From: Gammaproteobacteria bacterium | GTDB taxonomy: Bacteria > Pseudomonadota > Gammaproteobacteria > Arenicellales > Poriferihabitantaceae | Reading direction: 5' to 3' | Assembly: GCA_028817405.1 (NCBI GenBank) | Contig: JAPPPS010000130.1 | Span: 6,345 to 70,344, forward strand | Length of the DNA: 64,000 nucleotides | Part shown: one piece after another, positions 1-64,000 of the stretch | Layout: every line of letters begins with the position of its first letter | Numbering within the stretch: position 1 is the first letter of the stretch | Position numbers and translations under genes: made by a program | The notes under the pieces: model-generated | Seen by the model: the letters and a program-made list of their open reading frames with translations, nothing else | Databases searched by the model: none | What the model was told of the DNA's origin: nothing

Positions 1-408
1 CGGGTCGGCCGACAAAAACAAATGCGCGCCGAATGATTTGACATGCCGGTACGGCGACTGGCCGCCGGTGAAGGCGGCGCGGGTGATGTCCAAACCGTTG
101 TGTTCGATGGACTTGAAAATGCGCAAGCCGGTGTCGGCGCTGTTGCGCGAGAGCAGCACGATTTCGACTTTTTGCGCGCCGTCGCCGCCATCGCCGGCGT
201 TATTCAATCGCAGGAATTTTTCCACCATCGGGAACGCCACGCCCGGCCCCAGCGGCTCGGTCTCGCGCGCGATTTGGTATTTGCTGTACGCGTCCAAACC
301 GTCGTTCTCGAACACCGCGTGGCTGGCGCGCATGTCGAACAGCGCGCGCGAGGAGATGGCGATGACCAACGCGTCGCCGAAGTCGGCCGGCAGCGTGGGC
401 GCGCTCAT
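1..408 (-). CDS. 5'-nucleotidase family protein (runs off window edge)
   Basis: Manual translation from ATG at 408: MSAPTLPADFGDALVIAISSRALFDM...PGVAFPMVEKFL...VEIVLLSRNSADTGLRIFKSI...GLDITRAAFTGG, typical of the family. ATGA overlap with the aroE stop. Confidence 0.8.
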   Translation of the reverse strand, partial: MSAPTLPADFGDALVIAISSRALFDMRASHAVFENDGLDAYSKYQIARETEPLGPGVAFPMVEKFLRLNNAGDGGDGAQKVEIVLLSRNSADTGLRIFKSIEHNGLDITRAAFTGGQSPYRHVKSFGAHLFLSADP

Positions 409-1322
409 GTTTGCCCGGCCCGCAACGCGCGAAGCACCGGCGCGGTGGCCGGCCGCCGCCGGTGCCACAGGTGAAACGACTCGGCCGCCTGCTCGACTAA
501 CATGCCGAGACCGTCGCCGGCGTCCACTGCGCCATGCGCCGTTGCCCAACGCATGAACGCGGTCGGGGCGTCGGCGTACATCAAATCGTACGCCACGCAG
601 CCCGAGCCGATGCAGGCGGCGTCGATGGCCGGGACGGTGTCGTCGATGCCGGCCGAGGTGGCGTTGATGAGCAGGTCAAAATCGCCGTCGAGGTCCGCCA
701 GACCGCAAGCGGTGATGGGGATGCCGCCGCCACCGTCCCCGCCACCGCCACCGTCGCCACCGTCCCCGCCACCGTCGCCACCGTCCCCGCGCAAACTCGC
801 CGCCAATTCCCGCGCTTTGCCGTAGTTGCGGTTGGCGATGGCAAGAAGCGCCGGCCGCCGCTCCAACAACGCCCAAGCCACGCCGCGCGCCGCGCCGCCC
901 GCGCCCAACAACAGCGCGCGCCGGCCCGCGATTTCCCAGCCGCGGTTGTCTTCCAAGTCGCGAATCATGCCGACACCGTCGGTGTTGTCGCCACGCATTG
1001 CGCCGCGCTCGAAACTCACGGTGTTGACCGCCTGCGCCTGCGCCGCGCGCGCGGTCAGGGTGTTGCCCGGCGTGCCGCACAACCGCCACGCCTCGACCTT
1101 GAACGGCAATGTGATGTTGAGGCCCGCGCCGTCGCGCGCGGCGAAATGGCTGACCGCCTGCGCGAAACCGCCGCGCTCGACTTGGATGCGGCGGTAGTCG
1201 ATGTCGAGGTCGAACTGGCGCGCAAATCGGCGGTGAATGCACGGCGAGCGACTATGCGCGACCGGATTGCCCATGACCGCGAAACGGTGGGCGCGCGCGC
1301 GGAAGTCGAACGGGTCGCTCAT
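405..1322 (-). CDS. aroE: shikimate dehydrogenase
   Basis: GNPVAHSRSP, NITLPFK, AVNTV, GDNTDG, LGAGGAARG, INATSAG, YDLMY, DGLGMLVEQAA; contains a GDG-repeat insert. Confidence 0.95.
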   Translation of the reverse strand: MSDPFDFRARAHRFAVMGNPVAHSRSPCIHRRFARQFDLDIDYRRIQVERGGFAQAVSHFAARDGAGLNITLPFKVEAWRLCGTPGNTLTARAAQAQAVNTVSFERGAMRGDNTDGVGMIRDLEDNRGWEIAGRRALLLGAGGAARGVAWALLERRPALLAIANRNYGKARELAASLRGDGGDGGGDGGDGGGGGDGGGGIPITACGLADLDGDFDLLINATSAGIDDTVPAIDAACIGSGCVAYDLMYADAPTAFMRWATAHGAVDAGDGLGMLVEQAAESFHLWHRRRPATAPVLRALRAGQT

Positions 1323-2173
1323 CGGCGCGGCCGGCGCAAGTGCGAGCCGCCGCCCCGCCAGCCGCCACCGCTGTATCCGCCGCCGTGTGAGCCGCCAGCG
1401 TCGCCGCCGCCGCCACCGTAACCCCTCCCGCCGTCGCCATGCGAACCGCCGCCGGCATCACCGTCGCCGCTATAACCGTGCGCGACTTCCCGCTCGCGTT
1501 CAAAGATAAACACCGGCGCATCGGTGCGCAGGAGCAACTCGCCTTGGCTGCGGTTGCTCAAGCCGAACGACGACAGCGGCGCGATTTCGGTCGGCGCGTC
1601 AATCGGATATTTGCACGGCCCGGTCAAGGTGACGGTGGCCGGCGCGAACACCGCCAGACTGAACGCGTTGTGGTTGTGGAGTTGCCACTCGCCTTTGGAG
1701 TAGGCGCGCACATTGTGCTCGAAGCGCAGGCGGGTCGGGGTCTCGCGCGCCGCCAAAAAGTGGTGCGCCTCGCCGAAGTTGAACAGTTCATGGTCGCGGC
1801 GGCCGCCGAGAAAACCCAGTAGCACCACCTCGGCGAACTGCCGCGGAATGCGGCGCAAAACGAACGCCAAGTCCGAGTAGTCCTTTTCCTTCGGCAGGTA
1901 TTGGTCGAGGCGCGACTTCGCCGAGTCGCCGTCGCCGACCGCGATGCCGGGCCGGTCGCGGAAGATGGGGCCGCGGTGGTCGGCCCCGCCGTCGACCCAA
2001 ACCAACGGCTCGCGCAGCCGCCCGGCGCGCGGCGCGCGGCTCAGCACCGGCCCGATGAGGGTCACCTGGCGGCGGTTGGTGAATCGGCGCAAATAGGCGT
2101 CGAGCACGGTGTCGGCGTCGTGGCGGCTGTCGTTGCTTTCGATGCTGTCGTGGCTGTCGTTGCTCATGTTCAT
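1319..2173 (-). CDS. thiN: thiamine pyrophosphokinase-like protein
   Basis: WVDGG, GDGDS, KDYSDL, LGGRRDHELFN and C-terminal FGLSN motifs; repeat-derived N- and C-terminal extensions. Confidence 0.7.
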   Translation of the reverse strand: MNMSNDSHDSIESNDSRHDADTVLDAYLRRFTNRRQVTLIGPVLSRAPRAGRLREPLVWVDGGADHRGPIFRDRPGIAVGDGDSAKSRLDQYLPKEKDYSDLAFVLRRIPRQFAEVVLLGFLGGRRDHELFNFGEAHHFLAARETPTRLRFEHNVRAYSKGEWQLHNHNAFSLAVFAPATVTLTGPCKYPIDAPTEIAPLSSFGLSNRSQGELLLRTDAPVFIFEREREVAHGYSGDGDAGGGSHGDGGRGYGGGGGDAGGSHGGGYSGGGWRGGGSHLRRPRR

Positions 2174-2192
2174 GTGGTTTGTTCCGATGGGT

Positions 2193-2219
2193 TTGACGGT
2201 GGACGAATCCCTTTATAAT
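2193..2219 (+). promoter_or_regulatory. sigma70-like promoter for the RND operon
   Basis: TTGACG-N15-TATAAT upstream of ATG 2246 (spacer is short). Confidence 0.45.
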
Positions 2220-2245
2220 CGCGCGCCGCGACAAGGGAAAAATCG

Positions 2246-3598
2246 ATGCGCGTTCGCAACATCCGCCAGTTTATCCTGCCGCCGCTGATTATAGCGGGCG
2301 GCGCGCTGGTGTTTTGGTATCTCAGCAGCAGCGCGCCGCCGCCGGAACCGCTGCGGGCGGAGACGCGCGCGCCGGTGGTGTCGGTGCGCGCCGCCGAGAA
2401 AGTCACGGCCGCGCCGACCTTGCGCGTGTTCGGCCGGGTGGAATCGCCGACGCGCAGCGTGCTGACCGCCGGCCTCGAGGCCGATGTGGTCGAAGTCGCG
2501 GCCTTGGAAGGCGATGCGGTGCGGCGCGGCCAGGCGTTGGTGGCGTTGGACGCGGCCGATGCCGACTTGCAACTCCGCCAGCGGCGTGCCGAATTAGCCG
2601 ACATCGACGCGCAGTTGGACAGCGAGGAAGTGCGGCAACGCGCCGACATCGACGCGCTGAAAACCGAGGAAGCGTTGCTGGCGTTGCGCGCCCGGGCGGT
2701 TGACCGCGCGGCGCAGTTGGCGCGCAGCCGCAGCGGCTCCGAGGCCGCGCTGGACCAAGCGCGCGAGCAGCATGAGCGGCAACGCTTGGCGGTGCTTCAA
2801 CGCCGCCAGTCCATCGACGACGCGCCGGCCCGCCGCCGCCAACTGCAAGCCCGGCGCGCGCGCGCCGCCGCGGCCGCGCAGCAAGCCGCACGCGACTTGG
2901 CGCGCACCCGCGTGACCGCGCCGTTCAACGGCCGGGTCACGCAGGTTTTTGTGGCGGCGGGCGAGCGCGTGAGCGCCGGCGGCCGCCTGCTGGAACTTTA
3001 TGACGAAGCGCAGTTGGAGTTGCGCGCGCAAGTGCCGAGCGGCCACCTGCCGGCGTTGCGCCGGGCGTTGGCGGCCGGGCGGACGGTGACGGCGGTGGTG
3101 GCACCGGCCGCGGAGGCCGTGGATGCCGATGCCGCGGCCGCCGGCCCCGCGCTGCTGCTGCACCGGTTGTCGGCGCAAGTCGGCTCCGGGCGCGGCGGCG
3201 TCGATGCGTTTTTCCGCGCCGGTGACGGTGCCGGCGACGGTGACGGTGACGGTGCCGGTGCCGGCGGCTTGCCGGTGCCGGGCGCGACTATGGAAATCCA
3301 TCTGCGCCTGCCGCCGCTCGATAATGTGGTGCTTCTCTCGCCGGATTCGTTATACGGCAACGCGCGCATTTATTTGGTGCGCGACCAGAAGTTGCAGGCG
3401 AAGACGGTGCGGCGACTGGGCCGCATCGAGTCCGGCGCCGGCGACGGTGCCGGCGACGGTAATAACGCCGGCGATGGCGACGGCCGTGGTGAAATGTTGC
3501 TCATCGTCGCCGGCGATGATTTCCAGACCGGCGACCTGATTCTCGACTCGCGCCTGCCGCAAGCCATCAACGGTTTGCAAGTGCGAATCGCGCCGTAG
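2246..3598 (+). CDS. RND efflux periplasmic adaptor (membrane fusion protein)
   Basis: N-terminal TM, lipoyl-like motifs (EGDAVRRGQALV; VTAPFNGRV), coiled-coil hairpin; upstream of an AcrB-family gene. Confidence 0.85.
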   Translation: MRVRNIRQFILPPLIIAGGALVFWYLSSSAPPPEPLRAETRAPVVSVRAAEKVTAAPTLRVFGRVESPTRSVLTAGLEADVVEVAALEGDAVRRGQALVALDAADADLQLRQRRAELADIDAQLDSEEVRQRADIDALKTEEALLALRARAVDRAAQLARSRSGSEAALDQAREQHERQRLAVLQRRQSIDDAPARRRQLQARRARAAAAAQQAARDLARTRVTAPFNGRVTQVFVAAGERVSAGGRLLELYDEAQLELRAQVPSGHLPALRRALAAGRTVTAVVAPAAEAVDADAAAAGPALLLHRLSAQVGSGRGGVDAFFRAGDGAGDGDGDGAGAGGLPVPGATMEIHLRLPPLDNVVLLSPDSLYGNARIYLVRDQKLQAKTVRRLGRIESGAGDGAGDGNNAGDGDGRGEMLLIVAGDDFQTGDLILDSRLPQAINGLQVRIAP

Positions 3599-3607
3599 TT
3601 TTCTCCG

Positions 3608-3684
3608 CTGTCACCGTCACCGCCGTCACCGTCGCCACCGTCACCGTCGCCGCCCCCGTCGCCCCCACCGTCGCCCCCGCCCCC
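3608..3684. repeat. intergenic (CCGTCR)n-type low-complexity tract
   Basis: tcaccgtcaccgccgtcaccgtcgccaccgtcaccgtcgccgcccccgtcgcc... Confidence 0.85.
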
Positions 3685-3686
3685 GC

Positions 3687-6600
3687 ATGCAAACCGCCGA
3701 CTCAAACAGCCGCGGCCTCATCGGCATTTTTTGCAACCACCCGGTGGCCGCCAACCTCCTGATGGTGATGCTCCTGTTGGCCGGCGTGTGGGGGCTGAAC
3801 CGCCTGAACACCCAGTTCCTGCCGGACTTCGACATCCCGGCCGCGGTGGTGGTGACCACCTGGCGCGGCGCCTCGGCCGGCGACGCCGAGGACCTCCTCA
3901 CGATTCCGCTGGAGCAGCAGTTGCGCAACCTCGACCACCTCAAAGAGATGACCTCGAAATCGCGCGAAGGGGTCTCCAGCATCGTGCTGCAGTTTGAGGA
4001 CGACGCCGATTTGTCGCTGGCGGTGGAGCAAGTCAAAGACCGCGTCGACCAGACCACCACGCTGCCGGCCGCGGCCGAGACGCCGGAGGTGACGCGCGCC
4101 ACCGACTATGAGCCGGTCGCCAGTTTTCTCGCGGCCGCCGACCACCTCGGCGAGTTGCGCCAGTTGGCGCGGCGTTTCGAAGCCGAGTTGCTGGAGCGCG
4201 GCATCGCCCGGGTGGTGGTCAGCGGCCTGCCGGCCGAGATGATTGCCATCGAGGTGCCGGCCGCCGAACTGCGCCGATTGCAACTGTCGCTGGACGACAT
4301 CGGGCGGCGCGTCGAGGCGTGGTCGCAGGATGTGCCGGTCGGCATCATCGGCCAGGCCGACACCTCGCGCCAACTGCGGTTCCGCGAGCGCCGCACGCGC
4401 GCCCCGGACTTCGAATCGGTGCCGGTGGTGACCGGCGAACAAGGGCGACTGGTGACCTTAGGCGACATCGCCGCCATCGCCCGCCAGCCCAAAGACCGCC
4501 AAGTGACACTGCGCTACCGCGGCCGCCCGGCCGTGAACTTCACGCTGCAACAAACCAAAAACGAAGACGCGCTGGACTCGGCCGCCATCTTCCACAATTG
4601 GCTGAACCAGACGCGCCCGGCGCTGCCGGCCGGGGTCGAGGTGGTCGCCTACAACGAGGAATGGCGACTCATCCGCGACCGCATCGATTTGCTGGTGAAG
4701 AACGGCCTCGGCGGCTTGGTGTTAGTGGTGCTGATTTTGTTTTTGTTCATGAGCGCGCGGGTGGCGTGGTGGACCGCGGTCAGCATTCCGGTGTCGTTTA
4801 TGGCCGCGCTGGCGGCGCTGTATCTGCTGGGCGGCTCCATCAACATGATTAGTTTGTTCGGCTTGATTATGACGCTCGGCATCATCGTCGACGACTCCAT
4901 CGTGGTCGGCGAGGAGGCGATGTCGCAGTATGAACAAGGCACGCGCCCGCGCGTCGCCTCCGAGGCCGCGGCGCGGCGCATGCTGGGGCCGGTGTGCGCG
5001 TCGTCGCTGACCACCGCGGCCGCTTTTTTGCCGCTGCTGTTAGTCGGCGGCGTCATCGGCACGATTATGCAGGCGATTCCGACCGTGGTGATTTGCGTCA
5101 TCATCGCCTCGCTCATCGAATGTTTTCTGGTGCTGCCGGGCCACCTGACGCATTCGTTCCGGCGCATGGGGGCGTACAACCCCGGGCGCATGCGGCGCGG
5201 GTTGGACCAGGCGTTTGCGACCTTTCGCGAGCGCGGGTTTCGGCCCGCGGTCGGCTTGGCGGTGGCGCACCGGTGGAGCACCGTGGCGCTGGCCGTGGCG
5301 CTGCTCATCGCCACCGCCGGCTGGGCCGCCAGCGGCCGCATCGGCTTTCAGTTCTTCCCGCAGGCCGAGACCAGCGGCCTGTTCGCCAACATCAGTTTCG
5401 TCTCCGGCACCCCGGCCGGCGAAGTGCGCGCCTACATGGCCGAGGCCGAGCGCGCATTGCGCGCGGTCGAGCGCGAAGTCGACGAAGCGTTCGTCAAGGT
5501 GGTGGTGGCGCAGCACGGCCGCACCTTCGGCGAGTTCGGCGAGGACCGGAACGGCGACCACTTCGCCGGCCTCAATGTACAGTTGCTGGACCCCGACCGC
5601 CGCCGCACCCGCAACCGCGACATCATCAAAGCGTGGCGCGCCAAACTGCCGCCGCGGCCGAACCTGGAAAGTTTGACCATCCTCGAACCGTTCGCCGGCC
5701 CGCCGGGCCAAGACCTCGACCTGAATGTCACCGGCGAACACATCGGCCAAGTCAAGTTGGCGGCGCAGGCGTTGCAGGATGTGCTGGCCGGCCTGGCCGG
5801 GGTCAGCGGCGTCGGCGACGATTCGCCGTACGGCCGCGAGCAGATGGTGCTGCGCCTGACCCCGACCGCCGAGGCCCTGGGCCTGAATGTCGACAATGTG
5901 TCGCGGCAGTTGCGCGCCGCATACAGCGGCTATGAACTGCAGGCGTTGTCGGACGGCTACGACGACATCGATGTGCGGGTGCTGCTGCCGGCCGCCGAGC
6001 GCGGCAGTCTGGAACGCCTCGCCATGCTGCCGGTGCTCCTTCCGGACGGCCGCCCCGAACTCATCGCCAACCTGGCTTCCATCGAGCGCGAGCGCGGCTT
6101 CGACATCATTCGCCACGCCGACGGCAAACTGGCGGTCACGGTGCTCGGCAATGTCGACCCGGCGCTCAACAACCCGGGCCGCATCCGCGCCCGGCTGGAG
6201 GCCGAAGTCCTGCCGCAACTCGCCGACCGCTACGGCGTCGAGTTCGCGTTCGGCGGCCGCCAAGCCGACGAAGAGCGCACGCTCGGCGACATGCGCTTCG
6301 GCGCGCTGCTGGCGCTGGCGCTGATTTATCTGGTGCTGGCGTGGGTGTTCGGCTCGTACGGCTGGCCGCTGTTGGTGATGTTCGTGATTCCGTTCGGCAT
6401 CGTCGGCGCGATTTGGGGCCACGCGGCGATGGGGCAGGACATCACCGTGCTGTCGCTGTTCGGCTTCTTCGCGCTGTCCGGCATCGTGGTCAACGACTCC
6501 ATCATCTTGGTGGTGTTCTACAAACAACTGCGCGCGCGCGGCATGGCGGTGCGCGACGCCGTCATCGATGCCGCGTGCCTCCGCCTGCGCGCGGTGCTGC

Positions 6601-6836
6601 TCACCTCGCTCACCACCATCGCCGGCCTGTCGCCGCTGTTGTTTGAAACTTCATTGCAAGCGCAATTCTTAATCCCCATGGCCACCACCATCGCCTTCGG
6701 CCTGGCTTTCGCCACGCTGTTGGTACTGTTAGTCATCCCATCGCTACTGCTGATTTACGAAAACACCCTCGCGCGTTTTTCCAACACCGTCGCCGCCCCC
6801 GGAGTTGACCAACCACCCGCCCCAGCGCCGGCTTAA
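3687..6836 (+). CDS. RND efflux permease (AcrB/AcrD/AcrF family)
   Basis: 1049 aa; HPVAANLLM, GIIVDDSIVVGE, SGIVVNDSI, RLRAVLLTSLTT motifs; 12-TM layout. Confidence 0.92.
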   Translation: MQTADSNSRGLIGIFCNHPVAANLLMVMLLLAGVWGLNRLNTQFLPDFDIPAAVVVTTWRGASAGDAEDLLTIPLEQQLRNLDHLKEMTSKSREGVSSIVLQFEDDADLSLAVEQVKDRVDQTTTLPAAAETPEVTRATDYEPVASFLAAADHLGELRQLARRFEAELLERGIARVVVSGLPAEMIAIEVPAAELRRLQLSLDDIGRRVEAWSQDVPVGIIGQADTSRQLRFRERRTRAPDFESVPVVTGEQGRLVTLGDIAAIARQPKDRQVTLRYRGRPAVNFTLQQTKNEDALDSAAIFHNWLNQTRPALPAGVEVVAYNEEWRLIRDRIDLLVKNGLGGLVLVVLILFLFMSARVAWWTAVSIPVSFMAALAALYLLGGSINMISLFGLIMTLGIIVDDSIVVGEEAMSQYEQGTRPRVASEAAARRMLGPVCASSLTTAAAFLPLLLVGGVIGTIMQAIPTVVICVIIASLIECFLVLPGHLTHSFRRMGAYNPGRMRRGLDQAFATFRERGFRPAVGLAVAHRWSTVALAVALLIATAGWAASGRIGFQFFPQAETSGLFANISFVSGTPAGEVRAYMAEAERALRAVEREVDEAFVKVVVAQHGRTFGEFGEDRNGDHFAGLNVQLLDPDRRRTRNRDIIKAWRAKLPPRPNLESLTILEPFAGPPGQDLDLNVTGEHIGQVKLAAQALQDVLAGLAGVSGVGDDSPYGREQMVLRLTPTAEALGLNVDNVSRQLRAAYSGYELQALSDGYDDIDVRVLLPAAERGSLERLAMLPVLLPDGRPELIANLASIERERGFDIIRHADGKLAVTVLGNVDPALNNPGRIRARLEAEVLPQLADRYGVEFAFGGRQADEERTLGDMRFGALLALALIYLVLAWVFGSYGWPLLVMFVIPFGIVGAIWGHAAMGQDITVLSLFGFFALSGIVVNDSIILVVFYKQLRARGMAVRDAVIDAACLRLRAVLLTSLTTIAGLSPLLFETSLQAQFLIPMATTIAFGLAFATLLVLLVIPSLLLIYENTLARFSNTVAAPGVDQPPAPAPA

Positions 6837-6888
6837 TTGGGGCCGGCGGTCGCCGGCGTGACGGTGGGGAGGTGGCGAAGTGCGCGAT

Positions 6889-8046
6889 TTAATTGTCGGG
6901 TGGCGGCAGGAGTTCGGTCAAGGCTGCGGCTAATCGTTGCAACTCGTTCGGGTCGGCGGTGGAGGCGTTGATTCGCATGGCCGCCAATCGCTTTTGGTCG
7001 CAGGCGTAACCGTCGCCGAGGGCGTCGGCGGCGTGGCGGGCGCCGGTGGGGTCGTTGCATACCAGCGCCATGTCGCAGCCGGCGTTGAGCGCGGCGATGC
7101 ATCTCGCCGGCATGTCGGCGGCCGCACCGTCGCCGGCGCTGCACACATTGCCCGCACCGTCGCCGGCACCGGCCGCGCTGTCGCCGGCGTTGCCCGTATC
7201 GGCCGCGCCGGCCATGCTGAGGTCGTCGCTGAAAATCATGCCATCGAAACCTAACCGTCCGCGCAGAATTTCGCGCAGCCATATTCGCGAGTAGGTTGGC
7301 GCGCGATGGTCGACGCGCGGGAATTGGATGTGCGCGGTCATGACGCCGCCGGCGCGCGCGGCCAGGCCGGCGAACGGCGCCAGGTCGCGCTTTTCGATGG
7401 CGGATAACGCGCGCGAGTCGACCGGCCGCCGGTGATGCGAGTCGGCATCGACGCCGGCGTGGCCGGGGAAGTGCTTGAGGGTGGCGGCCATGCCGGCGCG
7501 GCGCATGCCGTCGATGAACGCGCCGGCCAACTGGGCCACCGCGGCCGGGTCGCGGTGGAAGGCGCGCGCGCCGATGACCGCGCTGCGCGGGTTTTGGCAA
7601 TCCAGCACCGGGGCGAAACTGCAGTCGATGCCGGTTTGCGCGACTTCGGCCGCCATCAATTGCCCGGCGACGGTGGCGGCGGCGCGGGCGCGAGCGCGGT
7701 CGCGGTCATACAATTCGCCGAGGCGCGCCGGCGCGGGCAGCGGAAAAAATCCGGCGTCGAGACGCTGCACCGCGCCGCCTTCCTGGTCCACCGCGAGCAG
7801 CAACGGCGGCGTACGCAACGCCTTGATTTCGCGGGTTAATTCGCCGATTTGCGCCTTGCTGCGGTAGTTGCGCGCAAACAGCAGCGCCGCGCCGACCGCG
7901 GGGTGGCGGAGCAAATCGGCCTCGGCCGCGGTCAAGGATTCGCCGCGGAGGTCGACCATCAGGGGGCCGAGCGGTTGTTGCGTGGCGGCGACGGTGTTGC
8001 CCGCGGCGCCGGTCGCCGCCAAAGAAACGCCATCCGCATCAGCCAT
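6889..8046 (-). CDS. nagZ: beta-N-acetylhexosaminidase (GH3)
   Basis: VDQEGGAVQR, KHFPGH, VDADSH, MTAH, IFSDDLSM; start set at ATG 8046. Confidence 0.92.
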   Translation of the reverse strand: MADADGVSLAATGAAGNTVAATQQPLGPLMVDLRGESLTAAEADLLRHPAVGAALLFARNYRSKAQIGELTREIKALRTPPLLLAVDQEGGAVQRLDAGFFPLPAPARLGELYDRDRARARAAATVAGQLMAAEVAQTGIDCSFAPVLDCQNPRSAVIGARAFHRDPAAVAQLAGAFIDGMRRAGMAATLKHFPGHAGVDADSHHRRPVDSRALSAIEKRDLAPFAGLAARAGGVMTAHIQFPRVDHRAPTYSRIWLREILRGRLGFDGMIFSDDLSMAGAADTGNAGDSAAGAGDGAGNVCSAGDGAAADMPARCIAALNAGCDMALVCNDPTGARHAADALGDGYACDQKRLAAMRINASTADPNELQRLAAALTELLPPPDN

Positions 8047-8554
8047 GAATATCCACCGTCGTGCCGACCGCGACGCGGTCGAACAAATCCACGACATCGC
8101 GGTTGCGCATGCGAATGCAGCCGCGCGAGCCGGGCCGCCCCATGCTCACATCGTCCGGCGCGCCGTGGATGTAGATGTAGCGGCGCATGCTGTCGACTTG
8201 GCCGAGGCGGTTGCGGCCCGGTTCGCAGCCGCTGAGCCACAGGATGCGGGTGAGAATCCAGTCGCGCTGCGGGGCCGCGGCGCGCATCGCGACGGTGAAA
8301 ATCTCGCCGGTCGGTCGGCGCGCGACGAACACCCCGCCGAGCGGCGCGCCGCCGCCGATTTTGGCGCGAATGATGTGGCGGCCGCGCGGCGTGCGAAAAC
8401 TGCCGTTGACTTCGCCCGCGCCGTTGGCCGCGGTGGACACGCGGTATTGGATGGCCGCGCCGTCGCCGCCGTCGGCTCCGGCATCGCTGAACAGCGTCAG
8501 CGTCTGGGCCGGGAGGTCGACGCGGATGCGCGGTGGTTGCGCGGGCGAATTCAT
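8039..8554 (-). CDS. L,D-transpeptidase (YkuD family)
   Basis: TPRG, YIYIHG...GSRGCIRM motif. Confidence 0.85.
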   Translation of the reverse strand: MNSPAQPPRIRVDLPAQTLTLFSDAGADGGDGAAIQYRVSTAANGAGEVNGSFRTPRGRHIIRAKIGGGAPLGGVFVARRPTGEIFTVAMRAAAPQRDWILTRILWLSGCEPGRNRLGQVDSMRRYIYIHGAPDDVSMGRPGSRGCIRMRNRDVVDLFDRVAVGTTVDIHG

Positions 8555-9105
8555 CGCGGCCGGTCGCCGGAGTCGAGGTGGTCGCCAGAGTCACGGTGGT
8601 CACGGTGGTCACCGTGGTCGCCGTGGTCGCGGTAGCCGAGGTGGTCGAGCAAGTCGGCGCAGGCGCGCTCGATTAAATCCAGCGCGCGGTCGAAGCCGGC
8701 GGCATCGCCGTAATACGGGTCGGGGATTTCGTCGTCGCGGTTTGCGCCGGGCGCGAGCAGCAGGCGGACTTTGTGACGGTGTTTGGCGCCGGCCAAGCGC
8801 GTGAGGTCGGCATGGTTGGCGCGGTCCATGGCGATGATGTGGTCGAATCGCGCGAGGTCGGCGGCCGCGATTTGGCGCGCGCGCAGGCCGCTTAAGTCGA
8901 CGCCGCGCCGCGCTGCGGCGCGTTGCGCGCGACCGTCCGGGCGCGCGCCGAGATGCCAGTCGCCGGTGCCGGCCGAGTCGATTTCAAACCGCGCGCCGAG
9001 TCCGCGAGATTCGACTTGCGCGCGGAACACGCCCTCGGCGGTCGGCGACCTGCAGATGTTGCCGAGGCAGACGAATAGGATGCGGTGGACGGTGGGTGAA
9101 TTCAT
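8551..9105 (-). CDS. low-molecular-weight protein-tyrosine phosphatase
   Basis: CLGNICRSP active-site loop, DSAGT, IPDPYYG. Confidence 0.92.
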   Translation of the reverse strand: MNSPTVHRILFVCLGNICRSPTAEGVFRAQVESRGLGARFEIDSAGTGDWHLGARPDGRAQRAAARRGVDLSGLRARQIAAADLARFDHIIAMDRANHADLTRLAGAKHRHKVRLLLAPGANRDDEIPDPYYGDAAGFDRALDLIERACADLLDHLGYRDHGDHGDHRDHRDSGDHLDSGDRPR

Positions 9106-9186
9106 GACGGTGGAATTGTATGCGCGGCGTACATCTTAACCGTCGCGCGTTGATGAATCGCCGCGGCATTAACTCAAACTTAAGCG

Positions 9187-11529
9187 TTAAGCGCGCGACA
9201 AATGCAGCACCGAATCTTCGGCATGCAGCCGGCGCATGATGGCCGCCAAGTGTTTGCGCCCGGTGACTTCGATGATGAACGACATCGACGACGAGTTGTG
9301 ATGCTGCGGGTCGACTTGCAAGTTGTTGATGTTGGATTCGTGCTCGGCGATGATGTTGCTGACGCGCGCGAGAACCCCGGGCTGGTCGCGGGTTTCCATC
9401 TTCACCGTGACTTGAAACTTGCCCTGCGTCGATTCCGACCACGCGAGATGAAAACAGTTGTCCGGATGACGCATGATTTCGCGGCGATTGGGGCAGTTGG
9501 AACGGTGCACAACCAAACCGCGGCCGGTGGTCATGGCGCCGATAATCGGGTCGCCGGGAATGGGGTGACAACAACTCGCATGCGTGACCAACAATCTTTC
9601 GGTGCCTTCGATGGTCATGGCCGCGGGTTTGTTATCACCGTCGCCGCTGTTGCCGCGGTTTTTGCCGTCGAGGTTTTGCGTCTCGGCAATCAATTGTTTG
9701 GCGACCAAAGTCGGCAAGCGGCGGCCGAATCCGATGTCGCGCAGTAATTGATTCCAGTCGTCCATCTGCAAGTGCTGCAGCAGCGTTACTTTATGCGCGC
9801 TGGGGATGCGCATGCGCCGGTAGCCTTGTTTGCCGAGAGATTGCTTCAAAAGTTTGCCGCCCAACTTGAACGACTCTTTGTCTTTTTGACGGTTGAGAAC
9901 ATGTCGAATCGCCGAACGCGCTTTGGAAGTGACCGCGTAGTCCAGCCACGCCGGCAACGGCCGCGCGCTGCGCGAGGTGACGATTTCCACATGGTCGCCG
10001 TTGTTCAATGTTTCATGCAGCGGCACCATGTACTGGTTGATGCGCGCGCCGATGCAGCGGTTGCCGACGCCGGTGTGCACCGCGTACGCGAAGTCCAACG
10101 CCGTGGCCCCGCGCGGCAGGCGTTTGATGTCGCCTTTGGGCGTGAACACATACACTTCGTCCGGAAACAAATCCGCCTTCAAGTGTTCCAAAAACTCGCC
10201 GGAGTCGCCGGACTCCTGCTGCGACTCAAGAAAACTGCTGAGCCACTGCTGCGCCAACTGCTGCGGCGCATGCTCGCCGGTGGTCTCGGTTTTATACAAC
10301 CAGTGCGATGCCACGCCGTTCTCGGCCACGCGGTGCATCGCGCGGCTGCGAATTTGCACTTCAACCGACTGACCGAACGGTCCGATAACTACGGTGTGCA
10401 GCGATTGGTAACCGTTGACCTTGGGGATGGCGATGTAGTCCTTGAAACTTTCCGGGCGCGGTTTGTATAACTGGTGCATGACGCCGAGCGCGTGGTAGCA
10501 CTGCGGCCGGGTTTCGGTGACGATGCGAATCGCGTTGATGTCCTGCACTTCGCGCAACAATAATTTCTTCTGCCGCATCTTGCGGTAGATGCTGTAAATG
10601 TCTTTTTCCCGGCCGCTGACTTCGGCGTCGATGCCGGCGCGCTCCAGTTCGGCGCGGGTGCGGTCGCACAACTCGCCGAGCACCGATTTGCGTCCGCGCT
10701 TTTTGCCGCTCAACTTTTTGGCGATGGCGTTGTAGCGTTTGGGGTAGAGCGTCGACAATCCTAAGTCTTCAAGTTTCTGCGCCAAGTCGCGCATGCCGAG
10801 GCGGTTGGCGATGGGCGCGTAAATCTCCAGCGTCTGACGGGCGATGCGGCGGCGTTTTTCCGCGCGCAGCGGCGTCAAGGTGCGCATGTTGTGCAGGCGG
10901 TCGGCGAGTTTGATGATGATGACGCGCAAGTCTTTGGCGGTGGCCATGAACATCTTGCGAAACGATGCGGCCTCGGCGTGCTTCGGTTCCATCTCCAGTT
11001 GGCTGACCTTGCTGACGCCGTCGACCAACGCCGCCACATCGTCGCCGAAACGCCCGGCCACTTGGGCCACGGTGATGTCGGTGTCCTCGACCACATCGTG
11101 CAGCACCGCGGCGATGATGGTGCGGCTGTCCATGCGCATCTCGCCGAGGATGCGCGCCACCGCCAGCGGGTGGTCGATGTACGCCTCGCCGCTGATGCGC
11201 GTCTGCCCGGCATGCGCCTCGGCGCCGAAGCGGCAGGCGTCGCGGATGTCGGCCACCGCGGCCTCGCCGAGGTAGGCGCGCAAGTCGTCGAGCAGCGCAT
11301 CCAGCAGCGCGCGACTGCGGCGGCCGGCCGGCCGCCACGGCCGCGAGTCGCCGGGCAACTCTGACACCTTTGGCTGTTTTGACCTGGGCGGAACGAGCGC
11401 TTTCGGCGGCAAGCCCGGTGCCGCCAACCCCGCGGCCGCCGGCCGGCTTGGCGCGGCCGCGGCCCGGAGCGCGGTCGCCTCAGGCGGAGTCCGTTTCCAG
11501 CGTCGGCTCAGCGGCAGCCGGCTCGGCAC
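9187..11529 (-). CDS. spoT: bifunctional (p)ppGpp synthetase/hydrolase; true start probably downstream of 11529 (e.g. GTG 11367)
   Basis: HD domain ([20 protein letters not shown]), synthetase, TGS (VYVFTPKG) and ACT domains; follows rpoZ. Confidence 0.95.
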
Positions 11530-11809
11530 GGGTTTCCTCTTCGATGGAGTCGCCGTCGCGCGCGTATTCGGGCGCGTCCTGTTCGCCGAAAGTCAGTTCC
11601 GGGAACGGCGGCGGCTCTTCCAGAATCGACGGCCCGATGAGTCCCTCGGCGATTTCGCGCAGCGCGACCACGGTCATCTTGTCGTTCTTGGCGTCGACCA
11701 GCGGCTCGGCGCCCAACATCAGTTGCCGGGTCCGCCGCGTCGCCACCATGACCAACTGAAAGCGGTTGTCTACATGTTCCAGACAATCGGTTACGGTTAC
11801 GCGTGCCAT
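11480..11809 (-). CDS. rpoZ: RNA polymerase omega subunit
   Basis: [10 protein letters not shown]...[16 protein letters not shown]...ALREI. Confidence 0.95.
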
Positions 11810-11961
11810 GTTGCTTTCCTCTCTGCGTTGAAGGGTGAAAGTTGAACGGCCGCCATTTTACGGCGACCGCTGTTGCTACTGTGTCACTGTCGTGTCACTG
11901 TCGAATTCATGGTTTCATTCATCGCGCGGTTCATCGCCGCCGGAATCAACCGTCGCCGGAG

Positions 11962-12543
11962 TCAACCGTCGCCGGAATCAACCGCCACCGGCAACACCGC
12001 TTCGAGTTCCGCCAGCGCACGGTCGAACTGCTCGTTGACGATGATGTAATCATACTCGTTTGCGTGGCTCATTTCATCCCGCGCCGCGCGCATGCGTTCG
12101 GCGATGACCGCATCGGCGTCTTGGCGGCGCGCGCGCAGCCGCTGCTCCAGCGCATCCAACGACGGCGGCATCACGAACACCGACTTGGCGGCCGGAAACT
12201 GGCGGCGCACCGCGCGCGCGCCCTGCCAGTCGATTTCCAAGATAGCATGTTTGCCGCGCGAAATCAGCGCCTCAATCGCATCCGCCGAAGTGCCGTAGTG
12301 GTTGCCGAACACGCTCGCGTATTCGATGAACCGGCCGGCCGCAATCATCGCCGCAAACGCGGCCGCGTCGACGAAATAATAATCCACGCCGTGCGTCTCG
12401 CCGGGCCGCTGCGCGCGCGTGGTATGCGACACCGCCAGCGCGGCATCCGGCCGCCTGGCCACCAGTCGCCGCGCCAAACTGGTCTTGCCGGCCCCGGACG
12501 GCGCGGAGAGAATGATGACCGCGGGGGAGGGGGAGTCGTTCAT
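11962..12543 (-). CDS. gmk: guanylate kinase
   Basis: SAPSGAGKTS P-loop, SHTTRAQRPGE, YGTS, LEIDWQGA; ATG at 12543 overlaps the upstream TAA. Confidence 0.95.
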   Translation of the reverse strand: MNDSPSPAVIILSAPSGAGKTSLARRLVARRPDAALAVSHTTRAQRPGETHGVDYYFVDAAAFAAMIAAGRFIEYASVFGNHYGTSADAIEALISRGKHAILEIDWQGARAVRRQFPAAKSVFVMPPSLDALEQRLRARRQDADAVIAERMRAARDEMSHANEYDYIIVNEQFDRALAELEAVLPVAVDSGDG

Positions 12544-13685
12544 TAGTAGTCGACGTCCTCCGGTTCGATGCATTCATCTCCCCTTTTTTTCGCTCTTACC
12601 TTTGCCCAATTTAAGATTTTTATGTAATTCTGTCTGGCACTGGTTATGTCAGAAATTGTCGGGTCGTACCAGTGGTGGTGAACCACATTATTTCTAAATT
12701 TTCTAATCTGATGCATGGCGCTGCCAATGGTTTCGTTTTGAGGACGAAACCCTTCAATTTGGTCGTTGAAGTTGTCGAAATAATTTATCGGCAGACTTTC
12801 TTTCGCTAAAAATTCTTGAATGTTGGTGGCAATTCTCGTTGCCCATGCCGCGCATTTCTCGCGCTTTGAAAGAGTGATGCCGGCTGGAATCCATTCCGGT
12901 TGTGTTGATGCGAGCAGAACGTTCACAACCGTGGCGCCAAATTCAATTTCCGACAGATTTTTTTTCCATTTTCCGGCAAGCAAAAGACCGGCCGCCCATC
13001 CGAGTTCGGGAAGCATATCCGCTCCAAGTTGTTTCCCGCCAATTTTTTTATGGCAATGAGAATAGAATGTTTCACCGGTTTCCTTTTGAATGGATTCCCA
13101 GTCAATCAAATGACGATATGCGTCATCAGCCATAAAATCAAAGACACGCTTTATTTTATGCGTGCGAATGTAAGCGATTATCAACAAAGTTAAGAGTGAG
13201 TTTTCTTTCCAGAGTTGTTTAATGCCCCGCTCATCCGAGACATCGCAACTATAGTTTTGGATTGGCTCCGCGGGAGTCAGCAACCCGTAGAGTCCGGATA
13301 CAATCAGCAGATGGTCGCCGGATTGTTCGTCCAGATGCTGGATGTAATCGTCATTATCGCCAACGGCTTTATGAAATGCTTCATAGAATCTTCCCCCGGC
13401 GTATCTTTTTAGCGCGGGCAGATAACGACTATTGCCTGCTCTGTTATTGGGGTTTATGTCCGGTCCGCGTTGCAATTGTTTGTGCAATGAAATCGGCGCC
13501 GGAGAATTCTCCGGGCGTTCTTTGGTGATGTAATCAAACGCCCGGTTACGCGCCGCGGTTAACTCCTGCATCGCAACCGCATTTTCCGGAAACATATCCG
13601 CCATTTTCCGCCCATTAATGCTGCTGTACTCTTGCCCACCGTCGCATTTATGGTTGGAACAAATCGTCAAAATCAAATTACTCAT
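12543..13685 (-). CDS. YaaA/DUF328-like protein with C-terminal HEPN-like motif; low GC
   Basis: PALKRYAGGRFY and LIVSGLYGLLTPAEPIQNY resemble YaaA; C-terminal IRKFRNNVVH; GGAGG SD; AT-rich relative to flanks. Confidence 0.6.
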   Translation of the reverse strand: MSNLILTICSNHKCDGGQEYSSINGRKMADMFPENAVAMQELTAARNRAFDYITKERPENSPAPISLHKQLQRGPDINPNNRAGNSRYLPALKRYAGGRFYEAFHKAVGDNDDYIQHLDEQSGDHLLIVSGLYGLLTPAEPIQNYSCDVSDERGIKQLWKENSLLTLLIIAYIRTHKIKRVFDFMADDAYRHLIDWESIQKETGETFYSHCHKKIGGKQLGADMLPELGWAAGLLLAGKWKKNLSEIEFGATVVNVLLASTQPEWIPAGITLSKREKCAAWATRIATNIQEFLAKESLPINYFDNFNDQIEGFRPQNETIGSAMHQIRKFRNNVVHHHWYDPTISDITSARQNYIKILNWAKVRAKKRGDECIEPEDVDY

Positions 13686-13711
13686 GACTAAAACCTCCGA
13701 GAGATAAACGG

Positions 13712-14539
13712 TTACTGGGTCGACGCATCCGCCGCATCCGCCTCGCTTGAATCCTCAATCCGCAACTTCCGGTAATCAAAACCGGTCTCGACGGTCGGTT
13801 TAATCACCTTGAAGTACGGCGACACATCGAAGTCGCGCGGGGTGAAAAGGCTGTGGTGGCGGATGTGCAGAATTTCCTGCACGCTGTAATGATACAGCGA
13901 TATTTGCAGGCGGCGGTTGTGGTATTTGGAGATGACGGTTTTCTTTTTTTCCACGCGCGGCAGAATCGGGTAGCGAATCGACTGGAAGGTCTCGGCGATG
14001 AGCGTCGAGCAGATGGCGCGCGACGGGTCGCCGCTGCCGAACGCCAGCATGCGGCGGCGGTAACGAATCGGTATCGGCGGTGTGCGCAGCAGATAACGCG
14101 CCAGGTCGAAGATGTGTTTCAAGTCATAACCGAGGCCGATGCTGTCGACCATGCTTTTTACCACGGTGTCGCGGTCTTCGACGGTCAAGCCGACCGGGCG
14201 GCAGATGCGGGTGTTGAACGCGCGGTATTTGGACAGCGGCGAGGCGATGACGCCGTGCGCCAGTTCGGCCTCAACCAGCGGACACGGCTCGCCGTCGTCG
14301 GTGAACACGCCGGTGGCGTCGCCGGCGTAGAACGCCGAGTGCGACCAAGTCGACTGCGTGAGATATTTAATCGCGGTGCTGATGCGGGTGTCGCCTTCCA
14401 CCAGCAAAATGTCGGCCGGCTGCAAGTGCGCTTCCAGCACCGGCACATCGTAGGTGCAGAACGGTTCGTAGCCGGGAATCGGCGCGCTGAGATAACGCGC
14501 CAAGCGGCGGCCGATGTTGAGTCTGAAGGGGCCGGACAT
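13712..14539 (-). CDS. permuted papain-like (YiiX/YebB, NlpC/P60-related) amidase/hydrolase
   Basis: LQPADILL, TQSTWSHSAFY (His) upstream of ICSTLIA (Cys), and FTPRDFDVSP. Confidence 0.7.
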   Translation of the reverse strand: MSGPFRLNIGRRLARYLSAPIPGYEPFCTYDVPVLEAHLQPADILLVEGDTRISTAIKYLTQSTWSHSAFYAGDATGVFTDDGEPCPLVEAELAHGVIASPLSKYRAFNTRICRPVGLTVEDRDTVVKSMVDSIGLGYDLKHIFDLARYLLRTPPIPIRYRRRMLAFGSGDPSRAICSTLIAETFQSIRYPILPRVEKKKTVISKYHNRRLQISLYHYSVQEILHIRHHSLFTPRDFDVSPYFKVIKPTVETGFDYRKLRIEDSSEADAADASTQ

Positions 14540-14544
14540 GGTGA

Positions 14545-14693
14545 CGGTGTTGTCGGCGGCGACGGTGGATGCGACGGTGTTGCGACGGTGGGCGCGTTGG
14601 TGGCGACGGTGTTGCGACGGTGGGCGTGTTTGTGGTGACGGTGTGGCGGCGGCGGGTGGACCCGCGATGACCTTACGATGACCTACGATGACA
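14545..14693. repeat. intergenic tandem repeats
   Basis: two ~33-bp copies of gcgacggtgttgcgacggtgggcg..., then atgacc(t)tacg x2.5. Confidence 0.75.
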
Positions 14694-14720
14694 GTTGAGC
14701 GCGATTATAAACGCCGGCGT

Positions 14721-15908
14721 TCAAAGTTGCTCGCAAGCCGCGTCCGCGTGATACGGCGAATGCCGCTTGACCGCGTCGATATACCGCTCGACGCCGGATG
14801 TTTCATGCCCGACAAAACGCGCCACGGCATCGGCGAAAGCCGGCTCCGCCAAATAGTGCAGCGACCGCGTCGGCGTGGGCGAGAAGCCGCGCGCGATTTT
14901 GTGCTCGCCCTGCGCGCCGGGGTCGAAGCGCCGCAAACCGCGCTCGATGCACAACTCGATGCCTTGGTAGTAGCAGACCTCGAAGTGCAGGCAGTCGACC
15001 ATCTCGCGGCAGCCCCAGTGGCGGCCGTATAAAGTGTCGTCGTCCAAGTACATTAACGCGGCCGCGATGGGGTGTTCGGCATCGCCATCGCGCTGCGCCA
15101 ATACCAATTGCACTTGCTCTGGCATGGCATCGGCGACCGCGCGGAAAAAGTTTAAGTTGAATGCCGGGTAACCGTACTTGCGGTCGTAGATGGCGCGGTA
15201 CATCGAAGTGAAGTCGCGCCAGTCTTGCGCGGTGGCGGTATGACCGTCGAGGCGGCGGACGGTGACGCCGGCTTGCGCAACGCGCGCGCGTTCTTGGCGG
15301 ATGTTCTTGCGCTTTTTGGCTTTCAATGTGGCGAGGAAATCATCGAAGTCGCGGTAGTCGCGGTTGTGCCAGTGGAACTGGCAGTCGAGTCGCGATAACG
15401 CGCCGCGGATGTTGAGTTGCTCGAACTGGCGCGGCGCAACAAACAAACTATGCGCGCCGCTGAAGTTGCCGCGCCGCATCAATTCGCGCATGCCGTCGAC
15501 CAACTTCGCGGCGATTGTTGTCTCAAAGCCGCGCTCATCTTCGCGCACTAAGACGCGTTGCCCGGTCGCGGGCGTGAACGGAATCGCGTTCACCAACTTC
15601 GGGTAATACGCCAAGCCCGCGCGGTGGAACGCCTCGGCCCACGCGTGGTCGAACACGAACTCGCCCCACGAGTTGTGCTTTTCATACAACGGCATCGCGC
15701 CGACCAATTCATCGCCGTCAAAGCAGCCAAGATGGCGCGGAATCCAACCGCTTGATTCGCCGACGCAACCGTGCCGCTCCATCGCCGCCAAAAATTCATG
15801 GCGGACAAACGGATAACGCCCGCGCGCCAGCGCATTCCACTGGCGCGCGTCGATGTCATCAATAACGGAAAAAGTCGCGATTTTCACTGCGAAACGCAGT
15901 TGGGGCAA
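14721..15908 (-). CDS. GNAT/FemAB-like N-acetyltransferase (DUF482 type); start uncertain (TTG 15908 or nearby GTG)
   Basis: HSWGEFVFDH-like, YYPKL..AIPFTPATG, LYGRHWGC, HFEVCYYQGIE, GAQGEHK. Confidence 0.85.
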   Translation of the reverse strand: MPQLRFAVKIATFSVIDDIDARQWNALARGRYPFVRHEFLAAMERHGCVGESSGWIPRHLGCFDGDELVGAMPLYEKHNSWGEFVFDHAWAEAFHRAGLAYYPKLVNAIPFTPATGQRVLVREDERGFETTIAAKLVDGMRELMRRGNFSGAHSLFVAPRQFEQLNIRGALSRLDCQFHWHNRDYRDFDDFLATLKAKKRKNIRQERARVAQAGVTVRRLDGHTATAQDWRDFTSMYRAIYDRKYGYPAFNLNFFRAVADAMPEQVQLVLAQRDGDAEHPIAAALMYLDDDTLYGRHWGCREMVDCLHFEVCYYQGIELCIERGLRRFDPGAQGEHKIARGFSPTPTRSLHYLAEPAFADAVARFVGHETSGVERYIDAVKRHSPYHADAACEQL

Positions 15909-15960
15909 AGCGGCATTTTATCGCGGATAGGCGCGAGAGGGTAGGGCGGCTGCGGCGCAA

Positions 15961-16050
15961 TTCCCACCGCCACGCCCACAGTCCGCCCCCACCCGCCACG
16001 CCCGCACCTCACCCACCCGCCACGCCCGCAGGCTGTTAAGCGGGCGCCAG
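15961..16050 (+). repeat. REP-like palindrome copy preceded by two partial copies
   Basis: cgccacgcccgcaggctgttaagcgggcgc at 16018-16047; partial ccgccacgccc units at ~15966 and ~15993. Confidence 0.75.
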
Positions 16051-16165
16051 CACCTTTCCCCATCAGCGCGGCGGCGGCACAAAAATCGGCGATTCACCCA
16101 TTTTCGCAAGTTTGCTCCCACCGGCGGCCACAAATTCAGCGGCGAAAATAATACCGCGGAATGTA

Positions 16166-16757
16166 TGAACAGGTTCAAACACATTTGAGACATTTTTAGC
16201 CCAAAAAGGTCGGGTAGCCTCGCAGTTTTTCCATCTACAGAAAACCGGAGTCCACCCGATGCAGATAGAGAGTTTGCGGGTCAAATCATACCGCAGTTGG
16301 AAAGTCGACGAAGCGGCCGGCCGCGCCAAACCCAAACGCCCACGCGCGTTCGAACACCATGCCAAACGATGGCAATACGGCATGCGCGCCGCCGCGCCCG
16401 GCGAACTGGTGCAGATAGACCACATGAGCGTGTCGTTCCCCGGCGCCAGCGTGAAAAACTTCACCGCAGTATGCCCAACCACCGGCTACCTGACCGCCCA
16501 CGCATACAGCCGCGCCACCAGCCACAACGCCGCGCGCTTCCTCGAACATGTGCTGCACGCCATGCCGTTCGCCATCCACTCCATCCAAGTGGACGGCGGC
16601 AGCGAGTTCCGCGCCGCCTTCGAACACGCCTGCCAACAACACTACTGCCACCACCGACCACACGGCGGCAAACACCAAAACTTCCAAACCCCAATGGCAT
16701 ACTATCAATCCCTCAAACAGGCCGCCTGAACTGTCTCATATGTATTGAACCTGTACA
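16166..16757 (+). mobile_element. internally deleted IS481-like insertion sequence (~590 bp)
   Basis: imperfect terminal inverted repeats TGAACAGGTTCAAACACATTTGAGACA (16166-16192) and TGTCTCATATGTATTGAACCTGTACA (16732-16757), enclosing a transposase fragment. Confidence 0.75.
16259..16729 (+). pseudogene. truncated DDE integrase-core transposase
   Basis: PGELVQID...IQVDGGSEF retained; the segment that should carry the catalytic Glu (between ACQQ and HYxHHRPH) and the N-terminal HTH appear to be missing. Confidence 0.7.
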
Positions 16758-16762
16758 GCCCC

Positions 16763-16792
16763 TTGACGGATTATTATCGGCGCGCTTAATAT
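16763..16792 (+). promoter_or_regulatory. sigma70-like promoter
   Basis: TTGACG-N18-TAATAT upstream of ATG 16832. Confidence 0.5.
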
Positions 16793-16831
16793 CCCAAACC
16801 CGCATCATTTTGTCGCAACCGGACCTCCCGC

Positions 16832-17425
16832 ATGGACATCCTTATACTGATTCTTGTCGCAATCGTGTTGTTTGTTGTCGGCGCCGTTTTTGCGGCAAAG
16901 AACAACGCCGAACAAAAGCGGCAAAGCGTTGAACGGCAGGACGCCATCGCCGAAGAGTATGTGGTGCGAGCCAACCGAGGCGGCGGCTTGCCGACGGTGG
17001 ACACCAATGTCATGTTGAAGCGCGGCGAGGCCGCGTTTTATTCCGCGCCGACCGCTTTGTTTGAGACGCGCGCGGTGCGCCACAGCGCCGCCGGGCATGG
17101 CGGCATCCGCGTGGCGCGCGGCGTGTGGATTGGCGGCACGCGCGGCAAGGCGGAAAGCCATCAAGAGTGGCGTCGCATCGATGACGGGCATTTGACCGTG
17201 ACCAATCAACGAATTATTTTTGACGGCGGAAAAACCAATCGCACGGTGCCGCTGGACAAACTGATTTCTTGCGACACCAACATCGGCGAAGTGGAAATTT
17301 CGGCGAGCAACCGGCAAAAAAGCATGGTGTTCACGGCCGGGGAACAAGCCGGCGTGTTGGGCAGCGTCATTAAAATCACTTCCAACGCCATCAACGCCGG
17401 CGCGCCTTATTCGCCGGCCGGTTAA
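16832..17425 (+). CDS. membrane-anchored hypothetical protein with PH-like beta domain
   Basis: N-terminal hydrophobic helix; LKRGEAAFY...GIRVARGVWIG...DDGHLTVTNQRIIFDG pattern resembles bacterial PH-like folds. Confidence 0.6.
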   Translation: MDILILILVAIVLFVVGAVFAAKNNAEQKRQSVERQDAIAEEYVVRANRGGGLPTVDTNVMLKRGEAAFYSAPTALFETRAVRHSAAGHGGIRVARGVWIGGTRGKAESHQEWRRIDDGHLTVTNQRIIFDGGKTNRTVPLDKLISCDTNIGEVEISASNRQKSMVFTAGEQAGVLGSVIKITSNAINAGAPYSPAG

Positions 17426-17449
17426 GTTGCCGACGCGAATTGATAAACG

Positions 17450-17959
17450 ATGAGCGAACAGTCCCACTACGATGTGTTGGGAATCTCGCGCGATGCCGAT
17501 GCTACGGAAATACGCCGCGCATACAAACGCAAAGCGCAACGGTATCACCCCGACAAACGCGAGAATAAAGCGTTCGCCGACCATAAATTCAAACGCATAC
17601 AAGAAGCGTATCGCGTGTTGTCATCGCCGAGTGCGCGCGCCGAATATAATGCGCGACATGCGTTTGACGAAGACATCGACGCCACAAACAGCGCCGATAA
17701 CAAAACGCATGCCGCATCAATCGACGCGCGTTATTACATTTATGAAAACTGGCAAGCGGGCCCGCACAAAGCGGTCATTCATCACGCGGAATGCGGGCAC
17801 TGCAACCACGGTACCGGCCGCTCCGGCCGCAGCACCAATCCGCGTTACGGCAAATGGCATGGCGGCTTTGGCTCACTGGATGATGTCATGGCGTATCGGG
17901 AGACCTTGGGTGTCGCGGTTAAAAAGGAGTGCGCATGCATCGAACGATTGGCGCGTTAG
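17450..17959 (+). CDS. J-domain (DnaJ) protein with C-terminal His/Cys-rich domain
   Basis: HYDVLGIS...IRRAYKRKAQRYHPDK...FKRIQEAYRVLS; C-terminal HHAECGHC...CAC. Confidence 0.85.
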   Translation: MSEQSHYDVLGISRDADATEIRRAYKRKAQRYHPDKRENKAFADHKFKRIQEAYRVLSSPSARAEYNARHAFDEDIDATNSADNKTHAASIDARYYIYENWQAGPHKAVIHHAECGHCNHGTGRSGRSTNPRYGKWHGGFGSLDDVMAYRETLGVAVKKECACIERLAR

Positions 17960-18087
17960 AAGTGCCGGCGTGTTGTGCACTTTACCGCCCCAACCGCGGT
18001 CGCTCCGGCAAGCCGGCGCCATGCGCTGATGCCGACACCGGCTGCGCTATACTTCACCGTCGCCAACCCGCCGCCAGAAGAACCGTC

Positions 18088-18597
18088 ATGAAAAACAAAA
18101 ACGCCCTCACCGTCCGCTCCAACCCGGGTTTAGCCGAACTCAAACGCGCGGAAAATCTCCTCCGAATCACTTCGGAGATACTCGGCAAATCGATTGTGCC
18201 TGGCCACAACCGCACCGATGAACAGGGGCGGAAGCAGGGACATTGGGTTGAGCGGTTTGCCATTGGCTTTGGGGGAGACTTTGTGGAAGAAGATCCATAT
18301 GTTGACGGCGAGAGGCACGGCCACTGGGTTGAGCGGTGGGCTGGCACTGTGCGGGAAGGTCCATATGTGAACGGCAAGAGGCACGGCCATTGGGTTGAGC
18401 GATGCAGCGTTGGCAGTGTGTGTGAAGGCACATATGTTGACGGCAAACGGCATGGCCATTGGGTTAGGCGGTTTGCCAGTGGCAATGTGGATGAAGGCGC
18501 ATATGTGGACGGCAAAGAGCACGGCCGTTGGGTTGTGCGGACACCGGACGGAACAGAATGGACAATAAATTGGCGTCACGGGGAAATCGTGGAATAA
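18088..18597 (+). CDS. MORN-variant repeat protein, paralog 1 (5 repeats)
   Basis: ~23-aa repeats EGxYVDGKRHGHWVER; start set at ATG 18088 by match to paralog 2. Confidence 0.8.
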   Translation: MKNKNALTVRSNPGLAELKRAENLLRITSEILGKSIVPGHNRTDEQGRKQGHWVERFAIGFGGDFVEEDPYVDGERHGHWVERWAGTVREGPYVNGKRHGHWVERCSVGSVCEGTYVDGKRHGHWVRRFASGNVDEGAYVDGKEHGRWVVRTPDGTEWTINWRHGEIVE

Positions 18598-18623
18598 CTC
18601 CGCTATCGTGTGCGATGTTCCAC

Positions 18624-18665
18624 TGCCACGCCCGCAGTCTGCTGAGCGGGCATCCAGCGTTTTTT
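18624..18665 (+). repeat. REP-like palindrome copy
   Basis: tgccacgcccgcagtctgctgagcgggcatccagcgtt. Confidence 0.75.
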
Positions 18666-18714
18666 CCGCCATTCCGTGTTTGACGCGGGGGCGGAAATTT
18701 CTCGCCCCGACCGC

Positions 18715-18745
18715 TTGACACTGCGGTCGAGAGTGTGCGATAAGG
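18715..18745 (+). promoter_or_regulatory. probable sigma70 promoter
   Basis: perfect TTGACA, then TGcGATAAG; GGAGG SD before ATG 18864. Confidence 0.45.
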
Positions 18746-18863
18746 TGAATCGATTTACCAAGCACCCAACACCGACACCATCCCATTGGCTGGAAGCGCC
18801 GAACCCATCGGCAAAGTGCTGAAATCTTGCAATGTATCACTGTCAAACTAATCGGAGGTCAAA

Positions 18864-19178
18864 ATGCGAATCATAGTAACGGCTTGGAATAATGGCGGTC
18901 CTGGCTACGGATTGGGTATCCGCCATGCTGATGTGCGCCTTTTCCGGCGCGAATGGGGCACGGTTACAATCGAATTGCCAGATGGTACCGTGGCGCGCGC
19001 CGACATCGATAAGGACAGTTTTTATGCGAGCTGTCCGCACTTAATTCACAGGAGCATTAAGGAGTGGTTTCGCGCCAACGGCTATCTAACTTGGTCCAGC
19101 GGGAAACCGCCCAAGTTTGAATTGGAATTAATTGACCAAAACAAAGGCGTGTTTCGCCTGTACGATAACCAGAACTGA
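18864..19178 (+). CDS. conserved-looking hypothetical protein (TAWNNG...GKPPKF)
   Basis: strong SD, lower GC, globular composition; resembles a small family seen in accessory regions (recall only). Confidence 0.7.
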   Translation: MRIIVTAWNNGGPGYGLGIRHADVRLFRREWGTVTIELPDGTVARADIDKDSFYASCPHLIHRSIKEWFRANGYLTWSSGKPPKFELELIDQNKGVFRLYDNQN

Positions 19179-19223
19179 CCAGTGCCCGAATCTGACCGGC
19201 CAGCCACACCGCCACGCCCCCAC

Positions 19224-19340
19224 CCGTCACGCCTGCAGTCTGTTGAGCGGGTGTCCAGCGTCTTTACGGTTTTGGTCCGCACCGGAAAGAGAAGACGTTG
19301 GATATCGGTACTGGACTCGACCCGGCCAGCGTGGCGGTGA
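19224..19340 (+). repeat. REP-like composite element
   Basis: ccgtcacgcctgcagtctgttgagcgggtgtccagcgtcttt...aagacgttgga...ctggactcgacccggccagcgtggcggtg (inverted outer arms). Confidence 0.7.
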
Positions 19341-19343
19341 AAT

Positions 19344-19416
19344 GGGTCACTAAAAAGGGTTACCGAAAAGGGTCACTAAAAAAGGTCTTGACACCTTTGG
19401 CAACGAGTAGTTCAAT
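19344..19416 (+). promoter_or_regulatory. three 12-13-bp direct repeats abutting a sigma70 promoter
   Basis: gggtcactaaaa/gggttaccgaaaa/gggtcactaaaa, then TTGACA(19388)-N17-TTCAAT. Confidence 0.55.
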
Positions 19417-19481
19417 CCCACTCAATGGCAATTGCCAGAAAACCCGTTCCACTTTCGCATAAATTCACTTTGAGGAATACA

Positions 19482-19874
19482 ATGTTAGACCCGGAAAATC
19501 CTGAAAGCACGCACGGCTACGAGCCCGAAGATTGGCAAAAAGCCAAAGCGCAAGCGACAGCCCACTTGGTCAGCGTGGCAAAGCGTCAAGATTGGGAAAC
19601 ATATGGCGAACTGGTTAAGGAAATCGACGCCATTTCATTTGCTCCCAACGACTTTGCTTTGGCCGCTCTGTTAGGTCAAATAAGCAGAGAGGAATATTAT
19701 GCTGGCCGAGGTATGCTTACCGCAATCGTGGTGCATAAATATGGCGACAAGATGCCCGGCAAGGGTTTTTATAAACTTGCGCGGTATCTGGGCTTGGATA
19801 TATCCGACAAGGAAGCGCTCTGGGTTTCCGAAACAAAGAAAGTTTGGAACTACTGGAAAAACCAGAGGGGCTAA
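19482..19874 (+). CDS. hypothetical winged-helix-like protein
   Basis: TYGELVKEI...LAALLGQIS...GRGMLTAIVVHK...PGKGFY; GAGGA SD before ATG 19482 (alternative start 19425). Confidence 0.7.
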   Translation: MLDPENPESTHGYEPEDWQKAKAQATAHLVSVAKRQDWETYGELVKEIDAISFAPNDFALAALLGQISREEYYAGRGMLTAIVVHKYGDKMPGKGFYKLARYLGLDISDKEALWVSETKKVWNYWKNQRG

Positions 19875-19992
19875 CAGCAGAGGGGATAACAGGATGGAAT
19901 GTTCCTGATTCCCGTCCGCGCTACTGTATAAACATTGCCGCCCGACTGCGCTACACTTCGCCATCCGCAAACCCGTCGCCAGAAGAACCGTC

Positions 19993-20562
19993 ATGAAAAC
20001 CAAAAATGCTCTCACCGTCCGCCCCGAGCCGGGTTTGTCCGAACTCAAACGCGCCGGCAACCTCATCCGAATCGCTGAGAGGATACTCGGCAAATCGATT
20101 GTGCCTGGCCACAACCGCACCGATGAACAGGGGCGGAAGCAGGGACATTGGGTTGAGCGGTTTGCCGATGGCCAGGTAGAGGAAGGCCCCTATGTGGACG
20201 GTGAGCGGCATGGCCATTGGGTTGAGCGATGGGTCGATGGCGTTGTGACGAAAGGTCCGTATGTGAACGGCGAGCGGCACGGCGATTGGGTTGTGCGGTT
20301 TGCCGATGGCTCTGTGTGGGAAGGTCCTTATGTGGACGGCAAGGAGCACGGCGATTGGGTTGAGCGGTGGGGCGATGGCGATGTGTGGGAAGGCCCCTTT
20401 GTGGACGGCAAGCAACACGGCCATTGGGTTTTGCGGGGTGCCGATGGCGATGTGTGGGAAGGCCAATTTGTGAATGGTGAGCGGCATGGTCGTTGGGTTT
20501 CGCGGGAGCCGAATGGAACGGAAGCGGTAACGCATTGGCATCACGGGGAAATTGTGAAGTAA
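19993..20562 (+). CDS. MORN-variant repeat protein, paralog 2 (6 repeats)
   Basis: same leader as 18088 gene; EGPYVDGxxHGxWV repeats. Confidence 0.8.
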   Translation: MKTKNALTVRPEPGLSELKRAGNLIRIAERILGKSIVPGHNRTDEQGRKQGHWVERFADGQVEEGPYVDGERHGHWVERWVDGVVTKGPYVNGERHGDWVVRFADGSVWEGPYVDGKEHGDWVERWGDGDVWEGPFVDGKQHGHWVLRGADGDVWEGQFVNGERHGRWVSREPNGTEAVTHWHHGEIVK

Positions 20563-20844
20563 CCCCCTCCGCAATCGGTTGCTCTCGCCGTCATGCCCCA
20601 GTCCTGTTCGTGGAAACCATGCCTAGTTTGGCGGTGTTTTTTGCTGGGGGTGGCGATAGGGTTTGCCGTACAATCTTGACAACAGCAATGGTAGGTGCAT
20701 TAATTCCGTTTCCATGAAAATGGCGGTTGCAGTTGAGTGATTGTTCCCGCCATTTTTTTACCCTGTCGCCAACACTCGGCGGCGGAGCATTTGTGGCGAC
20801 TGTGCTACAGTTCGCTTGTATTCGACCAACTATGAGAGGCAAAC

Positions 20845-21237
20845 ATGACGGTATTTGGCAAAACAGCAGTTAGAGCCACTGAAATGCAATGTCGCGGTGC
20901 ATGCGATTCGCCGAGAATTGCCTGGACCGAGGCGGTGAAAAGTGAGACGAAAAGCATAAATATGCGGAGTAAAGTATGCCCTCGGTCGGCATATTTAGGT
21001 CTGTGCGAATATGGCTTAGTTAAAGGCGTGCCGCGCGGTGAATATCTGAAAAAATCATCCGAAAAGTTGAATAAAAAACATGCTGTTGATGCTGTGACCA
21101 AATTAAGGAAAACACCAGAACTGAAAAACAAGCCAATGAAGCTGTGGCGGCTTGTTATTCCTGAACCTAAGCAACATGATGGTCAAATGCATGTTGTGAC
21201 TGCTTTATGGAAAAGCGGTTTGATTCGTTCGGCCTGA
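20845..21237 (+). CDS. DUF6979-like hypothetical protein
   Basis: SPRIAW...CPRSAYLGLCEYGLVKGVPRGEY...KQHDGQMHVVTALW; GAGAGG SD and TGcTACAGT extended -10 upstream. Confidence 0.65.
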   Translation: MTVFGKTAVRATEMQCRGACDSPRIAWTEAVKSETKSINMRSKVCPRSAYLGLCEYGLVKGVPRGEYLKKSSEKLNKKHAVDAVTKLRKTPELKNKPMKLWRLVIPEPKQHDGQMHVVTALWKSGLIRSA

Positions 21238-21249
21238 TATTCGGGCGTT

Positions 21250-21283
21250 CGCGCCTACCGTCGTTGACGCGGCGGTAGGCGCG
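21250..21283. terminator. GC-rich hairpin, possible terminator
   Basis: 11-bp perfect stem cgcgcctaccg/cggtaggcgcg just after the stop; no clear U-tract. Confidence 0.45.
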
Positions 21284-21398
21284 TGTAGCCGTCCCCCCAC
21301 TCAACAGACTGCGGGAGTAGGCTTCCAGAAGACGGAGTGGGGGCGGCGCGTTTTACACGGTGCTTCGCGCCGTGCTAAAAGTCCGGCGACATCAACCC

Positions 21399-21428
21399 GC
21401 GCCCGCTTAACAGACTGCGGGCGTGACG
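21399..21428 (-). repeat. REP-like palindrome copy in inverted orientation
   Basis: reverse complement cgtcacgcccgcagtctgttaagcgggcgc, 28/30 identical to 16018-16047; a further partial core lies at 21300-21320. Confidence 0.8.
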
Positions 21429-21531
21429 GCGGGGGAGCCGCGGGCGTGAAGTGGCGGACATTGCGGGCGAGAGAACCGTGGGCGCGATGAGTGGGGGACT
21501 GCAAGTGCGCCGGATATGTGTCGGTGGTGAC

Positions 21532-21545
21532 TATAATAAAGCATG
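21532..21545 (+). promoter_or_regulatory. -10 box 5 nt before glnE ATG (leaderless-like)
   Basis: TATAAT-aaagc-ATG. Confidence 0.5.
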
Positions 21546-24500
21546 CTTCGATTGCGTCTTGCGGTGTTGGAATTTTTCGAGCGGGTTATCGGCCGGTTGC
21601 GTCGCGGTGAATCCGCGGCGGCGGTTGCGCCGGTCGCCGACAGACCTGCATCCACTGGTGCCGCCAAGTCGGCGCTACCATCCGCGGCGTTGCATCCGTT
21701 CTCACTGGCGCGGTTGCCGGCGGAATTGGCGGAGGCGTTTGAGGAGTCGTGGCAGGGGTTTTGCGAGGCGTGCGCGGAGCAGGGGGTCTCTTTTCTGGCG
21801 GCGACGACGCGTGCCGAGTTGCCGCAGGTTTGGGCGGCGAGTGATTTTGTGGCGACCGCTTGCATTCGCGCGCCGAGGTTGCTGGATGAGTTAATCAACA
21901 GCGGCGAACTGGACCGGCGCGGGCGCGGCGCCGACCTTATCGCGCGGGTTGAAAACGAACTGGCCGGTTGCGCTGATGAGGAGGAATTGGATGCGCGGTT
22001 GCGGCGCACGCGGCGGCGGGAGATGGTGCGCATGGCGTGGCGCGATTTGTCCGGCGCCGGCGATTTGGACGAGACCATGGAAGGCGTGTCGGCGTTGGCC
22101 GAGTCGTGCATCGACGGCGCGCTTGCGCATCATCACAAGTGGCTGAGCGCGCGTTTCGGTACGCCGCGCGATGACAACGGCGACGCGGTCGGAATGGTCG
22201 TTTTAGGCTTGGGCAAGTTGGGCGGCGGCGAACTCAACTATTCATCCGACATCGATTTAATCTTCGCCTATCAACATGCGGGTCAGACGGTTCATGATGT
22301 CGACCATGATGGCAACGTCGGCGCCGGCGATAAAAAAGTCGGCGATAAAAACGCCCGCACGCTCGACAACCATGAATACTTCACCCGCTTGGGCCGCAAG
22401 TTAATCGCCTCGTTGGAGCGCGTCACCGCCGACGGTTTTGTATTCCGCGTCGACATGCGTTTGCGGCCGAACGGCGACAGCGGGCCGCTGGCGTTGTCGT
22501 TTGCGGCGATGGAGCAGTATTACCAATCGCACGGCCGCGACTGGGAAAGATATGCGCTCATCAAAGCGCGCGCGGTCGGCGGCGACCGCGACGCCGGCGC
22601 GCGACTGCAAGCGCAACTCACGCCGTTCGTCTACCGCAAGTATCTCGACTTCACCGCTTTCGATTCCATCCGCGAGATGAAACAACTCATCGAACGCGAA
22701 GTAAAAAAGAAAGGCATGCAGGACGATGTTAAGTTGGGCCCCGGCGGCATCCGCGAAATTGAATTCTTGGTGCAGAGTCACCAGTTAATCCGCGGCGGAC
22801 GCAACCGCAACTTGCGCACGCAGTCATTGCGCCGGGCGTTGCGCGCGCTGGCCGACGAAGGCGTGGTCGACGCCGCGGCGCGCGCGCGGCTGCTTCAAGA
22901 TTACCGCTTCTTGCGCAACACCGAACACCGCGTGCAGATGGTCGCCGACCGTCAGACGCAGCGTTTGCCGGATGCGTCGTTCGCGAGGTTGCGTTTGGCG
23001 TGGAGCATGGGATTCGATTCGTGGGCTGCATACCGAAACCAACTCGACCGTCACCGCGCGCATGTGGAGCGCGCGTTCGGCGACATTCTCGGCGCGCCGG
23101 AGGCCGACGGTGGTTCTGTTGGCGGCGACACCGAATCCGACGCCGACCTCGACGCCGCGTTGGCTGATGTCTGGCGCGACGCCGCGAGTCAATCGGTTGA
23201 TGAAACGCTGGCCGCGGCCGGTTTCACCGACTTCGCGCGCGTGGCGCAGTTGTTGAAAGACTTCCGCGCCGGTCGTTTGTATCAAATGTTCTCCGCCGTC
23301 GAACGCGACCGCATCGACCGTTTGATTCCGCCGGCGCTGCGCCAAGCCGGCGGCCGCGCGCATCCGGAGCGCGCGCTCACCGCGTTCATCTCGGTGCTGG
23401 AATCCATCGGCCGCCGCTCGGTGTATTTAAGTCTTCTCATCGAAAACCCGCTGGCGCTGGCGCAACTGTTGTCGTTGTGCGCCGCCAGTCCATGGATTTC
23501 CCGGCACATCGGTACGCATCCGGTGGTGATGGACGAGTTGCTGAGCCCGCCGGTCGATGTGCGCGCGTACGGCGCGGCCGACATTCGCCGCGAATTGCAA
23601 CGCCGCTTGACGCAGACCGGACATGCGGCCGGCGACGCTTCCGCCACCGTCGCCGGCGATGACGAAGAGTCGCGCATGAACGCGCTGCGCGAGTTCAATC
23701 ATGCGCAAGTGTTGCGCGTGGCGGCCGCGGATGTGTTGGGCGTTCTCGATGCCGGCGAAGTGTGCCGGGTATTGAGTCAGTTGGCGCGGGTGATTCTGCA
23801 GCAAGTGTTTGATGATGCGTTGCAGTGGGTGGCGGTTAAACGCGGCGGCGATGGCGACGCTGAAAGCGGCGGAAACGAAACCGGCGCGCGCGGCCGGGCC
23901 GGGGTTATCGCGTACGGCAAGTTCGCGGCCGGCGAGTTGGGTTATCACTCCGACCTCGACATCGTGGTTTGTTATGACGACGCCGGCGACGGTGAAAATG
24001 GCGACGCGGTTGCCGGCGAAACTGTCGCCAACGCCGGCCATGAAAACACCGCCGCGGAAACCGGCTACTACTACGCCCGCGTCGGCCAGCGGTTGATTCA
24101 TCTTCTCACCGCGCGCACCCACGCCGGCCCGTTGTATGAACTGGACATGCGCTTGCGGCCGAGCGGCCACAGCGGCACGCTGGTCACTTCATTGGCCGGC
24201 TTCGCCAAGTATCAGTTGGCGGACGCTTGGACTTGGGAGCATCAGGCGTTGGTGCGCGCGCGGGCGGTGGCCGGCGGCGAGGATTTTTCGCGGCGATTCG
24301 AGCGGGTGCGCCGCGAGGTGTTGTGCCGGGCGCGCGCGCCGCAGCGGTTGCGCGCCGACATCGCGGCGATGAAACAAAAAATGGCGCGCGCGAACAGTCA
24401 GTCGGACAAACAATGGTGCGACTTGAAACTCGGCCGCGGCGGCATCGTCGACATCGAATTCATCGTGCAGTATTTGGTGCTGCGCGCCGCGCATGAGCAC

Positions 24501-24725
24501 CCGGCCGTGGTGCGCCCGCGCACCACCGCCGACACTATCGACGCGCTGCGCGACGCCGGGGCGCTTGCCGGCGATGCGGCCCGGCAACTGCGGCGGATTT
24601 ACCAATTGTACTTGCGCAAGTCGCTGGACTTGAAACTGATGGAGCAACCGCTGCGCGTGGCGTGGGATGAGTTCGCCGATGAGCGCGAATGCGTTGAGGG
24701 GTTGTGGGGGGAGTTTTTTGGGTGA
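21543..24725 (+). CDS. glnE: bifunctional glutamine synthetase adenylyltransferase/adenylyl-removing enzyme
   Basis: two nucleotidyltransferase domains (LGKLGGGELNYSSDIDL; YGKFAAGELGYHSDLD), DMRLRP twice, KLGxGGIxxIEF twice. Confidence 0.95.
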   Translation: MLRLRLAVLEFFERVIGRLRRGESAAAVAPVADRPASTGAAKSALPSAALHPFSLARLPAELAEAFEESWQGFCEACAEQGVSFLAATTRAELPQVWAASDFVATACIRAPRLLDELINSGELDRRGRGADLIARVENELAGCADEEELDARLRRTRRREMVRMAWRDLSGAGDLDETMEGVSALAESCIDGALAHHHKWLSARFGTPRDDNGDAVGMVVLGLGKLGGGELNYSSDIDLIFAYQHAGQTVHDVDHDGNVGAGDKKVGDKNARTLDNHEYFTRLGRKLIASLERVTADGFVFRVDMRLRPNGDSGPLALSFAAMEQYYQSHGRDWERYALIKARAVGGDRDAGARLQAQLTPFVYRKYLDFTAFDSIREMKQLIEREVKKKGMQDDVKLGPGGIREIEFLVQSHQLIRGGRNRNLRTQSLRRALRALADEGVVDAAARARLLQDYRFLRNTEHRVQMVADRQTQRLPDASFARLRLAWSMGFDSWAAYRNQLDRHRAHVERAFGDILGAPEADGGSVGGDTESDADLDAALADVWRDAASQSVDETLAAAGFTDFARVAQLLKDFRAGRLYQMFSAVERDRIDRLIPPALRQAGGRAHPERALTAFISVLESIGRRSVYLSLLIENPLALAQLLSLCAASPWISRHIGTHPVVMDELLSPPVDVRAYGAADIRRELQRRLTQTGHAAGDASATVAGDDEESRMNALREFNHAQVLRVAAADVLGVLDAGEVCRVLSQLARVILQQVFDDALQWVAVKRGGDGDAESGGNETGARGRAGVIAYGKFAAGELGYHSDLDIVVCYDDAGDGENGDAVAGETVANAGHENTAAETGYYYARVGQRLIHLLTARTHAGPLYELDMRLRPSGHSGTLVTSLAGFAKYQLADAWTWEHQALVRARAVAGGEDFSRRFERVRREVLCRARAPQRLRADIAAMKQKMARANSQSDKQWCDLKLGRGGIVDIEFIVQYLVLRAAHEHPAVVRPRTTADTIDALRDAGALAGDAARQLRRIYQLYLRKSLDLKLMEQPLRVAWDEFADERECVEGLWGEFFG

Positions 24726-24736
24726 ATTGGTCCATT

Positions 24737-25186
24737 ACCGTCACGCCCGCGATTTGTTAAGCGGGCGTCCAGCGTCTTTGCTTTTTGTTGCTTCTGCGCA
24801 AGCCCAATTAAAGCCTGCCCCCGCCCACGAGCGGGGGACTCTGGATTCCGTATCGGTGAGGAATATAGTCGCTGCGCTTCCTTATTCCTCTACCGCACGG
24901 AATGACGGCCCCTGGCATCGTCACGCCCGCAGTCGATTCCCCTCACCGTCACGCCCGCGATTTGTTAAGCGGGCGTCCAGCGTCTTTGCTTTTTGTTGCT
25001 TCTGCGCAAGCCCAATTAAAGCCTGCCCCCGCCCACGAGCGGGGGACTCTGGATTCCGTATCGGTGAGGAATATAGTCGCTGCGCTTCCTTATTCCTCTA
25101 CCGCACGGAATGACGGCCCCCGGCATTTTCCAACCGCACGGAATGACTGCCCCTGGCATCGTCGCGGCCGCAGTCGATTCCCCATC
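24737..25186. repeat. tandemly duplicated MITE/REP-like element (208-bp period, ~2.3 copies)
   Basis: 24737-24912 identical to 24945-25120; unit bounded by CCGTCA...TGACGG with an internal gaggaata/tattcctc hairpin. Confidence 0.9.
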
Positions 25187-25188
25187 GC

Positions 25189-25533
25189 TCACAACAACGC
25201 CGTCTCCCCGGTCTCGCCGGTGCGAATTCGCAGGACATCTTCGAGGTTGAGAACGAAGATTTTGCCGCTGCTGATTTCGCCGGTGTTGGCGGTCTCGGCG
25301 ATGATTTTCTTCACCGGCTCGACCAACTCGTCGGTGACCGACACCATCATGAGAACCATCGGTTTGAGTTTGGTGCGGTACGCGATGCCGCGCGAAATCT
25401 CGGTGGAGTCTTTGCGCTCGCGGCCGAAGCCGCGCACCTCGCAGGTGGTCAGGCCGAGCACATCGGCTTTGATGAGCGCGGCCGTGACTTGGTCAAACTT
25501 ATGCGGTTTGACCGTGGCGATAATCATTTTCAT
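25189..25533 (-). CDS. glnK: P-II family nitrogen regulator (divergent)
   Basis: MKMIIATVKP...EVRGFGR...GKIFV...RIRTGE; adjacent to amtB. Confidence 0.85.
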   Translation of the reverse strand: MKMIIATVKPHKFDQVTAALIKADVLGLTTCEVRGFGRERKDSTEISRGIAYRTKLKPMVLMMVSVTDELVEPVKKIIAETANTGEISSGKIFVLNLEDVLRIRTGETGETALL

Positions 25534-25549
25534 CGAAACCTCCGGCAGG

Positions 25550-26992
25550 TTACAGGTGGTAGCCGCGCTCGCCGTGGCTGGCGTAGTCGAGGCCTTCGTA
25601 TTCCGCGTCCGCATCGACGCGCAGGCCGACGCATCGTTTCACCGCCATGACCAGCAGCCATGAACCGGCCGTGGTCCAAACGATGACCGCGCCGACCCCG
25701 GCCAGTTGACGGCCGAACTGTACGCCGATGCCGTCGTCCAGCCCGGCGCCGCCGAACATGGCCGCGCCGAACACCGCGGTCAGCAGCGTGCCGATGATGC
25801 CGCCGACGCCGTGCACCGCGAACACATCGAGAGTGTCGTCGAGTTTCAAATTCACTTTCAGCCAATGCACCGCTTGGTAGCAGATGACGCCGCCGACCAA
25901 GCCGATGACGAAGCCGCCGATGGGGCCGACGAAGCCGGACGCGGGGGTAATCGACGCCAAGCCGGCGATGAGGCCGGTTGCCAAGCCGACCAAACTCGGT
26001 TTGCCGAATCTGACGCTTTCGATGACCACCCACACCAAGCCCGCGGTGGCCGCGGATAAGTGCGTGACCAGCACCGCGAGCGCGGCGTTGCCGTCGGCGG
26101 CCAGCGCGCTGCCGCCGTTGAAACCATACCAGCCGACCCACAACAACGCCGCGCCGGTCAGGGTCATGCCGGGGTTGTGCGGCGGCGCCGGGTCGTGCGG
26201 GAAGTTGCCTCGCGGGCCGAGCAGAAGCACCACCACGATGGCGGCCACCGCGGCCGTGGCATGCACCACCAAGCCGCCGGCGAAGTCCAGCACGCCCAAC
26301 TGGGCGAGGAAGCCGCCGCCCCAGAGCCAGTGCGCGACCGGGGCGTACACCAGCAGCATCCAGGCGCCGCTGAACAACGCCACATGCGCGAACTTGATGC
26401 GCTCGACGTACGCGCCGACAATCAGCGCCGGGGTGATGACCGCGAAAGTCATTTGGAAGACGCAGAACAGCGCCTCGGGAATCGTCCCCGACATCGAGTC
26501 GGCGCCGACCCCGGCCAGAAACATTTTGCCGAAGCCGCCGAACCAGGCGTTGGCGGCGCCGCCGTCGCCGAACGCGATGCTGTAGCCGAGCGCGACCCAC
26601 AACACCGACGACACGCATGCCACGGCGCCGCATTGCATCATCACCGACAACACATTGATGGAGCGCACCAAGCCGGCGTAGAACAACGCCAAGCCCGGCA
26701 GCGTCATCAAAAGCACCAGCGCCGAGGCGGTGAGAATCCAGGCGGTGTCGCCGCTGTTGAGCGCGCTCTGCGCATGCGCGGTTGGGGTGGCGACGGTTAA
26801 CAGGAGCGGCGCCCAGGGTAACAGTCGCGACAATCTCGACCGTCGCGACCGCCATGACGGTGGCGACCACCGTGACCACCGTGACATCAGCGACGGTAGC
26901 GACCACCGTGACATCAGCGACGGTGGCGATAGTGGCGACCGCCGCGCCGGCCGCGCGGAAAGGGTTTGCGGAGGGATTTGGGGCATGCGCAT
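25550..26992 (-). CDS. amtB: ammonium transporter with repeat-derived N-terminal extension
   Basis: GDTAWIL, FQMTFA, DFAGGLVVH, DDTLDVFAVHG (twin His intact); AAGGAG SD before ATG 26992. Confidence 0.95.
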   Translation of the reverse strand: MRMPQIPPQTLSARPARRSPLSPPSLMSRWSLPSLMSRWSRWSPPSWRSRRSRLSRLLPWAPLLLTVATPTAHAQSALNSGDTAWILTASALVLLMTLPGLALFYAGLVRSINVLSVMMQCGAVACVSSVLWVALGYSIAFGDGGAANAWFGGFGKMFLAGVGADSMSGTIPEALFCVFQMTFAVITPALIVGAYVERIKFAHVALFSGAWMLLVYAPVAHWLWGGGFLAQLGVLDFAGGLVVHATAAVAAIVVVLLLGPRGNFPHDPAPPHNPGMTLTGAALLWVGWYGFNGGSALAADGNAALAVLVTHLSAATAGLVWVVIESVRFGKPSLVGLATGLIAGLASITPASGFVGPIGGFVIGLVGGVICYQAVHWLKVNLKLDDTLDVFAVHGVGGIIGTLLTAVFGAAMFGGAGLDDGIGVQFGRQLAGVGAVIVWTTAGSWLLVMAVKRCVGLRVDADAEYEGLDYASHGERGYHL

Positions 26993-27176
26993 GCGGGGCT
27001 CCTTAATCGGTGTTGGCTGGTGTCGCCGGCGTCGGCGCCGGTGTCTGCGCCAGTGTTGGCTCTTGCGGCCGCGGACCGGGCGTACCGCGCCCGCGACTTT
27101 TGCTACAATCGCGCGCATTATACGGCAAAATCGCCGGCAACCGACCACCAAACCACTAACAGGCAAGGGCAAAACG

Positions 27177-28097
27177 ATGTCATTCAGCAACCGAGACGGC
27201 GTGATTTGGTTTGACGGCGAACTGCGGCCGTGGCGCGAGGCGACGGTGCATGTGCTGACCCATTCGCTGCACTACGGCCTCGGCGTTTTCGAGGGCGTGC
27301 GCGCGTACCAGACCGAACGCGGCGCGGCGATTTTTCGCCTGCACGACCACACCGAGCGCCTGTTCAAGTCGGCGCACATCCTCGGCATGCAACTGCCGGC
27401 CGACCGCGACACCTTGAACCGCGCGCAGGTGACGGTGGTGAAGGAAAACAACTTGCGCGCCGCGTACATCCGGCCGCTGGCGTTCTACGGCTCCGAAGGC
27501 ATGGGCTTGCGCGCCGACAACTTGAAGGTGCATATCGCCGTCGCCGCGTGGGAATGGGGCGCGTATCTCGGCGAGGACGGCCTGGCAAAAGGCATTCGCG
27601 TGCGCACCTCCTCGTACGCGCGGCTGCATGTCAATGTCTCCATGTGCCGCGCCAAGGCCACCGGCCACTACATCAACTCCACCCTCGCGCTGCACGAAGC
27701 GCTGGCCTGCGGCTGCGACGAAGCGCTGCTGCTGGACACCGACGGTTATGTGATGGAAGGCTCCGGCGAGAACTTGTTCATCGTGCGCGGCGGCAAGTTG
27801 TACACCCCGGACTTGACCTCGGCGCTGGAAGGCATCACCCGCGACACCGCCATCCGCATCGCCCGCGACTTGGGGCTGGAAGTGGTGGAGAAGCGCATCA
27901 CCCGCGACGAAGTGTATGTCGCGGACGAGGCGTTCTTCACCGGCACCGCGGCCGAGGTCACGCCCATCCGCGAGTTGGACGGCCGCGTCATCGGCGGCGG
28001 CGCGCGCGGGCCGGTGACTGAGCAAATTCAAACGCGGTATTTCGACGCGGTATACGGCCGCGCGGCGGAATATGGGGAGTGGTTGACGCATGTATGA
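27177..28097 (+). CDS. ilvE: branched-chain amino acid aminotransferase
   Basis: IWFDGE, LHYGLGVFEGVRAY, AKATGHY, EGSGENLF, LEGITR, FFTGTAAEVTP. Confidence 0.95.
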   Translation: MSFSNRDGVIWFDGELRPWREATVHVLTHSLHYGLGVFEGVRAYQTERGAAIFRLHDHTERLFKSAHILGMQLPADRDTLNRAQVTVVKENNLRAAYIRPLAFYGSEGMGLRADNLKVHIAVAAWEWGAYLGEDGLAKGIRVRTSSYARLHVNVSMCRAKATGHYINSTLALHEALACGCDEALLLDTDGYVMEGSGENLFIVRGGKLYTPDLTSALEGITRDTAIRIARDLGLEVVEKRITRDEVYVADEAFFTGTAAEVTPIRELDGRVIGGGARGPVTEQIQTRYFDAVYGRAAEYGEWLTHV

Positions 28098-28476
28098 GTC
28101 GATGGGGATTTTTGTGGCGACGGGGCCGGGGGATTCGACCGTGGCGTCGGTGGATTCTTCCGCGGCGACGGGGCCGGCGCCGGCATCGGCATCGACCGCG
28201 ACGCCGGTGGATTCGACCGTGGCGACGGGGCCGGCGAATTCGGCATCGGCCGCGGCATCAACCGCGGCAGCGACACCGTCACCCGCTGACCAACCCAACG
28301 CCTTCGAACGCGTCGACATCACCGCCGCCGACCTGCCGCTGCACTGCCCGATGCCCGGCAAGCGGTTGTGGGATTCGCATCCGCGCGTCTACTTGCCCAT
28401 CAAACCCGGCGGTGAGGAGATTTGCCCGTATTGCGGCACGCGTTATGTTTTCGCCGCGCCGGCCGCCGCCGGTTGA
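28090..28476 (+). CDS. zinc-finger (zf-CHCC) protein with repetitive N-terminal extension
   Basis: LPLHCP...WDSHPRVYL...CPYCGTRY. Confidence 0.8.
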   Translation: MYESMGIFVATGPGDSTVASVDSSAATGPAPASASTATPVDSTVATGPANSASAAASTAAATPSPADQPNAFERVDITAADLPLHCPMPGKRLWDSHPRVYLPIKPGGEEICPYCGTRYVFAAPAAAG

Positions 28477-28558
28477 TTGCGTTTGCGATTTCACCGTCTC
28501 GCCGGCACCGGCCCCGCCATGGTCGCGCCCGGCCCGCCCCGCCCACCCCGTTCCCACG

Positions 28559-29560
28559 GTGACTAACATTCTCATCGTCGGCCCCGCCTGGGTCGGCGAC
28601 ATGGTGCTGGCGCAGTGCCTGTTCAAGGCCATCCGCCGCGCCGACCCGGCCGCGCGCATCACCGTGCTCGCGCCGGCTTGGAGCGCGCCGTTGGTCGAGC
28701 GCATGCCGGAAGTCGCGAAGTTGGTGCGCATGCCGTTAGGCCACGGGGAATTCAAACTGCGCGCGCGGTACCGGCTGGGGCGGGAGTTGCGGGCGCGCAG
28801 GTTCGCCCGCGCCATCGTGCTGCCCGGCTCGTTCAAGTCGGCGCTGCCGCCGTGGTTCGCGCGCATCCCGCGCCGCACCGGCTATGTCGGCGAACAGCGC
28901 TGGGGGTTGCTGAACGACATCCGCCGTTCGCCTAAGGTCACGCCGCCGCCGGTGACCGCGCGGCGTTTCGTCGCGCTCGGCCGGGATAAAGATGCGCCCG
29001 AGGTGGACGAAATTCCCCGCCCGGCGCTGACGGTGGACTCGGCGGCGGCGCAGGAGACCGCCGCGCGCTTCGGCCTCGACGCCGGCGCGGCCGCGGTCGC
29101 GCTTTGCCCCGGCGCCGAATATGGTCCCGCCAAGCAATGGCCCGCTGCGCATTTCGCCGCGGTCGCCGCCGCGCAACTGCAACGCGGCCGCCCGGTGTGG
29201 ATTTTCGGCTCGGCAAAAGACCGCGCCGCGGCCGCCGACATCAACCGTCGTTGCGCCGGCCGATGCGCCGACTTGACCGGCCGCACCACTCTCGGCGAAG
29301 CCGTCGACTTGTTGTCGCTGGCGCGCCACACCGTCACCAACGACTCCGGCCTCATGCACATCGCGGCCGCGGTCGGCAGCCATGTCATCGCCCTCTACGG
29401 CTCCTCCAGCGACACCGTCACCCCGCCATTAACCCCCCGCGCGCACCCCCTCAACCTCCGCCTCGACTGCAGCCCCTGCTTCCACCGCGCCTGCCCCCTC
29501 GGCCACACCAACTGCCTCAACCACCTCAGCCCAGACCGCGTACTGGCGGTGATGGAATAA
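28559..29560 (+). CDS. waaF: lipopolysaccharide heptosyltransferase II
   Basis: ILIVGPAWVGDMV, LCPGAEYGPAKQWP, NDSGLMHIAAA; GTG start inferred. Confidence 0.9.
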   Translation: MTNILIVGPAWVGDMVLAQCLFKAIRRADPAARITVLAPAWSAPLVERMPEVAKLVRMPLGHGEFKLRARYRLGRELRARRFARAIVLPGSFKSALPPWFARIPRRTGYVGEQRWGLLNDIRRSPKVTPPPVTARRFVALGRDKDAPEVDEIPRPALTVDSAAAQETAARFGLDAGAAAVALCPGAEYGPAKQWPAAHFAAVAAAQLQRGRPVWIFGSAKDRAAAADINRRCAGRCADLTGRTTLGEAVDLLSLARHTVTNDSGLMHIAAAVGSHVIALYGSSSDTVTPPLTPRAHPLNLRLDCSPCFHRACPLGHTNCLNHLSPDRVLAVME

Positions 29561-29613
29561 CGAAAGCACGGTGGTAACCGTGATACGCGATTTCGACATG
29601 CCGCTGAGCGCCG

Positions 29614-31209
29614 TCAAGCATCTTCGCGTAGTAGGTCGGCGGATTTTTCGGCGAGGGTGATGACGGTGGCGTTGGTGTTGGCGGAAATTAGGTTGGGCAT
29701 GATGGAGGCGTCGGTGATGCGCAGGTTGTCGATGCCGTTGAAGCGCAGGCGCGGGTCGACCACCGCGTCGGCGTCGCTTCCCATGCGGCAGGTGCCGACC
29801 GGGTGGTGGTCGGTTTTGGCGTGTCGGCCGGCGTATCTCGCGTAGTCGGCGTCGGTTTTTACCGCCGGGCCGGGCAGGCATTCGCGGCCGATGAACGGTT
29901 TCAACGCCGGCTGGCGCATGATGTCTTGCGCGAGTTTCAAGCCGCGAATCGACATGGCGCGGTCATGCGGGTCGGCCCAGTAGTTGGGGTCGATAAGCGG
30001 CGGCCGGCGCGGGTCGGCGCTCGCCAATCGCACGCTGCCGCGCGACCGCGGGCGCAGGTACGCGGAGTTGAGCGTGACGCCGGCGTTGTTCATGTGCATG
30101 ACGCCGGCCTCGATGCCGGAGCCGAGTCCTAAGTGCAGTTGAATATCCGGATGCGCGGCATCGCCGGCGTTTGAATCGGCGTACCAAAATCCGCCGGTCT
30201 CAAACAACGATGAGGCGGCCGGCCCGCGGCGGGTGAAAAGGTAACGCAAGCCGGCGATGAGCGACCAGTGCGGGCGCGCGTATTTGTCATAACTATGTTC
30301 GCCGGTGCATTCGCAGATGGTGAACAGGTCGAGATGGTCTTGCAGGTTGGCGCCGACTGCGGGCCGGTCGAGCACGACTTGGATGCCGAGCGATTCCAAA
30401 TGCGCGGCCGGACCGATGCCGGACAGTTGCAGCAAGCGCGGCGAGCCGATGGCGCCGCAAGAAAGAATCACTTGCGCCGCGTGAATGCGTTCGCCGCTCG
30501 CCAACTCGACGCCGCGCGCGACCAAGCCGCCGCCATCGCCATCGCCATCGATTAACAAGCGCAACACTTGCGCGTTCTTTCGCACAGTTAAATTGCGCCG
30601 CCGCAACGCCGGGCGCAGATACGCGGTGGCGGCCGAGCATCGGCGCGCGTGGCGCTGCGTGAGTTGGTAGTAGCCGACGCCGTCGCGGGTGGCGCCGGCC
30701 AAATCGAAGTTGCGCGGGATGCCGAGTTCGGCCGCGGCCTCGAAATACGCCTCGCAAACCGGCAGCGGCGCGGCCGGCTTTGAGACGCTGAGGGGGCCGC
30801 CGCGGGCGTGGTGTTCGTCGTCGAAGGTGTCGTTGTTTTCGGCGCGGCGGAAATACGGCAGGAGGTCGTCGAATCGCCAGCCGTCGCAGTTCCAGTTGTC
30901 GTAGTCGGCGGGGTGGCCGCGGGTGTAGATTTGCGCGTTGATGGTCGAGCCGCCGCCGATGACTTTGGCTTGGGTGAAGCGCAGTACGCGGCCGTTCAAG
31001 TGGCGCTGCGGCACGGTCCGCCATCCCCAACTGTGAATGCCGCGGGTCATGCGCGCGAAGCCGGCTGGCACCGTGTTCAGCGGATGATGGTCGCCGCCGC
31101 CGGCCTCCAACAACAACACGCGCGCGGCCGGGTCTGCGCTCAAGCGCGCCGCCAACACGCAGCCGGCCGAGCCGCCGCCGATGATGAGAATGTCGGGCCG
31201 GGTTTTCAT
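29614..31209 (-). CDS. GMC-family FAD oxidoreductase (choline/sorbose dehydrogenase-like)
   Basis: GGGSAG, GGGSTINAQ, GANLQDH, HHPVGTCRMG, NTNA. Confidence 0.9.
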   Translation of the reverse strand: MKTRPDILIIGGGSAGCVLAARLSADPAARVLLLEAGGGDHHPLNTVPAGFARMTRGIHSWGWRTVPQRHLNGRVLRFTQAKVIGGGSTINAQIYTRGHPADYDNWNCDGWRFDDLLPYFRRAENNDTFDDEHHARGGPLSVSKPAAPLPVCEAYFEAAAELGIPRNFDLAGATRDGVGYYQLTQRHARRCSAATAYLRPALRRRNLTVRKNAQVLRLLIDGDGDGGGLVARGVELASGERIHAAQVILSCGAIGSPRLLQLSGIGPAAHLESLGIQVVLDRPAVGANLQDHLDLFTICECTGEHSYDKYARPHWSLIAGLRYLFTRRGPAASSLFETGGFWYADSNAGDAAHPDIQLHLGLGSGIEAGVMHMNNAGVTLNSAYLRPRSRGSVRLASADPRRPPLIDPNYWADPHDRAMSIRGLKLAQDIMRQPALKPFIGRECLPGPAVKTDADYARYAGRHAKTDHHPVGTCRMGSDADAVVDPRLRFNGIDNLRITDASIMPNLISANTNATVITLAEKSADLLREDA

Positions 31210-32938
31210 GGCGCGGGGTTGCCGTGGTTGTGATTGCCGCGGTCACGGTTGTCGTTGCGGTCACCGTCGCTACCGTCGCCGCCGGCCTCCAACCGCGCGC
31301 GCAAGTGAGCGCCGACGCGCAAGGCTTGCGCGGCGATGGTCAGAGCCGGGTTGACCGCGGCCGAGGACGGCATGAAACCGGCGTCGACTACGAACAGATT
31401 CGGGTGTTCATGCGCGCGGCAGAAAGTGTTCAGTACCGAGTCGGCCGGGTCGTCGCCGAAGCGCGTGGTGCCGCATTGATGCGACGGTGTGCGGAAGTCG
31501 AACGCGCGGCTGAGCGTCAACGGAAAACCGGCGCGTCGGAACACCGCTTTGGCGCGCGCCACCAATAATTCATGCGCGCGCCAGTTGGTGCGACGGTAAG
31601 CGATGCGGATGTCGCCGCAGTCACCGTCACTGTCACCGTCGCCGTCACCGTCACTGTCACTGTCACCGTCACCGTCACCGTCGCGACCGTCGCCGCCGAC
31701 GGTCACACGGTTGTCGGCGGCCGGCAAGTCTTCGGTAATTGCATACCAGCCGAGCGCGTGGCGCGCGCTCCAGCCGGCCAGCGTGCGCGGCAGCGGCGAC
31801 AACGCCGCCAAGATGCCGGCCGAGAGTTTGCCGAGCAGTTGCACATTGCCGAGCGGCCGGTTATCCGCCGGGCCGGGTCCGCCGCGCAAGTAAAAATCAT
31901 TGAAGTGCAGAGTTTTTTGGTAGACCGCGTCGTTGCTCCAGCGCGGGTTGAACGCGAGCAGCGCGCTGGCGTGGTGGTTCATCAAGTTGCGCCCGACTTG
32001 GCCGGAGCGGTTGGCGAGGCCGGCCGGGTTGGTGGCGTTTGCCGAGCGCAACAACAGCGCGGCCGAGTTGACCGCGCCGGCCGACAGCACCGTGACTTTT
32101 GCGCTCAAGCGTTTGGTTTTGCCGGCGTGGCGATACTCGACCGCGGTGATGGAATTGTCCGCGCCGGTGAGCAGACGGGTGACGCGCGCGCCGGTTTTTA
32201 TGCGCGCGTTGTCATGACGCAGCGCGGCCGCCAACGGCGCGGTTTCGGCGTCCAACTTTGCGCCGACGGTGTCGGGGAAGGAATCCCACGGCGTCGGCGC
32301 GCGCGCCAACCATGCGTCGACATCGACCGCCAACGGCAACGGCGACGGTGTCACGCCGGCGCGCTGCAAACGCCGGCGCACTTCGGCGATGGCGCGCTCA
32401 TCGGCGACCGGCGGATAGTCATAATCGTCTTGTTCATCGCGCGGTGGTTCGGTCGGGTCGACGGTGGCGTCGCCGCGCACTTGGAATAATTCTTCCGCGG
32501 CGCGATACCACGGCGCGAGGGTTGCGTAGTCAATCGGCCAGGCCGGCGACACGCCGCCCAAGTGTTCGACCGCGCCGAAGTCATGTTCGCGCAACCGCAG
32601 CATGGCCGCGCCGTAGAATTTGGAGTTGCCGCCGACGAAGTAGTAGTTGCCGGGGTTGAAGCGCTTGCCGCGTTGGTCTACCCAAGTTTCCTCCGGGCGG
32701 AAAAAACCGTCGGCAAAAATCGCCGTCTCGTCGCGAGATTGCGGGCATTCGCGCAACCATTCGCCGCGTTCAAGAAGGATGATTTGATGGCCGCCGGCCG
32801 CCAACGCCGAGGCCACGCAGGCGCCGCCGATGCCGCTGCCGATGATGATGACGTCGGCGTCCAAGTGGCCGGGGCTGGCCGCGCCGGTGCCGGTGGTCAC
32901 GACGGTCGACTCAAGCGATGCGCTCGGAAGTGTCGGCA
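31206..32938 (-). CDS. second GMC-family oxidoreductase (start uncertain)
   Basis: [44 protein letters not shown]. Confidence 0.88.
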
Positions 32939-34023
32939 TCGAACACAACCGCCTTGTCCATGTTGAGCGCGAACGCGACGCTGTCGCCGGGCCGCGGCGC
33001 GCGGTCGGCCGGCATGCGCGCCACGCAGTCGCGGCCGCCGAATGAGGTGGTGACAAAAATGTCGGCGCCGGTCATCTCGACCAAACTCACGCGGTTGTTT
33101 ACCGTCTCGATGCGCGCGCCGGCGGCCATGGTGGAGCGCGAATCGGTCAGCGCCTCGGGGCGCACGCCGAGGAGGATGCGCCGGCCGAGGTGGCCGCGCA
33201 GTTTATCCGCCGACGCCAACGCCAATCTCAAACATGCGCCGCCGGCGTCGGTGGTCTCGGCGCATAACTTGCCGCCGGCGTCGACCACGGTGGCGTCGAT
33301 TAAGTTCATCGCCGGCGAGCCGATGAAAGTGGCGACGAACAAATTGGCCGGCGCATCGTAGATGTCCTGCGGCGCGCCGATTTGTTCGATGACGCCGTGG
33401 TTCATCACCGCGATGCGCGTCGACAAGGTGAGCGCTTCGACTTGGTCATGCGTGACATAAATCATCGTGGCGCCGAGTTTTTGATAGAGTTTTTTTATTT
33501 CCACGCGCATGTCGACGCGCAGTTTGGCGTCGAGGTTGGACAACGGCTCGTCAAACAAAAACACGCTGGGTTGACGCACCAGCGCCCGCCCCATGGCCAC
33601 GCGCTGACGCTGGCCGCCGGACAACTGGCGCGGTTTGCGATTCAACAGCGGCGCGATTTGCAGCAAGTCGGCGATTTCTTTCAAGCGGCGTTCGCGCTCC
33701 GGTTTTGGAATCTTGTGCATCTCCAAACCGAAAGTGATGTTGCCGGCCACGCTCATGTTGGGATACAGCGCGTACGATTGAAACACCATGGCGATGTTGC
33801 GCTTGGACGGATGCACATCATTCACCACCCGGCCCTCGATGGCGATGTCACCGGCGGTGGCGCTTTCCAAACCGGCGATGATGTTCAACAGCGTCGACTT
33901 GCCGCAGCCGGACGGCCCGACCAGCACCAAAAACTCGCCTTGCTCGAGGTCGATGTTGATGTCGCGCAGCACTTGGCCGCCGCCGAACGACTTGCTGACA
34001 CCGCTGACGGAGAGGAAACTCAT
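32911..34023 (-). CDS. sugar ABC transporter ATP-binding subunit (MalK/MsmX-like)
   Basis: [31 protein letters not shown]. Confidence 0.93.
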
Positions 34024-34047
34024 GATGTCACCGTGGCGTTGCGCCGG

Positions 34048-34926
34048 TTAACCTTTCACCGAGCCGGCGATGAGTCCGCGCACGAAGTACCGTCCGGCGA
34101 CGATATACACCAACAGCGTCGGCAGCGAGGCGAGAATGGCGCCGGCGAAATGCACATTGTATTCCTTGACCCCGGTCGAACTCTGCACCAAGTTGTTCAA
34201 GGCCACGGTCATGGGGAAACTGTCGTAGTCGGCGAATGATGCGCCGAACAAAAAATCGTTCCAGATGTTGGTGAATTGCCAAATCACGCTGACCACGATA
34301 ATCGGCCCCGAACTCGGCAGCAGAATGCGCCGGAAGATGCCGAAGAAACCGGCGCCGTCGATTTGCGCGGCGCGCACCAACTCGGTCGGGAAGGCCTGGT
34401 AGTAGTTGCGAAAATACAGCGTGGTGAAGCCGAGCCCGTAAACCAAATGCACTAACACCAAGCCCGGCGTCGAGCCGGCCAGGCCGGTGACGCCGAGGAT
34501 GCGCGCCATCGGAATCAGCACGATTTGGAACGGAATGAAACACGAGAACAGCATCAAGCCGAACACCAAAGTGTCGTACTTGAATCGCCACTTGGTGAGC
34601 ACATAACCGTTCAGCGCGCCGAGCAAAGTCGACAACAACACCGCCGGTACCACCATCTTCACCGAGTTCCAAAAATACGGTTTCAAACCGGTCGGCTGCA
34701 CGCCGATTTGCGCCAGCGACCATGCTTCGCGCCACGGTTGCAGCGTCCACACCGTCGGCAACGCCAACATGTTGCCGCCGGTGATTTCGGTCAGCGGCTT
34801 GACCGAGTTGACCAACATAATGCCGAACGGCAGCAGGTAGAACAGCGCGAACAGCAACAGCGTGAGATAAATCAACGCCAAGGCGAATCGTCCGGTGTGA
34901 ATCGGGTGATCGGCGGCGGCGTTCAT
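34048..34926 (-). CDS. carbohydrate ABC permease
   Basis: ELVRAAQIDGA (EAA loop), IWNDFLF; start at ATG 34926. Confidence 0.9.
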   Translation of the reverse strand: MNAAADHPIHTGRFALALIYLTLLLFALFYLLPFGIMLVNSVKPLTEITGGNMLALPTVWTLQPWREAWSLAQIGVQPTGLKPYFWNSVKMVVPAVLLSTLLGALNGYVLTKWRFKYDTLVFGLMLFSCFIPFQIVLIPMARILGVTGLAGSTPGLVLVHLVYGLGFTTLYFRNYYQAFPTELVRAAQIDGAGFFGIFRRILLPSSGPIIVVSVIWQFTNIWNDFLFGASFADYDSFPMTVALNNLVQSSTGVKEYNVHFAGAILASLPTLLVYIVAGRYFVRGLIAGSVKG

Positions 34927-35873
34927 GAGCGGTGTTTCAGTTCGCGGTACAGATACGGCACCATGATGGCGACGATGGTGAGAAGCATGATGACCGCGGA
35001 ACTGGCGCCGACGCCCATCTGGTTGCGCGTGAAAGTGTACGAGTACATGAAAGTCGCGGGCATCTCGGTGGCGCGGCCCGGTCCGCCGCCGGTCAGCGCA
35101 ATCACCAAGTCGTATGATTTGATGGACAAGTGGCCGAGGATGACGAACACCGACAAGAAGGTGGCGCGCAGTTGCGGAATGATGATGCGGCGGTATAAGT
35201 TGAAGTTGGATGCGCCGTCGATTTGCGCGGCCTTTAATATTTCGTCGTTGATGCCGCGCAGGCCGGCCAAGCACATTGCCATGACGAAGCCGCTGGACTG
35301 CCACACCGCGGCCAGCACCACGGTGTAAATGGCGAAGTCGCGCGACTTAATCCAGTCGAACTGGAAACTCGTCCAGCCCCATAAATGCATGGTGTGTTCC
35401 AAGCCGAGGCCGGGGTCCAAAAACCATTTCCACGCGGTGCCGGTGACGATGAACGACAGCGCCATCGGATACAAATACACCGGCCGCAGCACGCCTTCGC
35501 CGCGAATCTTTTGGTCGAGAAGAATCGCCAACGCCAAGCCGAGCACGGTGCAGATGACGATGTACAGCGCGCCGAAAATCGCCAGGTTCTTCAGCGCGAT
35601 GCCCCAGTTGCGCAAGCCGAAGAGTTTGATGTAGTTCGCCAAGCCGACGAAGTCGAAACTCGGCAGGATGCGACTGTCGGTCAGCGACAGGTAGGTGGTG
35701 AAGCCGATGAAGCCGTAGACGAACACCGCGATGAGCGCGATGCTTGGCGACATGACGATTTTCGGCAGCGCGTCGCGCAACCGTTCGCTTAAATTGCCGC
35801 CGAAAGTTGGGCGCGCGCCATGCGATGACGGTGACGGCGCTGCGGTTGTCGCGGATGTTGTCGCGATGGCCAT
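34923..35873 (-). CDS. carbohydrate ABC permease
   Basis: EILKAAQIDGA, TGGGPG; start at ATG 35873. Confidence 0.9.
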   Translation of the reverse strand: MAIATTSATTAAPSPSSHGARPTFGGNLSERLRDALPKIVMSPSIALIAVFVYGFIGFTTYLSLTDSRILPSFDFVGLANYIKLFGLRNWGIALKNLAIFGALYIVICTVLGLALAILLDQKIRGEGVLRPVYLYPMALSFIVTGTAWKWFLDPGLGLEHTMHLWGWTSFQFDWIKSRDFAIYTVVLAAVWQSSGFVMAMCLAGLRGINDEILKAAQIDGASNFNLYRRIIIPQLRATFLSVFVILGHLSIKSYDLVIALTGGGPGRATEMPATFMYSYTFTRNQMGVGASSAVIMLLTIVAIMVPYLYRELKHRS

Positions 35874-36023
35874 GAATGGATGCGCGTGTACTTGCGTGTA
35901 CTTAATTGGTACGCGGCGAATCAGCGTTAACGCCGTCGCGACAAAAATAAAAAAAACAAGAACGGCGACGGTTGCGCGGGGCGCGGGCCGCAAAAGCCGG
36001 GGCCCCGCGCATGCCGCCGTTGG

Positions 36024-37283
36024 TTATTTCGCGTCCGCCACCGCGTCGGCGAATTCTTCGGCCGCGGCGGCCGCATCGTATTCGCCGTTGAAGTGCGCGG
36101 TGATGACATCGTAGCCGGCGTTCTTGACCGCGGCCGGCGCGGCGTGGCCGTGCGCGAACGAGCCGAACAAGTTGCCGCTGTTGTTTGCCGCCGCCAACTG
36201 CGCCATGCCCTTTTTGCCGCAGGCGTCGAACGCGCCGTCGGATACATCGGTGCGCGCCGGCACCGAGCCCTTCACCACATTAAACGCCGACTGAAACGAC
36301 GGGTCGAGAATCGCGGACGCCAACTTCGCTTGCGCGCCTTGGCGGTCGCCGCTGACCGCGAACATCGCAAACTGGTCGGCGTTGAAGGTGACTTGTTGCG
36401 TGGTGCCGGGGAAACGGAAGCACAGGAAGTCGCGGTTCGGTACCTTGTCGGCGTTGATGAACTCGCCTTTCGCCCAGTCGCCCATGAACTGCACGCCGGC
36501 CTGTTTGTTGATGACCATCGCGGTCGCCAAGTTCCAGTCGCGGCCGGAGAAGTTGTCGTCGACATAACCGCGCAGAATCGCCATGCGCTCGAACACGGTG
36601 CGCATGGTGCGCGAGCGCAGCGCCGAATCGTCGAGGTCAATCAGCGCGCGTTGATAAAACGCCGGGCCGCCGGTCGACATCACCACCGCATCGAAGATGG
36701 TCGCTTCCTGCCACGGCTGGCCGCCGTGCGCGACCGCGGTGTAGCCGGCTGCCTGGATTTTATCCAGCGCGCTGACCAACTGGTCCCAAGTGCGCGGCGT
36801 TGACAAATTGAGTTCGTCAAAAATCGCCTTGTTCGCCCACACCCAGTTGGTCGAGTGCACATTGACCGGCGCGGAAATCCACTTGCCGTCGTGTTTGGCG
36901 AAGCCTTGCAGCGCGTCCGGCACCACCGCGTCCCAGTTCTCGGCGCGCGCCAAGTCGTTCAGGTCGGCGAGTTTGCCTTCGCGCGCCCAGTCGAGGATGT
37001 CGAAGCCGAGCATCTGCACCGCGGTCGGCGCGTTGCCGGCGGTCACGCGCGCGCGCAGCACCGTCATCGCCTGCTCGCCGCCGCCGCCGGCCACCGGCAT
37101 GTCGTTCCAACTCACGCCGTCGCTTTCGAGATTGTCTTTGAGGACATTGAGGGCCGCGGCCTCGCCGCCGGAAGTCCACCAGTGCAGGACTTCAACCGAG
37201 TCGTCGGCGGTTGCGGACAACGGCGCGGCGACGAATGCGGCAAACGCCGAGGCGAGGCCGATGTTTTTGTAACGCTTGAACAT
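36024..37283 (-). CDS. sugar ABC substrate-binding protein (glucose/mannose-binding GtsA-like)
   Basis: signal peptide; [34 protein letters not shown]. Confidence 0.9.
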
Positions 37284-37422
37284 TGGGATTTCCTCCGAAT
37301 GGAATGGAAGTTTAAGAAAGGGATGCGCGATGCGGTGAACTTTGTTGCATGCATCGCGCGGGGTTTATGCGACGGTACTGTTTATGCAGCGCCGTCGCCG
37401 TTACCGTTACCGTTCGTTACCG

Positions 37423-38478
37423 TTAACCGTCACCGGCGTTGTCACCGTCGCCGTAATCAACCGTCACCGTCGCCCCGCTAACCGCCGCCAACTTCACCGC
37501 CTGCGCCACCGCCAACGATTTTACCCCGTCCATGCCGGTGGCCGCTGGTTCGCCGTCGCCGGCCGCGGCGCGCATAAAATGCGTGACCGCGCGAATGTAC
37601 AAGTTGTGGTCGCTGAATTCCACCGCTTCAACGCCGGCCGCGGTGCGCAACTGCACCGTACCGACCGGCTGCTGCGTCATCACATCGCGGCCGATGATGG
37701 AGCCGGCGCTGCCGTGAATCTCGATGCCGGAGCCGGCGTGCGGGTGGGTGAAACTCTCGTGCGTTTGCACCAGCGCGCCGGATGGCATGCGCCACACCGA
37801 CATCACGCTGTCTTCGACGCCGCGGCCGAGCGCGCCTTCGGCGTCCATGGCCGTCACTTGCGCCGGGTCTTCGCCGAGATGAAACCGCGCGGTGTCGGCG
37901 TCGTGCACCACGATGTCGAGAATCACGCCGCCGCCGGCGTCCGGGTTGTCGATGCGCCAGCCGCGCAAGCGCTCGGGCAGCAGCACCGCGTGGAAAATGC
38001 GCATGCTGAGGACTTCGCCGATGCGCCCATCGTCGATGAGTCGCTTGATGGCGAGATGCGCGCCGGCGTTGCGCAAGTGGTGGTTGGTGGCGAACACAAC
38101 GCCCGCGTCATCGGCGGCGCGCACCATCGCCCGCGCCTCGGCCACCGTCAGCGCCAGCGGCTTCTCACACAGTACATGCTTGCCCGCGGCCGCCGCGGCC
38201 AGCGCCTGCGCGTAGTGCTTCTCGTTGGTGGTGGAGATGTAAACCGCATCGATGTCGCCGCCGCCACCGCTACCGCCGCCGCCCCCATCGCCGTTGCCTC
38301 CACCGAGCAAATCCTCCACCGAATCGGCCGCGCGCGGAATACCATGCGCCTCGGCAAACGCCCGCCCGCGCCCGGCATCCGCGCTCAGCACCGCCGCCAC
38401 CTCCCCGCCGGCGGCGCGAAACGCCCCAATCATGTGCCGCGCCGCAATATCACTCGCGCCGATTAACCCCCACCGCAT
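37423..38478 (-). CDS. afr: Gfo/Idh/MocA oxidoreductase, 1,5-anhydro-D-fructose reductase-like
   Basis: MRWGLIGAS, HVLCEKPLA, TNHHLRN, FHAV.LP..L.GWR...AGGGVILDI.VHDADT, VMTQQPVG closely recall Sinorhizobium Afr. Confidence 0.75.
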   Translation of the reverse strand: MRWGLIGASDIAARHMIGAFRAAGGEVAAVLSADAGRGRAFAEAHGIPRAADSVEDLLGGGNGDGGGGGSGGGGDIDAVYISTTNEKHYAQALAAAAAGKHVLCEKPLALTVAEARAMVRAADDAGVVFATNHHLRNAGAHLAIKRLIDDGRIGEVLSMRIFHAVLLPERLRGWRIDNPDAGGGVILDIVVHDADTARFHLGEDPAQVTAMDAEGALGRGVEDSVMSVWRMPSGALVQTHESFTHPHAGSGIEIHGSAGSIIGRDVMTQQPVGTVQLRTAAGVEAVEFSDHNLYIRAVTHFMRAAAGDGEPAATGMDGVKSLAVAQAVKLAAVSGATVTVDYGDGDNAGDG

Positions 38479-38655
38479 GCCACCCTCCGATTGCCGTTCA
38501 TCAAACCAAACCCGCGACACCCTAAACGCCGCGCTCGCAGGAGTCAAACCGCGCGGTGTGGGCGGTTTTGCGGGGGTATAATCGCGGTTCATGTTTGGCG
38601 TGGGCGGTCAACTCAACCCAACCGCGGCCGCGGCTCAACCGCAACTCAACGGCAA

Positions 38656-39585
38656 ATGAAATTGTCCGCAACTGATTCTCAACCTCCGGCGCAAATTCCG
38701 AGTCGACTCAAAGCCGCGTTGGCGGCCGGCAAGTTTGTGGTGACTTGCGAGTTGTCGCCGCCGAAAGGGGCCGATTTGTCGGCGTTGTTCGCCAAGGCGG
38801 AACTGCTGCGCGATGCCGCGGATGCGTTCAACCTGACCGACTCCGCGGCCGCGCGCATGACCATGGACCCGGCGGCCGCGGGCCACCATCTGCTGCGGCG
38901 CGGCATCGAGCCCATCGTGCAAATCACTTCGCGCGACAAAAACCGCATCGCCATCCAAAGCGGCATGTTGGGCGCGGCCGCGTTGGGCGTCTCCAACTTG
39001 GTCATCATGGGCGGCGACCCGCCGCACATCGGCGACCACCCGGATGCCAAAGGCGTCGGCGATTTGTTCTCGTCCGACATCATCGCGGCCGCAAGCGCGT
39101 TGAACCGCGGCGCGGACCACGCGGGCAATCCGACCACCGGGCGCACCGATTTTTTCATCGGCAGCGTGTGCAATCCCGGCGCCGCCGACCTCGACGCGGA
39201 GATTGAGAACACCCGCCGCAAACGCGACGCCGGCGCGCGCTTTTTCCAAACCCAGGCGATTTACCAAGTCGCGCGGCTGCGGGAATTCATCGCGCGTTTG
39301 GACGACCCGGATATGGCGCTGTTGGCCGGCATCATTCCGGTCAAGTCGGTGAAGATGGCGACTTATATGAACCAGCGCGTGCCGGGCATCGACATCCCGG
39401 ACGAGGTGGTGGCGCGCATCGCGGCCGCGGAGTCGGCCGGGCCGGAGCGCGTGGTTGAGGAGAGTTTGGCCATCGCGGCCGCGACTATCGGCGAGGCGCG
39501 CGGGTTATGCGCCGGGGTGCATTTGATGGCGGTTGGGTGGGAGAAGCATCTGCCGGCGTTGGTGGAGCGGGCCGGGCTGGGTTGA
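38656..39585 (+). CDS. metF: methylenetetrahydrofolate reductase family protein
   Basis: ELSPPKG, ITSRDKNRIAIQ, GDPPHIGDH, FFQTQ, GVHLM. Confidence 0.8.
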   Translation: MKLSATDSQPPAQIPSRLKAALAAGKFVVTCELSPPKGADLSALFAKAELLRDAADAFNLTDSAAARMTMDPAAAGHHLLRRGIEPIVQITSRDKNRIAIQSGMLGAAALGVSNLVIMGGDPPHIGDHPDAKGVGDLFSSDIIAAASALNRGADHAGNPTTGRTDFFIGSVCNPGAADLDAEIENTRRKRDAGARFFQTQAIYQVARLREFIARLDDPDMALLAGIIPVKSVKMATYMNQRVPGIDIPDEVVARIAAAESAGPERVVEESLAIAAATIGEARGLCAGVHLMAVGWEKHLPALVERAGLG

Positions 39586-39791
39586 TTTCTGCTGTCCCGG
39601 CCGGCGATTCAAACGCGGCATCGTTGCGTCGGTCAATTTGCCATCCGTGGCGTCTGGATTCCGGCGTCCAAGCCGGAATTGCGGCGCTACGCGCCGGCAA
39701 TTAAAGACGCTGGCTTCCTGATCGGTGAAAAACATAGTCGCATTCGCTCCTTGTTTTTCTACCGTCAGGAATTGCGAATCAAGGCCGCCGG

Positions 39792-40172
39792 TCACGACAA
39801 ATCAATCGCGTGAGATTTGAGGTCCGCGAAGTCGATGAGGTCGAGCACGCTTTCGTGGGTCGCGCGCAGCACCACGCGCGGCGCCATGCCGGCGTCGAAC
39901 GCTTCTTTCCACCGCGCCGCGCATAAGCACCATCTGTCGCCTTCCTTCAAGCCGGGGAACTGAAACTGCGGCACCGGCGTGGACAAATCGTTGCCGCGCG
40001 ATTGGCTGAACGCGAGGAATTCTTCGGTGGCGACGATGCACACGGTGTGCTCGCCCAAGTCCTCGGGCCCGGTCTCGCAGCAGCCGTTGCGGACGAAGCC
40101 GGTCAGCGGCGACATCGAGCAAACCGCGAGCGGCTCGCCCAACACGCTGCGTTGATTTTGCGGCCAGTTCAT
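39792..40172 (-). CDS. DUF2237 family protein
   Basis: PLTGFVRNGCC, HTVC, GNDLSTP, GDRWCLCAARW. Confidence 0.85.
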   Translation of the reverse strand: MNWPQNQRSVLGEPLAVCSMSPLTGFVRNGCCETGPEDLGEHTVCIVATEEFLAFSQSRGNDLSTPVPQFQFPGLKEGDRWCLCAARWKEAFDAGMAPRVVLRATHESVLDLIDFADLKSHAIDLS

Positions 40173-40254
40173 GGTGGTTGCGGCGGGAGTTGATGCGCGG
40201 CGGCGCGCGGAATGGAAACGGAAATTCGGTGGCGGCGATTGTAGTCGATTGTTG

Positions 40255-41154
40255 TCATGCGGCGTCGGTGACCGTCAACGCAACATGCCGGCGGCCGGCC
40301 GCGACGCCGCGCGCGGCGTAGGCGTATTCATACACTTCGAATCTACCCGGCGCGGCGAACAGCAGCGTGGTGGCGCGGCTGCCGTAGCGCGCGCCGGTGA
40401 TGAAAATCGAGTCGCGGCGCGCGTCGTCGACGGTGCCGGCGGCCGCGGCCGCGGTGTTGGCGGCGGCGCGGTCACCGGCAGCGGCGGCCGGCGTCTCGTC
40501 TTTCATCATCCGCGCCAAGTTATCGGCGCATAAATCGCGGCTGCCGGCGATTTGCGCTTTCAGGAGTTCCACGCCGCGCGCCATTTTCGGCCACGGGTCG
40601 TCCATCGCGCCGTTGCTGATGCTGTGAAAACCGCGCCCCAACAACCGTGGGCGCGCGCCGCAGTTGGCCTCGCCGCCGGCGAAACAGTGGAGGCGCCCGG
40701 GTTCGCCGTACAGCAGGTTGAACGGGCGGAAATCACGGTGCGCGGCGCGCAGGAATTCGCCGAATTCCGCGATGGAATCCGCCCCGCGCAAAAACCGCGC
40801 CGGCAACGCGCCGCGGCTGGGGGTGACGGTTGCGGCGACGGTTCCTGCGTTCTCAGTTGCGGCGACGGTGGCGTCCCCGGCCGCGCTTTTGGTGTTCACG
40901 GTTACGGCCTCACCGGCCTCGGCGCGCTCGCCCGACTCAGCCGCCCGGCGATTGGTCACCGCCGCGATTCGCCCGCGCGCATTGACCCCGAACCAAGTCC
41001 CGCCGGCAAGTTCATCGCGCCCAGCCAAAATGCCGGCATCGCCGGCCCAACGATGCAACGGTGCGCTCGGCCGAGCGTGATACTCGTCGCGGTTGGCGGC
41101 GATAACCAACGGATACCGCCGATGCCGCTCAACGGCGATAAACAGAATGCACAT
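40255..41154 (-). CDS. NRDE/TANGO2-family protein
   Basis: MCILF...ANRDEYHARP, GGTWFG, VTNRR, PFNL, ISNG...WPK. Confidence 0.88.
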   Translation of the reverse strand: MCILFIAVERHRRYPLVIAANRDEYHARPSAPLHRWAGDAGILAGRDELAGGTWFGVNARGRIAAVTNRRAAESGERAEAGEAVTVNTKSAAGDATVAATENAGTVAATVTPSRGALPARFLRGADSIAEFGEFLRAAHRDFRPFNLLYGEPGRLHCFAGGEANCGARPRLLGRGFHSISNGAMDDPWPKMARGVELLKAQIAGSRDLCADNLARMMKDETPAAAAGDRAAANTAAAAAGTVDDARRDSIFITGARYGSRATTLLFAAPGRFEVYEYAYAARGVAAGRRHVALTVTDAA

Positions 41155-41199
41155 GCGAAGAGTATAGCCGTGGGGTGGCGCGCCCGCTCAACAGAACGC

Positions 41200-41300
41200 G
41201 GGCGTGGCGGCTTGTGGTTGCGGGCGTGGCGGCTTGTGGTCGCGGCGTGGTGGTCTTTGGCCGGGCGCGTGGTCTTTGTCGCGGCGTGGTGGCTTTGACC
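41200..41300. repeat. intergenic ~21-22-bp tandem repeats
   Basis: gcgggcgtggcggcttgtggt x2, followed by gcgtggt(g)gtctttg variants. Confidence 0.75.
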
Positions 41301-41423
41301 GTTCATGCCGGGCGCACGGTATTTGACCGTTTAATAACCACTATACTTCGCGCGCGACAGTTTCCCGCATGCCCGAAGCCAAACCCCGGCGCAACGCATC
41401 CGCGCATCCACCCGAAAAACCCC

Positions 41424-42992
41424 ATGCCCAAAATCGCCGTTGCCGGTTTTCAGCACGAGACCAATGTGTTCGCGCCGCATGGGGCCGATTATGCGGCGTT
41501 TGCGCGGCGGGATGAGTGGCCGCCGTTGTGCGCCGGGGCCGCGATGTTGGACGAGGTGGTCGGGGTTAACTTGCCGGCCGGCGGCGCGTTGCGGCGGCTG
41601 AAACAACTGGGTTATGAAGTCGCGCCGTTGTTGTGGTGCGCGGCGACGCCGTCGGCGCATGTGCGCGAAGAAGCGTTTGAGCGCATCGCCGCGCAACTCA
41701 TCGACGCGTTGCGCGCGGCGCTGCCGGTCGACGGTGTGCTGCTGGACTTGCACGGCGCGATGGTCTGTTCGCATGTCGCGGACGCCGACGGCGAGTTGCT
41801 GCGGCGGGTGCGCTCGACGGTCGGCGCGGACATGCCGCTCGTGGCCAGCCTCGACTTGCACGCCAATCTCAGCGAGCGGATGGCGGCGCAAGCCGGCGCG
41901 CTGGAAATCTACCGCACCTATCCGCACCTCGACATGGCCGAGACCGGCGCGCGCGCCGCCGACCGCCTCGACTTTCTGGTGCGCCACCGTCTCGCGCGTT
42001 TCCCCTCGGTCGCGCTGCGGCGGCCGGCGTTTCTCATTCCGCTGAACTGGGGTTGCACGCTGACCGAGCCGGCCGGGTCGTTGTATGCGTCGCTGCCGGC
42101 GCGCGCGCAGGGCAACGCGGGCGTGTCGCTGGCGTGCGGGTTTCCGCATTCCGATGTCGAGGAGGCCGGGCCGGCGGTGGTGGCGTACGGACTCGACGCG
42201 CGCGCGGCCGATGCGGCGGCCGATGATTTGTTGGCGGAACTGAACCGTCGCGAACATGAATTCCGCGGGCGGGTTTATGGCATCGCGGACGGTGTGGCCG
42301 AGGCGCTGCGGTTGGCGGACGGGGGCGACGGTGGCGGTGACGGTGACGGTAACGTCCCCGCCCCCGGCCCGGTCATCATCGCCGACACCCAGGACAACCC
42401 GGGCGGCGGCGGGCCCGGCGACACCACCGAAATTCTGCGCGCATTAATTGACGGTGTTGACGGTGTTAACCGTGGCGACGGCCGGCCCGCGGGCGTTTTA
42501 GTCGGCGTCATCAGCGACCCGCAGGCGGCGGCGCAAGCGCATGCGGCGGGGACCGGCGCGCGGATTGACCTGGCGTTGGGCGGGAAGTCGGGGTTCCCCG
42601 GCAGTCGGCCGTTGCGCGCGCGGTTTCGCGTGCGGCGTTTGTCGGACGGCCGGTTCGACGCCACCGGCCCGATGTTGGCCGGCGCCAGTTTGGACTTGGG
42701 GCTGATGGCGTTGTTGGAGACCGGCGGCGCCGGCGGCCGCGGCGATGGCGTGCAAGTCGCGGTTGCATCCAAGCCGGCGCAGACCATGGACCAGGCAATG
42801 TTCCGCCATCTCGGCGCCGAGCCGCGCGATGCGCGCATCATCGCGCTGAAAAGCAGCGTGCATTTTCGCAACGATTTCCAAGACATGGCGACCGCCATTC
42901 TCATCGTCGCGGCGCCGGGCCCGGTCGCGGTTGACCTCGCGGATTTGCCGTTTCAAACCCCGCGGTTGCAGAGAATGGCGGCGCGATTGTGA
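41424..42992 (+). CDS. M81-family metallopeptidase (MlrC-like)
   Basis: AGFQHETN, LDLHGAM, LDLHAN, YRTYPHLDM, ADTQDNPGGG, LKSSVHF. Confidence 0.88.
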   Translation: MPKIAVAGFQHETNVFAPHGADYAAFARRDEWPPLCAGAAMLDEVVGVNLPAGGALRRLKQLGYEVAPLLWCAATPSAHVREEAFERIAAQLIDALRAALPVDGVLLDLHGAMVCSHVADADGELLRRVRSTVGADMPLVASLDLHANLSERMAAQAGALEIYRTYPHLDMAETGARAADRLDFLVRHRLARFPSVALRRPAFLIPLNWGCTLTEPAGSLYASLPARAQGNAGVSLACGFPHSDVEEAGPAVVAYGLDARAADAAADDLLAELNRREHEFRGRVYGIADGVAEALRLADGGDGGGDGDGNVPAPGPVIIADTQDNPGGGGPGDTTEILRALIDGVDGVNRGDGRPAGVLVGVISDPQAAAQAHAAGTGARIDLALGGKSGFPGSRPLRARFRVRRLSDGRFDATGPMLAGASLDLGLMALLETGGAGGRGDGVQVAVASKPAQTMDQAMFRHLGAEPRDARIIALKSSVHFRNDFQDMATAILIVAAPGPVAVDLADLPFQTPRLQRMAARL

Positions 42993-43070
42993 TAGAGTCG
43001 CGCGCGCCAAAACCGCGGCCGAGTCGCGCAACCCCGTCGCCGCCCCCGCCGCCCGCCAAGGAGTAACCGC

Positions 43071-44261
43071 ATGCAAAAGGATTGGATTCAACTCGCGCAA
43101 CTGAAAGGTTTGACGCTACCAGCCAAGCGCGAACTGGTGCGCGCATTAGGTTCGCCGCGCGCGGTGCTGAGCGCCGACCGCGACACCCTGGCCGGCATCT
43201 TGCGCGCCGCCGCCGGCGAGTCGGCGACGGGGAAGGGCGCGGGGAAAACGCCGAAAGCGTCGACCAAATCCGCGGCCAGGAAGATAAAAATCCCGCGCCT
43301 GACGCGGCCGAATGTCGACGCCGATGTGGCGGTGTTGGAGCGCATCGGCGCGCGTTATATCGGCTTCACCGACGCCGACTTCCCGCCGCTGTTGAACCAA
43401 ATCAGCGCGCCGCCGCTCGGCGTGTTCGCGCTCGGCGCGCGCGAATTGTTGCTGAGCCCGCAGTTGGCGGTGGTCGGCAGTCGCAGCCCGACCCCGGCCG
43501 GGCGGCGCACCACCGCGCAGTTCGCGGCCGCGTTGTGCGCCGCCGGCCTGACCATCACCAGCGGCATGGCGCGCGGCATCGACGGCAGCGCGCACCGCGG
43601 CTGTTTGGACGCCGGCGGGCGCACCGTGGGCGTGCTCGCCACCGGCATCGATGTCGCGTATCCGCGCGCCAACGCCGACTTGTACCGCGAAATCGCCGAG
43701 CGCGGCCTCATCGTCTCCGAGTATCCGCCCGGCAGCCCGCCGCGCCGCGAGTTCTTCCCGCAGCGCAACCGCATCATCAGCGGCTTGGCCCTGGGTACGT
43801 TGGTGGTCGAGGCCGGCATCCGCAGCGGCAGTTTAATCACCGCCAAGTTGGCCGCCGAGCAGGGGCGCGAGGTGTTCGCGGTGCCGGGCTCGATTCATGT
43901 CGCGGTCAGCCGCGGCTGCCACCACCTGCTGCGCCAGGGCGCGAAGTTGGTCGAGAGCGCCGACGATGTCATCGAGGAAATCGGCCAGTTCTTCAGCGCC
44001 GCGCCGGTCGACTCGGCCATGGCGGCGCCCGGCGCCGAGGCCCGGCTGTTGGCGCAATCGCGCGCGGTCCGCCGGCCGCCGGCCGAGCACGACGGTCTCC
44101 CGCCGCTGTATGATTTGATAGACTACGCGCCGGTCAGCATGGACCAACTCATCGAGCAAAGCGGATTGACCGCCGACCAGGTTTCGCACATCCTGATGGA
44201 ACTGGAACTGAACGGCCTCATCGCGGCCGCGGCCGGCGGCTACCAACGCCTGCCGCAATGA
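43071..44261 (+). CDS. dprA: DNA-processing protein A
   Basis: AVVGSR, SGMARGIDG.AH, FPQRNRIISGL, VVEAG..SGSLITA, C-terminal wHTH. Confidence 0.95.
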   Translation: MQKDWIQLAQLKGLTLPAKRELVRALGSPRAVLSADRDTLAGILRAAAGESATGKGAGKTPKASTKSAARKIKIPRLTRPNVDADVAVLERIGARYIGFTDADFPPLLNQISAPPLGVFALGARELLLSPQLAVVGSRSPTPAGRRTTAQFAAALCAAGLTITSGMARGIDGSAHRGCLDAGGRTVGVLATGIDVAYPRANADLYREIAERGLIVSEYPPGSPPRREFFPQRNRIISGLALGTLVVEAGIRSGSLITAKLAAEQGREVFAVPGSIHVAVSRGCHHLLRQGAKLVESADDVIEEIGQFFSAAPVDSAMAAPGAEARLLAQSRAVRRPPAEHDGLPPLYDLIDYAPVSMDQLIEQSGLTADQVSHILMELELNGLIAAAAGGYQRLPQ

Positions 44262-44438
44262 CGCCGCTTGCACGCGATTTATGCGAAAATGGCGCGCAAC
44301 CCGCGACTCATGCGAAACTAAACCGTCGCCAAATCCACCGCGCCACCGCGACCCAATCCGCGGCTAAACTCGACCGTCAACCGTCAACCGTCGCGCGCCT
44401 CCGATTCCTCAACCACCGCCTTTCGGCCCCCGTCATCG

Positions 44439-44921
44439 ATGAAAGAAAATGTGCTCGATGTTTTGATTTACATGTTCGAGAACTACATGTTCGACGAAGA
44501 GGAGGACTTCGGCCCCGACCAGGAAACCCTGGCCCGGGAACTCAGCCAGGCCGGTTTCGAGCACGGCATGATCGACCGCGCTTTCGACTGGCTGGAAAAC
44601 CTGGCGCAACTCTGCGAGCGCAGCCCGGCCACGCCGCCGGCGCGCCAAGACGCGCTGCGCCACTACACCGCGGCCGAGGCCGAGCGCATCAGCCTCGAGG
44701 CGCAAGGTTTGCTGCTTAACTTGGAGCAGTGCGGGGTGCTGGACCCGGTGTCGCGCGAGATGGTGGTCGACCAACTCATGGCGCTGGACGGCGACAGCAT
44801 CGACCTCGACAATCTCAAGTGGGTGATTCTCATGGTGCTCAGCAACTACGCCGAAAGCGACGGCATCTCCGAACTGACCGAAGCGCTGGTGATGGACGGC
44901 TTGCACACCTGCGTGCATTAA
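44439..44921 (+). CDS. smg: DUF494 (Smg) protein
   Basis: MKENVLDVLIYMFENY...AGF...AFDWL...LKWVILMVL; dprA-adjacent. Confidence 0.9.
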   Translation: MKENVLDVLIYMFENYMFDEEEDFGPDQETLARELSQAGFEHGMIDRAFDWLENLAQLCERSPATPPARQDALRHYTAAEAERISLEAQGLLLNLEQCGVLDPVSREMVVDQLMALDGDSIDLDNLKWVILMVLSNYAESDGISELTEALVMDGLHTCVH

Positions 44922-44967
44922 TTAACGCCAACACTAAAACCTAAAACCTAACACCCGGTTCAACCGC

Positions 44968-49177
<4,210 letters not shown>

Positions 49178-49178
49178 C

Positions 49179-50624
49179 ATGCAGCAAGCGAGCGCCAAAC
49201 CGGTTGCCGCGCAAAACGGCGATGATGTTTTTTTGCATCGGATTGGCGCACTCGATGCGGCATTGCTCGACCGCTACCGTGACAAGATTGCCGTTGACCC
49301 CGCCCTGACCCGCCGCATCGTCAGTTTCCAAGCCAACAAAAACCGGCGGTATTACCGCTGGTATAAGTATAAGGAAGCCTTTTCCGCCGAATTGGTGGAG
49401 CGCCTTTTGCGCGTGTACCGGGTTGGACAAGGCAAAATACTGGACCCTTTCGCCGGCGCCGGCACCGCGTTGTTCGTGTCTTCCAACTTAGGGTATGACG
49501 CCGATGGCGTGGAACTCATGCCGGTCGGGCAAAAAATCATCGCCGCCAATGTCGCGGCGCGGGGGGCGAACCGCGGCGGTATTGTCTCGGCAATCGACGA
49601 ATGGCTGAAAAAGTCGCCGTGGAAAACCAAAGGCAAAGCGAAACAATTCGGCGTCCTTCGAATCACCGACGGCGCTTATCCTCAATCCACGCGCGAACGG
49701 ATTGGCCGTTATCTTCATGAGATGGAGAAACAGCCGGCCGAGGCCAAGGAAATTTTGCGGTTTGCGTTGCTTTGCGTTCTTGAGACGGTCAGTTATACGA
49801 GAAAGGACGGGCAGTGCCTGCGCTGGGATTACCGGTCAGGCCGGGGCAACGGCAAGAACAACTTTAACAAAGGCGCGCTCCCGTCTTTTGACGATGCCAT
49901 CAGGGAAAAGTTGTCGCAGATAAGCGCTGATTTGACGCGTTCCGGCTGCACCGACAGTTTCTTGTCGCTGGTGCCGACGGCGCGCAAAGCCGGGCGGATT
50001 AATTTGCTGCGGGGGTCATGCCTCGATATTTTGCCGGGCATCGCGGCCGGCGCTTACAGCGGCATCGTGACCTCGCCGCCTTACTGCAACCGCTACGACT
50101 ACACGCGGACCTACGCGCTGGAGCACGCCTTGCTTGGGGTCAGCGAAGCCGAACAAGTCGCGCTGCGGCAAGCGATGTTGAGTTGCACGGTGGAAAACAA
50201 GGAAAAACGGTTGAGCGATGCGAATCCCGAATGGGGCGGCGCGCTGGCGGCCTGCGACGGCATCCCGTTGCTGCGGGAAATTCTGCGCTATCTGGATGAC
50301 AAGCGGGAAAAGCGGCAACTCAACAACCCGGGCATTGCGCGCATGGTGCGCGGCTATTTCTGCGAGATGGCATGCGTGATTTATGAATGCCACCGCGTGT
50401 TGCGCGGCGGCGGCGTGATGTTCATGGTCAATGACAATGTGAGGTACGCCGGCGCGTCCATATCGGTTGATGCGATTCTGTCCGCCATCGCCGAGAGCGT
50501 GGGGCTGCAAGTGGATGCCATTCTGGTTCTGCCGCAGGGCAAAGGCAACAGTTCGCAGCAGATGGGCGCGCATGGACGCGAAGCGCTTCGCAAATGCGTT
50601 TATGTGTGGCGGAAAGCCGCTTAG
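49179..50624 (+). CDS. amino-DNA methyltransferase (probable m4C) of a type II R-M system
   Basis: ILDPFAGAGT (motif I) before VTSPPY (motif IV); adjacent to a BsoBI-like endonuclease. Confidence 0.88.
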   Translation: MQQASAKPVAAQNGDDVFLHRIGALDAALLDRYRDKIAVDPALTRRIVSFQANKNRRYYRWYKYKEAFSAELVERLLRVYRVGQGKILDPFAGAGTALFVSSNLGYDADGVELMPVGQKIIAANVAARGANRGGIVSAIDEWLKKSPWKTKGKAKQFGVLRITDGAYPQSTRERIGRYLHEMEKQPAEAKEILRFALLCVLETVSYTRKDGQCLRWDYRSGRGNGKNNFNKGALPSFDDAIREKLSQISADLTRSGCTDSFLSLVPTARKAGRINLLRGSCLDILPGIAAGAYSGIVTSPPYCNRYDYTRTYALEHALLGVSEAEQVALRQAMLSCTVENKEKRLSDANPEWGGALAACDGIPLLREILRYLDDKREKRQLNNPGIARMVRGYFCEMACVIYECHRVLRGGGVMFMVNDNVRYAGASISVDAILSAIAESVGLQVDAILVLPQGKGNSSQQMGAHGREALRKCVYVWRKAA

Positions 50625-50660
50625 ACGGTCGCTCAACGATCGCTTAGACAGTCGCTCAAC
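50618..50660 (+). repeat. 20-bp direct repeat pair between the M and R genes
   Basis: cgcttagacggtcgctcaac (50618-50637) / cgcttagacagtcgctcaac (50641-50660). Confidence 0.85.
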
Positions 50661-51614
50661 ATGCCGAACAAGCGCATCCATTCTCCTCAAGACTTGGTCA
50701 CGCCCCGCGCCGAAATCCGCGCTGGGTTTATTGCGCTGGCGTTGGAGAAGACCAAGGAGTCGACGCCGGTTGTCGACCAAGGCCGGGCGCTTAAAGCGCT
50801 CGCTTCCAACGCCAAAAATCCGCAAGCGTTGAGCGCCATCAAGGAAATTCGCGGCGCATTACTGACCGCCGCCGGGCTGTCCGATAAAGCGAAAAATTAT
50901 TTGACCGATTCGGATAAAACAAAAGCCATCAAGAAATTGATTGATGAATTTCTTGCGCCCGAAGGCGGCAACTTTGTCGATGAATTGGTGTACCGGTTTT
51001 TGCTGACCCGCGGCGATTCCCTCGGCGGAAAGATGCGAAACCTCGCCGGCCGACTCGGCGAACACCGTTTCATTCGCATGTTGGCGGCGACTTGCGCCGT
51101 CAGCGGTATAAGCGTCCAATACCTCGATGCCAACGGTGGCGAGTGGCGCGTCGGCATTGAGAATGCGGCCGCGGGAAAAGTCAAAGCGTTGCGCTGGGAG
51201 TCCAACGCAAACGCCCGCACCTTGGTCTGCAACCGAACCGTGCCCATCGTGCGAAAGAATGTGGATTTTTGCCTGCTCGATGGCGCGATGGATGAAGTGT
51301 CGAGCAAAAGCGGGCGGGTCGCGATATGGACCGACCCGCAAAAATATCTCGCGCTCGGCGAGTTAAAAGGCGGCTTTGACCCCGCCGGAGCCGATGAACA
51401 CTGGAAAACCGCGAACTCCGCGTTGTCCAGAATTCGCGAGTCTTTTAAGAAGCGCGGGGTTAATCCCGGCACTTTTTTCATCGGCGCGGCCATCGAGAAC
51501 GCGATGGCGGATGAAATTTATCGCCAGTTAAAAAACGGTTCGCTCTCGAACGCCGCCAACCTCACCAACAAGAATCAAGTCGTTGCTTTGTGTGATTGGC
51601 TGATTCGCATGTGA
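50661..51614 (+). CDS. type II restriction endonuclease, BsoBI/AvaI family
   Basis: RAGFIALALEK, GDSLGG.MRN.AG, KNVD, LGELKGGFDPAGADEHWKTA, FIGAAIE match the recalled BsoBI sequence. Confidence 0.9.
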   Translation: MPNKRIHSPQDLVTPRAEIRAGFIALALEKTKESTPVVDQGRALKALASNAKNPQALSAIKEIRGALLTAAGLSDKAKNYLTDSDKTKAIKKLIDEFLAPEGGNFVDELVYRFLLTRGDSLGGKMRNLAGRLGEHRFIRMLAATCAVSGISVQYLDANGGEWRVGIENAAAGKVKALRWESNANARTLVCNRTVPIVRKNVDFCLLDGAMDEVSSKSGRVAIWTDPQKYLALGELKGGFDPAGADEHWKTANSALSRIRESFKKRGVNPGTFFIGAAIENAMADEIYRQLKNGSLSNAANLTNKNQVVALCDWLIRM

Positions 51615-53333
51615 ATGACGATGCCAAGCGACCGTATTCTCATCCTCGACTTCGGCGCGCAGTATGCGCAGTTGATTGCGCGCGGGGTGCGCGAGTTGGG
51701 GGTGTATTGCGAGATTTATGCGTGGGATGCGGCGTTTGATGACATCGCGGCGTTTGCGCCGGACGGGTTGATTCTGTCCGGCGGGCCGGCCTCGGCGCGC
51801 GGCGTTGATGGCGAAACCCCGGCCGCGCCGGGCGCGCCGGTTACGGTGAACGCGCAAACCCCGGCCACGCCGGTCACGGTGAGCGCACAAACGCCGGCCG
51901 CGCCGGTCACGGTGAACTCGCAAACGCCGGACTCGCCGGTCACGGTGAACTCGCCAACCGCGGCCATGACAAACGCGCAAGCCCCGGCCGCGCCGGCCGA
52001 AATTTTCGGCATGGGGAAGCCGGTGCTCGGCATCTGCTACGGCTTGCAAACCATGGCCGCGCAGTTGGGCGGGGCGGTGGAGTCGGCCGACCGTCATGAG
52101 TACGGCCACGCGCGCATCGAAACTTGCGCCGACAGCCGGTTGCTCGGCGCGAGCGGCGCGGCGTTGGATGTGTGGATGAGCCACGGCGACCGTGTGACAC
52201 AGTTGCCGGCCGGCTTCCAAACCATCGCCGCCTCCGCCAACGCGCCGTTCGCCGCCATCGCCGACGAAGCGCGGCGCTTCTACGGCGTGCAGTTCCACCC
52301 GGAGGTGACGCACACCGCCGGCGGGCGCGAAATCTTGTCGCGGTTCGTGCATGAGGTATGCGGCTGCGGACGCGACTGGGTGCCGGAAAACATCATCGAC
52401 CGCATCGTCGCCGACGCGCGCCGGCAAGTCGGCGACGATGCGGTGGTGTTGGGGTTGTCCGGCGGCGTCGACTCGGCGGTGACCGCGGCGCTGCTGCATA
52501 AAGCCATCGGCGCGCAACTGACTTGCATCTTTGTCGACACCGGCCTGCTGCGGTTGAACGAAGGCGACTTGGTTATGCGCGCCTTCGCTGAGCATTTGGG
52601 GGTGCGCGTGATTCGAGTCGATGCCGAAGCGCGGTTTCTGGAACGCTTGAAAGGCGTCACAGACCCGGAACGCAAACGCCAACTCATCGGCAACTTGTTC
52701 GTGGAAATCTTCGAGACGGAAGCCAAGCGCATCGACGCCGCCAAGCATCTCGCGCAAGGCACCATCTACCCGGATGTCATCGAGTCGGCCGGCCACGCGC
52801 ACGGCGCGGCGCGGGTGATTAAATCGCATCACAATGTCGGCGGCTTGCCGGCGCGCATGCAACTCAAACTGCTGGAGCCGCTGCGCGAGTTGTTCAAGGA
52901 CGAGGTGCGCAAAATCGGTTTGCAACTCAACTTGCCCGCGGCCGTCATCGCGCGCCATCCGTTCCCCGGGCCCGGCCTCGGTGTGCGCATCCTCGGCGAA
53001 GTCAAAAAAGAATACGCCGACTTGTTGCGCCAGGCCGATGCGATTTATCTCGAAGAGTTGGAGAAGCACGGTTGGTATCACAAAGTCAGCCAGGCGTTTG
53101 CGGTGTTTTTGCCGGTCAAGTCGGTCGGCGTGGTCGGCGACAACCGCGCGTACGAATTCGTCATCGCGTTGCGCGCGGTGGAGACGGTCGACTTTATGAC
53201 CGCAAAGTGGGCGCGCCTGCCGTATCCGTTGCTGGAGAATATCTCCACGCGCATCATCAACGAAGTGCGCGGCATCAGTCGCGTGGTCTACGACATCTCC
53301 GGCAAACCGCCGGCGACGATTGAATGGGAATGA
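51615..53333 (+). CDS. guaA: GMP synthase (glutamine-hydrolysing) with repeat insert
   Basis: [49 protein letters not shown]. Confidence 0.97.
51813..51995 (+). repeat. 33-bp in-frame tandem repeat (~4.5 copies) inside guaA
   Basis: [44 protein letters not shown]. Confidence 0.9.
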
Positions 53334-53863
53334 GTTTGCGCGGCCGCGGTGTTGCGCCCGGCGACGGCCATGCCGGCATCGAAGTCGACCATGACTTCGA
53401 CCGCCAATGCATGGCCGCGGCGCTGACCATGGCCCGGCAAGCGCGCGACGCCGGCGAGGTGCCGGTCGGCGCGGTGGTGGCGTTGCGCGGCGCAATCATC
53501 GGCCGCGGCCGCAACCAAAGCATCCGCGCATGCGACCCCGGCGCGCACGCGGAAATGCTGGCGATTCGCGACGCCGCGCGCGCCCTCGGCAACCACCGCT
53601 TGGCCGGCGCGTGTTTGTATGTGACCTTGGAACCGTGCGTCATGTGCGCCGGCGCCATCGCCCACGCGCGCCTCGCCCGCTTGGTTTTCGGGGCGCGCGA
53701 CGAGCGCTTCGGCGCGGCCGGCGGCGCGCTGAACCTGCTGGAATCGCCGTTTGTCAACCACCACTGCGCCATCACCGCCGGCCTCGAAGCGCCAGATTGC
53801 GCGGCGCTGCTGCAAGATTTTTTTGCGGCGAGGCGGGCGGATGCCGGGCCCGCGGCATCCTAA
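53324..53863 (+). CDS. tadA: tRNA adenosine(34) deaminase
   Basis: [21 protein letters not shown]. Confidence 0.92.
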
Positions 53864-54015
53864 CCCGCCGCGCCACCGCCGCCCGCAACTTGCCAGCGGC
53901 GGCGGAATTGTGCCAAGATATTTCCCGGCAAACCGGCGCGGGCGGCGCGTTGGCCGATTCGACCAGCCGCCGGTCCGCCGGTTGATGACTCTTCACCACC
54001 TCGGAGGAACTCCAA

Positions 54016-55152
54016 ATGACACTGCACAAAACCCCGGCGCACAAAACCCCGGCCAACAAAACCCTGGCCGGCATCGTAGCGTGCGCCATCGCCGGCGTCA
54101 TGGCCATGGCCGCCCAGGCCCAGGAACGCGTCCTGCATGTAACCAACTGGGCCGAATACATCGCCGAAGACACCATCGCCAACTTCGAGAAAGAGTTCGG
54201 CATCAAGGTGGTCTACGACAACTACGATTCGGTCGAATCCATCGACTCCAAACTGCTGGCCGGCAACACCGGCTACGATGTCGTCAGCCATTCCGGGTCG
54301 CAGATTGCGCGCCTGATTCCGGCCGGCATTTTGCAGAAGGTCGACAAGTCGAAACTGCCGAACCTGAAGCACATGCGCGCGGATGTGATGGCGCAGTTGG
54401 GCGAGACTTGGGACCCCGGCAACCAGTATGTGGTGCCGTACATGTGGGGCACGCACGGCGTGACCTACAACGCCGAACTGGTGCGCAGCGTTCACCCCGG
54501 CGCGCCCATCGGCTCGCTGGACATGGTGTTCCAGCCCGAGCACATGGAGAAGTTGGCGCAGTGCGGCGTCGCCTTCCTCGACTCGCCGACCGATGTGATG
54601 CCGATGGCGCTGGCGTATCTGGGGCTCGAAACCAGTTCCACCAAGAGCGCCGACTACGCCAAAGCCGAGAAGATGCTGAGCCGTGTGCGGCCGTACATCA
54701 AAACCTTCGATAACTACGCCTACCAGCGCATGATGGAGAAGGAATTTTGCGTGGCAATCACCTGGGGTCCGGACGGTCTGCTGGCGATGCAGGGCGCGGC
54801 CGAGGCGAACACCGGCGTGGTGCTGGACTTCTTCTTGCCGCCGGGGGCCGGCGCCGCCAATGTGTGGATAGACGGTTGGATTATTCCCGCCGACGCCAAA
54901 AATGTCGCCGACGCGCACTTGTTTCTCAACTACATGATGCGCCCCCAAGTGGCCGCCAACGACAGCAACTACACCACCTACGCGACCGGCAACAAGGATG
55001 CCATCGGCATGGTCGATGCGTCCATCGCCAACCGAATCGGCAGTTATCCGCCGCCGGAGATGGTCGCCGACATGTATACCCTGGCCGTGCTGCCGCCGAA
55101 AGTGGAGCGCGCAAGGACGCGGGCGTGGACCAAGTTCAAGAGCGGCAACTGA
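54016..55152 (+). CDS. potF: polyamine ABC substrate-binding protein (PotF/SpuD-like)
   Basis: LHVTNWAEYI, FEKEFGIKV, YDVVS, PYMWGT; GGAGG SD. Confidence 0.85.
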   Translation: MTLHKTPAHKTPANKTLAGIVACAIAGVMAMAAQAQERVLHVTNWAEYIAEDTIANFEKEFGIKVVYDNYDSVESIDSKLLAGNTGYDVVSHSGSQIARLIPAGILQKVDKSKLPNLKHMRADVMAQLGETWDPGNQYVVPYMWGTHGVTYNAELVRSVHPGAPIGSLDMVFQPEHMEKLAQCGVAFLDSPTDVMPMALAYLGLETSSTKSADYAKAEKMLSRVRPYIKTFDNYAYQRMMEKEFCVAITWGPDGLLAMQGAAEANTGVVLDFFLPPGAGAANVWIDGWIIPADAKNVADAHLFLNYMMRPQVAANDSNYTTYATGNKDAIGMVDASIANRIGSYPPPEMVADMYTLAVLPPKVERARTRAWTKFKSGN

Positions 55153-55321
55153 GCCGCAACGGATCCACGGTTAGTGGTGGCGGTTGCGCCGCCGGTGTCT
55201 CGCGCATCGGCGGCGCAACTTGGGCCGCATTGGAATTAACTTGCGTCAGTGAGTTTCCCGCCGCGCCCTTTGCGCGCGACCAACATGCCGACCGCCGCCG
55301 GCAACGAACAAACCCGCCCGC

Positions 55322-56512
55322 ATGACTTCCGCCACTTCCGCCGCCACCGATGTCTATTTGGAACGCCCGTGGCTCGACGCCGCGGCCGAGCCGTTTATTC
55401 GCATTCAGGGGGTCAGCAAGCGTTTCGGCGATTTCACCGCGGTCGAGAATGTCGACCTGGACATTTACCGCGGCGAGTTGTTTTCACTGTTGGGCGGCTC
55501 CGGTTGCGGCAAGACCACGCTGCTGCGCATGTTGGCCGGGTTTGAGACGCCCACGGTCGGGCGCATCACCATCGACAACGCCGACATGACCGAGGCGCCG
55601 CCGTACCAGCGCCCGGTCAACATGATGTTTCAATCATATGCGTTGTTCCCGCACATGAATGTGGCCGACAATGTCGCTTACGGTTTGAAGCGCGACCGCG
55701 TGCCGAAGAATGAAATCGCCCGGCGGGTGGCGGAAATTTTAAGCATGGTCGAGTTGCAGGAATTCGGCAAACGCAAACCGCACCAGTTGTCCGGCGGCCA
55801 GCGCCAGCGCGTGGCGCTGGCCCGGGCCCTGGTCAAGCAACCCAAGGTGCTGCTGCTGGACGAGCCGCTGGCGGCGCTCGACAAACGCCTGCGCGAGCAG
55901 ACGCAGTTTGAACTGATGAACTTGCAGGAGCGACTCGGCGTCACTTTCATCGTGGTCACGCACGACCAGGAGGAGGCGATGACGCTGTCCACGCGCATCG
56001 CGGTGATGGACGCCGGGCGCATCATTCAAGTGGGCGAGCCGGGCGAAGTCTACGAGCGGCCAAAGACGCGCAAAATCGCCAACTTCATCGGCAGCATCAA
56101 CACTTTCGACGGCCGCATCGTCACCGTCGACGGTGACGCCGGCGAACTGGCGTTATCCTGCCCGGCATTTTCATCGCCGCTGAAGGTGCCGCGCGAGGCC
56201 GACTTGAAAGCCGGCCAAAAAGCGACTCTCGCCATCCGCCCGGAAAAAATCATGATGAGCAAAGACGCGCCCGAAGACCGGGCGTTGGCGCGCCTGCAAG
56301 GCGAGGTGGTCGAGTTGGCGTATATGGGCAACCTGTCGATTTACCGGGTGCAAGTCGACGGCGACGGCGGCGACAACAACGATGGTGACGGCGGCGACAT
56401 TATCCAAGTGACGGCGCCGAACTTGCAGCGCGTCGACCGCCGCAACATCGAATGGGACGACCGCGTGTGGCTGAGTTGGCGGCCGGACAACAGTTTCATT
56501 CTGCGCGACTGA
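55322..56512 (+). CDS. potG: polyamine ABC ATP-binding subunit
   Basis: [36 protein letters not shown]. Confidence 0.88.
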   Translation: MTSATSAATDVYLERPWLDAAAEPFIRIQGVSKRFGDFTAVENVDLDIYRGELFSLLGGSGCGKTTLLRMLAGFETPTVGRITIDNADMTEAPPYQRPVNMMFQSYALFPHMNVADNVAYGLKRDRVPKNEIARRVAEILSMVELQEFGKRKPHQLSGGQRQRVALARALVKQPKVLLLDEPLAALDKRLREQTQFELMNLQERLGVTFIVVTHDQEEAMTLSTRIAVMDAGRIIQVGEPGEVYERPKTRKIANFIGSINTFDGRIVTVDGDAGELALSCPAFSSPLKVPREADLKAGQKATLAIRPEKIMMSKDAPEDRALARLQGEVVELAYMGNLSIYRVQVDGDGGDNNDGDGGDIIQVTAPNLQRVDRRNIEWDDRVWLSWRPDNSFILRD

Positions 56513-56514
56513 AC

Positions 56515-57498
56515 ATGCCGCCCCGCCCCGACACCGCCGGTCTTTTCCCGCGCGCCGGCGCCGCTCAGGCGTGGCATAACTGGCGCCGGCATTTCAGCGA
56601 TTTCGCGCAAACCCACTGGCGCGAACTGACCATCGCCGTTCCGTACTTGTGGCTGCTGGTTTTCTTTCTGGTGCCGTTCTTCATCGTGCTGAAAATCAGT
56701 TTGGCCGAGTCGCTGATTGCCAGTCCGCCGTTTTCACCGTTGATTGAATGGGCCGAAGGCGAGGCGCTGCGCATCCGAATTATCTTCGACAACTTCGCCT
56801 GGTTGCTGGAAGACGAGTTGTATGTGCAGACCTATCTCAACTCGCTGAAAATCTCGACCGTCTCCACCGTTCTCTGCCTGCTCATCGGCTACCCCATCGC
56901 GTACGCCATCGTGCGCGCGCCGCCCGGCGCGCGGCACATTCTGCTGTTGCTGATTATCCTGCCGTTCTGGACCTCGTTCTTGCTTCGGGTGTATGCGTGG
57001 ATTGGCATCCTCGCCGACCGCGGCACGATTAACAACTTTCTCATGTGGACCGGGGTCATCGACCAGCCGGTGCGCTTGCTGTATTCGGAGTTCGCGGTCT
57101 ACCTCGGCATCGTGTATTCGTATCTGCCGTTCATGATTTTGCCGTTATACGCCAACATGGAAAAACTCGACGCCACGCTGCGCGAGGCCGCGTCCGACTT
57201 GGGCGCGCATCCGGCCACCACCTTCTTCACCGTCACCCTGCCGCTGACGGTGCCGGGCATCGTGGCCGGCGCGCTGCTGGTGTTCATCCCCGCGACCGGC
57301 GAGTTCGTCATCCCCGACTTGCTCGGCGGCGGCAATGTGCTGATGATTGGCAAGGTGTTATACGGCGAGTTCAACGCCAACCACGACTGGCCGGTGGCCG
57401 CGGCCGTGGCCATCGCGTTGCTGGTGGTGTTGGTCGCGCCGATGATGCTGTACCAGCATTTTCAATCCCGGGAAATGGAGCCGGGCAAGTGGCGATGA
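56515..57498 (+). CDS. potH: polyamine ABC permease
   Basis: PFWTSFLLRVYAW, EAASDLGA, PDLLGG. Confidence 0.85.
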   Translation: MPPRPDTAGLFPRAGAAQAWHNWRRHFSDFAQTHWRELTIAVPYLWLLVFFLVPFFIVLKISLAESLIASPPFSPLIEWAEGEALRIRIIFDNFAWLLEDELYVQTYLNSLKISTVSTVLCLLIGYPIAYAIVRAPPGARHILLLLIILPFWTSFLLRVYAWIGILADRGTINNFLMWTGVIDQPVRLLYSEFAVYLGIVYSYLPFMILPLYANMEKLDATLREAASDLGAHPATTFFTVTLPLTVPGIVAGALLVFIPATGEFVIPDLLGGGNVLMIGKVLYGEFNANHDWPVAAAVAIALLVVLVAPMMLYQHFQSREMEPGKWR

Positions 57499-58340
57499 AT
57501 CCCAAACGCTCGACCTTTTTGTTCTCGGTGCTGTGTTTCGGCATGGCGTTTTTGTATGTGCCGATGGCGCTGCTGGTGTTGTATTCGTTCAACCACTCCA
57601 AACTGGTGCCGGTGTGGGGCGGGTTTTCATTGCGTTGGTATAAAACCCTGTTCACCAGCGAGGAAGTGTGGAACGCGCTGACTTTGAGTTTGCAAGTCGC
57701 GGTGGTCAACGCCACCTTCGCCACCCTGCTCGGCACCCTGGCCGGGCTGGCCCTGGTGCGCTTTGGCCGGTTCCGCGGGCGCACTTTGTTCACCGGCATG
57801 ATTTCCGCGCCGTTGGTCATGCCCGAAGTCATCACCGGCTTGTCGCTGCTGTTGCTGTTCATCACCATGAACGAATTGCTCGGCTGGCCGTCCAGCCGCG
57901 GCGTCACCACCATCACCATCGCCCACATCACCTTCTCGATGGCATATGTCGCGGTCATCATTCAGTCGCGGCTGTCCGGCGTGGCGCAAGACTTGGAAGA
58001 AGCGGCGCAGGACTTGGGCGGCAAACCGTTGCGCGTCATGTTCGATATCACCCTGCCGCTGCTGGCGCCGGGCATGCTGGCCGGCTGGCTGCTGGCGTTC
58101 ACGCTGTCGCTGGACGATTTGGTCATCGCCAGTTTCGTCTCCGGGCCCGGCGCCAACACGCTGCCGATGCTGATTTACTCGCGCGTGCGGCTGGGCCTGC
58201 GCCCGGACATCAACGCGCTGGCGACCATCATCATCATGACCGTCGCCATCGGCGTGGCGCTGGCCGGCTATCTCCTCATGCGCCAGCGAAAACAAATCGA
58301 CCGCGACCGCCAAATGGCGGCGGCCGGCGCGGCGACTTAG
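57495..58340 (+). CDS. potI: polyamine ABC permease
   Basis: PLVMPEVITG, EEAAQDLG, FTLSLDD. Confidence 0.85.
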   Translation: MNPKRSTFLFSVLCFGMAFLYVPMALLVLYSFNHSKLVPVWGGFSLRWYKTLFTSEEVWNALTLSLQVAVVNATFATLLGTLAGLALVRFGRFRGRTLFTGMISAPLVMPEVITGLSLLLLFITMNELLGWPSSRGVTTITIAHITFSMAYVAVIIQSRLSGVAQDLEEAAQDLGGKPLRVMFDITLPLLAPGMLAGWLLAFTLSLDDLVIASFVSGPGANTLPMLIYSRVRLGLRPDINALATIIIMTVAIGVALAGYLLMRQRKQIDRDRQMAAAGAAT

Positions 58341-59578
58341 CCTCCCATTTCCGCGTTGAGCCGCGCCACCTCGCCGGGCGGCGGCGCGGCGGCCAGGGAC
58401 GCGACCGGCAGGATGCGGCGGATTTGTTCGTGGAAGGCCGGCACGCCGCGCTCGATGGACGACAGGCGCGGCGCGGGGAACGCGCTCGACTGCATGCCGG
58501 CTTGCAATCGCCGGGCGAAAGCCGCGTCCTCGCGGTCGGCGGCGCGGTTGATGCGGGCGCCGAGATAGCGCGCCGCCCGCACTTCGCGGCGCGGGTCGGG
58601 CAGCGCGTAGCCGCCGCCGACAAAGCGGGTGGCGTCGGCGGACAACGGAATCGACATGTAGAACTCCAGGCCCTCCGGGTAAATCGCCAGCACCGTGCTC
58701 GGAAAAATCCCAACATAAAACCACAACCTGCGGTGCGCCGGCGGCAAGTGAGCGAAGTCCGGCAACAGTTTTTGGTAGTGCCGCACGCTCCACGAATGGC
58801 CCGGCGTTTCGTTCAACCGGGCGAAAGAAACCGAAACGCCGCCGACCCAGTCGTCGCGGTAGTTGTCGCCGTAGAGTTCCTGCAACTGCGGATGGCCGAC
58901 CGGCACATGGTAGCCCTCGTTGTCGACATCGTGAATCACTTTCCAGTTGCAGGGGCGCCGTTCCCGGAAACGCGCGCCGGGCAACGGCTCGAGGTCGGGC
59001 AGGCGGTGCGGCGCGAGCAAGTCATCGACCGGCCGCATGGTTTGCTCCACCGACGGGCCGTCGCCGGCGAACCGGACGAAAATGAAGCCGTGCCACACTT
59101 CCATGCGCAACGGCGCCAGGCGAATCGCCGCGCGGTCGAGGCCGTCGAAAGTGGCGGCGGCCGGCACACCGCGCAATTGGCCGTCGAGGCCGTAAGTCCA
59201 GCCGTGAAACGGGCAGGTGATTCGATTCGGGCAGCGCCCGCGCTCCGAGTCGACCAAGCGCGCGCCGCGATGCCGGCAGACATTGTGAAACGCGCGCAGT
59301 TGGTCGTCGGCGCCGCGCACCACCAGCGCGCTTTCGCCGCCGGCTTCGAAGGTCAGGCAGTCGCCGGCCGCCGCCAAGTCGCTGACATGCCCGGCCAGCA
59401 ACCACTGCCGCCGGAACAAATGCTCGATTTCCAGCGCGGTGAATTCCTCGCTCCGGTAAGTCCACGGCGACAGCATGGCCGGCATCGCCTCGGCCGGTTG
59501 CGCGCCGCCGTCGGCCGGCGGCATGCGCCGGTCTTTCGGCTGGCTGCGGGCGATGGCGGCGGCGGGCGGGGCGGTCAT
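58337..59578 (-). CDS. Rieske non-heme iron oxygenase alpha subunit (choline/carnitine monooxygenase-like)
   Basis: NVCRHRG...CPFHGW Rieske motif; NWK...DNEGYHVPVGH iron-site segment. Confidence 0.85.
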   Translation of the reverse strand: MTAPPAAAIARSQPKDRRMPPADGGAQPAEAMPAMLSPWTYRSEEFTALEIEHLFRRQWLLAGHVSDLAAAGDCLTFEAGGESALVVRGADDQLRAFHNVCRHRGARLVDSERGRCPNRITCPFHGWTYGLDGQLRGVPAAATFDGLDRAAIRLAPLRMEVWHGFIFVRFAGDGPSVEQTMRPVDDLLAPHRLPDLEPLPGARFRERRPCNWKVIHDVDNEGYHVPVGHPQLQELYGDNYRDDWVGGVSVSFARLNETPGHSWSVRHYQKLLPDFAHLPPAHRRLWFYVGIFPSTVLAIYPEGLEFYMSIPLSADATRFVGGGYALPDPRREVRAARYLGARINRAADREDAAFARRLQAGMQSSAFPAPRLSSIERGVPAFHEQIRRILPVASLAAAPPPGEVARLNAEMGG

Positions 59579-59695
59579 GCGGTGAGGAAATCGCGGTGGC
59601 GATGAGCAAGTCGGATGAGGTTAACGCAATCTCGATGCGGGTTCAACGCCGCCCGCCTCGGTAAAACACCGTCGCATCAATGAAACGGCGTCCGC

Positions 59696-60577
59696 TCAGT
59701 AAAACGCCGGTTCCCCCGGCGGTCGGGTTTTGAATCTTCGGTGCGACCATAAGTATTGCGCGGGGGCTTGCGCGACGAGGGATTCTATGGCGCGGTTCAT
59801 GGCGGTGGCGTCGGCGACTTGGTCGCCGCTGGGGTAGTCAGCCAGCGGCGCGCCGAAGATGATTTCGAAGCCGCGGCCGAACGGCAGCAGGCGGGTGGCG
59901 CAGGGGATGACGGTGGCGCCGGTGATGCCGGCGAGGCGGCCCAAGGCCGAGAAGGTTGCCGCTTGCACGCCGAAGAACGGCGCGAACACGGCGGCGTTGC
60001 GGCCCGGGTCTTGGTCCGGCAGGTAGTAGAACGGGCGGCCGCCGCGAATCAGGCGCAGCATGGTTTTGGGCGCGCGCCGGCGGTCGAATTGGATGGCGCC
60101 GAATCGCGCGCGCCGGCGTTTGATGAACGCATCCAGCAGCGGGTTTTTGTGGCGCTGGTACATGCTCACCATCGGCGTCGACACCGACAAGCGCAGGCCG
60201 CCGTGTTCCAAGCCGACGAAGTGCGGGGCCAGCACGATGATGGGCGCGCCGCGGGCGCGCACGCGCTCGTAGATGTCGCGGTTGCGGAATTGCGTTAGTC
60301 GCCGCATCCGCGCCCGACTACCCCACCACGCGATGCCGCCGGCCAGCACCGCAATCACCACCGCGCGAAAATGCGCGCGCGCCAAGCGGCGGATGTCGGC
60401 CTCGGTGCTGCCCGGGAAGCATGCGCGCAGGTTGCGCCCGGCGATGCGGCGGCGCGGACGGTGCAGCGCGTACGCCAAGCCGCCGCCGACCCAGCCGAGC
60501 GCGTAAATCACCGGCAGCGGCAGCCACGCCAAGGCCCGCAGCAGCGCGATGGCCAGCCACAACGGCCAGAACCGCAT
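59696..60577 (-). CDS. lpxL: lipid A lauroyl/palmitoleoyl acyltransferase (start uncertain)
   Basis: PHFVGLE (HxxxxE), YLPDQD, FAPFFG, QYLWSHRRFKTRP. Confidence 0.85.
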   Translation of the reverse strand: MRFWPLWLAIALLRALAWLPLPVIYALGWVGGGLAYALHRPRRRIAGRNLRACFPGSTEADIRRLARAHFRAVVIAVLAGGIAWWGSRARMRRLTQFRNRDIYERVRARGAPIIVLAPHFVGLEHGGLRLSVSTPMVSMYQRHKNPLLDAFIKRRRARFGAIQFDRRRAPKTMLRLIRGGRPFYYLPDQDPGRNAAVFAPFFGVQAATFSALGRLAGITGATVIPCATRLLPFGRGFEIIFGAPLADYPSGDQVADATAMNRAIESLVAQAPAQYLWSHRRFKTRPPGEPAFY

Positions 60578-60986
60578 GGCGCGGAACCGCCACAGCAATG
60601 CCGGCAGCGTCGGCGGCGCTTCAAACTCCGAGGCGTTTTGATTCACGGTGACAGTGGTTTGGCGGCCGGCGTTGCGGTATAATCGGCGACCCGCGCGCGG
60701 ATGAACGCGACACAGACGATGGACAAACTGACAAGCGAAACGACCAACGAAACGACAGGCGAAACTGCAGGCAAAACAGCAGGCGAACGAATAGGCGAAT
60801 GAATAGGCAACGGCGAACAATGAAAACAATCGCGCGATTTTACTCGATGCGCCGCCTTCCTTCCCCGCGGCCGGCGGCGCAAGCAAACGCCATGCGGCCG
60901 GCGGCGCAAGCCATTTTCCCGCGGCCGCCGGCCTTTCGCCCGGCAACGCCAACCATCCGCCCGCGGCCGCCGGCCCCGCGCCTCCG

Positions 60987-62846
60987 ATGACCGAAACTTT
61001 GCAACTCAGCGTCGAGATGGTCGGCGTGCTGGCGCTGCTGGCGTTCACGATTTATCTGTTCGCGTTCGAGGTGGTGCGGGTCGATGTCGCGGCGATTGCG
61101 GTGATGGTGGTCATCGGTTTGACCAGCGTCATCCCCGGCTACGCCGGCTTGGTGCAGCCGGAGCAATTGTTCAGCGGCTATTCCAGCAACGCGGTCATCT
61201 CCATCATCGCCATCATGATTATCGGCGCGGGCTTGGACCGCACCGGCGTCATGAGTCAGTTGGCGGGCAAAATATTAAAACTCAGCGGCGCCACCGAAGG
61301 CCGGGTCATCGTGTTCATCTCCAGCGTGGTCGGCATCCTGTCGAGTTTCATGCAGAACATCGGCGCGGCCGCGTTGTTCCTGCCGGTGGTCAACCGCATC
61401 GCGCGGCGCGGCAACTTGGCGAGTTCGCGTCTTCTGATGCCGATGGGATTCTGCGCCATCTTAGGCGGCACCGTCACCATGGTCGGCTCCAGCCCGCTGA
61501 TTCTTCTCAACGACCTCATCGAGAACTCCAACAACACGCTGCCGGCCGGCGTGCAGCGCATGGACACTTTCGGTTTGTTCGAGGTGACGCCGGTCGGCAT
61601 CGCGCTGTTGTTGTTGGGCGTGTGTTACTTCGTCTTCCTCGGCCGCTTCGTATTGCCGGTCATCAAGCACAAGCCCGGCGAGTCCGGCAGCATGCTGAAA
61701 TATTTCAAGGAAGTGTACGGCATCGCCGGCGAAGTTTATGAATGCCGGGTGACCCGCGACAGTCCGTTGGTCGGCAAAACACTGTCCGATGTCGATGCGG
61801 CCGGCCGGGCCGGCTGGATTGTCGCATTGCGCACCGGCGAGGAGGTGCGCGTGGCGCCGCGCGGCGACTCGGAGTTTATGGAAGGCAGCGAGATGGCGAT
61901 TATGGGGCGGCGTCAGGATGTGTTCGACTTCGCGGAAGAATACGCGCTGCGCATCAAGAACGAGATGGATGTGTTCGCCGAAGTGCTCAGCACCACCAGC
62001 GCCGGCATCGCCGAAATCGTCATCATGCCGGACTCGGCGATGATTGGCAAAAGCATCAAAGACGCGGAGATTCGCAAGAAGTACGGCGCCACCGTGTTGG
62101 CGGTGTTTCGCGCCGATGATGTCATCGACCGCGACTTAAGCGACTTGGTGATGCAGTCCGGCGACACCTTGGTGGTGCATATTCGCTGGGGAGAATTGAT
62201 TCCGATTGCGGACCAGCGTCACGACTTCGCGGTGGTCACCGACTTCCCGCGCGAGGACAGTCGCCCGGAAAAACTCAAATACGCCGGCTTCTTTTTCTTC
62301 CTCACACTGTACTTGGTGTTGTTCACCGACATGCGGTTGTCGATTGCGCTGATGACCGGGGCCGCGGGCATGATTTTGTTCGGCGTGATTAAAATCGAGG
62401 AAGCGTACCGCGCCATCGGCTGGCAGAGCGTTTTTCTTCTCGCGAGTTTAATTCCGCTCGGCGTGGCAATGGAAAACAGCGGCACCGCGGAATGGATGGC
62501 GCAGCAGATGCTGCTGATGTTGGGCGGCGTGCCGGTGTGGGTACTGCAAGCGGTGCTGGCGGTGCTGGCGACCGTGTTCACGCTGTTGATGTCGAATGTC
62601 GGCGCGACCGTGTTGTTGGTGCCGTTGGCGGTGAACATCGCCATCGGCGCCGGCGCCAACCCCGCGGTGTTCGCGTTGACCGTGGCCTTGGCGACTTCGA
62701 ATTCGTTTTTGATTCCCACCCACCAAGTCAACGCGCTCATCATGGGGCCGGGCGGCTACCAAGTGTCCGACTTCCTCAAAGCCGGCAGCATTATCACCGT
62801 GATGTTTTTGGTGGTGATGATTGCGATGCTGACGTTGTTTTATTGA
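60987..62846 (+). CDS. SLC13-family permease with TrkA-C domains
   Basis: SFMQNIGAAA, GGTVTMVGSSP, LMSNVGA, IPTHQVNAL; two central RCK_C repeats. Confidence 0.88.
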   Translation: MTETLQLSVEMVGVLALLAFTIYLFAFEVVRVDVAAIAVMVVIGLTSVIPGYAGLVQPEQLFSGYSSNAVISIIAIMIIGAGLDRTGVMSQLAGKILKLSGATEGRVIVFISSVVGILSSFMQNIGAAALFLPVVNRIARRGNLASSRLLMPMGFCAILGGTVTMVGSSPLILLNDLIENSNNTLPAGVQRMDTFGLFEVTPVGIALLLLGVCYFVFLGRFVLPVIKHKPGESGSMLKYFKEVYGIAGEVYECRVTRDSPLVGKTLSDVDAAGRAGWIVALRTGEEVRVAPRGDSEFMEGSEMAIMGRRQDVFDFAEEYALRIKNEMDVFAEVLSTTSAGIAEIVIMPDSAMIGKSIKDAEIRKKYGATVLAVFRADDVIDRDLSDLVMQSGDTLVVHIRWGELIPIADQRHDFAVVTDFPREDSRPEKLKYAGFFFFLTLYLVLFTDMRLSIALMTGAAGMILFGVIKIEEAYRAIGWQSVFLLASLIPLGVAMENSGTAEWMAQQMLLMLGGVPVWVLQAVLAVLATVFTLLMSNVGATVLLVPLAVNIAIGAGANPAVFALTVALATSNSFLIPTHQVNALIMGPGGYQVSDFLKAGSIITVMFLVVMIAMLTLFY

Positions 62847-62879
62847 GTCGCGTTGCGCAACTCGATTCCGTTGTTCCCG

Positions 62880-64000
62880 ATGGTCGCGATGATTCGGCGT
62901 TTGCCAGGCCGGCGTTTTTTGCCGCGGCGTTTTGCGTTGCCGCGGTTGCAATTCCGCGCCATGTTGTTGGCCGCGGTCACCGTCACCGTCGCGAGCATCA
63001 CCGTGGCGTGGTCACCAACCGCCGCCGCGCATCACCTCCTGCCGCAGCACCACCTGCAGTGCAGCGCGAACTTCCCGTGCCCGCCGGAGATTCGCCCGCG
63101 CGTGCATTTTTGGATTGAAGTGTTTCGCAGTTGGGGGCAGGGCGTCGCGGTGCTGCACGACCCGGCCCGGCCGGAGCGCGTGTATGCGGTGGTCGACACC
63201 GGCCACGGTTGCAACCGCCCGGCCCGCGCGCAAATCAAACGCGAGCGCGAACGGGTGCGCCAATCGTTGCGCCAAGTGGCGGGGAAAATCGAAGCCGGTC
63301 ACGAAATCACCTCCACCGGCGAACGCCACTTGGCGGCGTTGTTCCCGGCCAACGGCGCGCGCGAAATTCGCGCCGCGGCGCGCGACATCCGCTGCCAAAG
63401 CGGCGTGCGCGACAGTTTTTTGCGCGGCTTGGCCGGCTACGAGAAGCACCGTCCGATGGTGAGTCGCATCTTGGCGGAGAACGGTTTGCCGGCCGAAATT
63501 CGCTACCTGCCGTTCGTGGAATCGTCATACAACCCGGCCGCGTATTCCAAGGCCGGCGCGGCCGGCATCTGGCAAATCATGCCGAAAACCGCGCGCCATC
63601 TCGGCTTGGAACTCAGCGCCACATTGGACGAGCGCCTCGACCCGGAGGCCGCCACCCGCGCCGCGGCCGCGTACTTAAAACGCGCCGACAGCGCGCTGAC
63701 CGCGGTCGCGCGCGAGACCCGGCCCGGCATCGGCCGCGCGCAGTTGAACCCGTTCATCATCACCTCCTACAACTACGGCGTGACCGGCATGAAGCGCGCC
63801 ATGCGCAAGGTTGGCCCCGACTTTATGCGCGTGCTGGACCGGTACAAATCGCCGCGGTTCCAAATCGCGGTGAAGAATTTCTACGCCAGTTTTCTCGCCG
63901 CGCGGCATGTCGCGCGCAACGCCGACGCGTATTTCGGCGCGCGCTCGGTGGCCACGGCCGCGGCCGCGCGCGAGCAAACCGTGCTGCTGCGGCATGCGGT
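62880..64000 (+). CDS. lytic murein transglycosylase (MltD-like), truncated by window end
   Basis: manual translation: ...LPFVESSYNPAAYSKAGAAGIWQIMP...DERLDP...SYNYG. Confidence 0.85.
   Translation, partial: MVAMIRRLPGRRFLPRRFALPRLQFRAMLLAAVTVTVASITVAWSPTAAAHHLLPQHHLQCSANFPCPPEIRPRVHFWIEVFRSWGQGVAVLHDPARPERVYAVVDTGHGCNRPARAQIKRERERVRQSLRQVAGKIEAGHEITSTGERHLAALFPANGAREIRAAARDIRCQSGVRDSFLRGLAGYEKHRPMVSRILAENGLPAEIRYLPFVESSYNPAAYSKAGAAGIWQIMPKTARHLGLELSATLDERLDPEAATRAAAAYLKRADSALTAVARETRPGIGRAQLNPFIITSYNYGVTGMKRAMRKVGPDFMRVLDRYKSPRFQIAVKNFYASFLAARHVARNADAYFGARSVATAAAAREQTVLLRHA

Follow-up and report, generated by a model that had tools for sequence, protein, structure and literature searches.

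How can one short DNA motif come to interrupt conserved housekeeping genes at many sites without breaking their reading frames? This question is raised by a 64-kb stretch (here called the window) of a 2.86-Mb metagenome-assembled genome (MAG; 160 contigs, 93% complete) of a sponge-associated gammaproteobacterium of the Arenicellales (Ca. Poriferihabitaceae/Spongiihabitans group). A first-pass annotation had reported in-frame repeats of a single motif in about 20 genes. This account was largely correct: tracts were found in nearly all of these places, exactly or with an offset of a few bases, and some 17 genes, identified by Pfam, are affected. We compared them with an independent strain MAG (GCA_028817585.1; 97.24% identity over 11.3 kb), with the nearest species, G003 (80-88% nucleotide identity) and G011, and with other strains represented by Logan contigs from sponge metagenome runs (at least four studies, several host species).

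Tracts within and between genes of the window

The in-frame Gly-Asp tract of aroE (405-1322, minus strand; tract at 717-797) consists of a 21-nt unit repeated 2.2 times with 100% identity; in the 97% strain it has equal length and 26% mismatches. In the AF2 model, which is confident elsewhere, residues 182-197 have a pLDDT below 50, and the insert is predicted to form a disordered loop that connects helix 167-179 to strand 203-207. A loop location is also supported by the aroE and glnE alignments. The lineage-specific inserts of glnE (21543-24725, plus strand), five to six in number, are short and rich in G/D/A and lie between 22329 and 24032 (approximately 22329-22355, 23113-23133, 23616-23648, 23847-23882 and 23976-24032).

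The gene for a HlyD-type membrane-fusion protein (MFP; 2246-3598, plus strand) harbors two tracts. The one at 3215-3271 (RAGDGAGDGDGDGAGAGGL) is 12 nt longer in the strain MAG (CGGTGACGGTGT), and that at 3431-3484 (SGAGDGAGDGNNAGDGDG) encodes a 16-aa insert which is missing from G011 and gains 6 nt (GACGGT) in the strain. An Ala/Gly/Asp insert of 26 aa in nagZ (GH3; 6889-8097, minus strand; tract at 7126-7203, start approximate) is likewise missing from G011 and shows a 9-nt indel in the strain. The low-molecular-weight phosphotyrosine phosphatase (8551-9105, minus strand) ends in a tail encoded at 8557-8628 by a 9-mer variant, GACCACCGT, read as DHGDHGDHRDHRD (DH/DR reading); these 24 aa are absent from G011 and the strain has one 9-nt unit less. 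The insert proposed for spoT turned out to be marginal and unconvincing: it comprises a few residues, with a difference of 4 aa from G011.

Two neighboring GMC oxidoreductase genes are affected on the minus strand. The first (29614-31209) has a short GD tract at 30517-30558 with an own-specific insert of 18 nt. The second (31206-33056) contains a (GGTGAC)n array at 31608-31703, of which 75 nt are missing from G003, as well as a C-terminal tail at 31214-31289 (63 nt missing from G003). Both edges of the array were seen in independent metagenome runs, although copy numbers of such long perfect arrays are uncertain in a short-read assembly. The GFO/IDH/MocA oxidoreductase gene (37423-38592, minus strand) carries an internal Gly-rich tract at 38245-38313, 42 nt of which are missing from G003. 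In the TANGO2/NRDE-family gene (40255-41154, minus strand), a tract in the Thr-Val/Ala frame at 40831-40926 (96 nt missing from G003) shows a duplication and indels between strains; a second insert of 42 nt is located at 40431-40472.

On the plus strand, the MlrC/M81 peptidase gene (41175-42992) has tracts at 42309-42359 (30 nt missing from G003) and at 42449-42475, where three copies of the 9-mer TGACGGTGT are read as DGVDGVNRG (27 nt missing from G003). The tract at 46129-46185 in the gene for topoisomerase III (topB; 44968-47622) splits the Topoisom_bac match; G003 has here a loop of equal length made of GACGGCGGG units, and other strains show a GGC indel. Relatives also possess Gly-rich loops at the topB site and at that of aroE. 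The potG-like ABC ATPase gene (55322-56512) carries VDGDGGDNNDGDGGDI at 56354-56401, inside the TOBE domain.

Several hosts lie beyond the earlier list: the TPK-like gene (1319-2173, minus strand) with a Gly-rich C-terminal tail at 1388-1477; the first GMC gene; guaA (51615-53333, plus strand), in which an in-frame 33-nt minisatellite of 4.2 copies at 51811-51972, read as PA(T/A)PVTVN(A/S)QT and tied to the family via GTCACGGTGAAC, accounts for 162 nt missing from G003; an SLT-domain gene with (GTCACC)2.5, read as VTVTVASITV, in its N-terminal region (62976-63005, plus strand); and a YkuD gene.

Similar tracts had also been described between genes, which we can confirm at 3605-3686, 11881-11991, 14554-14656 and 37390-37442. 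The first, of GTCACC/GTCGCC type with the C-rich strand as sense strand, separates the stop of the MFP gene from the start of the RND pump gene; it differs from the strain by indels of 3 nt and 1 nt and by 15% mismatches. The third combines an 11-nt unit (GCGACGGTGTT), a period that is not a multiple of three, with a 32-nt higher-order unit. The last belongs to a (CCGTTA/CCGTCA)n array (37390-37458, minus strand) which covers the C-terminal end and the stop codon of the GFO/IDH/MocA gene and continues into the spacer; 53 nt, not a multiple of three, are missing from G003, and other strains show a 6-nt indel. Intergenic relatives of the family have periods of 11, 16 or 7 nt that are absent inside genes. 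At amtB (25550-27190, minus strand) the gene call stood, but the tract is probably not coding. The array at 26824-26944, with higher-order units of 27/36 nt made up of GACCACCGT/GACGGT, precedes the likely TTG start and the signal peptide, both as read from the sequence, and thus probably belongs to the 5'-UTR, between amtB and a divergent class IV aminotransferase gene.

Abundance, frame and codon use genome-wide

Strict (GACGG)n tracts occur 436 times in the genome (about 17 expected), and tracts with at least four units 243 times (about 1 expected). The 12-mer GACGGTGACGGT has 402 copies against 50 expected under an order-5 Markov model, and a 15-mer of the family 143 copies, compared with 0-28 in each of 60 relatives. 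Among 682 hexamer arrays, GACGGT/ACCGTC is the most frequent unit (216). A single family makes up a third of the arrays of period 6 and, among the top 9- and 12-mers, nearly all; higher-order units of 9, 12, 21, 27 and 33 nt are built on the GACGGT core. GACGGT arrays reach a density of 7.5 per 100 kb here versus 1.0 in G011. Unit counts follow a roughly geometric distribution (193, 111, 52, 22... tracts), the tracts have neither conserved flanks nor conserved ends, and the higher-order duplications of 21 and 27 nt are perfect, which together argues for stochastic arrays instead of elements. The family is best read as a lineage-specific hexamer micro- or minisatellite and not as a mobile element of the kind found in Rickettsia.

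About 80% of the tracts are coding, equal to random positions. They are read in the GD (231), TV (51), PS (34), HR (18) and A/V-T (12) frames, 88 are non-coding, and the TGA-containing frame is essentially absent. As had been noted for the internal inserts, the GD frame prevails: it accounts for 66% of coding tracts versus 29% of isolated GACGGT hexamers, percentages that are approximate owing to a crude gene caller, some of the non-GD "coding" calls being probably spurious ORFs. Spacing is a multiple of three in 98.7% of GD tracts versus 74.8% in non-coding DNA, a comparison which the first-pass annotation had proposed for insert lengths. The frame is kept across 155 tracts but not across 18, and most of the latter that were examined are gene junctions. 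Orientation tracks the gene strand, not the replication strand (leading strand: 58% of GD tracts, 58% of genes). Random-like coding share, excess of the GD frame, spacing, kept frames and gene-strand orientation point to blind insertion followed by selection. Judged from the open frames alone, the tracts are presumably translated; a GD-rich 10-mer is present in 18.7% of called genes versus 2.9% in G011.

The idea that the DNA motif rather than the peptide spreads fits the use of all stop-free frames and the non-coding tracts. It is also in line with codon usage, as GGT, a rare codon, makes up 66% of Gly codons when tracts are defined by the motif and 41% when GD windows are defined by the peptide, versus 11% genome-wide; its dominance argues for a DNA-level origin of the tracts.

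Recent gain and length change

Tracts are missing at orthologous sites in G003 and G011, so that neither the alignment to orthologs nor the possibility of shared inserts, raised as a potential refutation, spoke against the first-pass annotation. We counted 20 and 19 own-specific inserts versus G003 and G011, respectively, against nine and six relative-specific ones, many of which are N-terminal ORF-extension artefacts. The tracts were gained recently and are lineage-specific. Their length continues to change in unit steps: seven to eight of ten indels relative to the strain MAG fall inside tracts, those in coding tracts measuring 3, 6, 9, 9, 9 and 12 nt, and mismatch density is 3.6-26% in tracts versus 2.8% overall. 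In other sponge metagenome strains, tract sites differ by indels of 6, 3 and 7 nt and by a duplication of 78 nt. The suggestion of slippage tolerated in surface loops accords with the strain differences at tracts (+12, +6, -9, -9 nt), the unit-sized indels in metagenomes and the low-pLDDT loop modelled for AroE.

Origin of the arrays and known systems

We consider it quite probable that the family is a hexamer satellite which grows by slippage, is poorly handled by mismatch repair and is filtered by selection for frame and for a harmless Gly-Asp reading. Slipped-strand mispairing or unequal exchange during replication or repair would start arrays and alter their length, with no need for an element-encoded enzyme. 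Loss of mutS or mutL and a reverse transcriptase, both suggested as causes, found no backing: mutS, mutL, recQ and xseA are intact in the MAG, and no reverse transcriptase was found in the 93%-complete assembly. MutS-type mismatch repair recognises loops of 6 nt or more poorly in E. coli, and escape of such loops may allow arrays to grow here despite intact mutS and mutL. Insertion would be blind to genes, selection (presumably weak purifying selection in a host-restricted symbiont) then purging frame-breaking or harmful products, so that the survivors inside genes would be almost only multiples of three, mostly in Gly-Asp orientation and frame. This reading is flexible, hydrophilic and stop-free, and surviving tracts would be located in surface loops and termini that were variable beforehand. 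The GGT-rich version may be favored over the synonymous, codon-preferred GGC version for a structural reason: single-stranded (GGCGAC)n folds into stable hairpins, unlike (GGTGAC)n/(GTCACC)n (folding energies of -25.1 kcal/mol, z -4.4, for (GGCGAC)10, -7.2 for (GGTGAC)10 and 0 for (GTCACC)10).

Dominance of one motif at hundreds of unlinked sites goes beyond plain slippage, as does seeding at sites that have no obvious proto-repeat in the nearest relative; and since the array load is 10-25 times lower in the closest species, which carry the same repair genes, some lineage-specific factor is lacking from the explanation. A rival explanation is motif-specific active seeding, in which an enzyme or recombination pathway recognising GTGACGG/CCGTCAC would copy or add hexamer units at new sites, or would move array pieces between loci by template switching, slippage only modulating the arrays so created. 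Apart from the single motif and the clean, empty orthologous sites of G003 without evident seed, this idea draws on a REP-like hairpin family of the lineage (CCGTCAC-GCCCGC-AGTCTGTTAA-GCGGGC-GTGACGG) that has this heptamer at its base, is likewise expanded in this genome (115 copies of the pattern) and is restricted to a sub-clade (35 copies in G009, 8 in G003, 5 in G008, at most one elsewhere). A hairpin subfamily (CGTCACCCCCGC...GCGGGGGCGGTGAC) is found in frame inside GD arrays, 12 of its 28 copies being within 120 nt of a tract, and 5-10% of tracts have a half-site within 60 nt, versus 2% of random positions. We nevertheless regard such seeding as unlikely: neither a hairpin nor a half-site occurs close to more than 90% of tracts, G009 combines its 35 hairpins with only four copies of the family 15-mer (hairpin spread alone thus yields no arrays), tract ends are not conserved, and besides reverse transcriptase also Y1/RAYT and IS200-type transposases were not found in the 93%-complete assembly.

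Even less probable, in our opinion, is protein-level selection for Gly-Asp loops as acidic disordered "bristles" serving solubility, cation binding or host interaction, so that their abundance would be adaptive. The strong GD excess, the share of genes with GD-rich peptides and the Gly-rich loops that relatives have in the same places of aroE and topB would suit this proposal; however, identical DNA lies between genes and in TV, PS and HR frames, Gly is coded by rare GGT, the hosts are unrelated cytosolic housekeeping enzymes, an RTX-like GGxGxDxUx periodicity was not seen in the tract peptides, and, unlike in a conserved functional loop, array length and sequence vary freely between 97%-identical strains. 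That the tracts are artefacts of sequencing or of the short-read assembly, the other refutation raised with the first-pass annotation, is hardly credible, since the independent MAG carries them at the same sites, as do runs from several studies and host species, and since they keep reading frames, as would not be expected of an artefact. What such an explanation can invoke is the fragmentation into 160 contigs and the breaking of k-mer contigs within perfect arrays, so that the longest arrays may have been given incorrect copy numbers.

How does this satellite, as we prefer to read it, compare with known systems? The Rickettsia palindromic elements (RPE) that Ogata et al. reportedly described in 2000 are said to be discrete, about 100-150 bp long, conserved in sequence and palindromic. 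The proposed likeness holds as an analogy, i.e. selfish or neutral DNA in frame in housekeeping genes of a single lineage, tolerated in surface-exposed segments, but not for discrete elements: the tracts are tandem arrays of variable length that lack ends and structure, and only the small hairpin subfamily in some arrays, a third of RPE size, resembles an RPE. In Plasmodium falciparum, housekeeping proteins contain Asn/Lys-rich low-complexity inserts ascribed to slippage and weak selection. These, too, are lineage-specific, compositionally biased and length-polymorphic loops that interrupt conserved enzymes at variable surface positions, yet the case is eukaryotic, AT-driven and based on many triplet motifs, whereas here a GC-rich bacterium uses a single hexamer and a rare codon. 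Long-motif simple sequence repeats (SSRs) in prokaryotes were reportedly surveyed in general by Mrazek and colleagues in 2007.

The host-restricted Burkholderia mallei ATCC 23344 has thousands of tandem repeats (76% coding, units up to 14 nt), for which slipped-strand mispairing was invoked and whose 6-/12-nt units add or remove amino acids in frame, while 7-/8-nt units shift the frame (PMC1574311). In both organisms, the share of repeats inside genes roughly matches the coding fraction and mut genes are present; the uncultured sponge symbiont differs in the dominance of one hexamer family, in coding arrays that almost never shift the frame and in a Gly-Asp loop signature that extends over the proteome (about 19% of called genes). 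Cyanobacterial STRR heptamers and the TAACTGA direct repeats of Beggiatoaceae are also short motifs amplified genome-wide in a single lineage, as tandem arrays, but their 7-nt units are essentially intergenic (PMC4679880); it is the 6-nt unit, a multiple of three, that enables the arrays described here to live in genes and be translated.

Repeat slippage, the probable process, is already known. The family is nonetheless genuine, and it illustrates with unusual clarity how a DNA repeat can spread through genes and be sorted by selection, ordinary enzymes tolerating the fast-mutating GACGGT repeats as floppy Gly-Asp surface loops.

GACGGT arrays and their host genes

The assembly that holds the window (C160:6345-70344) comprises 2.86 Mb in 160 contigs with 63% G+C. 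Its SpoT protein is 61-80% identical to proteins of sponge MAGs labelled Arenicellales, Candidatus Poriferihabitaceae or Candidatus Spongiihabitans, and the runs containing the window are sponge metagenomes. At the places where a first-pass annotation had proposed in-frame repeat insertions, TRF located arrays of the GACGGT (ACCGTC) hexamer family, whose encoded peptides we read from six-frame translations. Host genes confirmed by Pfam are those for shikimate dehydrogenase, an HlyD-type membrane-fusion protein (MFP), NagZ, a low-molecular-weight phosphotyrosine phosphatase, SpoT, GlnE, AmtB, two GMC oxidoreductases, a GFO/IDH/MocA oxidoreductase, a TANGO2/NRDE-family protein, MlrC, topoisomerase III and a PotG-like ATPase. 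Further hosts, beyond those listed originally, are a TPK-like gene, YkuD, guaA and an SLT-domain gene; about 17 genes in the 64 kb bear arrays. For SpoT the gene identity stands and the proposed insert site is marginal. The amtB array (26824-26944) had been taken for a coding insert; it precedes a probable TTG start and signal peptide, and is most likely part of the 5'-UTR.

The abundance of the motif is far beyond chance. The genome contains 402 copies of GACGGTGACGGT, compared with 50 expected from an order-5 Markov chain. Defining a tract as at least three GACGG within 18 nt, we counted 436 tracts where Markov simulations gave about 17; if at least four units were demanded, the numbers were 243 and about one. 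Genome-wide, GACGGT/ACCGTC is the commonest unit of the period-6 arrays found by TRF (216 of 682) and is contained in the most frequent 9- and 12-nt units; derivative units of 9, 12, 21, 27 and 33 nt are numerous as well. The density of GACGGT arrays is 7.5 per 100 kb, versus 1.0 in 400 kb of G011, a congener. Likewise, the 15-mer GACGGTGACGGTGAC is present in 143 copies here versus 0-28 in 60 relatives, where the matches are concentrated at few loci.

Other repeats are also found. A 69-nt (23-aa) repeat, ...HGHWVERxADGxVWEGPYVDGER..., forms two arrays at 18296-18540 and 20139-20499 within a stretch of lower G+C (12-21 kb, 53-58% G+C); the repeat is reminiscent of MORN-type repeats, and Pfam searches with a selection of the ORFs gave no match. 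Tandem repeats of 22 and 19 nt at 41197-41297, preceding the conserved portion of MlrC, probably represent a variable 5' region and not coding sequence; other strains differ here by a deletion of about 62 nt. The CRISPR repeat GTTTCAATCCACGCGCCCCGTGAGGGGCGCGAC has about 145 copies in the assembly and none in the window.

That the tracts are an assembly artefact is contradicted by several observations. An independently assembled strain MAG (GCA_028817585.1, 97.24% identical over 11.3 kb) has arrays at the same sites, and both array edges also turn up in Logan contigs of several studies and hosts, which end inside perfect repeats. The tracts also respect reading frames, which would not be expected of an artefact. 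Between the window and the strain MAG there are 10 indels, 7-8 of them in arrays, and the indels in coding arrays measure 3, 6, 9, 9, 9 and 12 nt. For example, MFP shows gains of CGGTGACGGTGT and GACGGT, and the phosphatase tail a loss of CCGTGGTCG. Substitutions in arrays reach up to ten times the background density (mismatches up to 26%, versus 2.8% overall). At array sites in other strains and metagenomes, we found indels of 6, 3 and 7 nt and a 78-nt duplication. Perfect higher-order duplications of 21 and 27 nt within arrays, detected by TRF, indicate recent block duplications.

The arrays are largely specific to this lineage. G003, the closest species compared (80-88% nucleotide identity), lacks the arrays in GMC (75 and 63 nt), MlrC (30 and 27 nt), GFO (42 nt) and TANGO2 (96 and 42 nt) as well as the glnE inserts (21, 18 and 18 nt). 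It also lacks the in-frame minisatellite of guaA (51811-51972; 162 nt, 4.2 copies of a 33-nt unit), which lies in the amidotransferase region. In place of the topB tract, G003 carries an equally long loop composed of another unit, GACGGCGGG. Counting protein inserts of at least 3 aa, 20 were specific to our genome versus 9 to G003, and 19 versus 6 in the comparison with G011; many of the "inserts" of both relatives are artefacts of N-terminal ORF extension. A measure on the protein level that does not depend on the DNA motif agreed with this: a Gly/Asp-rich 10-mer is encoded by 373 of 1999 called genes (18.7%), versus 6 of 206 (2.9%) in G011. Our literature searches yielded no description of such repeats in Poriferihabitaceae or Spongiihabitans.

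Two further differences among the relatives concern neighbouring or host genes. Between guaB and guaA (49179-51614) we identified a two-gene restriction-modification unit consisting of an N6/N4 DNA methylase and a BsoBI-family endonuclease (PF09194, E 7e-124); the whole block is absent at the same site in G003. Our genome shares glnE with G003 and G011; 9 of 11 congeneric genomes, several of which are complete, lack the gene, which points to a differential loss of glutamine-synthetase adenylylation control within the genus.

Reading frame, encoded peptide and structural tolerance

The first-pass annotation held that the DNA motif rather than the peptide is what spreads, and this is borne out. 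About 80% of tracts fall in coding sequence, the same share as for random positions, and several frames are used: coding tracts read as Gly-Asp in 231 cases, Thr-Val in 51, Pro-Ser in 34, His-Arg in 18, Ala/Val-Thr in 12 and the TGA-containing frame in 2, numbers that are approximate since our ORF-based gene caller is crude (77% coding). The predominance of Gly-Asp had been proposed as well; of isolated GACGGT hexamers, only 29% are in this frame. The codon GGT, which provides 11% of Gly codons genome-wide, accounts for 66% in tracts and 41% in windows defined by the peptide. Unit spacings also distinguish coding from non-coding members: the share of multiples of 3 is 98.7% in Gly-Asp tracts versus 74.8% in non-coding tracts, and intergenic members in the window have periods of 7, 11 and 16 nt. 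The frame is kept across 155 tracts and changed at 18, mostly gene junctions among those examined; frameshift or pseudogene candidates at tracts amount to a handful at most. Array orientation follows the strand of the gene, with no replication-strand bias beyond that of the genes themselves. In spacers between co-directional genes, a crude genome-wide count found the two orientations split 10 versus 11, and several arrays just upstream of start codons have ACCGTC on the sense strand. Taken together, the data on frame, codon, spacing and orientation argue for undirected insertion followed by selection on the frame and the encoded peptide. Metatranscriptome contigs contained almost nothing from this organism.

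The inserts reside in conserved genes, in frame and, judging from the AroE model and the alignments, at tolerant surface positions. In an AlphaFold2 model of AroE built with 31 homologues (pLDDT 87.9, pTM 0.86), the insert (residues 182-197) is the sole low-confidence part, predicted as a coil between a helix (167-179) and a strand (203-207). According to alignments, the inserts of both GlnE and AroE fall at positions that are variable throughout the family. The peptides are not calcium-binding repeats of the RTX type, as they have neither the hydrophobic position nor the 9-residue register of GGxGxDxUx and their hosts are cytosolic enzymes. Phase-variable contingency loci can be dismissed for the coding tracts in view of the spacings and the preserved frames. 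The intergenic 11- and 16-nt arrays (14554-14656 and 11881-11991) could act as phase-variable spacing arrays.

Probable slippage, repair and a related hairpin family

The arrays consist of short units arranged head to tail, differ between strains (strain MAG and other metagenomes) by whole units at rates above background, and have no fixed ends and continuous lengths (unit counts 193, 111, 52, 22, 26, 12 and so on). The phenomenon is real, and the original interpretation was essentially right. The process is probably an unusually pure and extensive case of something known, namely tandem repeats that are driven by slippage and sorted by selection. The nearest described case is the proliferation of simple sequence repeats (SSRs) in host-restricted bacteria such as B. 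mallei, which has 12,547 SSRs, of which 76% lie within genes and whose units reach 14 nt, and shows in-frame 6- and 12-nt indels with mut genes present (PMC1574311). Unlike in B. mallei, a single translated hexamer family dominates here, resulting in a proteome-wide Gly-Asp signature.

As to the cause, a loss of mismatch repair, raised as a possibility in the first-pass annotation, did not materialize: mutS (contig C115:2660-5608) and mutL (contig C126:2420-4564) are both present and uninterrupted, with an intact Walker A motif in the former and the DMHAAHERITYE nuclease motif in the latter. Both carry the repeats themselves: mutS has a Gly-Asp tract near the C-terminus, before the C-terminal domain, and mutL a Gly-rich insert downstream of the ATPase domain. 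Nor is a loss of ExoVII or RecQ involved, as this genome and its relatives have both xseA and recQ. Bacterial MutS, as known from E. coli, deals poorly with loops above about 4 nt, so hexamer slippage would need no repair defect and would escape MutS despite intact mismatch repair. A possible reason for the rare codon GGT lies in single-strand folding: (GGCGAC)10 is predicted to form a stable hairpin (-25.1 kcal/mol, z -4.4), (GGTGAC)10 barely folds (-7.2) and its complement has no predicted fold; structure-forming arrays would be expected to be deletion-prone. The search for reverse transcriptases suggested earlier gave no PF00078 match in our 93%-complete genome, which speaks against diversification by a DGR or retron. 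The likeness to Rickettsia palindromic elements (RPEs) holds for in-frame tolerance, which is common to both, and fails for a discrete, palindromic mobile element: tract lengths vary, no ends are shared, conserved flanking 14-mers are lacking apart from a few hairpins, and array strands have little or no self-structure.

A further candidate is provided by the genome's own REP-like hairpin family, CCGYCAC-GCCCGC-AGTCTGTTAA-GCGGGC, whose stem base contains the array core CCGTCAC. The pattern has 115 matches here, 35 in G009, 8 in G003, 5 in G008 (all related genomes) and at most one elsewhere, and a subfamily (CGTCACCCCCGC...GCGGGGGCGGTGAC) occurs in frame inside Gly-Asp arrays. As a general vector of the arrays it can be rejected: a half-site lies within 60 nt of only 5-10% of tracts, versus 2% of random positions, and G009 has many hairpins and few arrays, which suggests that the hairpin is a passenger or cousin of the arrays. 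A REP/REPIN system mobilized by a Y1/RAYT transposase is likewise disfavoured, as our genome has no PF01797 match, the tracts are not hairpins and the hairpin family accompanies less than 10% of them. It seems improbable, if conceivable, that arrays and hairpins, which share GTGACGG/CCGTCAC, were co-amplified in one sub-clade by a sequence-aware DNA transaction operating without RAYT or reverse transcriptase, for example a nickase- or polymerase-driven pathway of repeat addition or template switching. If so, arrays would not just slip but be written into genes, and would serve as landing pads for the hairpin copies found in frame.

The hairpins themselves belong to a composite REP/MITE-like system of tandem half-sites (CCGCCACGCCCGCAG), the hairpin GCCCGC-AGTCTGTTAA-GCGGGC and a module, AATTAAAGACTCTGGA(C/T)TCCGG, with about 130 copies. 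The composite is found in the window at 24737-25126, 15963-16031 and 39615-39791 and also genome-wide, with a 208-bp tandem duplication just after glnE. Only a few species in the genus have this family, and we found no RAYT gene.

The arrays provide ready-made markers for telling strains apart in populations of sponge symbionts. They probably cause assemblies to fragment in this clade, and will inflate protein lengths and split domain matches in annotation. In a free-standing bacterial genome, about one gene in five contains a low-complexity Gly-Asp loop missing from sister species; aroE, glnE, the topoisomerase III gene, guaA and even mutS are among the affected genes. Nature has thereby tested how far ordinary enzymes put up with randomly inserted loops, in a case where mutation and selection are cleanly separable: the motif lands everywhere, and frame, orientation and multiples of 3 are imposed afterwards.

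Follow-up and report, generated by a model that had tools for sequence, protein, structure and literature searches.

A protein joining YaaA/DUF6884-like and DUF4145-type HEPN domains, encoded directly ahead of gmk in a sponge-associated gammaproteobacterium

A low-GC accessory gene between the C92 gene and gmk

Why would a sponge-associated gammaproteobacterium carry a low-GC accessory gene almost spacer-free ahead of gmk, and what might its product do? The gene lies at positions 12543..13685, on the minus strand of the window (the whole 64,000-nucleotide stretch analysed here), and its 380-amino-acid product joins a YaaA/DUF6884-like domain to a DUF4145-type HEPN domain. An initial annotation had described an AT-rich open reading frame of this length, and we find it, with 45.8% GC where the window averages 64% (0.458 versus 0.638, with 0.61-0.70 in the flanking genes); the motif strings quoted at that time, LPALKRYAGGRFY, LLIVSGLYGLLTPAEPIQNYSCDV and MHQIRKFRNNVVH, are all present in the translation. 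The window protein (P0001) belongs to a cluster represented by a 98%-identical variant (P0002), and in an alignment of 32 homologs 29 columns do not vary. Measured against two alleles, dN/dS is 0.16-0.30 in both domains, which shows purifying selection and a working gene.

Upstream, a spacer of 26 nt (13686..13711, minus strand), which has GGAGG at 13694-13698 and lacks terminator-like sites on the minus strand, separates the start codon from the stop of the C92 gene, a YaeF/YiiX-like permuted papain-like gene (13712..14539, minus strand; PF05708, 23.8 bits). Downstream lies gmk (11962..12543, minus strand; Pfam Guanylate_kin, 1e-52), followed by rpoZ, spoT and a gene for an LMW phosphatase. 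The stop/start overlap with gmk that had been reported is there: the two genes share TAATG at 12541..12545 (minus strand; TAA 12545-12543, ATG 12543-12541), the gmk ATG opening MNDSPSPAVIILSAPSGAGK, and a 75%-identical allele (L062) has the same overlap. In a genome without the gene (G002), C92 and gmk overlap as ATGA. A promoter and terminator scan of 11800-16200 gave counts at shuffle level and showed no terminator separating the gene from gmk; one weak promoter-like match within the 3' end of the gene did not exceed chance. No flanking repeats or integration scar were seen at either insertion junction. A position ahead of gmk-rpoZ-spoT would give the gene operon-driven expression.

The usual gene order of the genus is FemAB-C92-gmk-rpoZ-spoT, and the C92 gene, as the usual direct neighbour of gmk, adjoins it in G002, G004, G005 and G006 (70-78% identical). 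The absence of yicC, to which the initial annotation had drawn attention, is real, as PF03755 has no match anywhere in the assembly (93% complete), but it is irrelevant here: it is not a consequence of the insertion, because none of the same-genus gmk loci examined has yicC upstream, most having the C92 gene there.

The gene itself is patchily distributed, occurring in 4 of the 61 related genomes. In the window, G003, G011, L007 and L062, its immediate downstream neighbour is gmk; in L058 it adjoins the C92 gene, and the contig stops short of gmk. The site between C92 and gmk is empty in the four genomes in which those genes adjoin, holds only a 174-aa D..EVK open reading frame in G007, and is occupied by divergent alleles in other relatives; further alleles sit at the prpF|rraA and aspS|amidase sites, and the alleles at one chromosomal site form one clade. 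Alleles are 46-50% identical, compared with 79-88% for gmk and 85-91% for spoT, and in 8 of 8 contexts the gene has a GC content of 0.37-0.50 in loci of 0.55-0.65, which is 9-19 points below the host. Surveying the neighbourhoods, as had been proposed, we found alleles in variable hotspots next to defence, toxin-antitoxin and mobile-element genes, the neighbours elsewhere including DUF4268, AAA_14/DUF4143, BrnT/BrnA, NYN, DruA, transposases and REase-ARP.

No small antitoxin or partner gene is conserved across 10 contexts, and the neighbours differ at every site. Two candidates for an obligatory partner were rejected: a D..EVK open reading frame of 174-186 aa occurs together with the gene in only two cases, G011 and L007, and without it in G007, and a 109-aa YNP-repeat gene is found upstream only in L004 and L062 and is missing from the representatives of the genus.

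A YaaA-like N-terminal fold and a HEPN-like C-terminus

Residues 1-265 (12891..13685, minus strand) make up the N-terminal YaaA/DUF6884-like domain, supported by Pfam, Foldseek and a profile in which positions 4-265 form the module common to all architectures. PF03883 scores 30.4 bits against a cut-off of 29.6 over residues 85-199, covering profile positions 70-176 of 236; like the PF13643 match in the C-terminal part, this is only about 1 bit over the curated cut-off on the window protein. The same model is matched by 32 of 32 family members and by all 75 relatives with other C-termini. An AF2 model of the whole protein reached a pLDDT of 84.6 and a pTM of 0.70, and the best Foldseek match for the N-terminal part was E. 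coli YaaA (5caj_A; E 8.8e-7, probability 1.00, TMt 0.62, 299 columns), so that the domain is predicted to have the 'cantaloupe' alpha/beta fold of PDB 5caj.

The DUF6884 model (PF21818) scores 20.3 bits, below its gathering score of 30; the CxxxK and SGxxG motifs are nonetheless present and invariant. C9-S-N-H-K13 (13647..13661, minus strand) is a CxxxK motif of the DUF6884 type, with C9, S10 and K13 invariant in the 32 homologs, and YaaA carries SPAK at the equivalent position. S130-G-L-Y-G134 (13284..13298, minus strand) is the equivalent of LSAxxG and is followed by E140, Y145 and C147; S130, G131, Y133, G134, E140, Y145 and C147 are invariant in the alignment. Among the putative active-site polar residues, C9, K13, E140, C147, D183 and R191 show no variation.

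CxxxK and LSAxxG are the putative active-site motifs of DUF6884, whose member YfjM was recovered in pull-downs with abasic and ribonucleotide lesions and, by modelling, is predicted to flip a base (PMC11701544). DpdC, a DUF328 protein, converts preQ0 in DNA to ADG (PMC10164549). The window protein resembles E. coli YaaA, DpdC and the DUF6884 protein YfjM in the fold of residues 1-265, in the motifs PAxxRYxGxxY and SGLYGxLxPxExIQxY, and in a CxxxK and an SGxxG like those of DUF6884. It differs from all three in that its clade is separate, always carries an attached C-terminal effector-type domain, and is accessory, patchy and found outside any dpd cluster. Orthology to the peroxide-stress YaaA was rejected, since the best NCBIfam YaaA equivalog gave 29 bits against a cut-off of 392 and the gene is absent from most congeners; the database label 'peroxide stress protein YaaA' on such proteins is thus unsupported by the equivalog test. 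By analogy with DpdC, a DNA-base-modifying enzyme of the superfamily, the N-domain may, beyond simple DNA binding, read a flipped base or act on one.

The C-terminal HEPN domain occupies residues ~272-368 (12582..12872, minus strand), with helices at 274-295, 306-313, 318-336 and 344-368. PF13643 (DUF4145) scores 24.1 bits against a cut-off of 23.1 over residues 304-350 and is matched by 17 of the 32 family members (E ≤ 0.1, best 4.5e-6), while 7 further members match other HEPN models (HepT-like, HEPN, HEPN_MAE_28990 and HEPN_Cthe2314). An AF2 model of this domain by itself is a helical bundle (pLDDT 87.9) whose top Foldseek matches include the HEPN chains of HepT (6m6u_H), HepS (9oij), 2hsb, 1ylm, 1wwp and 2q00, with TMq 0.43-0.56 and all at E ≥ 0.8, values that are weak because four-helix bundles carry little information. 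Searching the PDB by sequence with the whole protein yielded nothing real; the C-terminal profile gave weak matches around the RN..H motif in a CRISPR-associated protein, HepS and ApeA (E 0.07-2.6). The domain reading of the initial annotation held up, with an N-terminal part that is YaaA-like by sequence and predicted fold and a C-terminal stretch of ~100 aa that is a DUF4145-type HEPN domain by profile and motif.

The putative catalytic Rx4H motif, R331-N332-N-V-V-H336 (12678..12695, minus strand; codons AGA AAT AAT GTG GTT CAC), ends helix 318-336 and is followed by a loop at 337-343 in both AF2 models. Canonical HEPN RNases likewise carry the motif where helix 3 ends, and the residue that follows the arginine is polar (PMC3710099). 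Across 79 aligned relatives, the arginine is kept in 78 and the asparagine in 69, and the last position is histidine in 47 and tyrosine in 27; H336 is kept in all close homologs and in the clade of the window protein. Conservation of the motif, which the initial annotation had made a test of its proposal, is thus divided: the arginine is nearly universal and the histidine holds in close homologs, but about a third of the wider family has tyrosine. Because the catalytic histidine is tyrosine in those 27 relatives, RNase activity may not be the common denominator of the wider clade. Beyond the HEPN domain, an acidic C-terminal tail, E-P-E-D-V-D-Y (12546..12566, minus strand), is kept in nearly all HEPN-type members, across different chromosomal sites, and has low pLDDT; its codons include GGAGG, 13 nt before the gmk ATG.

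C-terminal partners of the N-domain clade and comparable systems

A profile search returned 922 representatives, and for 205 the E-value was 1e-30 or lower. We compiled 190 sequences from the window protein, 51 homologs of the first search and the best 150 representatives, these sources overlapping; 86 carry the HEPN region and 75 have the N-domain with another C-terminus. The latter include ParE_toxin (13), SLFN_AlbA_2 (10), NERD (2), YoeB (2), TIR_2 (1) and HicA_toxin (1), at E-values down to 6e-14. More C-termini with an R[NG]xxxH motif were recognised by eye. By these profile matches, the N-domain clade comprises more than 200 clusters with at least six putative kinds of effector. Genuine immune sensors have repeatedly been recognised in this way, by a single module that heads many effector kinds.

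A close parallel is RAZR/PD-T7-4, a single-protein defence whose DUF4145 domain is an experimentally shown HEPN RNase effector, its R and H being required for abortive-infection defence (PMC13017515). Both proteins place a recognition domain, putative in the window protein, ahead of a divergent HEPN domain of the DUF4145 type at the C-terminus, with an R/H motif that here is read from the sequence. RAZR, however, uses a Cys4 zinc ribbon as its N-domain to dock on rings of phage protein, whereas the window protein has no zinc-ribbon match and begins with a 265-aa YaaA/DUF6884-like fold. Because this is a nucleic-acid-binding fold, a nucleic-acid rather than a protein trigger would be expected. 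AbiJ-NTD/HEPN and other abortive-infection proteins that pair an N-terminal domain with HEPN follow the same logic in conflict systems, with a variable N-domain shared among HEPN and REase, TIR and kinase effectors (PMC3710099); a YaaA or DUF328 N-domain occurs 0 times in that HEPN survey (Anantharaman et al., 2013). PADLOC-DB v2 models gave 0 families at E ≤ 1 against P0001, no relatives were found in phage, plasmid and viral-contig collections, and scans of PHROGs and NCBIfam were uninformative beyond weak YaaA matches. CapRel is a fused toxin-antitoxin sensor in which a regulatory domain keeps the toxin, a tRNA pyrophosphokinase, off until a phage cue binds. Toxin and sensor both differ from those of the window protein, and the likeness is one of logic only.

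A candidate sensor-effector protein and its alternatives

With moderate confidence, we favour a model in which the gene encodes a single-chain nucleic-acid sensor and RNase effector, a one-protein conflict system of the defence or toxin type analogous to RAZR/PD-T7-4, as its sequence features suggest. The earlier proposal of a single-gene sensor-effector defence protein thus survives in part: patchy presence, low GC, variable hotspots and fusions to toxin domains speak for it, but there are no PADLOC, phage or plasmid matches and the support is circumstantial.

The YaaA/DUF6884 superfamily binds DNA in a basic cleft. One member, DpdC, acts on a base within DNA (PMC10164549). The N-domain would be a nucleic-acid-reading sensor or regulatory module, and the HEPN domain an effector that could act as a metal-independent RNase through R331, N332 and H336. 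The RNase activity, toxicity, trigger, regulatory role of N-domain and tail, and phage defence that we infer would combine as follows. At rest, the HEPN site would be inactive, the protein perhaps being monomeric or held by the N-domain, the acidic tail EDVDY, or both. A foreign or abnormal nucleic-acid feature, for instance modified bases in phage DNA, an RNA-DNA hybrid or a lesion, would then bind in the pocket of the N-domain. Binding would free or dimerise the HEPN domains into a composite active site, RNA (mRNA, tRNA or rRNA) would be cut, and growth of the infected cell would stop, as in abortive infection. Self-control would have to be intramolecular, because no immunity or antitoxin partner is conserved, and tight post-translational control would be demanded, because a toxin gene coupled to an essential operon would be constitutively expressed.

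Could the protein instead be a repair or modification enzyme rather than a toxin, its YaaA/DUF6884-like domain acting catalytically on a flipped base or lesion and its HEPN domain serving as a non-toxic nucleic-acid accessory that, for example, removes RNA from RNA-DNA hybrids? The six unvarying polar residues (C9, K13, E140, C147, D183 and R191) would suit an enzyme, as would the precedents of DpdC, an enzyme on DNA, and of YfjM, with its lesion pull-downs and modelled flipped base (PMC11701544); the replacement of histidine by tyrosine in a third of the HEPN-type clade at large, the lack of a visible partner antitoxin and the putative constitutive co-transcription with housekeeping genes would also be in keeping with it. 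However, fusions of the same domain to ParE/RelE, HicA, Schlafen, TIR and NERD fit poorly, most congeners live without the gene, it evolves much faster than its flanks, and everywhere it has foreign GC and lies beside toxin-antitoxin, defence and transposase genes, so we consider such an enzyme unlikely. A selfish addiction gene is harder to credit still. Such a fused toxin-antitoxin-like gene, with the N-domain only a cis-antitoxin, would be kept by its essential-operon position and the cost of its loss, without phage defence; the C-terminal partners are indeed classical type II toxins (ParE/RelE, HicA, YoeB, HEPN), the near spacer-free insertion runs by stop/start overlap into gmk, and the single clade formed by the alleles at one site suggests long residence. 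Yet the gene was lost or never gained in most genus members with an intact C92-gmk junction and is therefore not strongly addictive, and a simple antitoxin would not need so large a conserved domain or its invariant pocket. As many toxin-antitoxin modules are defence systems, this explanation also overlaps with the sensor-effector reading.

The position ahead of gmk-rpoZ-spoT raises the idea that the protein might sense RNA or nucleotides and regulate the stringent response or the guanine-nucleotide pool. Physical coupling is real and recurs within the genus, with the gene before gmk in the window and four other loci and beside C92 in L058, and translational coupling is kept in two alleles. 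The same genome also has a BsoBI-type restriction-modification pair wedged between guaB and guaA with gaps of 1 nt and 0 nt, and this second near spacer-free insertion is again in a guanine-nucleotide operon. Against this, five of seven other same-genus genomes have C92 by gmk without the gene (four with nothing between, and G007 with an unrelated nuclease-like open reading frame alone), G010 and G001 have neither the gene nor C92 upstream of gmk, other clades occupy the prpF|rraA and aspS|amidase sites, and the GC content is foreign. The claimed coupling thus stands as a physical one at a variable insertion site, with other alleles elsewhere. Functional coupling to gmk or spoT is rejected on distribution, and we regard such a regulator as very improbable; the gmk link is positional, a genus-specific insertion site with no functional tie to (p)ppGpp or GMP metabolism. 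A decaying, horizontally acquired remnant without current function, which low GC and patchy presence might suggest, is scarcely credible given the intact frame, the 98%-identical variant, dN/dS of 0.16-0.30 over both domains and the 29 columns invariant in 32 homologs.

What would the sensor-effector model mean beyond this locus? One-protein defences that join a sensor to a HEPN RNase are known, RAZR among them; a YaaA/DUF6884-type domain in the sensing role is described nowhere in the literature that we searched. More tentatively, the whole YaaA/DUF6884-like clade may be a widespread, unrecognised set of modular innate-immune sensors, in which invader nucleic acid would be read by a base-flipping pocket akin to that of DpdC, and the fused effector licensed as a result. 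Candidate features to be read are hypermodified or 7-deazaguanine-type bases, RNA-DNA hybrids and replication intermediates, and the effectors so licensed would be several HEPN families, RelE/ParE, HicA, a Schlafen-type RNase, the NERD nuclease and TIR. If confirmed, this would be a new sensor class in bacterial immunity and, since DpdC of the same superfamily edits a base within DNA, a hint as to which nucleic-acid feature the long-enigmatic YaaA fold recognises. As a side reading, sponge-symbiont genomes may slot defence genes, nearly spacer-free, into essential guanine-nucleotide operons (C92|gmk and guaB|guaA), which, if true, would secure the expression and retention of those genes; such insertion, seen twice in this genome, is a small observation on how defence genes are carried in reduced symbiont genomes.

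The gene, its junctions and its insertion sites

The YaaA-HEPN gene is an intact 380-codon ORF on the minus strand (12543..13685), whose translation contains LPALKRYAGGRFY, LLIVSGLYGLLTPAEPIQNYSCDV and MHQIRKFRNNVVH. At 0.458, its GC content lies below that of the window (0.638) and of the genes on both sides (0.61-0.70). At a TAATG (12545-12541) its stop codon shares bases with the gmk ATG, which starts MNDSPSPAVIILSAPSGAGK, the N-terminus of guanylate kinase (Pfam, 1e-52); downstream of gmk come rpoZ, spoT and a gene for a low-molecular-weight phosphatase. Upstream, 26 nt with a GGAGG inside separate the YaaA-HEPN start codon from the stop of C92, a YaeF/YiiX-like permuted papain-like gene. 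Site scans found no terminator-like site on the coding strand between the YaaA-HEPN gene and gmk, and promoter-like sites around the gene were not above chance. The motif strings, ORF, low GC and gmk overlap reported in the initial annotation were thus all found in the window. It had also remarked that yicC is missing upstream of gmk, which is true; however, yicC is absent assembly-wide, so this is no consequence of the insertion. Another stretch of lower GC (0.51-0.58), window 16000-21500, lies directly upstream of the FemAB-like gene; it contains MORN-repeat paralogs alongside a J-domain protein and a transposase-like fragment.

A homolog occurs in only 4 of 61 related genomes. The common order in the genus is FemAB-like, C92, gmk, rpoZ, spoT, and in G002, G004, G005 and G006 the C92-gmk gap is 36-220 nt or an ATGA overlap. 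In a further genome, G007, nothing lies at this junction except an ORF of 174 aa whose D..E-V-K motif is nuclease-like. G011 and its sister contig carry there a hydantoinase/ABC-transporter block, a YaaA-HEPN allele 46-48% identical to that of the window and, downstream of the allele, the same small D..E-V-K ORF. Alleles immediately precede gmk in G003 (49% identical) and on metagenomic contig L062 (75%), and one on contig L058 (45%) lies immediately after C92, where the contig stops before gmk. The alleles at the C92|gmk site form one well-supported clade (support 100/99) and are 46-50% identical to the window allele, compared with 79-88% for gmk and 85-91% for spoT. In a Pseudomonadales lineage, alleles of a second clade are found at a prpF|rraA site, beside DUF4268 and in some strains also an AAA_14/DUF4143 ATPase; a third allele sits between aspS and an amidase gene. 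One relative with a different C-terminus has BrnT/BrnA, NYN, DruA, AAA_14/DUF4143 and transposase genes as neighbours. In 8/8 contexts, GC of the YaaA-HEPN gene falls 9-19 points under its surroundings. The protein had no match among PADLOC anti-phage defence models, phages, plasmids or viral contigs. We conclude that the gene is accessory, in a variable site and outside gmk operon function. Of the proposed sensor-effector defence gene coupled to gmk-rpoZ-spoT, the domain reading stands, but the coupling is positional.

The D..E-V-K ORF (174-186 aa, CDLRYGGIAIEVKAAG, without a Pfam match) lies at ~8090-8600 of L055 (the G007 locus), 9155-9715 of L001 and 9152-9676 of L007, and may be a second cargo of the C92|gmk hotspot. 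The window itself holds a second nearly spacer-free defence-type insertion into a guanine-nucleotide operon: a BsoBI-type restriction-modification pair (49179-51614, plus strand; methylase N6_N4_Mtase 5.9e-9, endonuclease Endonuc-BsobI 7e-124) between guaB (47606-49177) and guaA (51615-53333), separated from them by 1 nt and 0 nt, respectively, and with GC of 0.55-0.61 versus 0.63-0.72 in the flanks. Directly upstream of two YaaA-HEPN alleles, which are mutually only ~43% identical and in different chromosomal contexts, is a gene whose 109-aa product has a signal peptide, YNP...W repeats and weak Kelch matches (L062 1-365; L004 5610-5963); none of the 12 genus representatives has it. The two DNAs are 93% identical from this gene through the spacer to about nt 38 of YaaA-HEPN, after which identity collapses, reflecting either recombination at the gene's conserved 5' end or a chimeric metagenome contig.

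Two domains and an acidic tail

Residues 85-199 of the window protein, P0001, match PF03883 (YaaA; 30.4 bits, cut-off 29.6) and residues 304-350 match PF13643/DUF4145 (24.1 bits, cut-off 23.1), scores that are marginal for a single sequence but consistent family-wide. A DUF6884 match was below threshold. The AlphaFold2 model (32 homologs as alignment input; pLDDT 84.6, pTM 0.70) has E. coli YaaA as its top PDB match (5caj, E 8.8e-7, target TM 0.62), which, with the PF03883 score, bears out the YaaA-like N-terminal domain of the initial annotation. Invariant across the 32 aligned homologs are C9, S10, K13, Y88, A91, Y95, F100, S130 and G131, and further along Y133, G134, E140, Y145, C147, D183, Y190, R191 and W196. 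Pfam curators have proposed CxxxK and LSAxxG as the DUF6884 active site, and the DUF6884 member YfjM was modelled with a flipped base (PMC11701544); the counterparts in P0001 are C9-x3-K13 and S130-G-L-Y-G134. DpdC, of the same superfamily, converts preQ0 already inserted in DNA to ADG (PMC12839542; PMC10164549). The YfjM model and DpdC together indicate that bases within a nucleic acid can be read by this fold, and even acted upon. P0001 is the only PF03883 match in its genome and does not belong to the orthologues of peroxide-stress YaaA: it scores 29 bits with the best NCBIfam YaaA equivalog, whose cut-off is 392 (cut-offs of 200-390 across the equivalogs). Public sources name P0019 and other family members 'peroxide stress protein YaaA' or 'cytoplasmic iron level regulating protein YaaA'; with equivalog scores so far below the cut-offs, such labels are unjustified for YaaA-HEPN family members.

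The assignment of DUF4145 to the HEPN superfamily goes back to Anantharaman et al. (PMC3710099); in the one-protein defence system RAZR/PD-T7-4, it was shown by experiment to act as the RNase effector (PMC13017515). DUF4145 is matched by 17/32 family members; others match HepT-like, HEPN, HEPN_MAE_28990 or HEPN_Cthe2314. Both the full-length model and a domain-only model (pLDDT 87.9) predict a bundle of helices at 274-295, 306-313, 318-336 and 344-368, and in both R331-N332-N-V-V-H336 ends helix 3, entering the loop ahead of helix 4. The HEPN survey describes Rx4-6H at this same helix-3 end, including a polar N/D/H after the arginine (PMC3710099). HEPN structures recur in Foldseek searches with the C-terminal model (HepT 6m6u, HepS 9oij, 2hsb, YutE 1ylm, 1wwp, 2q00), at TM 0.43-0.56 with every E-value >=0.8, which is consistent with a HEPN fold without being decisive. 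The DUF4145 match and motif position agree with the HEPN C-terminus first proposed. An HMM-guided alignment comprised 86 relatives that span the HEPN region, of which 79 carry residues in the motif columns: R in 78/79, N in 69/79, and at the last position His in 47/79 and Tyr in 27/79. The expected conservation of R-x4-H therefore holds for the arginine and, in all close relatives of P0001, for the histidine, but not for the histidine in the wider clade. A large RNxVEY subclade (including P0037-P0040, P0042, P0044, P0054, P0058, P0085, L017 and L020) has Tyr for the catalytic His and retains R and N; its members may be either inactive binders or an alternative catalytic arrangement.

The protein ends in an acidic tail, EPEDVDY (residues 374-380; window 12546-12566, minus strand). 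A tail of the form E-[PL]-[EK]-D-V-D-Y closes nearly all HEPN-type members, whatever the chromosomal site; variants (EPEDVDY, LKDVDY, LEEIDF and similar) have an aromatic last residue and are predicted disordered. We speculate that the tail, with its terminal aromatic, could mimic a nucleic acid within the same molecule, filling the basic cleft.

The N-terminal domain ahead of other C-termini

Among 1.8 billion representative proteins, 922 relatives were found with the profile, 205 of which reach E<=1e-30. We examined 190 sequences (P0001, 51 first-search homologs and the best 150 of the 922 representatives, overlapping). The HEPN region was reached in 86/190, and another 75/190 carry the N-domain (profile positions 4-265) and, after it, >=60 residues of other sequence. 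By Pfam, these other C-termini include ParE_toxin (13 members, best E 5e-8), Schlafen AlbA_2 (10, 6e-14), NERD nuclease (2, 1e-9), YoeB (2, 8.5e-5), TIR_2 (1, 5e-11) and HicA_toxin (1, 7e-10); by eye, at least 10 further C-termini are HEPN-like with an R[NG]xxxH-type motif. RelE/ParE-type C-termini occur in loci of Alphaproteobacteria, Methanoculleus and one member of the window's own family. In ~19 representatives the N-domain precedes a ~130-aa module (VTSGxHNTIFG...DLP...GPGK.G.Q.V.IRVT.G.E) that no Pfam family matches; carriers include P0073, P0084, P0090, P0096-P0099, P0104, P0105, P0109, P0113, P0114, P0135, P0147, P0151, P0152, P0173, L019 and L025. Such placement of one N-domain ahead of interchangeable toxins or effectors is an architectural signature of conflict-system sensor or regulatory modules. 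The HEPN survey describes the same pattern of one front domain with exchangeable effectors for AbiJ-NTDs, and mentions YaaA and DUF328 nowhere (PMC3710099); a 2025 survey of multidomain RelE/ParE toxins mentions no YaaA-type domain.

A proposed mechanism and its rivals

We lean towards a model in which YaaA-HEPN is a sensor-effector conflict protein; the defence role first suggested for it is the best-supported reading, on circumstantial evidence. This model builds on features established here: a YaaA/DUF6884-type domain whose pocket is invariant, a DUF4145-type HEPN domain with intact R-N-x3-H, purifying selection, a low-GC accessory hotspot distribution and effector exchange. The N-domain would bind a feature of nucleic acid that marks an invader, or else damage or an abnormal state; binding would lift inhibition of the HEPN domains or make them dimerise, and the composite HEPN site would then cleave RNA and halt growth. 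Since the gene lies in an essential operon with translational coupling, its protein is probably made constitutively, and control would therefore have to be post-translational. RAZR is the closest precedent in logic, with a zinc ribbon where YaaA-HEPN has its YaaA-like domain; its trigger is phage protein rings, whereas that of YaaA-HEPN would be a nucleic-acid feature (PMC13017515).

A non-toxic role in repair or modification, for which DpdC offers a chemistry on the same fold, is unlikely, although a purely RNase-based reading of the wider clade has against it that the catalytic His is not universal there. We give still less weight to a purely selfish toxin-antitoxin fusion, toxin-type C-termini among the relatives notwithstanding. 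That the gene has a genuine functional tie to gmk/spoT, as its overlap with gmk might suggest, is very improbable given the positional nature of that coupling. A dead gene deserves very little credence: comparison of the window allele with two others gives dN/dS of 0.16-0.30 in both domains, indicating purifying selection on the protein. The sensor-effector model thus remains our preferred reading. Neither the sensing module nor the YaaA-HEPN family was found described in the literature searched, and the kind of system to which they would belong, a single chain of sensor and HEPN RNase, is already known.

What the first reader, a model, noticed from the sequence alone, without database searches (positions are those of the whole stretch)
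16018..21428. REP-bracketed, REP-punctuated array of short accessory genes: a possible integrase-free cassette system
Seen: seven short, lower-GC, all plus-strand genes sit between core genes. A 30-bp palindromic element (CGYCACGCCCGC-N10-GCGGGCG) occurs forward at 16018-16047 and inverted at 21399-21428 (28/30 identical), bracketing the island. Further copies lie 25-65 bp after the stops at 18597, 19178 and (partial, inverted) 21237. Unlike integron cassettes, most modules carry their own TTGACA/-10 promoter and SD, and no attC or integrase is visible. Known: short palindromic repeats such as Neisseria dRS3 act as recombination or integration sites. Inference: genes are added or shuffled here by recombination at these palindromes using a trans-acting enzyme.
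Basis: partly seen in the sequence, partly recalled or inferred. Interest (0 to 1): 0.75.

Follow-up and report, generated by a model that had tools for sequence, protein, structure and literature searches.

The report
Strain-variable gene array punctuated by REPs
Between two housekeeping genes of an uncultured sponge-symbiont bacterium lies a row of small, self-promoted genes separated by copies of a genome-wide hairpin repeat; the gene set differs from strain to strain and about half of the swap points lie at the repeats, but ordinary recombination between repeated DNA explains this better than a dedicated cassette machine.

Summary
Window 15909-21542 lies between a FemAB-like/GNAT gene and glnE. 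It carries eight plus-strand units and five copies of a GC-rich palindrome, plus a sixth decayed copy. Two corrections apply. The first "gene" is an IS481 transposase remnant. The palindrome is a genome-wide REP-like family of at least 214 copies, which also brackets housekeeping genes.

Other sponge-metagenome assemblies show at least eight haplotypes of this locus, with modules gained, lost, duplicated and moved. Six of about 13 resolved junctions lie within 25 nt of a REP array, against 18% expected (P about 0.02). One crossover lies inside an array and is seen in three independent data sets.

The other junctions lie elsewhere:
- in the homologous 5' regions of two MORN paralogs (a 1.9-kb indel);
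- at the ends of the IS remnant;
- inside a promoter;
- inside a gene.

No RAYT was found. No attC architecture is present.

Best reading: this is a flexible hotspot of promoter-ORF-REP units. They are shuffled by general recombination among dispersed repeats (REP arrays, MORN paralogs, promoter/leader repeats) and by IS activity. It resembles Neisseria minimal mobile elements and intergenic mosaic elements. A dedicated REP recombinase is not excluded (about 10%).

A covarying 190-nt leader RNA with no Rfam match was also noticed.

The parts
14721..15908 (-). FemAB-like/GNAT gene, the conserved left flank
   Evidence: Pfam FemAB_like E 6e-145 and Acetyltransf_6. Found in 39 of 41 related genomes.
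15963..16047 (+). REP array: two 5' half-units (CCGCCACGCCC...) plus the full hairpin unit at 16012-16047
   Evidence: nhmmer E 9.5e-10 and sequence. Strain B carries a 400-bp repeat mosaic abutting its left edge.
16160..16757 (+). Internally deleted IS481-family element: inverted repeats at 16162-16192 and 16732-16757, transposase fragment ORF at 16259-16729
   Evidence: NCBIfam transpos_IS481 E 9.3e-14, profile positions 107-219 of 284. Both ends recur elsewhere in the genome and in G002/G003. Haplotypes L105, L133 and L136 lose homology exactly at its two ends.
16832..17425 (+). g2, a 197-aa membrane-anchored protein of unknown function, preceded by promoter-like TTGACG-18-TAATAT at 16763-16792
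   Evidence: No family hit. Promoter scan. Identical protein listed in 33 index blocks of the collection, 23 contigs read.
17450..17959 (+). J-domain protein (169 aa)
   Evidence: Pfam DnaJ E 1.3e-22. Carries an internal 167-bp deletion in haplotype L104.
18088..18597 (+). MORN-repeat protein 1. Its 5' region 18038-18267 is 89% identical to 19942-20172.
   Evidence: 69-nt repeat units and direct repeats D3/D11. Weak Pfam MORN hit. Paralogs on contigs C86, C67, C69, C23, C95 and C11.
18619..18652 (+). REP copy after MORN1
   Evidence: nhmmer E 1.3e-7. Conserved in haplotypes D and E. A decayed counterpart sits at the orthologous place in the distant relative L124.
18713..18745 (+). Promoter-like CTTGACAC-N17-GCGATAAG ahead of g5. 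In other haplotypes and relatives the same promoter type heads the structured leader RNA.
   Evidence: Sequence. Homology of window 18656-18721 to L124 2579-2642.
18864..19178 (+). g5, a 104-aa orphan protein and a mobile module
   Evidence: No family hit. Found right of MORN1 (A, D, E) or left of a YaaA-like gene (L133, L136). Homologs of 60-82% identity sit in other short-gene arrays.
19206..19265 (+). REP array after g5 (half-unit, full unit 19218-19253, tail TCCAGCGTCTTT). A demonstrated recombination junction.
   Evidence: nhmmer E 4e-9. Nucleotide comparison of A, D, E, L133/L136 and L105 places the crossover inside the array. A Logan contig joint 19206->15965 appears in run X7.
19254..19420 (+). 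Spacer plus g6 promoter (TTGACA...TTCAAT). Together with the REP it forms a 190-nt unit that is duplicated on both sides of g6 in haplotype D.
19482..19874 (+). g6, a 130-aa orphan protein. Depth is zero in runs X7, X8, X9 and X12 and across most of the gene in X11, X13 and X19.
   Evidence: Depth 0 over 19360-19964 and over 19573-19839. No family hit.
19993..20562 (+). MORN-repeat protein 2. The 5' homology starts at 19942.
   Evidence: In haplotype C a single MORN gene joins the J-domain gene's 3' end to this gene's 3' part.
20586..20613 (+). Decayed REP copy after MORN2
   Evidence: CGCCGTCATGCCCCAGTCCTGTTCGTGG compared with the REP consensus. Intact at the equivalent place in L134, nhmmer E 4e-13.
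20845..21237 (+). DUF6979 protein (130 aa), preceded by TTGACA at about 20676
   Evidence: Pfam DUF6979 E 6.6e-37. PHROG 5039 E 8e-19. Absent from the dominant strains of runs X6, X11-X13 and X19 and from haplotype D.
21297..21315 (-). Partial inverted REP
   Evidence: nhmmer E 0.032, profile positions 16-34.
21399..21435 (-). Inverted REP ahead of glnE
   Evidence: nhmmer E 8.6e-11.
21543..24725 (+). glnE, the conserved right flank. The true start is probably near 21690.
   Evidence: Pfam GlnE E 4e-141. Relatives align from residue 52. Other haplotypes fall below 86% identity left of 21681.
24736..24976 (+). Two further REP copies (24736-24768, 24940-24976) in a 182-bp tandem duplication downstream of glnE

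Best explanation
The FemAB-glnE spacer of this sponge-symbiont gammaproteobacterium is a flexible accessory-gene hotspot. Relatives are titled Arenicellales / 'Ca. Poriferihabitaceae'.

**Building blocks.** The hotspot is built from self-contained transcription units. Each has a near-consensus sigma-70 promoter, a short ORF and often a trailing REP array. In other haplotypes some units also carry a structured leader RNA.

**What the palindrome is.** It belongs to a genome-wide REP-like family of at least 214 copies. A typical array has tandem 5' half-units plus one full hairpin. The family colonises spacers of all kinds.

**How content changes.** Modules are gained, lost, duplicated and moved by general (RecA-type or microhomology-dependent) recombination between dispersed repeats. 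Three kinds of repeat serve as portable homology: REP arrays, the two MORN paralogs, and shared promoter/leader segments. An IS481 insertion with an adjacent deletion adds to this. Exchange among co-resident strains is assumed as well.

**Shown:** the repeat family, the haplotypes and the junction positions.
**Inferred:** the recombination pathway, and that REPs act only as homology rather than as enzyme sites.
For: **Generic repeat family.**
- 181 copies at E<1e-3 and 214 at E<0.1, with 63 at contig ends.
- Densities are 0.29-0.36 per kb in divergent, convergent and co-directional spacers.
- Orientation is 27 the same as transcription against 29 opposite, and position within the spacer is not biased.
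- Other five-copy clusters flank sarcosine-oxidase, Kef-type transporter, dapB and RmuC genes.
- The family also occurs in same-genus genomes G003, G009 and G011.

**Hotspot.**
- Same-genus G011 has FemAB and glnE adjacent, with a spacer of about 450 bp, no REP and no island.
- G003 carries a REP and then a different gene.
- Depth profiles in 12 sponge runs show parts of the island missing. In X6, 18.7-21.4 kb is at depth 3-9 against 134. g6 is at depth 0 in X7-X9.

**Haplotypes A-H** come from independent ENA, JGI, NCBI and Logan assemblies.

**Junctions at REPs.**
- g5's 3' flank is joined, inside the REP array, either to the spacer and g6 (A, D, E) or to a YaaA-like gene (L133, L136). L105 carries a 151-aa gene left of the same REP.
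- D and E are identical through MORN-REP-tail and diverge straight after it.
- In D a REP-spacer-promoter unit is duplicated on both sides of g6, starting exactly at the REP's 5' edge.
- Overall 6 of about 13 junctions lie within 25 nt of a REP, against 18% of spacer bases (P 0.013-0.07).

**Junctions at other repeats.**
- L114 nt 1-85 equals window 17955-18040 and then runs into MORN2. The X11 joint 18067->19984 has a side of 161 nt.
- Homology ends at the outer IS end, 16756.
- L136 shows that the IS replaced the stretch from the leader element through the 75-, 89- and 237-aa genes, g5 and the YaaA-like gene.

**No dedicated enzyme.** No PF01797 hit in the genome.

**Precedent.** The literature associates BIME/REP clusters and NIMEs with recombination and with sites of plasticity (PMC3184786). 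It defines minimal mobile elements as different gene cassettes between two conserved genes that are exchanged by homologous recombination (PMC3082526).
Against: - The junction statistic rests on about 13 hand-curated events, and some may share history.
- REP arrays of 36-60 nt are near the lower limit for RecA-dependent exchange, so an assisting enzyme cannot be ruled out.
- The genome is only 93% complete and breaks at repeats, so a RAYT or other recombinase could be missed.
- All haplotypes come from short-read metagenome assemblies, so phasing beyond single contigs is unknown.
- Competence or another route of DNA exchange in this uncultured symbiont is assumed, not shown.
Confidence: 0.55

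Rival explanations
1. REPs are pure passengers. The array varies through paralog recombination, IS activity, illegitimate recombination and strain-to-strain replacement. REPs lie near junctions only because they fill many spacers of this array, and because alignments between unrelated contexts end at any shared repeat.
For: - The family is generic.
- Seven of about 13 junctions are not at REPs.
- Haplotype B and the distant relative L125 have few REPs inside their arrays.
- The REP after MORN is positionally conserved and decays in place, which points to old residents rather than active sites.
- The enrichment is only about 2.5-fold on a small sample.
Against: - The g5 | REP | YaaA-like-gene junction lies inside the array and has unrelated flanks on either side in different haplotypes. 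It is seen in two JGI assemblies and one Logan contig.
- The duplicated unit in D starts exactly at the REP edge.
- D and E diverge exactly after the REP tail.
Confidence: 0.25
2. It proposes a dedicated, integrase-free cassette system in which promoter-ORF-REP units are excised and inserted by a trans-acting enzyme that recognises the REP hairpin. Candidates are a RAYT-like HUH enzyme, an IS110/Piv-type recombinase or an unknown nuclease.
For: - Modules such as g5 occur at different positions and are always bounded by REP arrays in this species.
- Six junctions lie at REPs.
- One IS110-family transposase gene exists at C106:4178-5218 and is embedded in related mosaic repeats.
- IS110-type elements are known to target REPs (PMC1525189).
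Against: - No Y1/RAYT was found.
- REPs flank housekeeping genes without any variation being implied.
- Crossover points within the arrays are not at one fixed position. They fall in a half-unit in L133/L136, after the tail in D/E and at the 5' edge in D.
- Duplication of the 165-nt spacer together with the REP fits homologous exchange, not site-specific exchange.
- Many junctions are unrelated to REPs.
- g5 and DUF6979 homologs in L124/L125 sit in arrays without REPs between the genes.
Confidence: 0.1
3. The array is a degenerate integron cassette array (a cluster of attC sites lacking an integrase), and the palindromes are attC sites.
For: The genes are short, same-strand ORFs of unknown function separated by imperfect palindromes. 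The REP loop contains GTTAAGC, which fits the attC R' core GTTRRRY.
Against: - The element is one 6-7-bp stem with a 10-nt loop. It has no paired R''/L''-L'/R' architecture.
- It occurs more than 200 times next to housekeeping genes.
- The cassettes carry their own promoters.
- No integrase lies next to the array.
Confidence: 0.03

Closest known systems
REP/BIME elements of enterobacteria and REPINs of Pseudomonas (PMC3116915, PMC3333891)
   Same: A short GC-rich imperfect palindrome that is extragenic, present in hundreds of copies, clustered into arrays, lineage-specific, and associated with recombination and with IS targeting.
   Different: - No RAYT (Y1 transposase) was found in this genome.
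- Arrays consist of tandem 5' half-units plus one full hairpin. 60% of the 177 full-length copies (E<1e-3) carry at least one extra half-unit.
- Adjacent full copies are mostly direct (14) rather than inverted (2), so they are not REPIN doublets.
- About a third carry a TCCAGMGTCTTT tail that resembles the inverted repeat of a co-resident MITE.
Neisseria minimal mobile elements and intergenic mosaic elements (dRS3/RS arrays) (PMC3082526; PMC3184786)
   Same: Different whole-gene cassettes lie between two conserved genes in different strains. No dedicated mobility gene is involved. Mosaics of short repeats lie between the cassettes. Exchange is thought to occur by homologous recombination.
   Different: The phylum-level setting differs: an uncultured sponge symbiont whose competence is unknown. 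Here several junctions lie within the short repeat arrays themselves and in paralogous genes inside the array, not only in the conserved flanks. The cassettes carry near-consensus promoters.
Integron gene-cassette arrays / CALINs
   Same: Rows of short same-strand ORFs of unknown function, separated by palindromic sites, with content that varies between strains.
   Different: There is no attC architecture, no integrase and no attI. The cassettes have their own promoters. The palindrome is a genome-wide REP.
REP-mediated tandem duplications in Salmonella/E. coli (Shyamala, Schneider and Ames 1990; my own knowledge, not checked here)
   Same: REP copies act as short portable homology at the join-points of duplications, as in haplotype D (the REP-spacer-promoter unit on both sides of g6).
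   Different: Those were laboratory-selected duplications of large segments. Here the events are natural polymorphisms of 0.5-2-kb modules.

Membership tests
REP (repetitive extragenic palindromic) elements | Short (20-40 nt) GC-rich imperfect palindrome able to form a stem-loop | tested here: met
   36-nt unit. A GCCCGC/GCGGGC stem of 6-7 bp with a 10-nt loop gives -12 to -15 kcal/mol for the hairpin itself in the folds of the copies at 16012 and 18619.
REP (repetitive extragenic palindromic) elements | High copy number, dispersed, extragenic | tested here: met
   214 copies at E<0.1. About 180 lie in spacers according to a crude gene call, on most contigs.
REPIN-RAYT system | Single-copy RAYT (Y1_Tnp, PF01797) in the genome | tested here: not met
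   No PF01797 hit in the 93%-complete assembly, while the control genomes did give hits. A gene lost in an assembly gap cannot be excluded.
REPIN-RAYT system | REPs organised as inverted doublets (REPINs) | tested here: not met
   Adjacent full copies within 250 nt: 14 direct and 2 inverted.
Integron cassette array / CALIN | attC sites with R''-L''...L'-R' architecture, 55-140 nt | tested here: not met
   The element is a single short hairpin. Only a GTTAAGC word resembles the R' core. No attC covariance model was available.
Integron cassette array / CALIN | Integron integrase and attI nearby, with promoterless cassettes | tested here: not met
   No tyrosine recombinase lies in the island or its flanks. 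The units have TTGACA-type promoters. A genome-wide IntI search was not done.
Minimal mobile element (Neisseria sense) | Two conserved flanking genes with different whole-gene cassettes between them in different strains | tested here: met
   FemAB-like and glnE are conserved neighbours in G011, G020, G022 and G023. At least eight haplotypes lie between them.
Minimal mobile element (Neisseria sense) | Incorporation by homologous recombination in the flanks, with no associated mobility function | tested here: inconclusive
   Many junctions are internal (REP arrays, MORN paralogs). An IS481 remnant is present in haplotypes A and B. The recombination pathway cannot be tested in silico.

The most novel reading that the evidence does not exclude
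Promoter-ORF-REP units in this symbiont lineage form a genuine cassette system. A REP-array-specific recombination activity excises, duplicates and re-inserts the units at other REP arrays. The enzyme could be the lone IS110/DEDD-type protein or one not yet recognised. This would make the system an integron analogue in which a genome-wide REP family serves as the attachment site.
Probability: 0.1. Interest if true: 0.8.

Novelty: new variant of a known kind. Interest (0 to 1): 0.45.

Why it matters
**Population genetics of a symbiont.** The locus is a well-resolved natural example of how an uncultured, host-restricted symbiont keeps a combinatorial set of small accessory genes. These include MORN 'eukaryote-like' proteins, orphan genes and a J-domain protein. 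All sit at a single chromosomal site, and at least eight haplotypes are recoverable from public sponge metagenomes.

**Role of short repeats.** REP arrays, paralogs and promoter/leader repeats can all serve as junction points. This bears on the long-standing question of whether REPs shape genome plasticity or merely reside in it.

**A testable hypothesis.** If a dedicated enzyme were found, this would be a new kind of gene-cassette platform. Even without one, the locus is a good target for long-read population genomics.

**A by-product.** The covarying leader RNA is a candidate new cis-regulatory RNA family.

Tried and rejected
- **Transcription terminators.** The terminator scan found 10 sites against 9.6 expected, none at a REP. 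The T-run is not adjacent to the stem, and REPs show no orientation bias relative to transcription.
- **RAYT-mobilised REPINs.** No PF01797 hit, and the copies are not inverted doublets.
- **Integron/attC.** The architecture is absent.
- **Defence island or prophage.** No PADLOC hits. The only PHROG hits are to families of unknown function, for the J-domain, MORN1, DUF6979 and YaaA-like proteins.
- **Joints at REPs in Logan contigs with sides under 30 nt** (16046->18695, 16046->21399, 16014->21403). I treated these as uninformative repeat matches. Only 19206->15965 (side 42, 13 shared letters) and 18067->19984 (side 161) were used.
- **My own interim conclusion after** was that breakpoints avoid REPs. 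I revised it when further haplotypes showed junctions inside REP arrays.
- **The apparent breakpoint at 21681.** This is a change in divergence across glnE's 5' region, not a rearrangement.
- **Known RNA family for the leader.** No Rfam match.

Full report
**Setting**

The window is C160:6345-70344 of a 2.86-Mb, 160-contig, 63% GC assembly that is 93% complete. The stretch is held almost word for word by sponge metagenome runs. The nearest named relatives of its FemAB-like protein are MAGs titled Candidatus Spongiihabitans, Candidatus Poriferihabitaceae and Arenicellales. The organism is therefore an uncultured gammaproteobacterial sponge symbiont. The family placement is an inference from these titles.

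**The observation**

The island runs from 15909 to 21542. A FemAB-like/GNAT gene (14721-15908, minus strand) lies on the left and glnE (21543-24725) on the right. It holds eight plus-strand units:
- an IS481-family transposase fragment (16259-16729; NCBIfam E 9e-14) inside terminal inverted repeats (16162-16192 and 16732-16757);
- a 197-aa membrane protein, g2;
- a J-domain protein;
- MORN-repeat protein 1;
- a 104-aa orphan, g5;
- a 130-aa orphan, g6;
- MORN-repeat protein 2;
- a DUF6979 protein.

GC falls to 0.45-0.60, against 0.61-0.67 outside the island. A sixth, decayed copy follows MORN2. TTGACA-type promoters precede g2, g5, g6 and DUF6979. The generic scan is only weakly above chance, with 6 sites against 3.0 +/- 1.8.

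**What the palindrome is**

A profile built from 63 strict matches finds 181 copies at E<1e-3 and 214 at E<0.1. 63 of them lie within 600 nt of contig ends, so the assembly breaks at them and the count is a lower bound.

The unit is CCGCCACGCCCGCAGTCTGTTAAGCGGGCG, a 6-7-bp GC stem with a 10-nt loop. Of the 177 full-length copies at E<1e-3:
- 60% are preceded by one to five tandem 5' half-units;
- a third are followed by TCCAGMGTCTTT;
- neighbouring full copies are direct (14) rather than inverted (2).

With a crude gene call, about 180 copies are extragenic. Density is the same in divergent, convergent and co-directional spacers, at 0.29-0.36 per kb. Orientation relative to transcription is random, 27 against 29. 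Copies are strongly clustered, with a median gap of 2.8 kb. Three other 5.5-kb windows hold five copies each, and these flank housekeeping genes. In this window glnE is itself bracketed (21399 and 24736). The family also occurs in three other genomes of the genus. No Y1/RAYT gene was found. One IS110-type gene lies on C106, embedded in related mosaic repeats.

This is therefore a REP-like family, not a local cassette signal. The island is still enriched. Four or five of its 9 spacers are occupied, against 6.6% genome-wide, so P is about 0.002 (my own binomial arithmetic on the counts). Part of that excess comes from duplication of a MORN+REP unit.

**The locus varies**

In same-genus G011, FemAB-like and glnE are adjacent and divergent. 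About 450 bp separates them, with no REP and no island. In three other genera of the family they are 0.9-1.7 kb apart. The closest species, G003, has a REP and then a leader RNA plus a lipoprotein gene next to FemAB.

Laying Logan contigs of 12 sponge runs on the island shows strain-level differences:
- the dominant strain of X6 lacks 18.7-21.4 kb (depth 3-9 against 134);
- X7-X9 have g5 and DUF6979 but no g6 (depth 0);
- the dominant strains of X11, X12, X13 and X19 lack g5, g6 and DUF6979.

**Haplotypes**

Exact-protein look-ups returned longer contigs from independent ENA, JGI, NCBI and Logan assemblies. I aligned these to the window.

| Haplotype | Loci | Order of units |
|---|---|---|
| A | the window, L096, L097, L103, L106 | as listed above |
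| B | L098-L102 | J-domain, MORN(259 aa), 99-aa, 105-aa, REP(-), repeat mosaic, leader RNA, 124-aa, MORN(337 aa), IS |
| C | L104, L111-L114 | J-domain, one MORN, DUF6979, glnE |
| D | L129, L130 | MORN, REP, g5, [REP-spacer-promoter], g6, [REP-spacer-promoter], 99-aa-like, 105-aa, REP(-), mosaic, glnE |
| E | L134 | MORN, REP, 199-aa, leader, DUF7669, REP, MORN1, REP, g5, REP |
| F/H | L133, L136 | FemAB, REP, leader, 75-aa, 89-aa, 237-aa, REP, g5, REP, YaaA-like(-), g2, J-domain |
| G | L105 | 151-aa, REP, YaaA-like(-), g2, J-domain |

The three B-specific genes have no homolog in this genome. More distant arrays (L123-L125; 60-82% protein identity for g5) hold partly the same modules: g5-like, MORN, the 99/105-aa pair and DUF6979. 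Their order differs, and L125 ends at glnE.

**Where the junctions are**

Junctions within 25 nt of a REP array:
1. *Right of g5.* A, D and E continue into the spacer and g6. L133 and L136 continue into the YaaA-like gene. The g5 flank is identical up to the first half-unit, and the right side equals L105 from the full unit onward, so the crossover lies inside the array. The same g5-to-16012-type-array joint is seen in a Logan contig of run X7. It has a side of 42 nt and only 13 shared letters, so it is not a k-mer artefact.
2. *Left of that same REP.* L105 has a 151-aa gene where L133/L136 have g5.
3. *After MORN.* D and E are identical through MORN-REP-TCCAGCGTCTTT and diverge at the next base.
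4. *Around g6 in D.* The second REP-spacer-promoter unit starts exactly at the REP's 5' edge. Unequal exchange between two REPs would give this structure.
5. *In E.* A REP ends 23 nt before the MORN1 5' region.
6. *Next to FemAB.* Indels of repeat mosaic abut the REP array.

Junctions not at REPs:
- The 1905-bp indel (MORN1 body, REP, g5, REP, g6) has both ends in the 230-bp, 89%-identical MORN 5' regions. L114 nt 1-85 equals 17955-18040 and then continues as MORN2. The X11 joint 18067->19984 has a side of 161 nt.
- Both ends of the IS481 remnant are junctions. L136 shows that the IS replaced the stretch from the leader element to the YaaA-like gene, which indicates an insertion with an adjacent deletion.
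- L104 loses homology at 16780.
- The J-domain gene carries a 167-bp internal deletion in L104.
- One junction lies inside a promoter in D.
- The g6/MORN2 boundary lies at 19941/19942.

REP +/- 25 nt covers 18% of the spacer bases of the seven haplotypes. Six of 13 junctions gives P = 0.02, and five of 12 gives P = 0.05.

**Interpretation**

The array is a set of promoter-ORF-(REP) units that are reshuffled. REP arrays take part in this more often than chance predicts, and in at least one well-supported case the crossover lies inside the array. They share the role with any other repeated DNA at the locus.

The crossover positions within the arrays are not fixed. In one case a 165-nt spacer is duplicated together with the REP. 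These features fit general recombination on short portable homology. This is what the literature reports for BIME/REP clusters and for Neisseria mosaic elements (PMC3184786). The locus also matches the definition of a minimal mobile element (PMC3082526).

A dedicated REP-specific enzyme has no positive evidence, but it cannot be excluded in an incomplete genome. The integron reading fails on architecture.

**Limits**

- All haplotypes are short-read contigs.
- The junction list is small and hand-curated.
- The gene call used for genome-wide statistics is crude. It mis-stranded or missed several low-GC genes in the island itself.
As a result RAYT could not be searched in relatives, RNA evidence could not be sought, and the L136 junction could not be checked on reads.

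**Side finding**

A leader of about 190 nt with its own consensus promoter heads several modules in other haplotypes. It occurs at least 11 times in this genome, upstream of unrelated genes. Twelve copies align with a closing stem in which 7 of 9 pairs show compensatory changes. 96.8% of cells are paired. The covariation score is 0.309, against 0.108 in shuffles (0 of 500 reach it) and at most 0.075 when the partners are slid. It has no Rfam match.

Noticed in passing
Not in the window island itself (only its promoter type at 18713-18745). Genome contigs C23:25559-25755, C67:3835-4032, C56:4174-4376, C86:9607-9806, C11:151-347, C69:8501-8627, C118:109-316, C68:4815-4942. Loci L099:13080-13280, L136:424-616, L125:190-412, L124:2620-2851, L009:60-340 (minus strand).: A structured leader RNA of about 190 nt with its own consensus promoter. 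It has at least 11 copies per genome and lies upstream of unrelated genes (signal-peptide proteins, MORN, J-domain, DNA methylases). Covariation is strong: 7 of 9 pairs of the closing stem are compensatory, and the score is 0.309 against 0.108 in shuffles (0 of 500). It has no Rfam match and is a candidate new cis-regulatory RNA family.
   Followed up: partly
window 12543-13685 (-): A low-GC (44%) YaaA/DUF4145-like gene next to gmk is itself hypervariable. Window 12529-13077 does not align between haplotypes A and B. A second YaaA-like gene, only 41% identical, lies inside the island in haplotypes L104, L105, L133 and L136.
   Followed up: partly
window 24737-24918 and 24945-25126: A 182-bp tandem duplication directly after glnE, each copy carrying a REP. 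A related copy lies inverted inside the island of haplotype D (L129:2443-2642).
   Followed up: no
L099:8740-9130; genome C106:5300-5560; many REP flanks: Other hairpin repeat families form mosaics with the REP: TTTGGAGCG...GCTCCAAA, AAAATCCGT...ACGGATTTT, CTCCGGC...GCCGGAG, and a MITE-like unit of 60-70 nt with GAGTCCAGAGTCTTTA inverted repeats. The mosaics differ between strains.
   Followed up: no
genome C106:4178-5218: The only IS110-family (DEDD) transposase gene found in the genome. It is flanked by the mosaic repeats, which fits the known preference of this IS family for REP-like targets.
   Followed up: partly
same-genus genomes G001, G002, G004-G010: glnE was not found at E<=1e-30 in 9 of 11 same-genus genomes, and it is not next to the FemAB-like gene there. 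This is either real loss of glnE in most of the genus or a miss by the search's first-look filter.
   Followed up: no
window 21543-21690: The annotated glnE ORF probably starts too early. Relatives align only from residue 52. Window 21436-21680 is homologous between haplotypes but below 86% identity, while the gene body is 94-96% identical.
   Followed up: no
genome C86:2417-4117, C67:33890-34528, C69:25922-26461, C23:23480-23956, C95:6661-7215, C11:336-950: At least six further loci hold MORN-repeat paralogs, including several hits within 1.7 kb on C86. This is an expanded 'eukaryote-like' protein family with a variable number of 23-residue repeats.
   Followed up: no
genome-wide: A CTTGAC promoter word lies within 220 nt downstream of a REP, in the same orientation, for 20 of 158 copies. 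The other three configurations give 3-6 of 158, and random spacer windows give 5%. REP-then-promoter composites therefore recur.
   Followed up: partly
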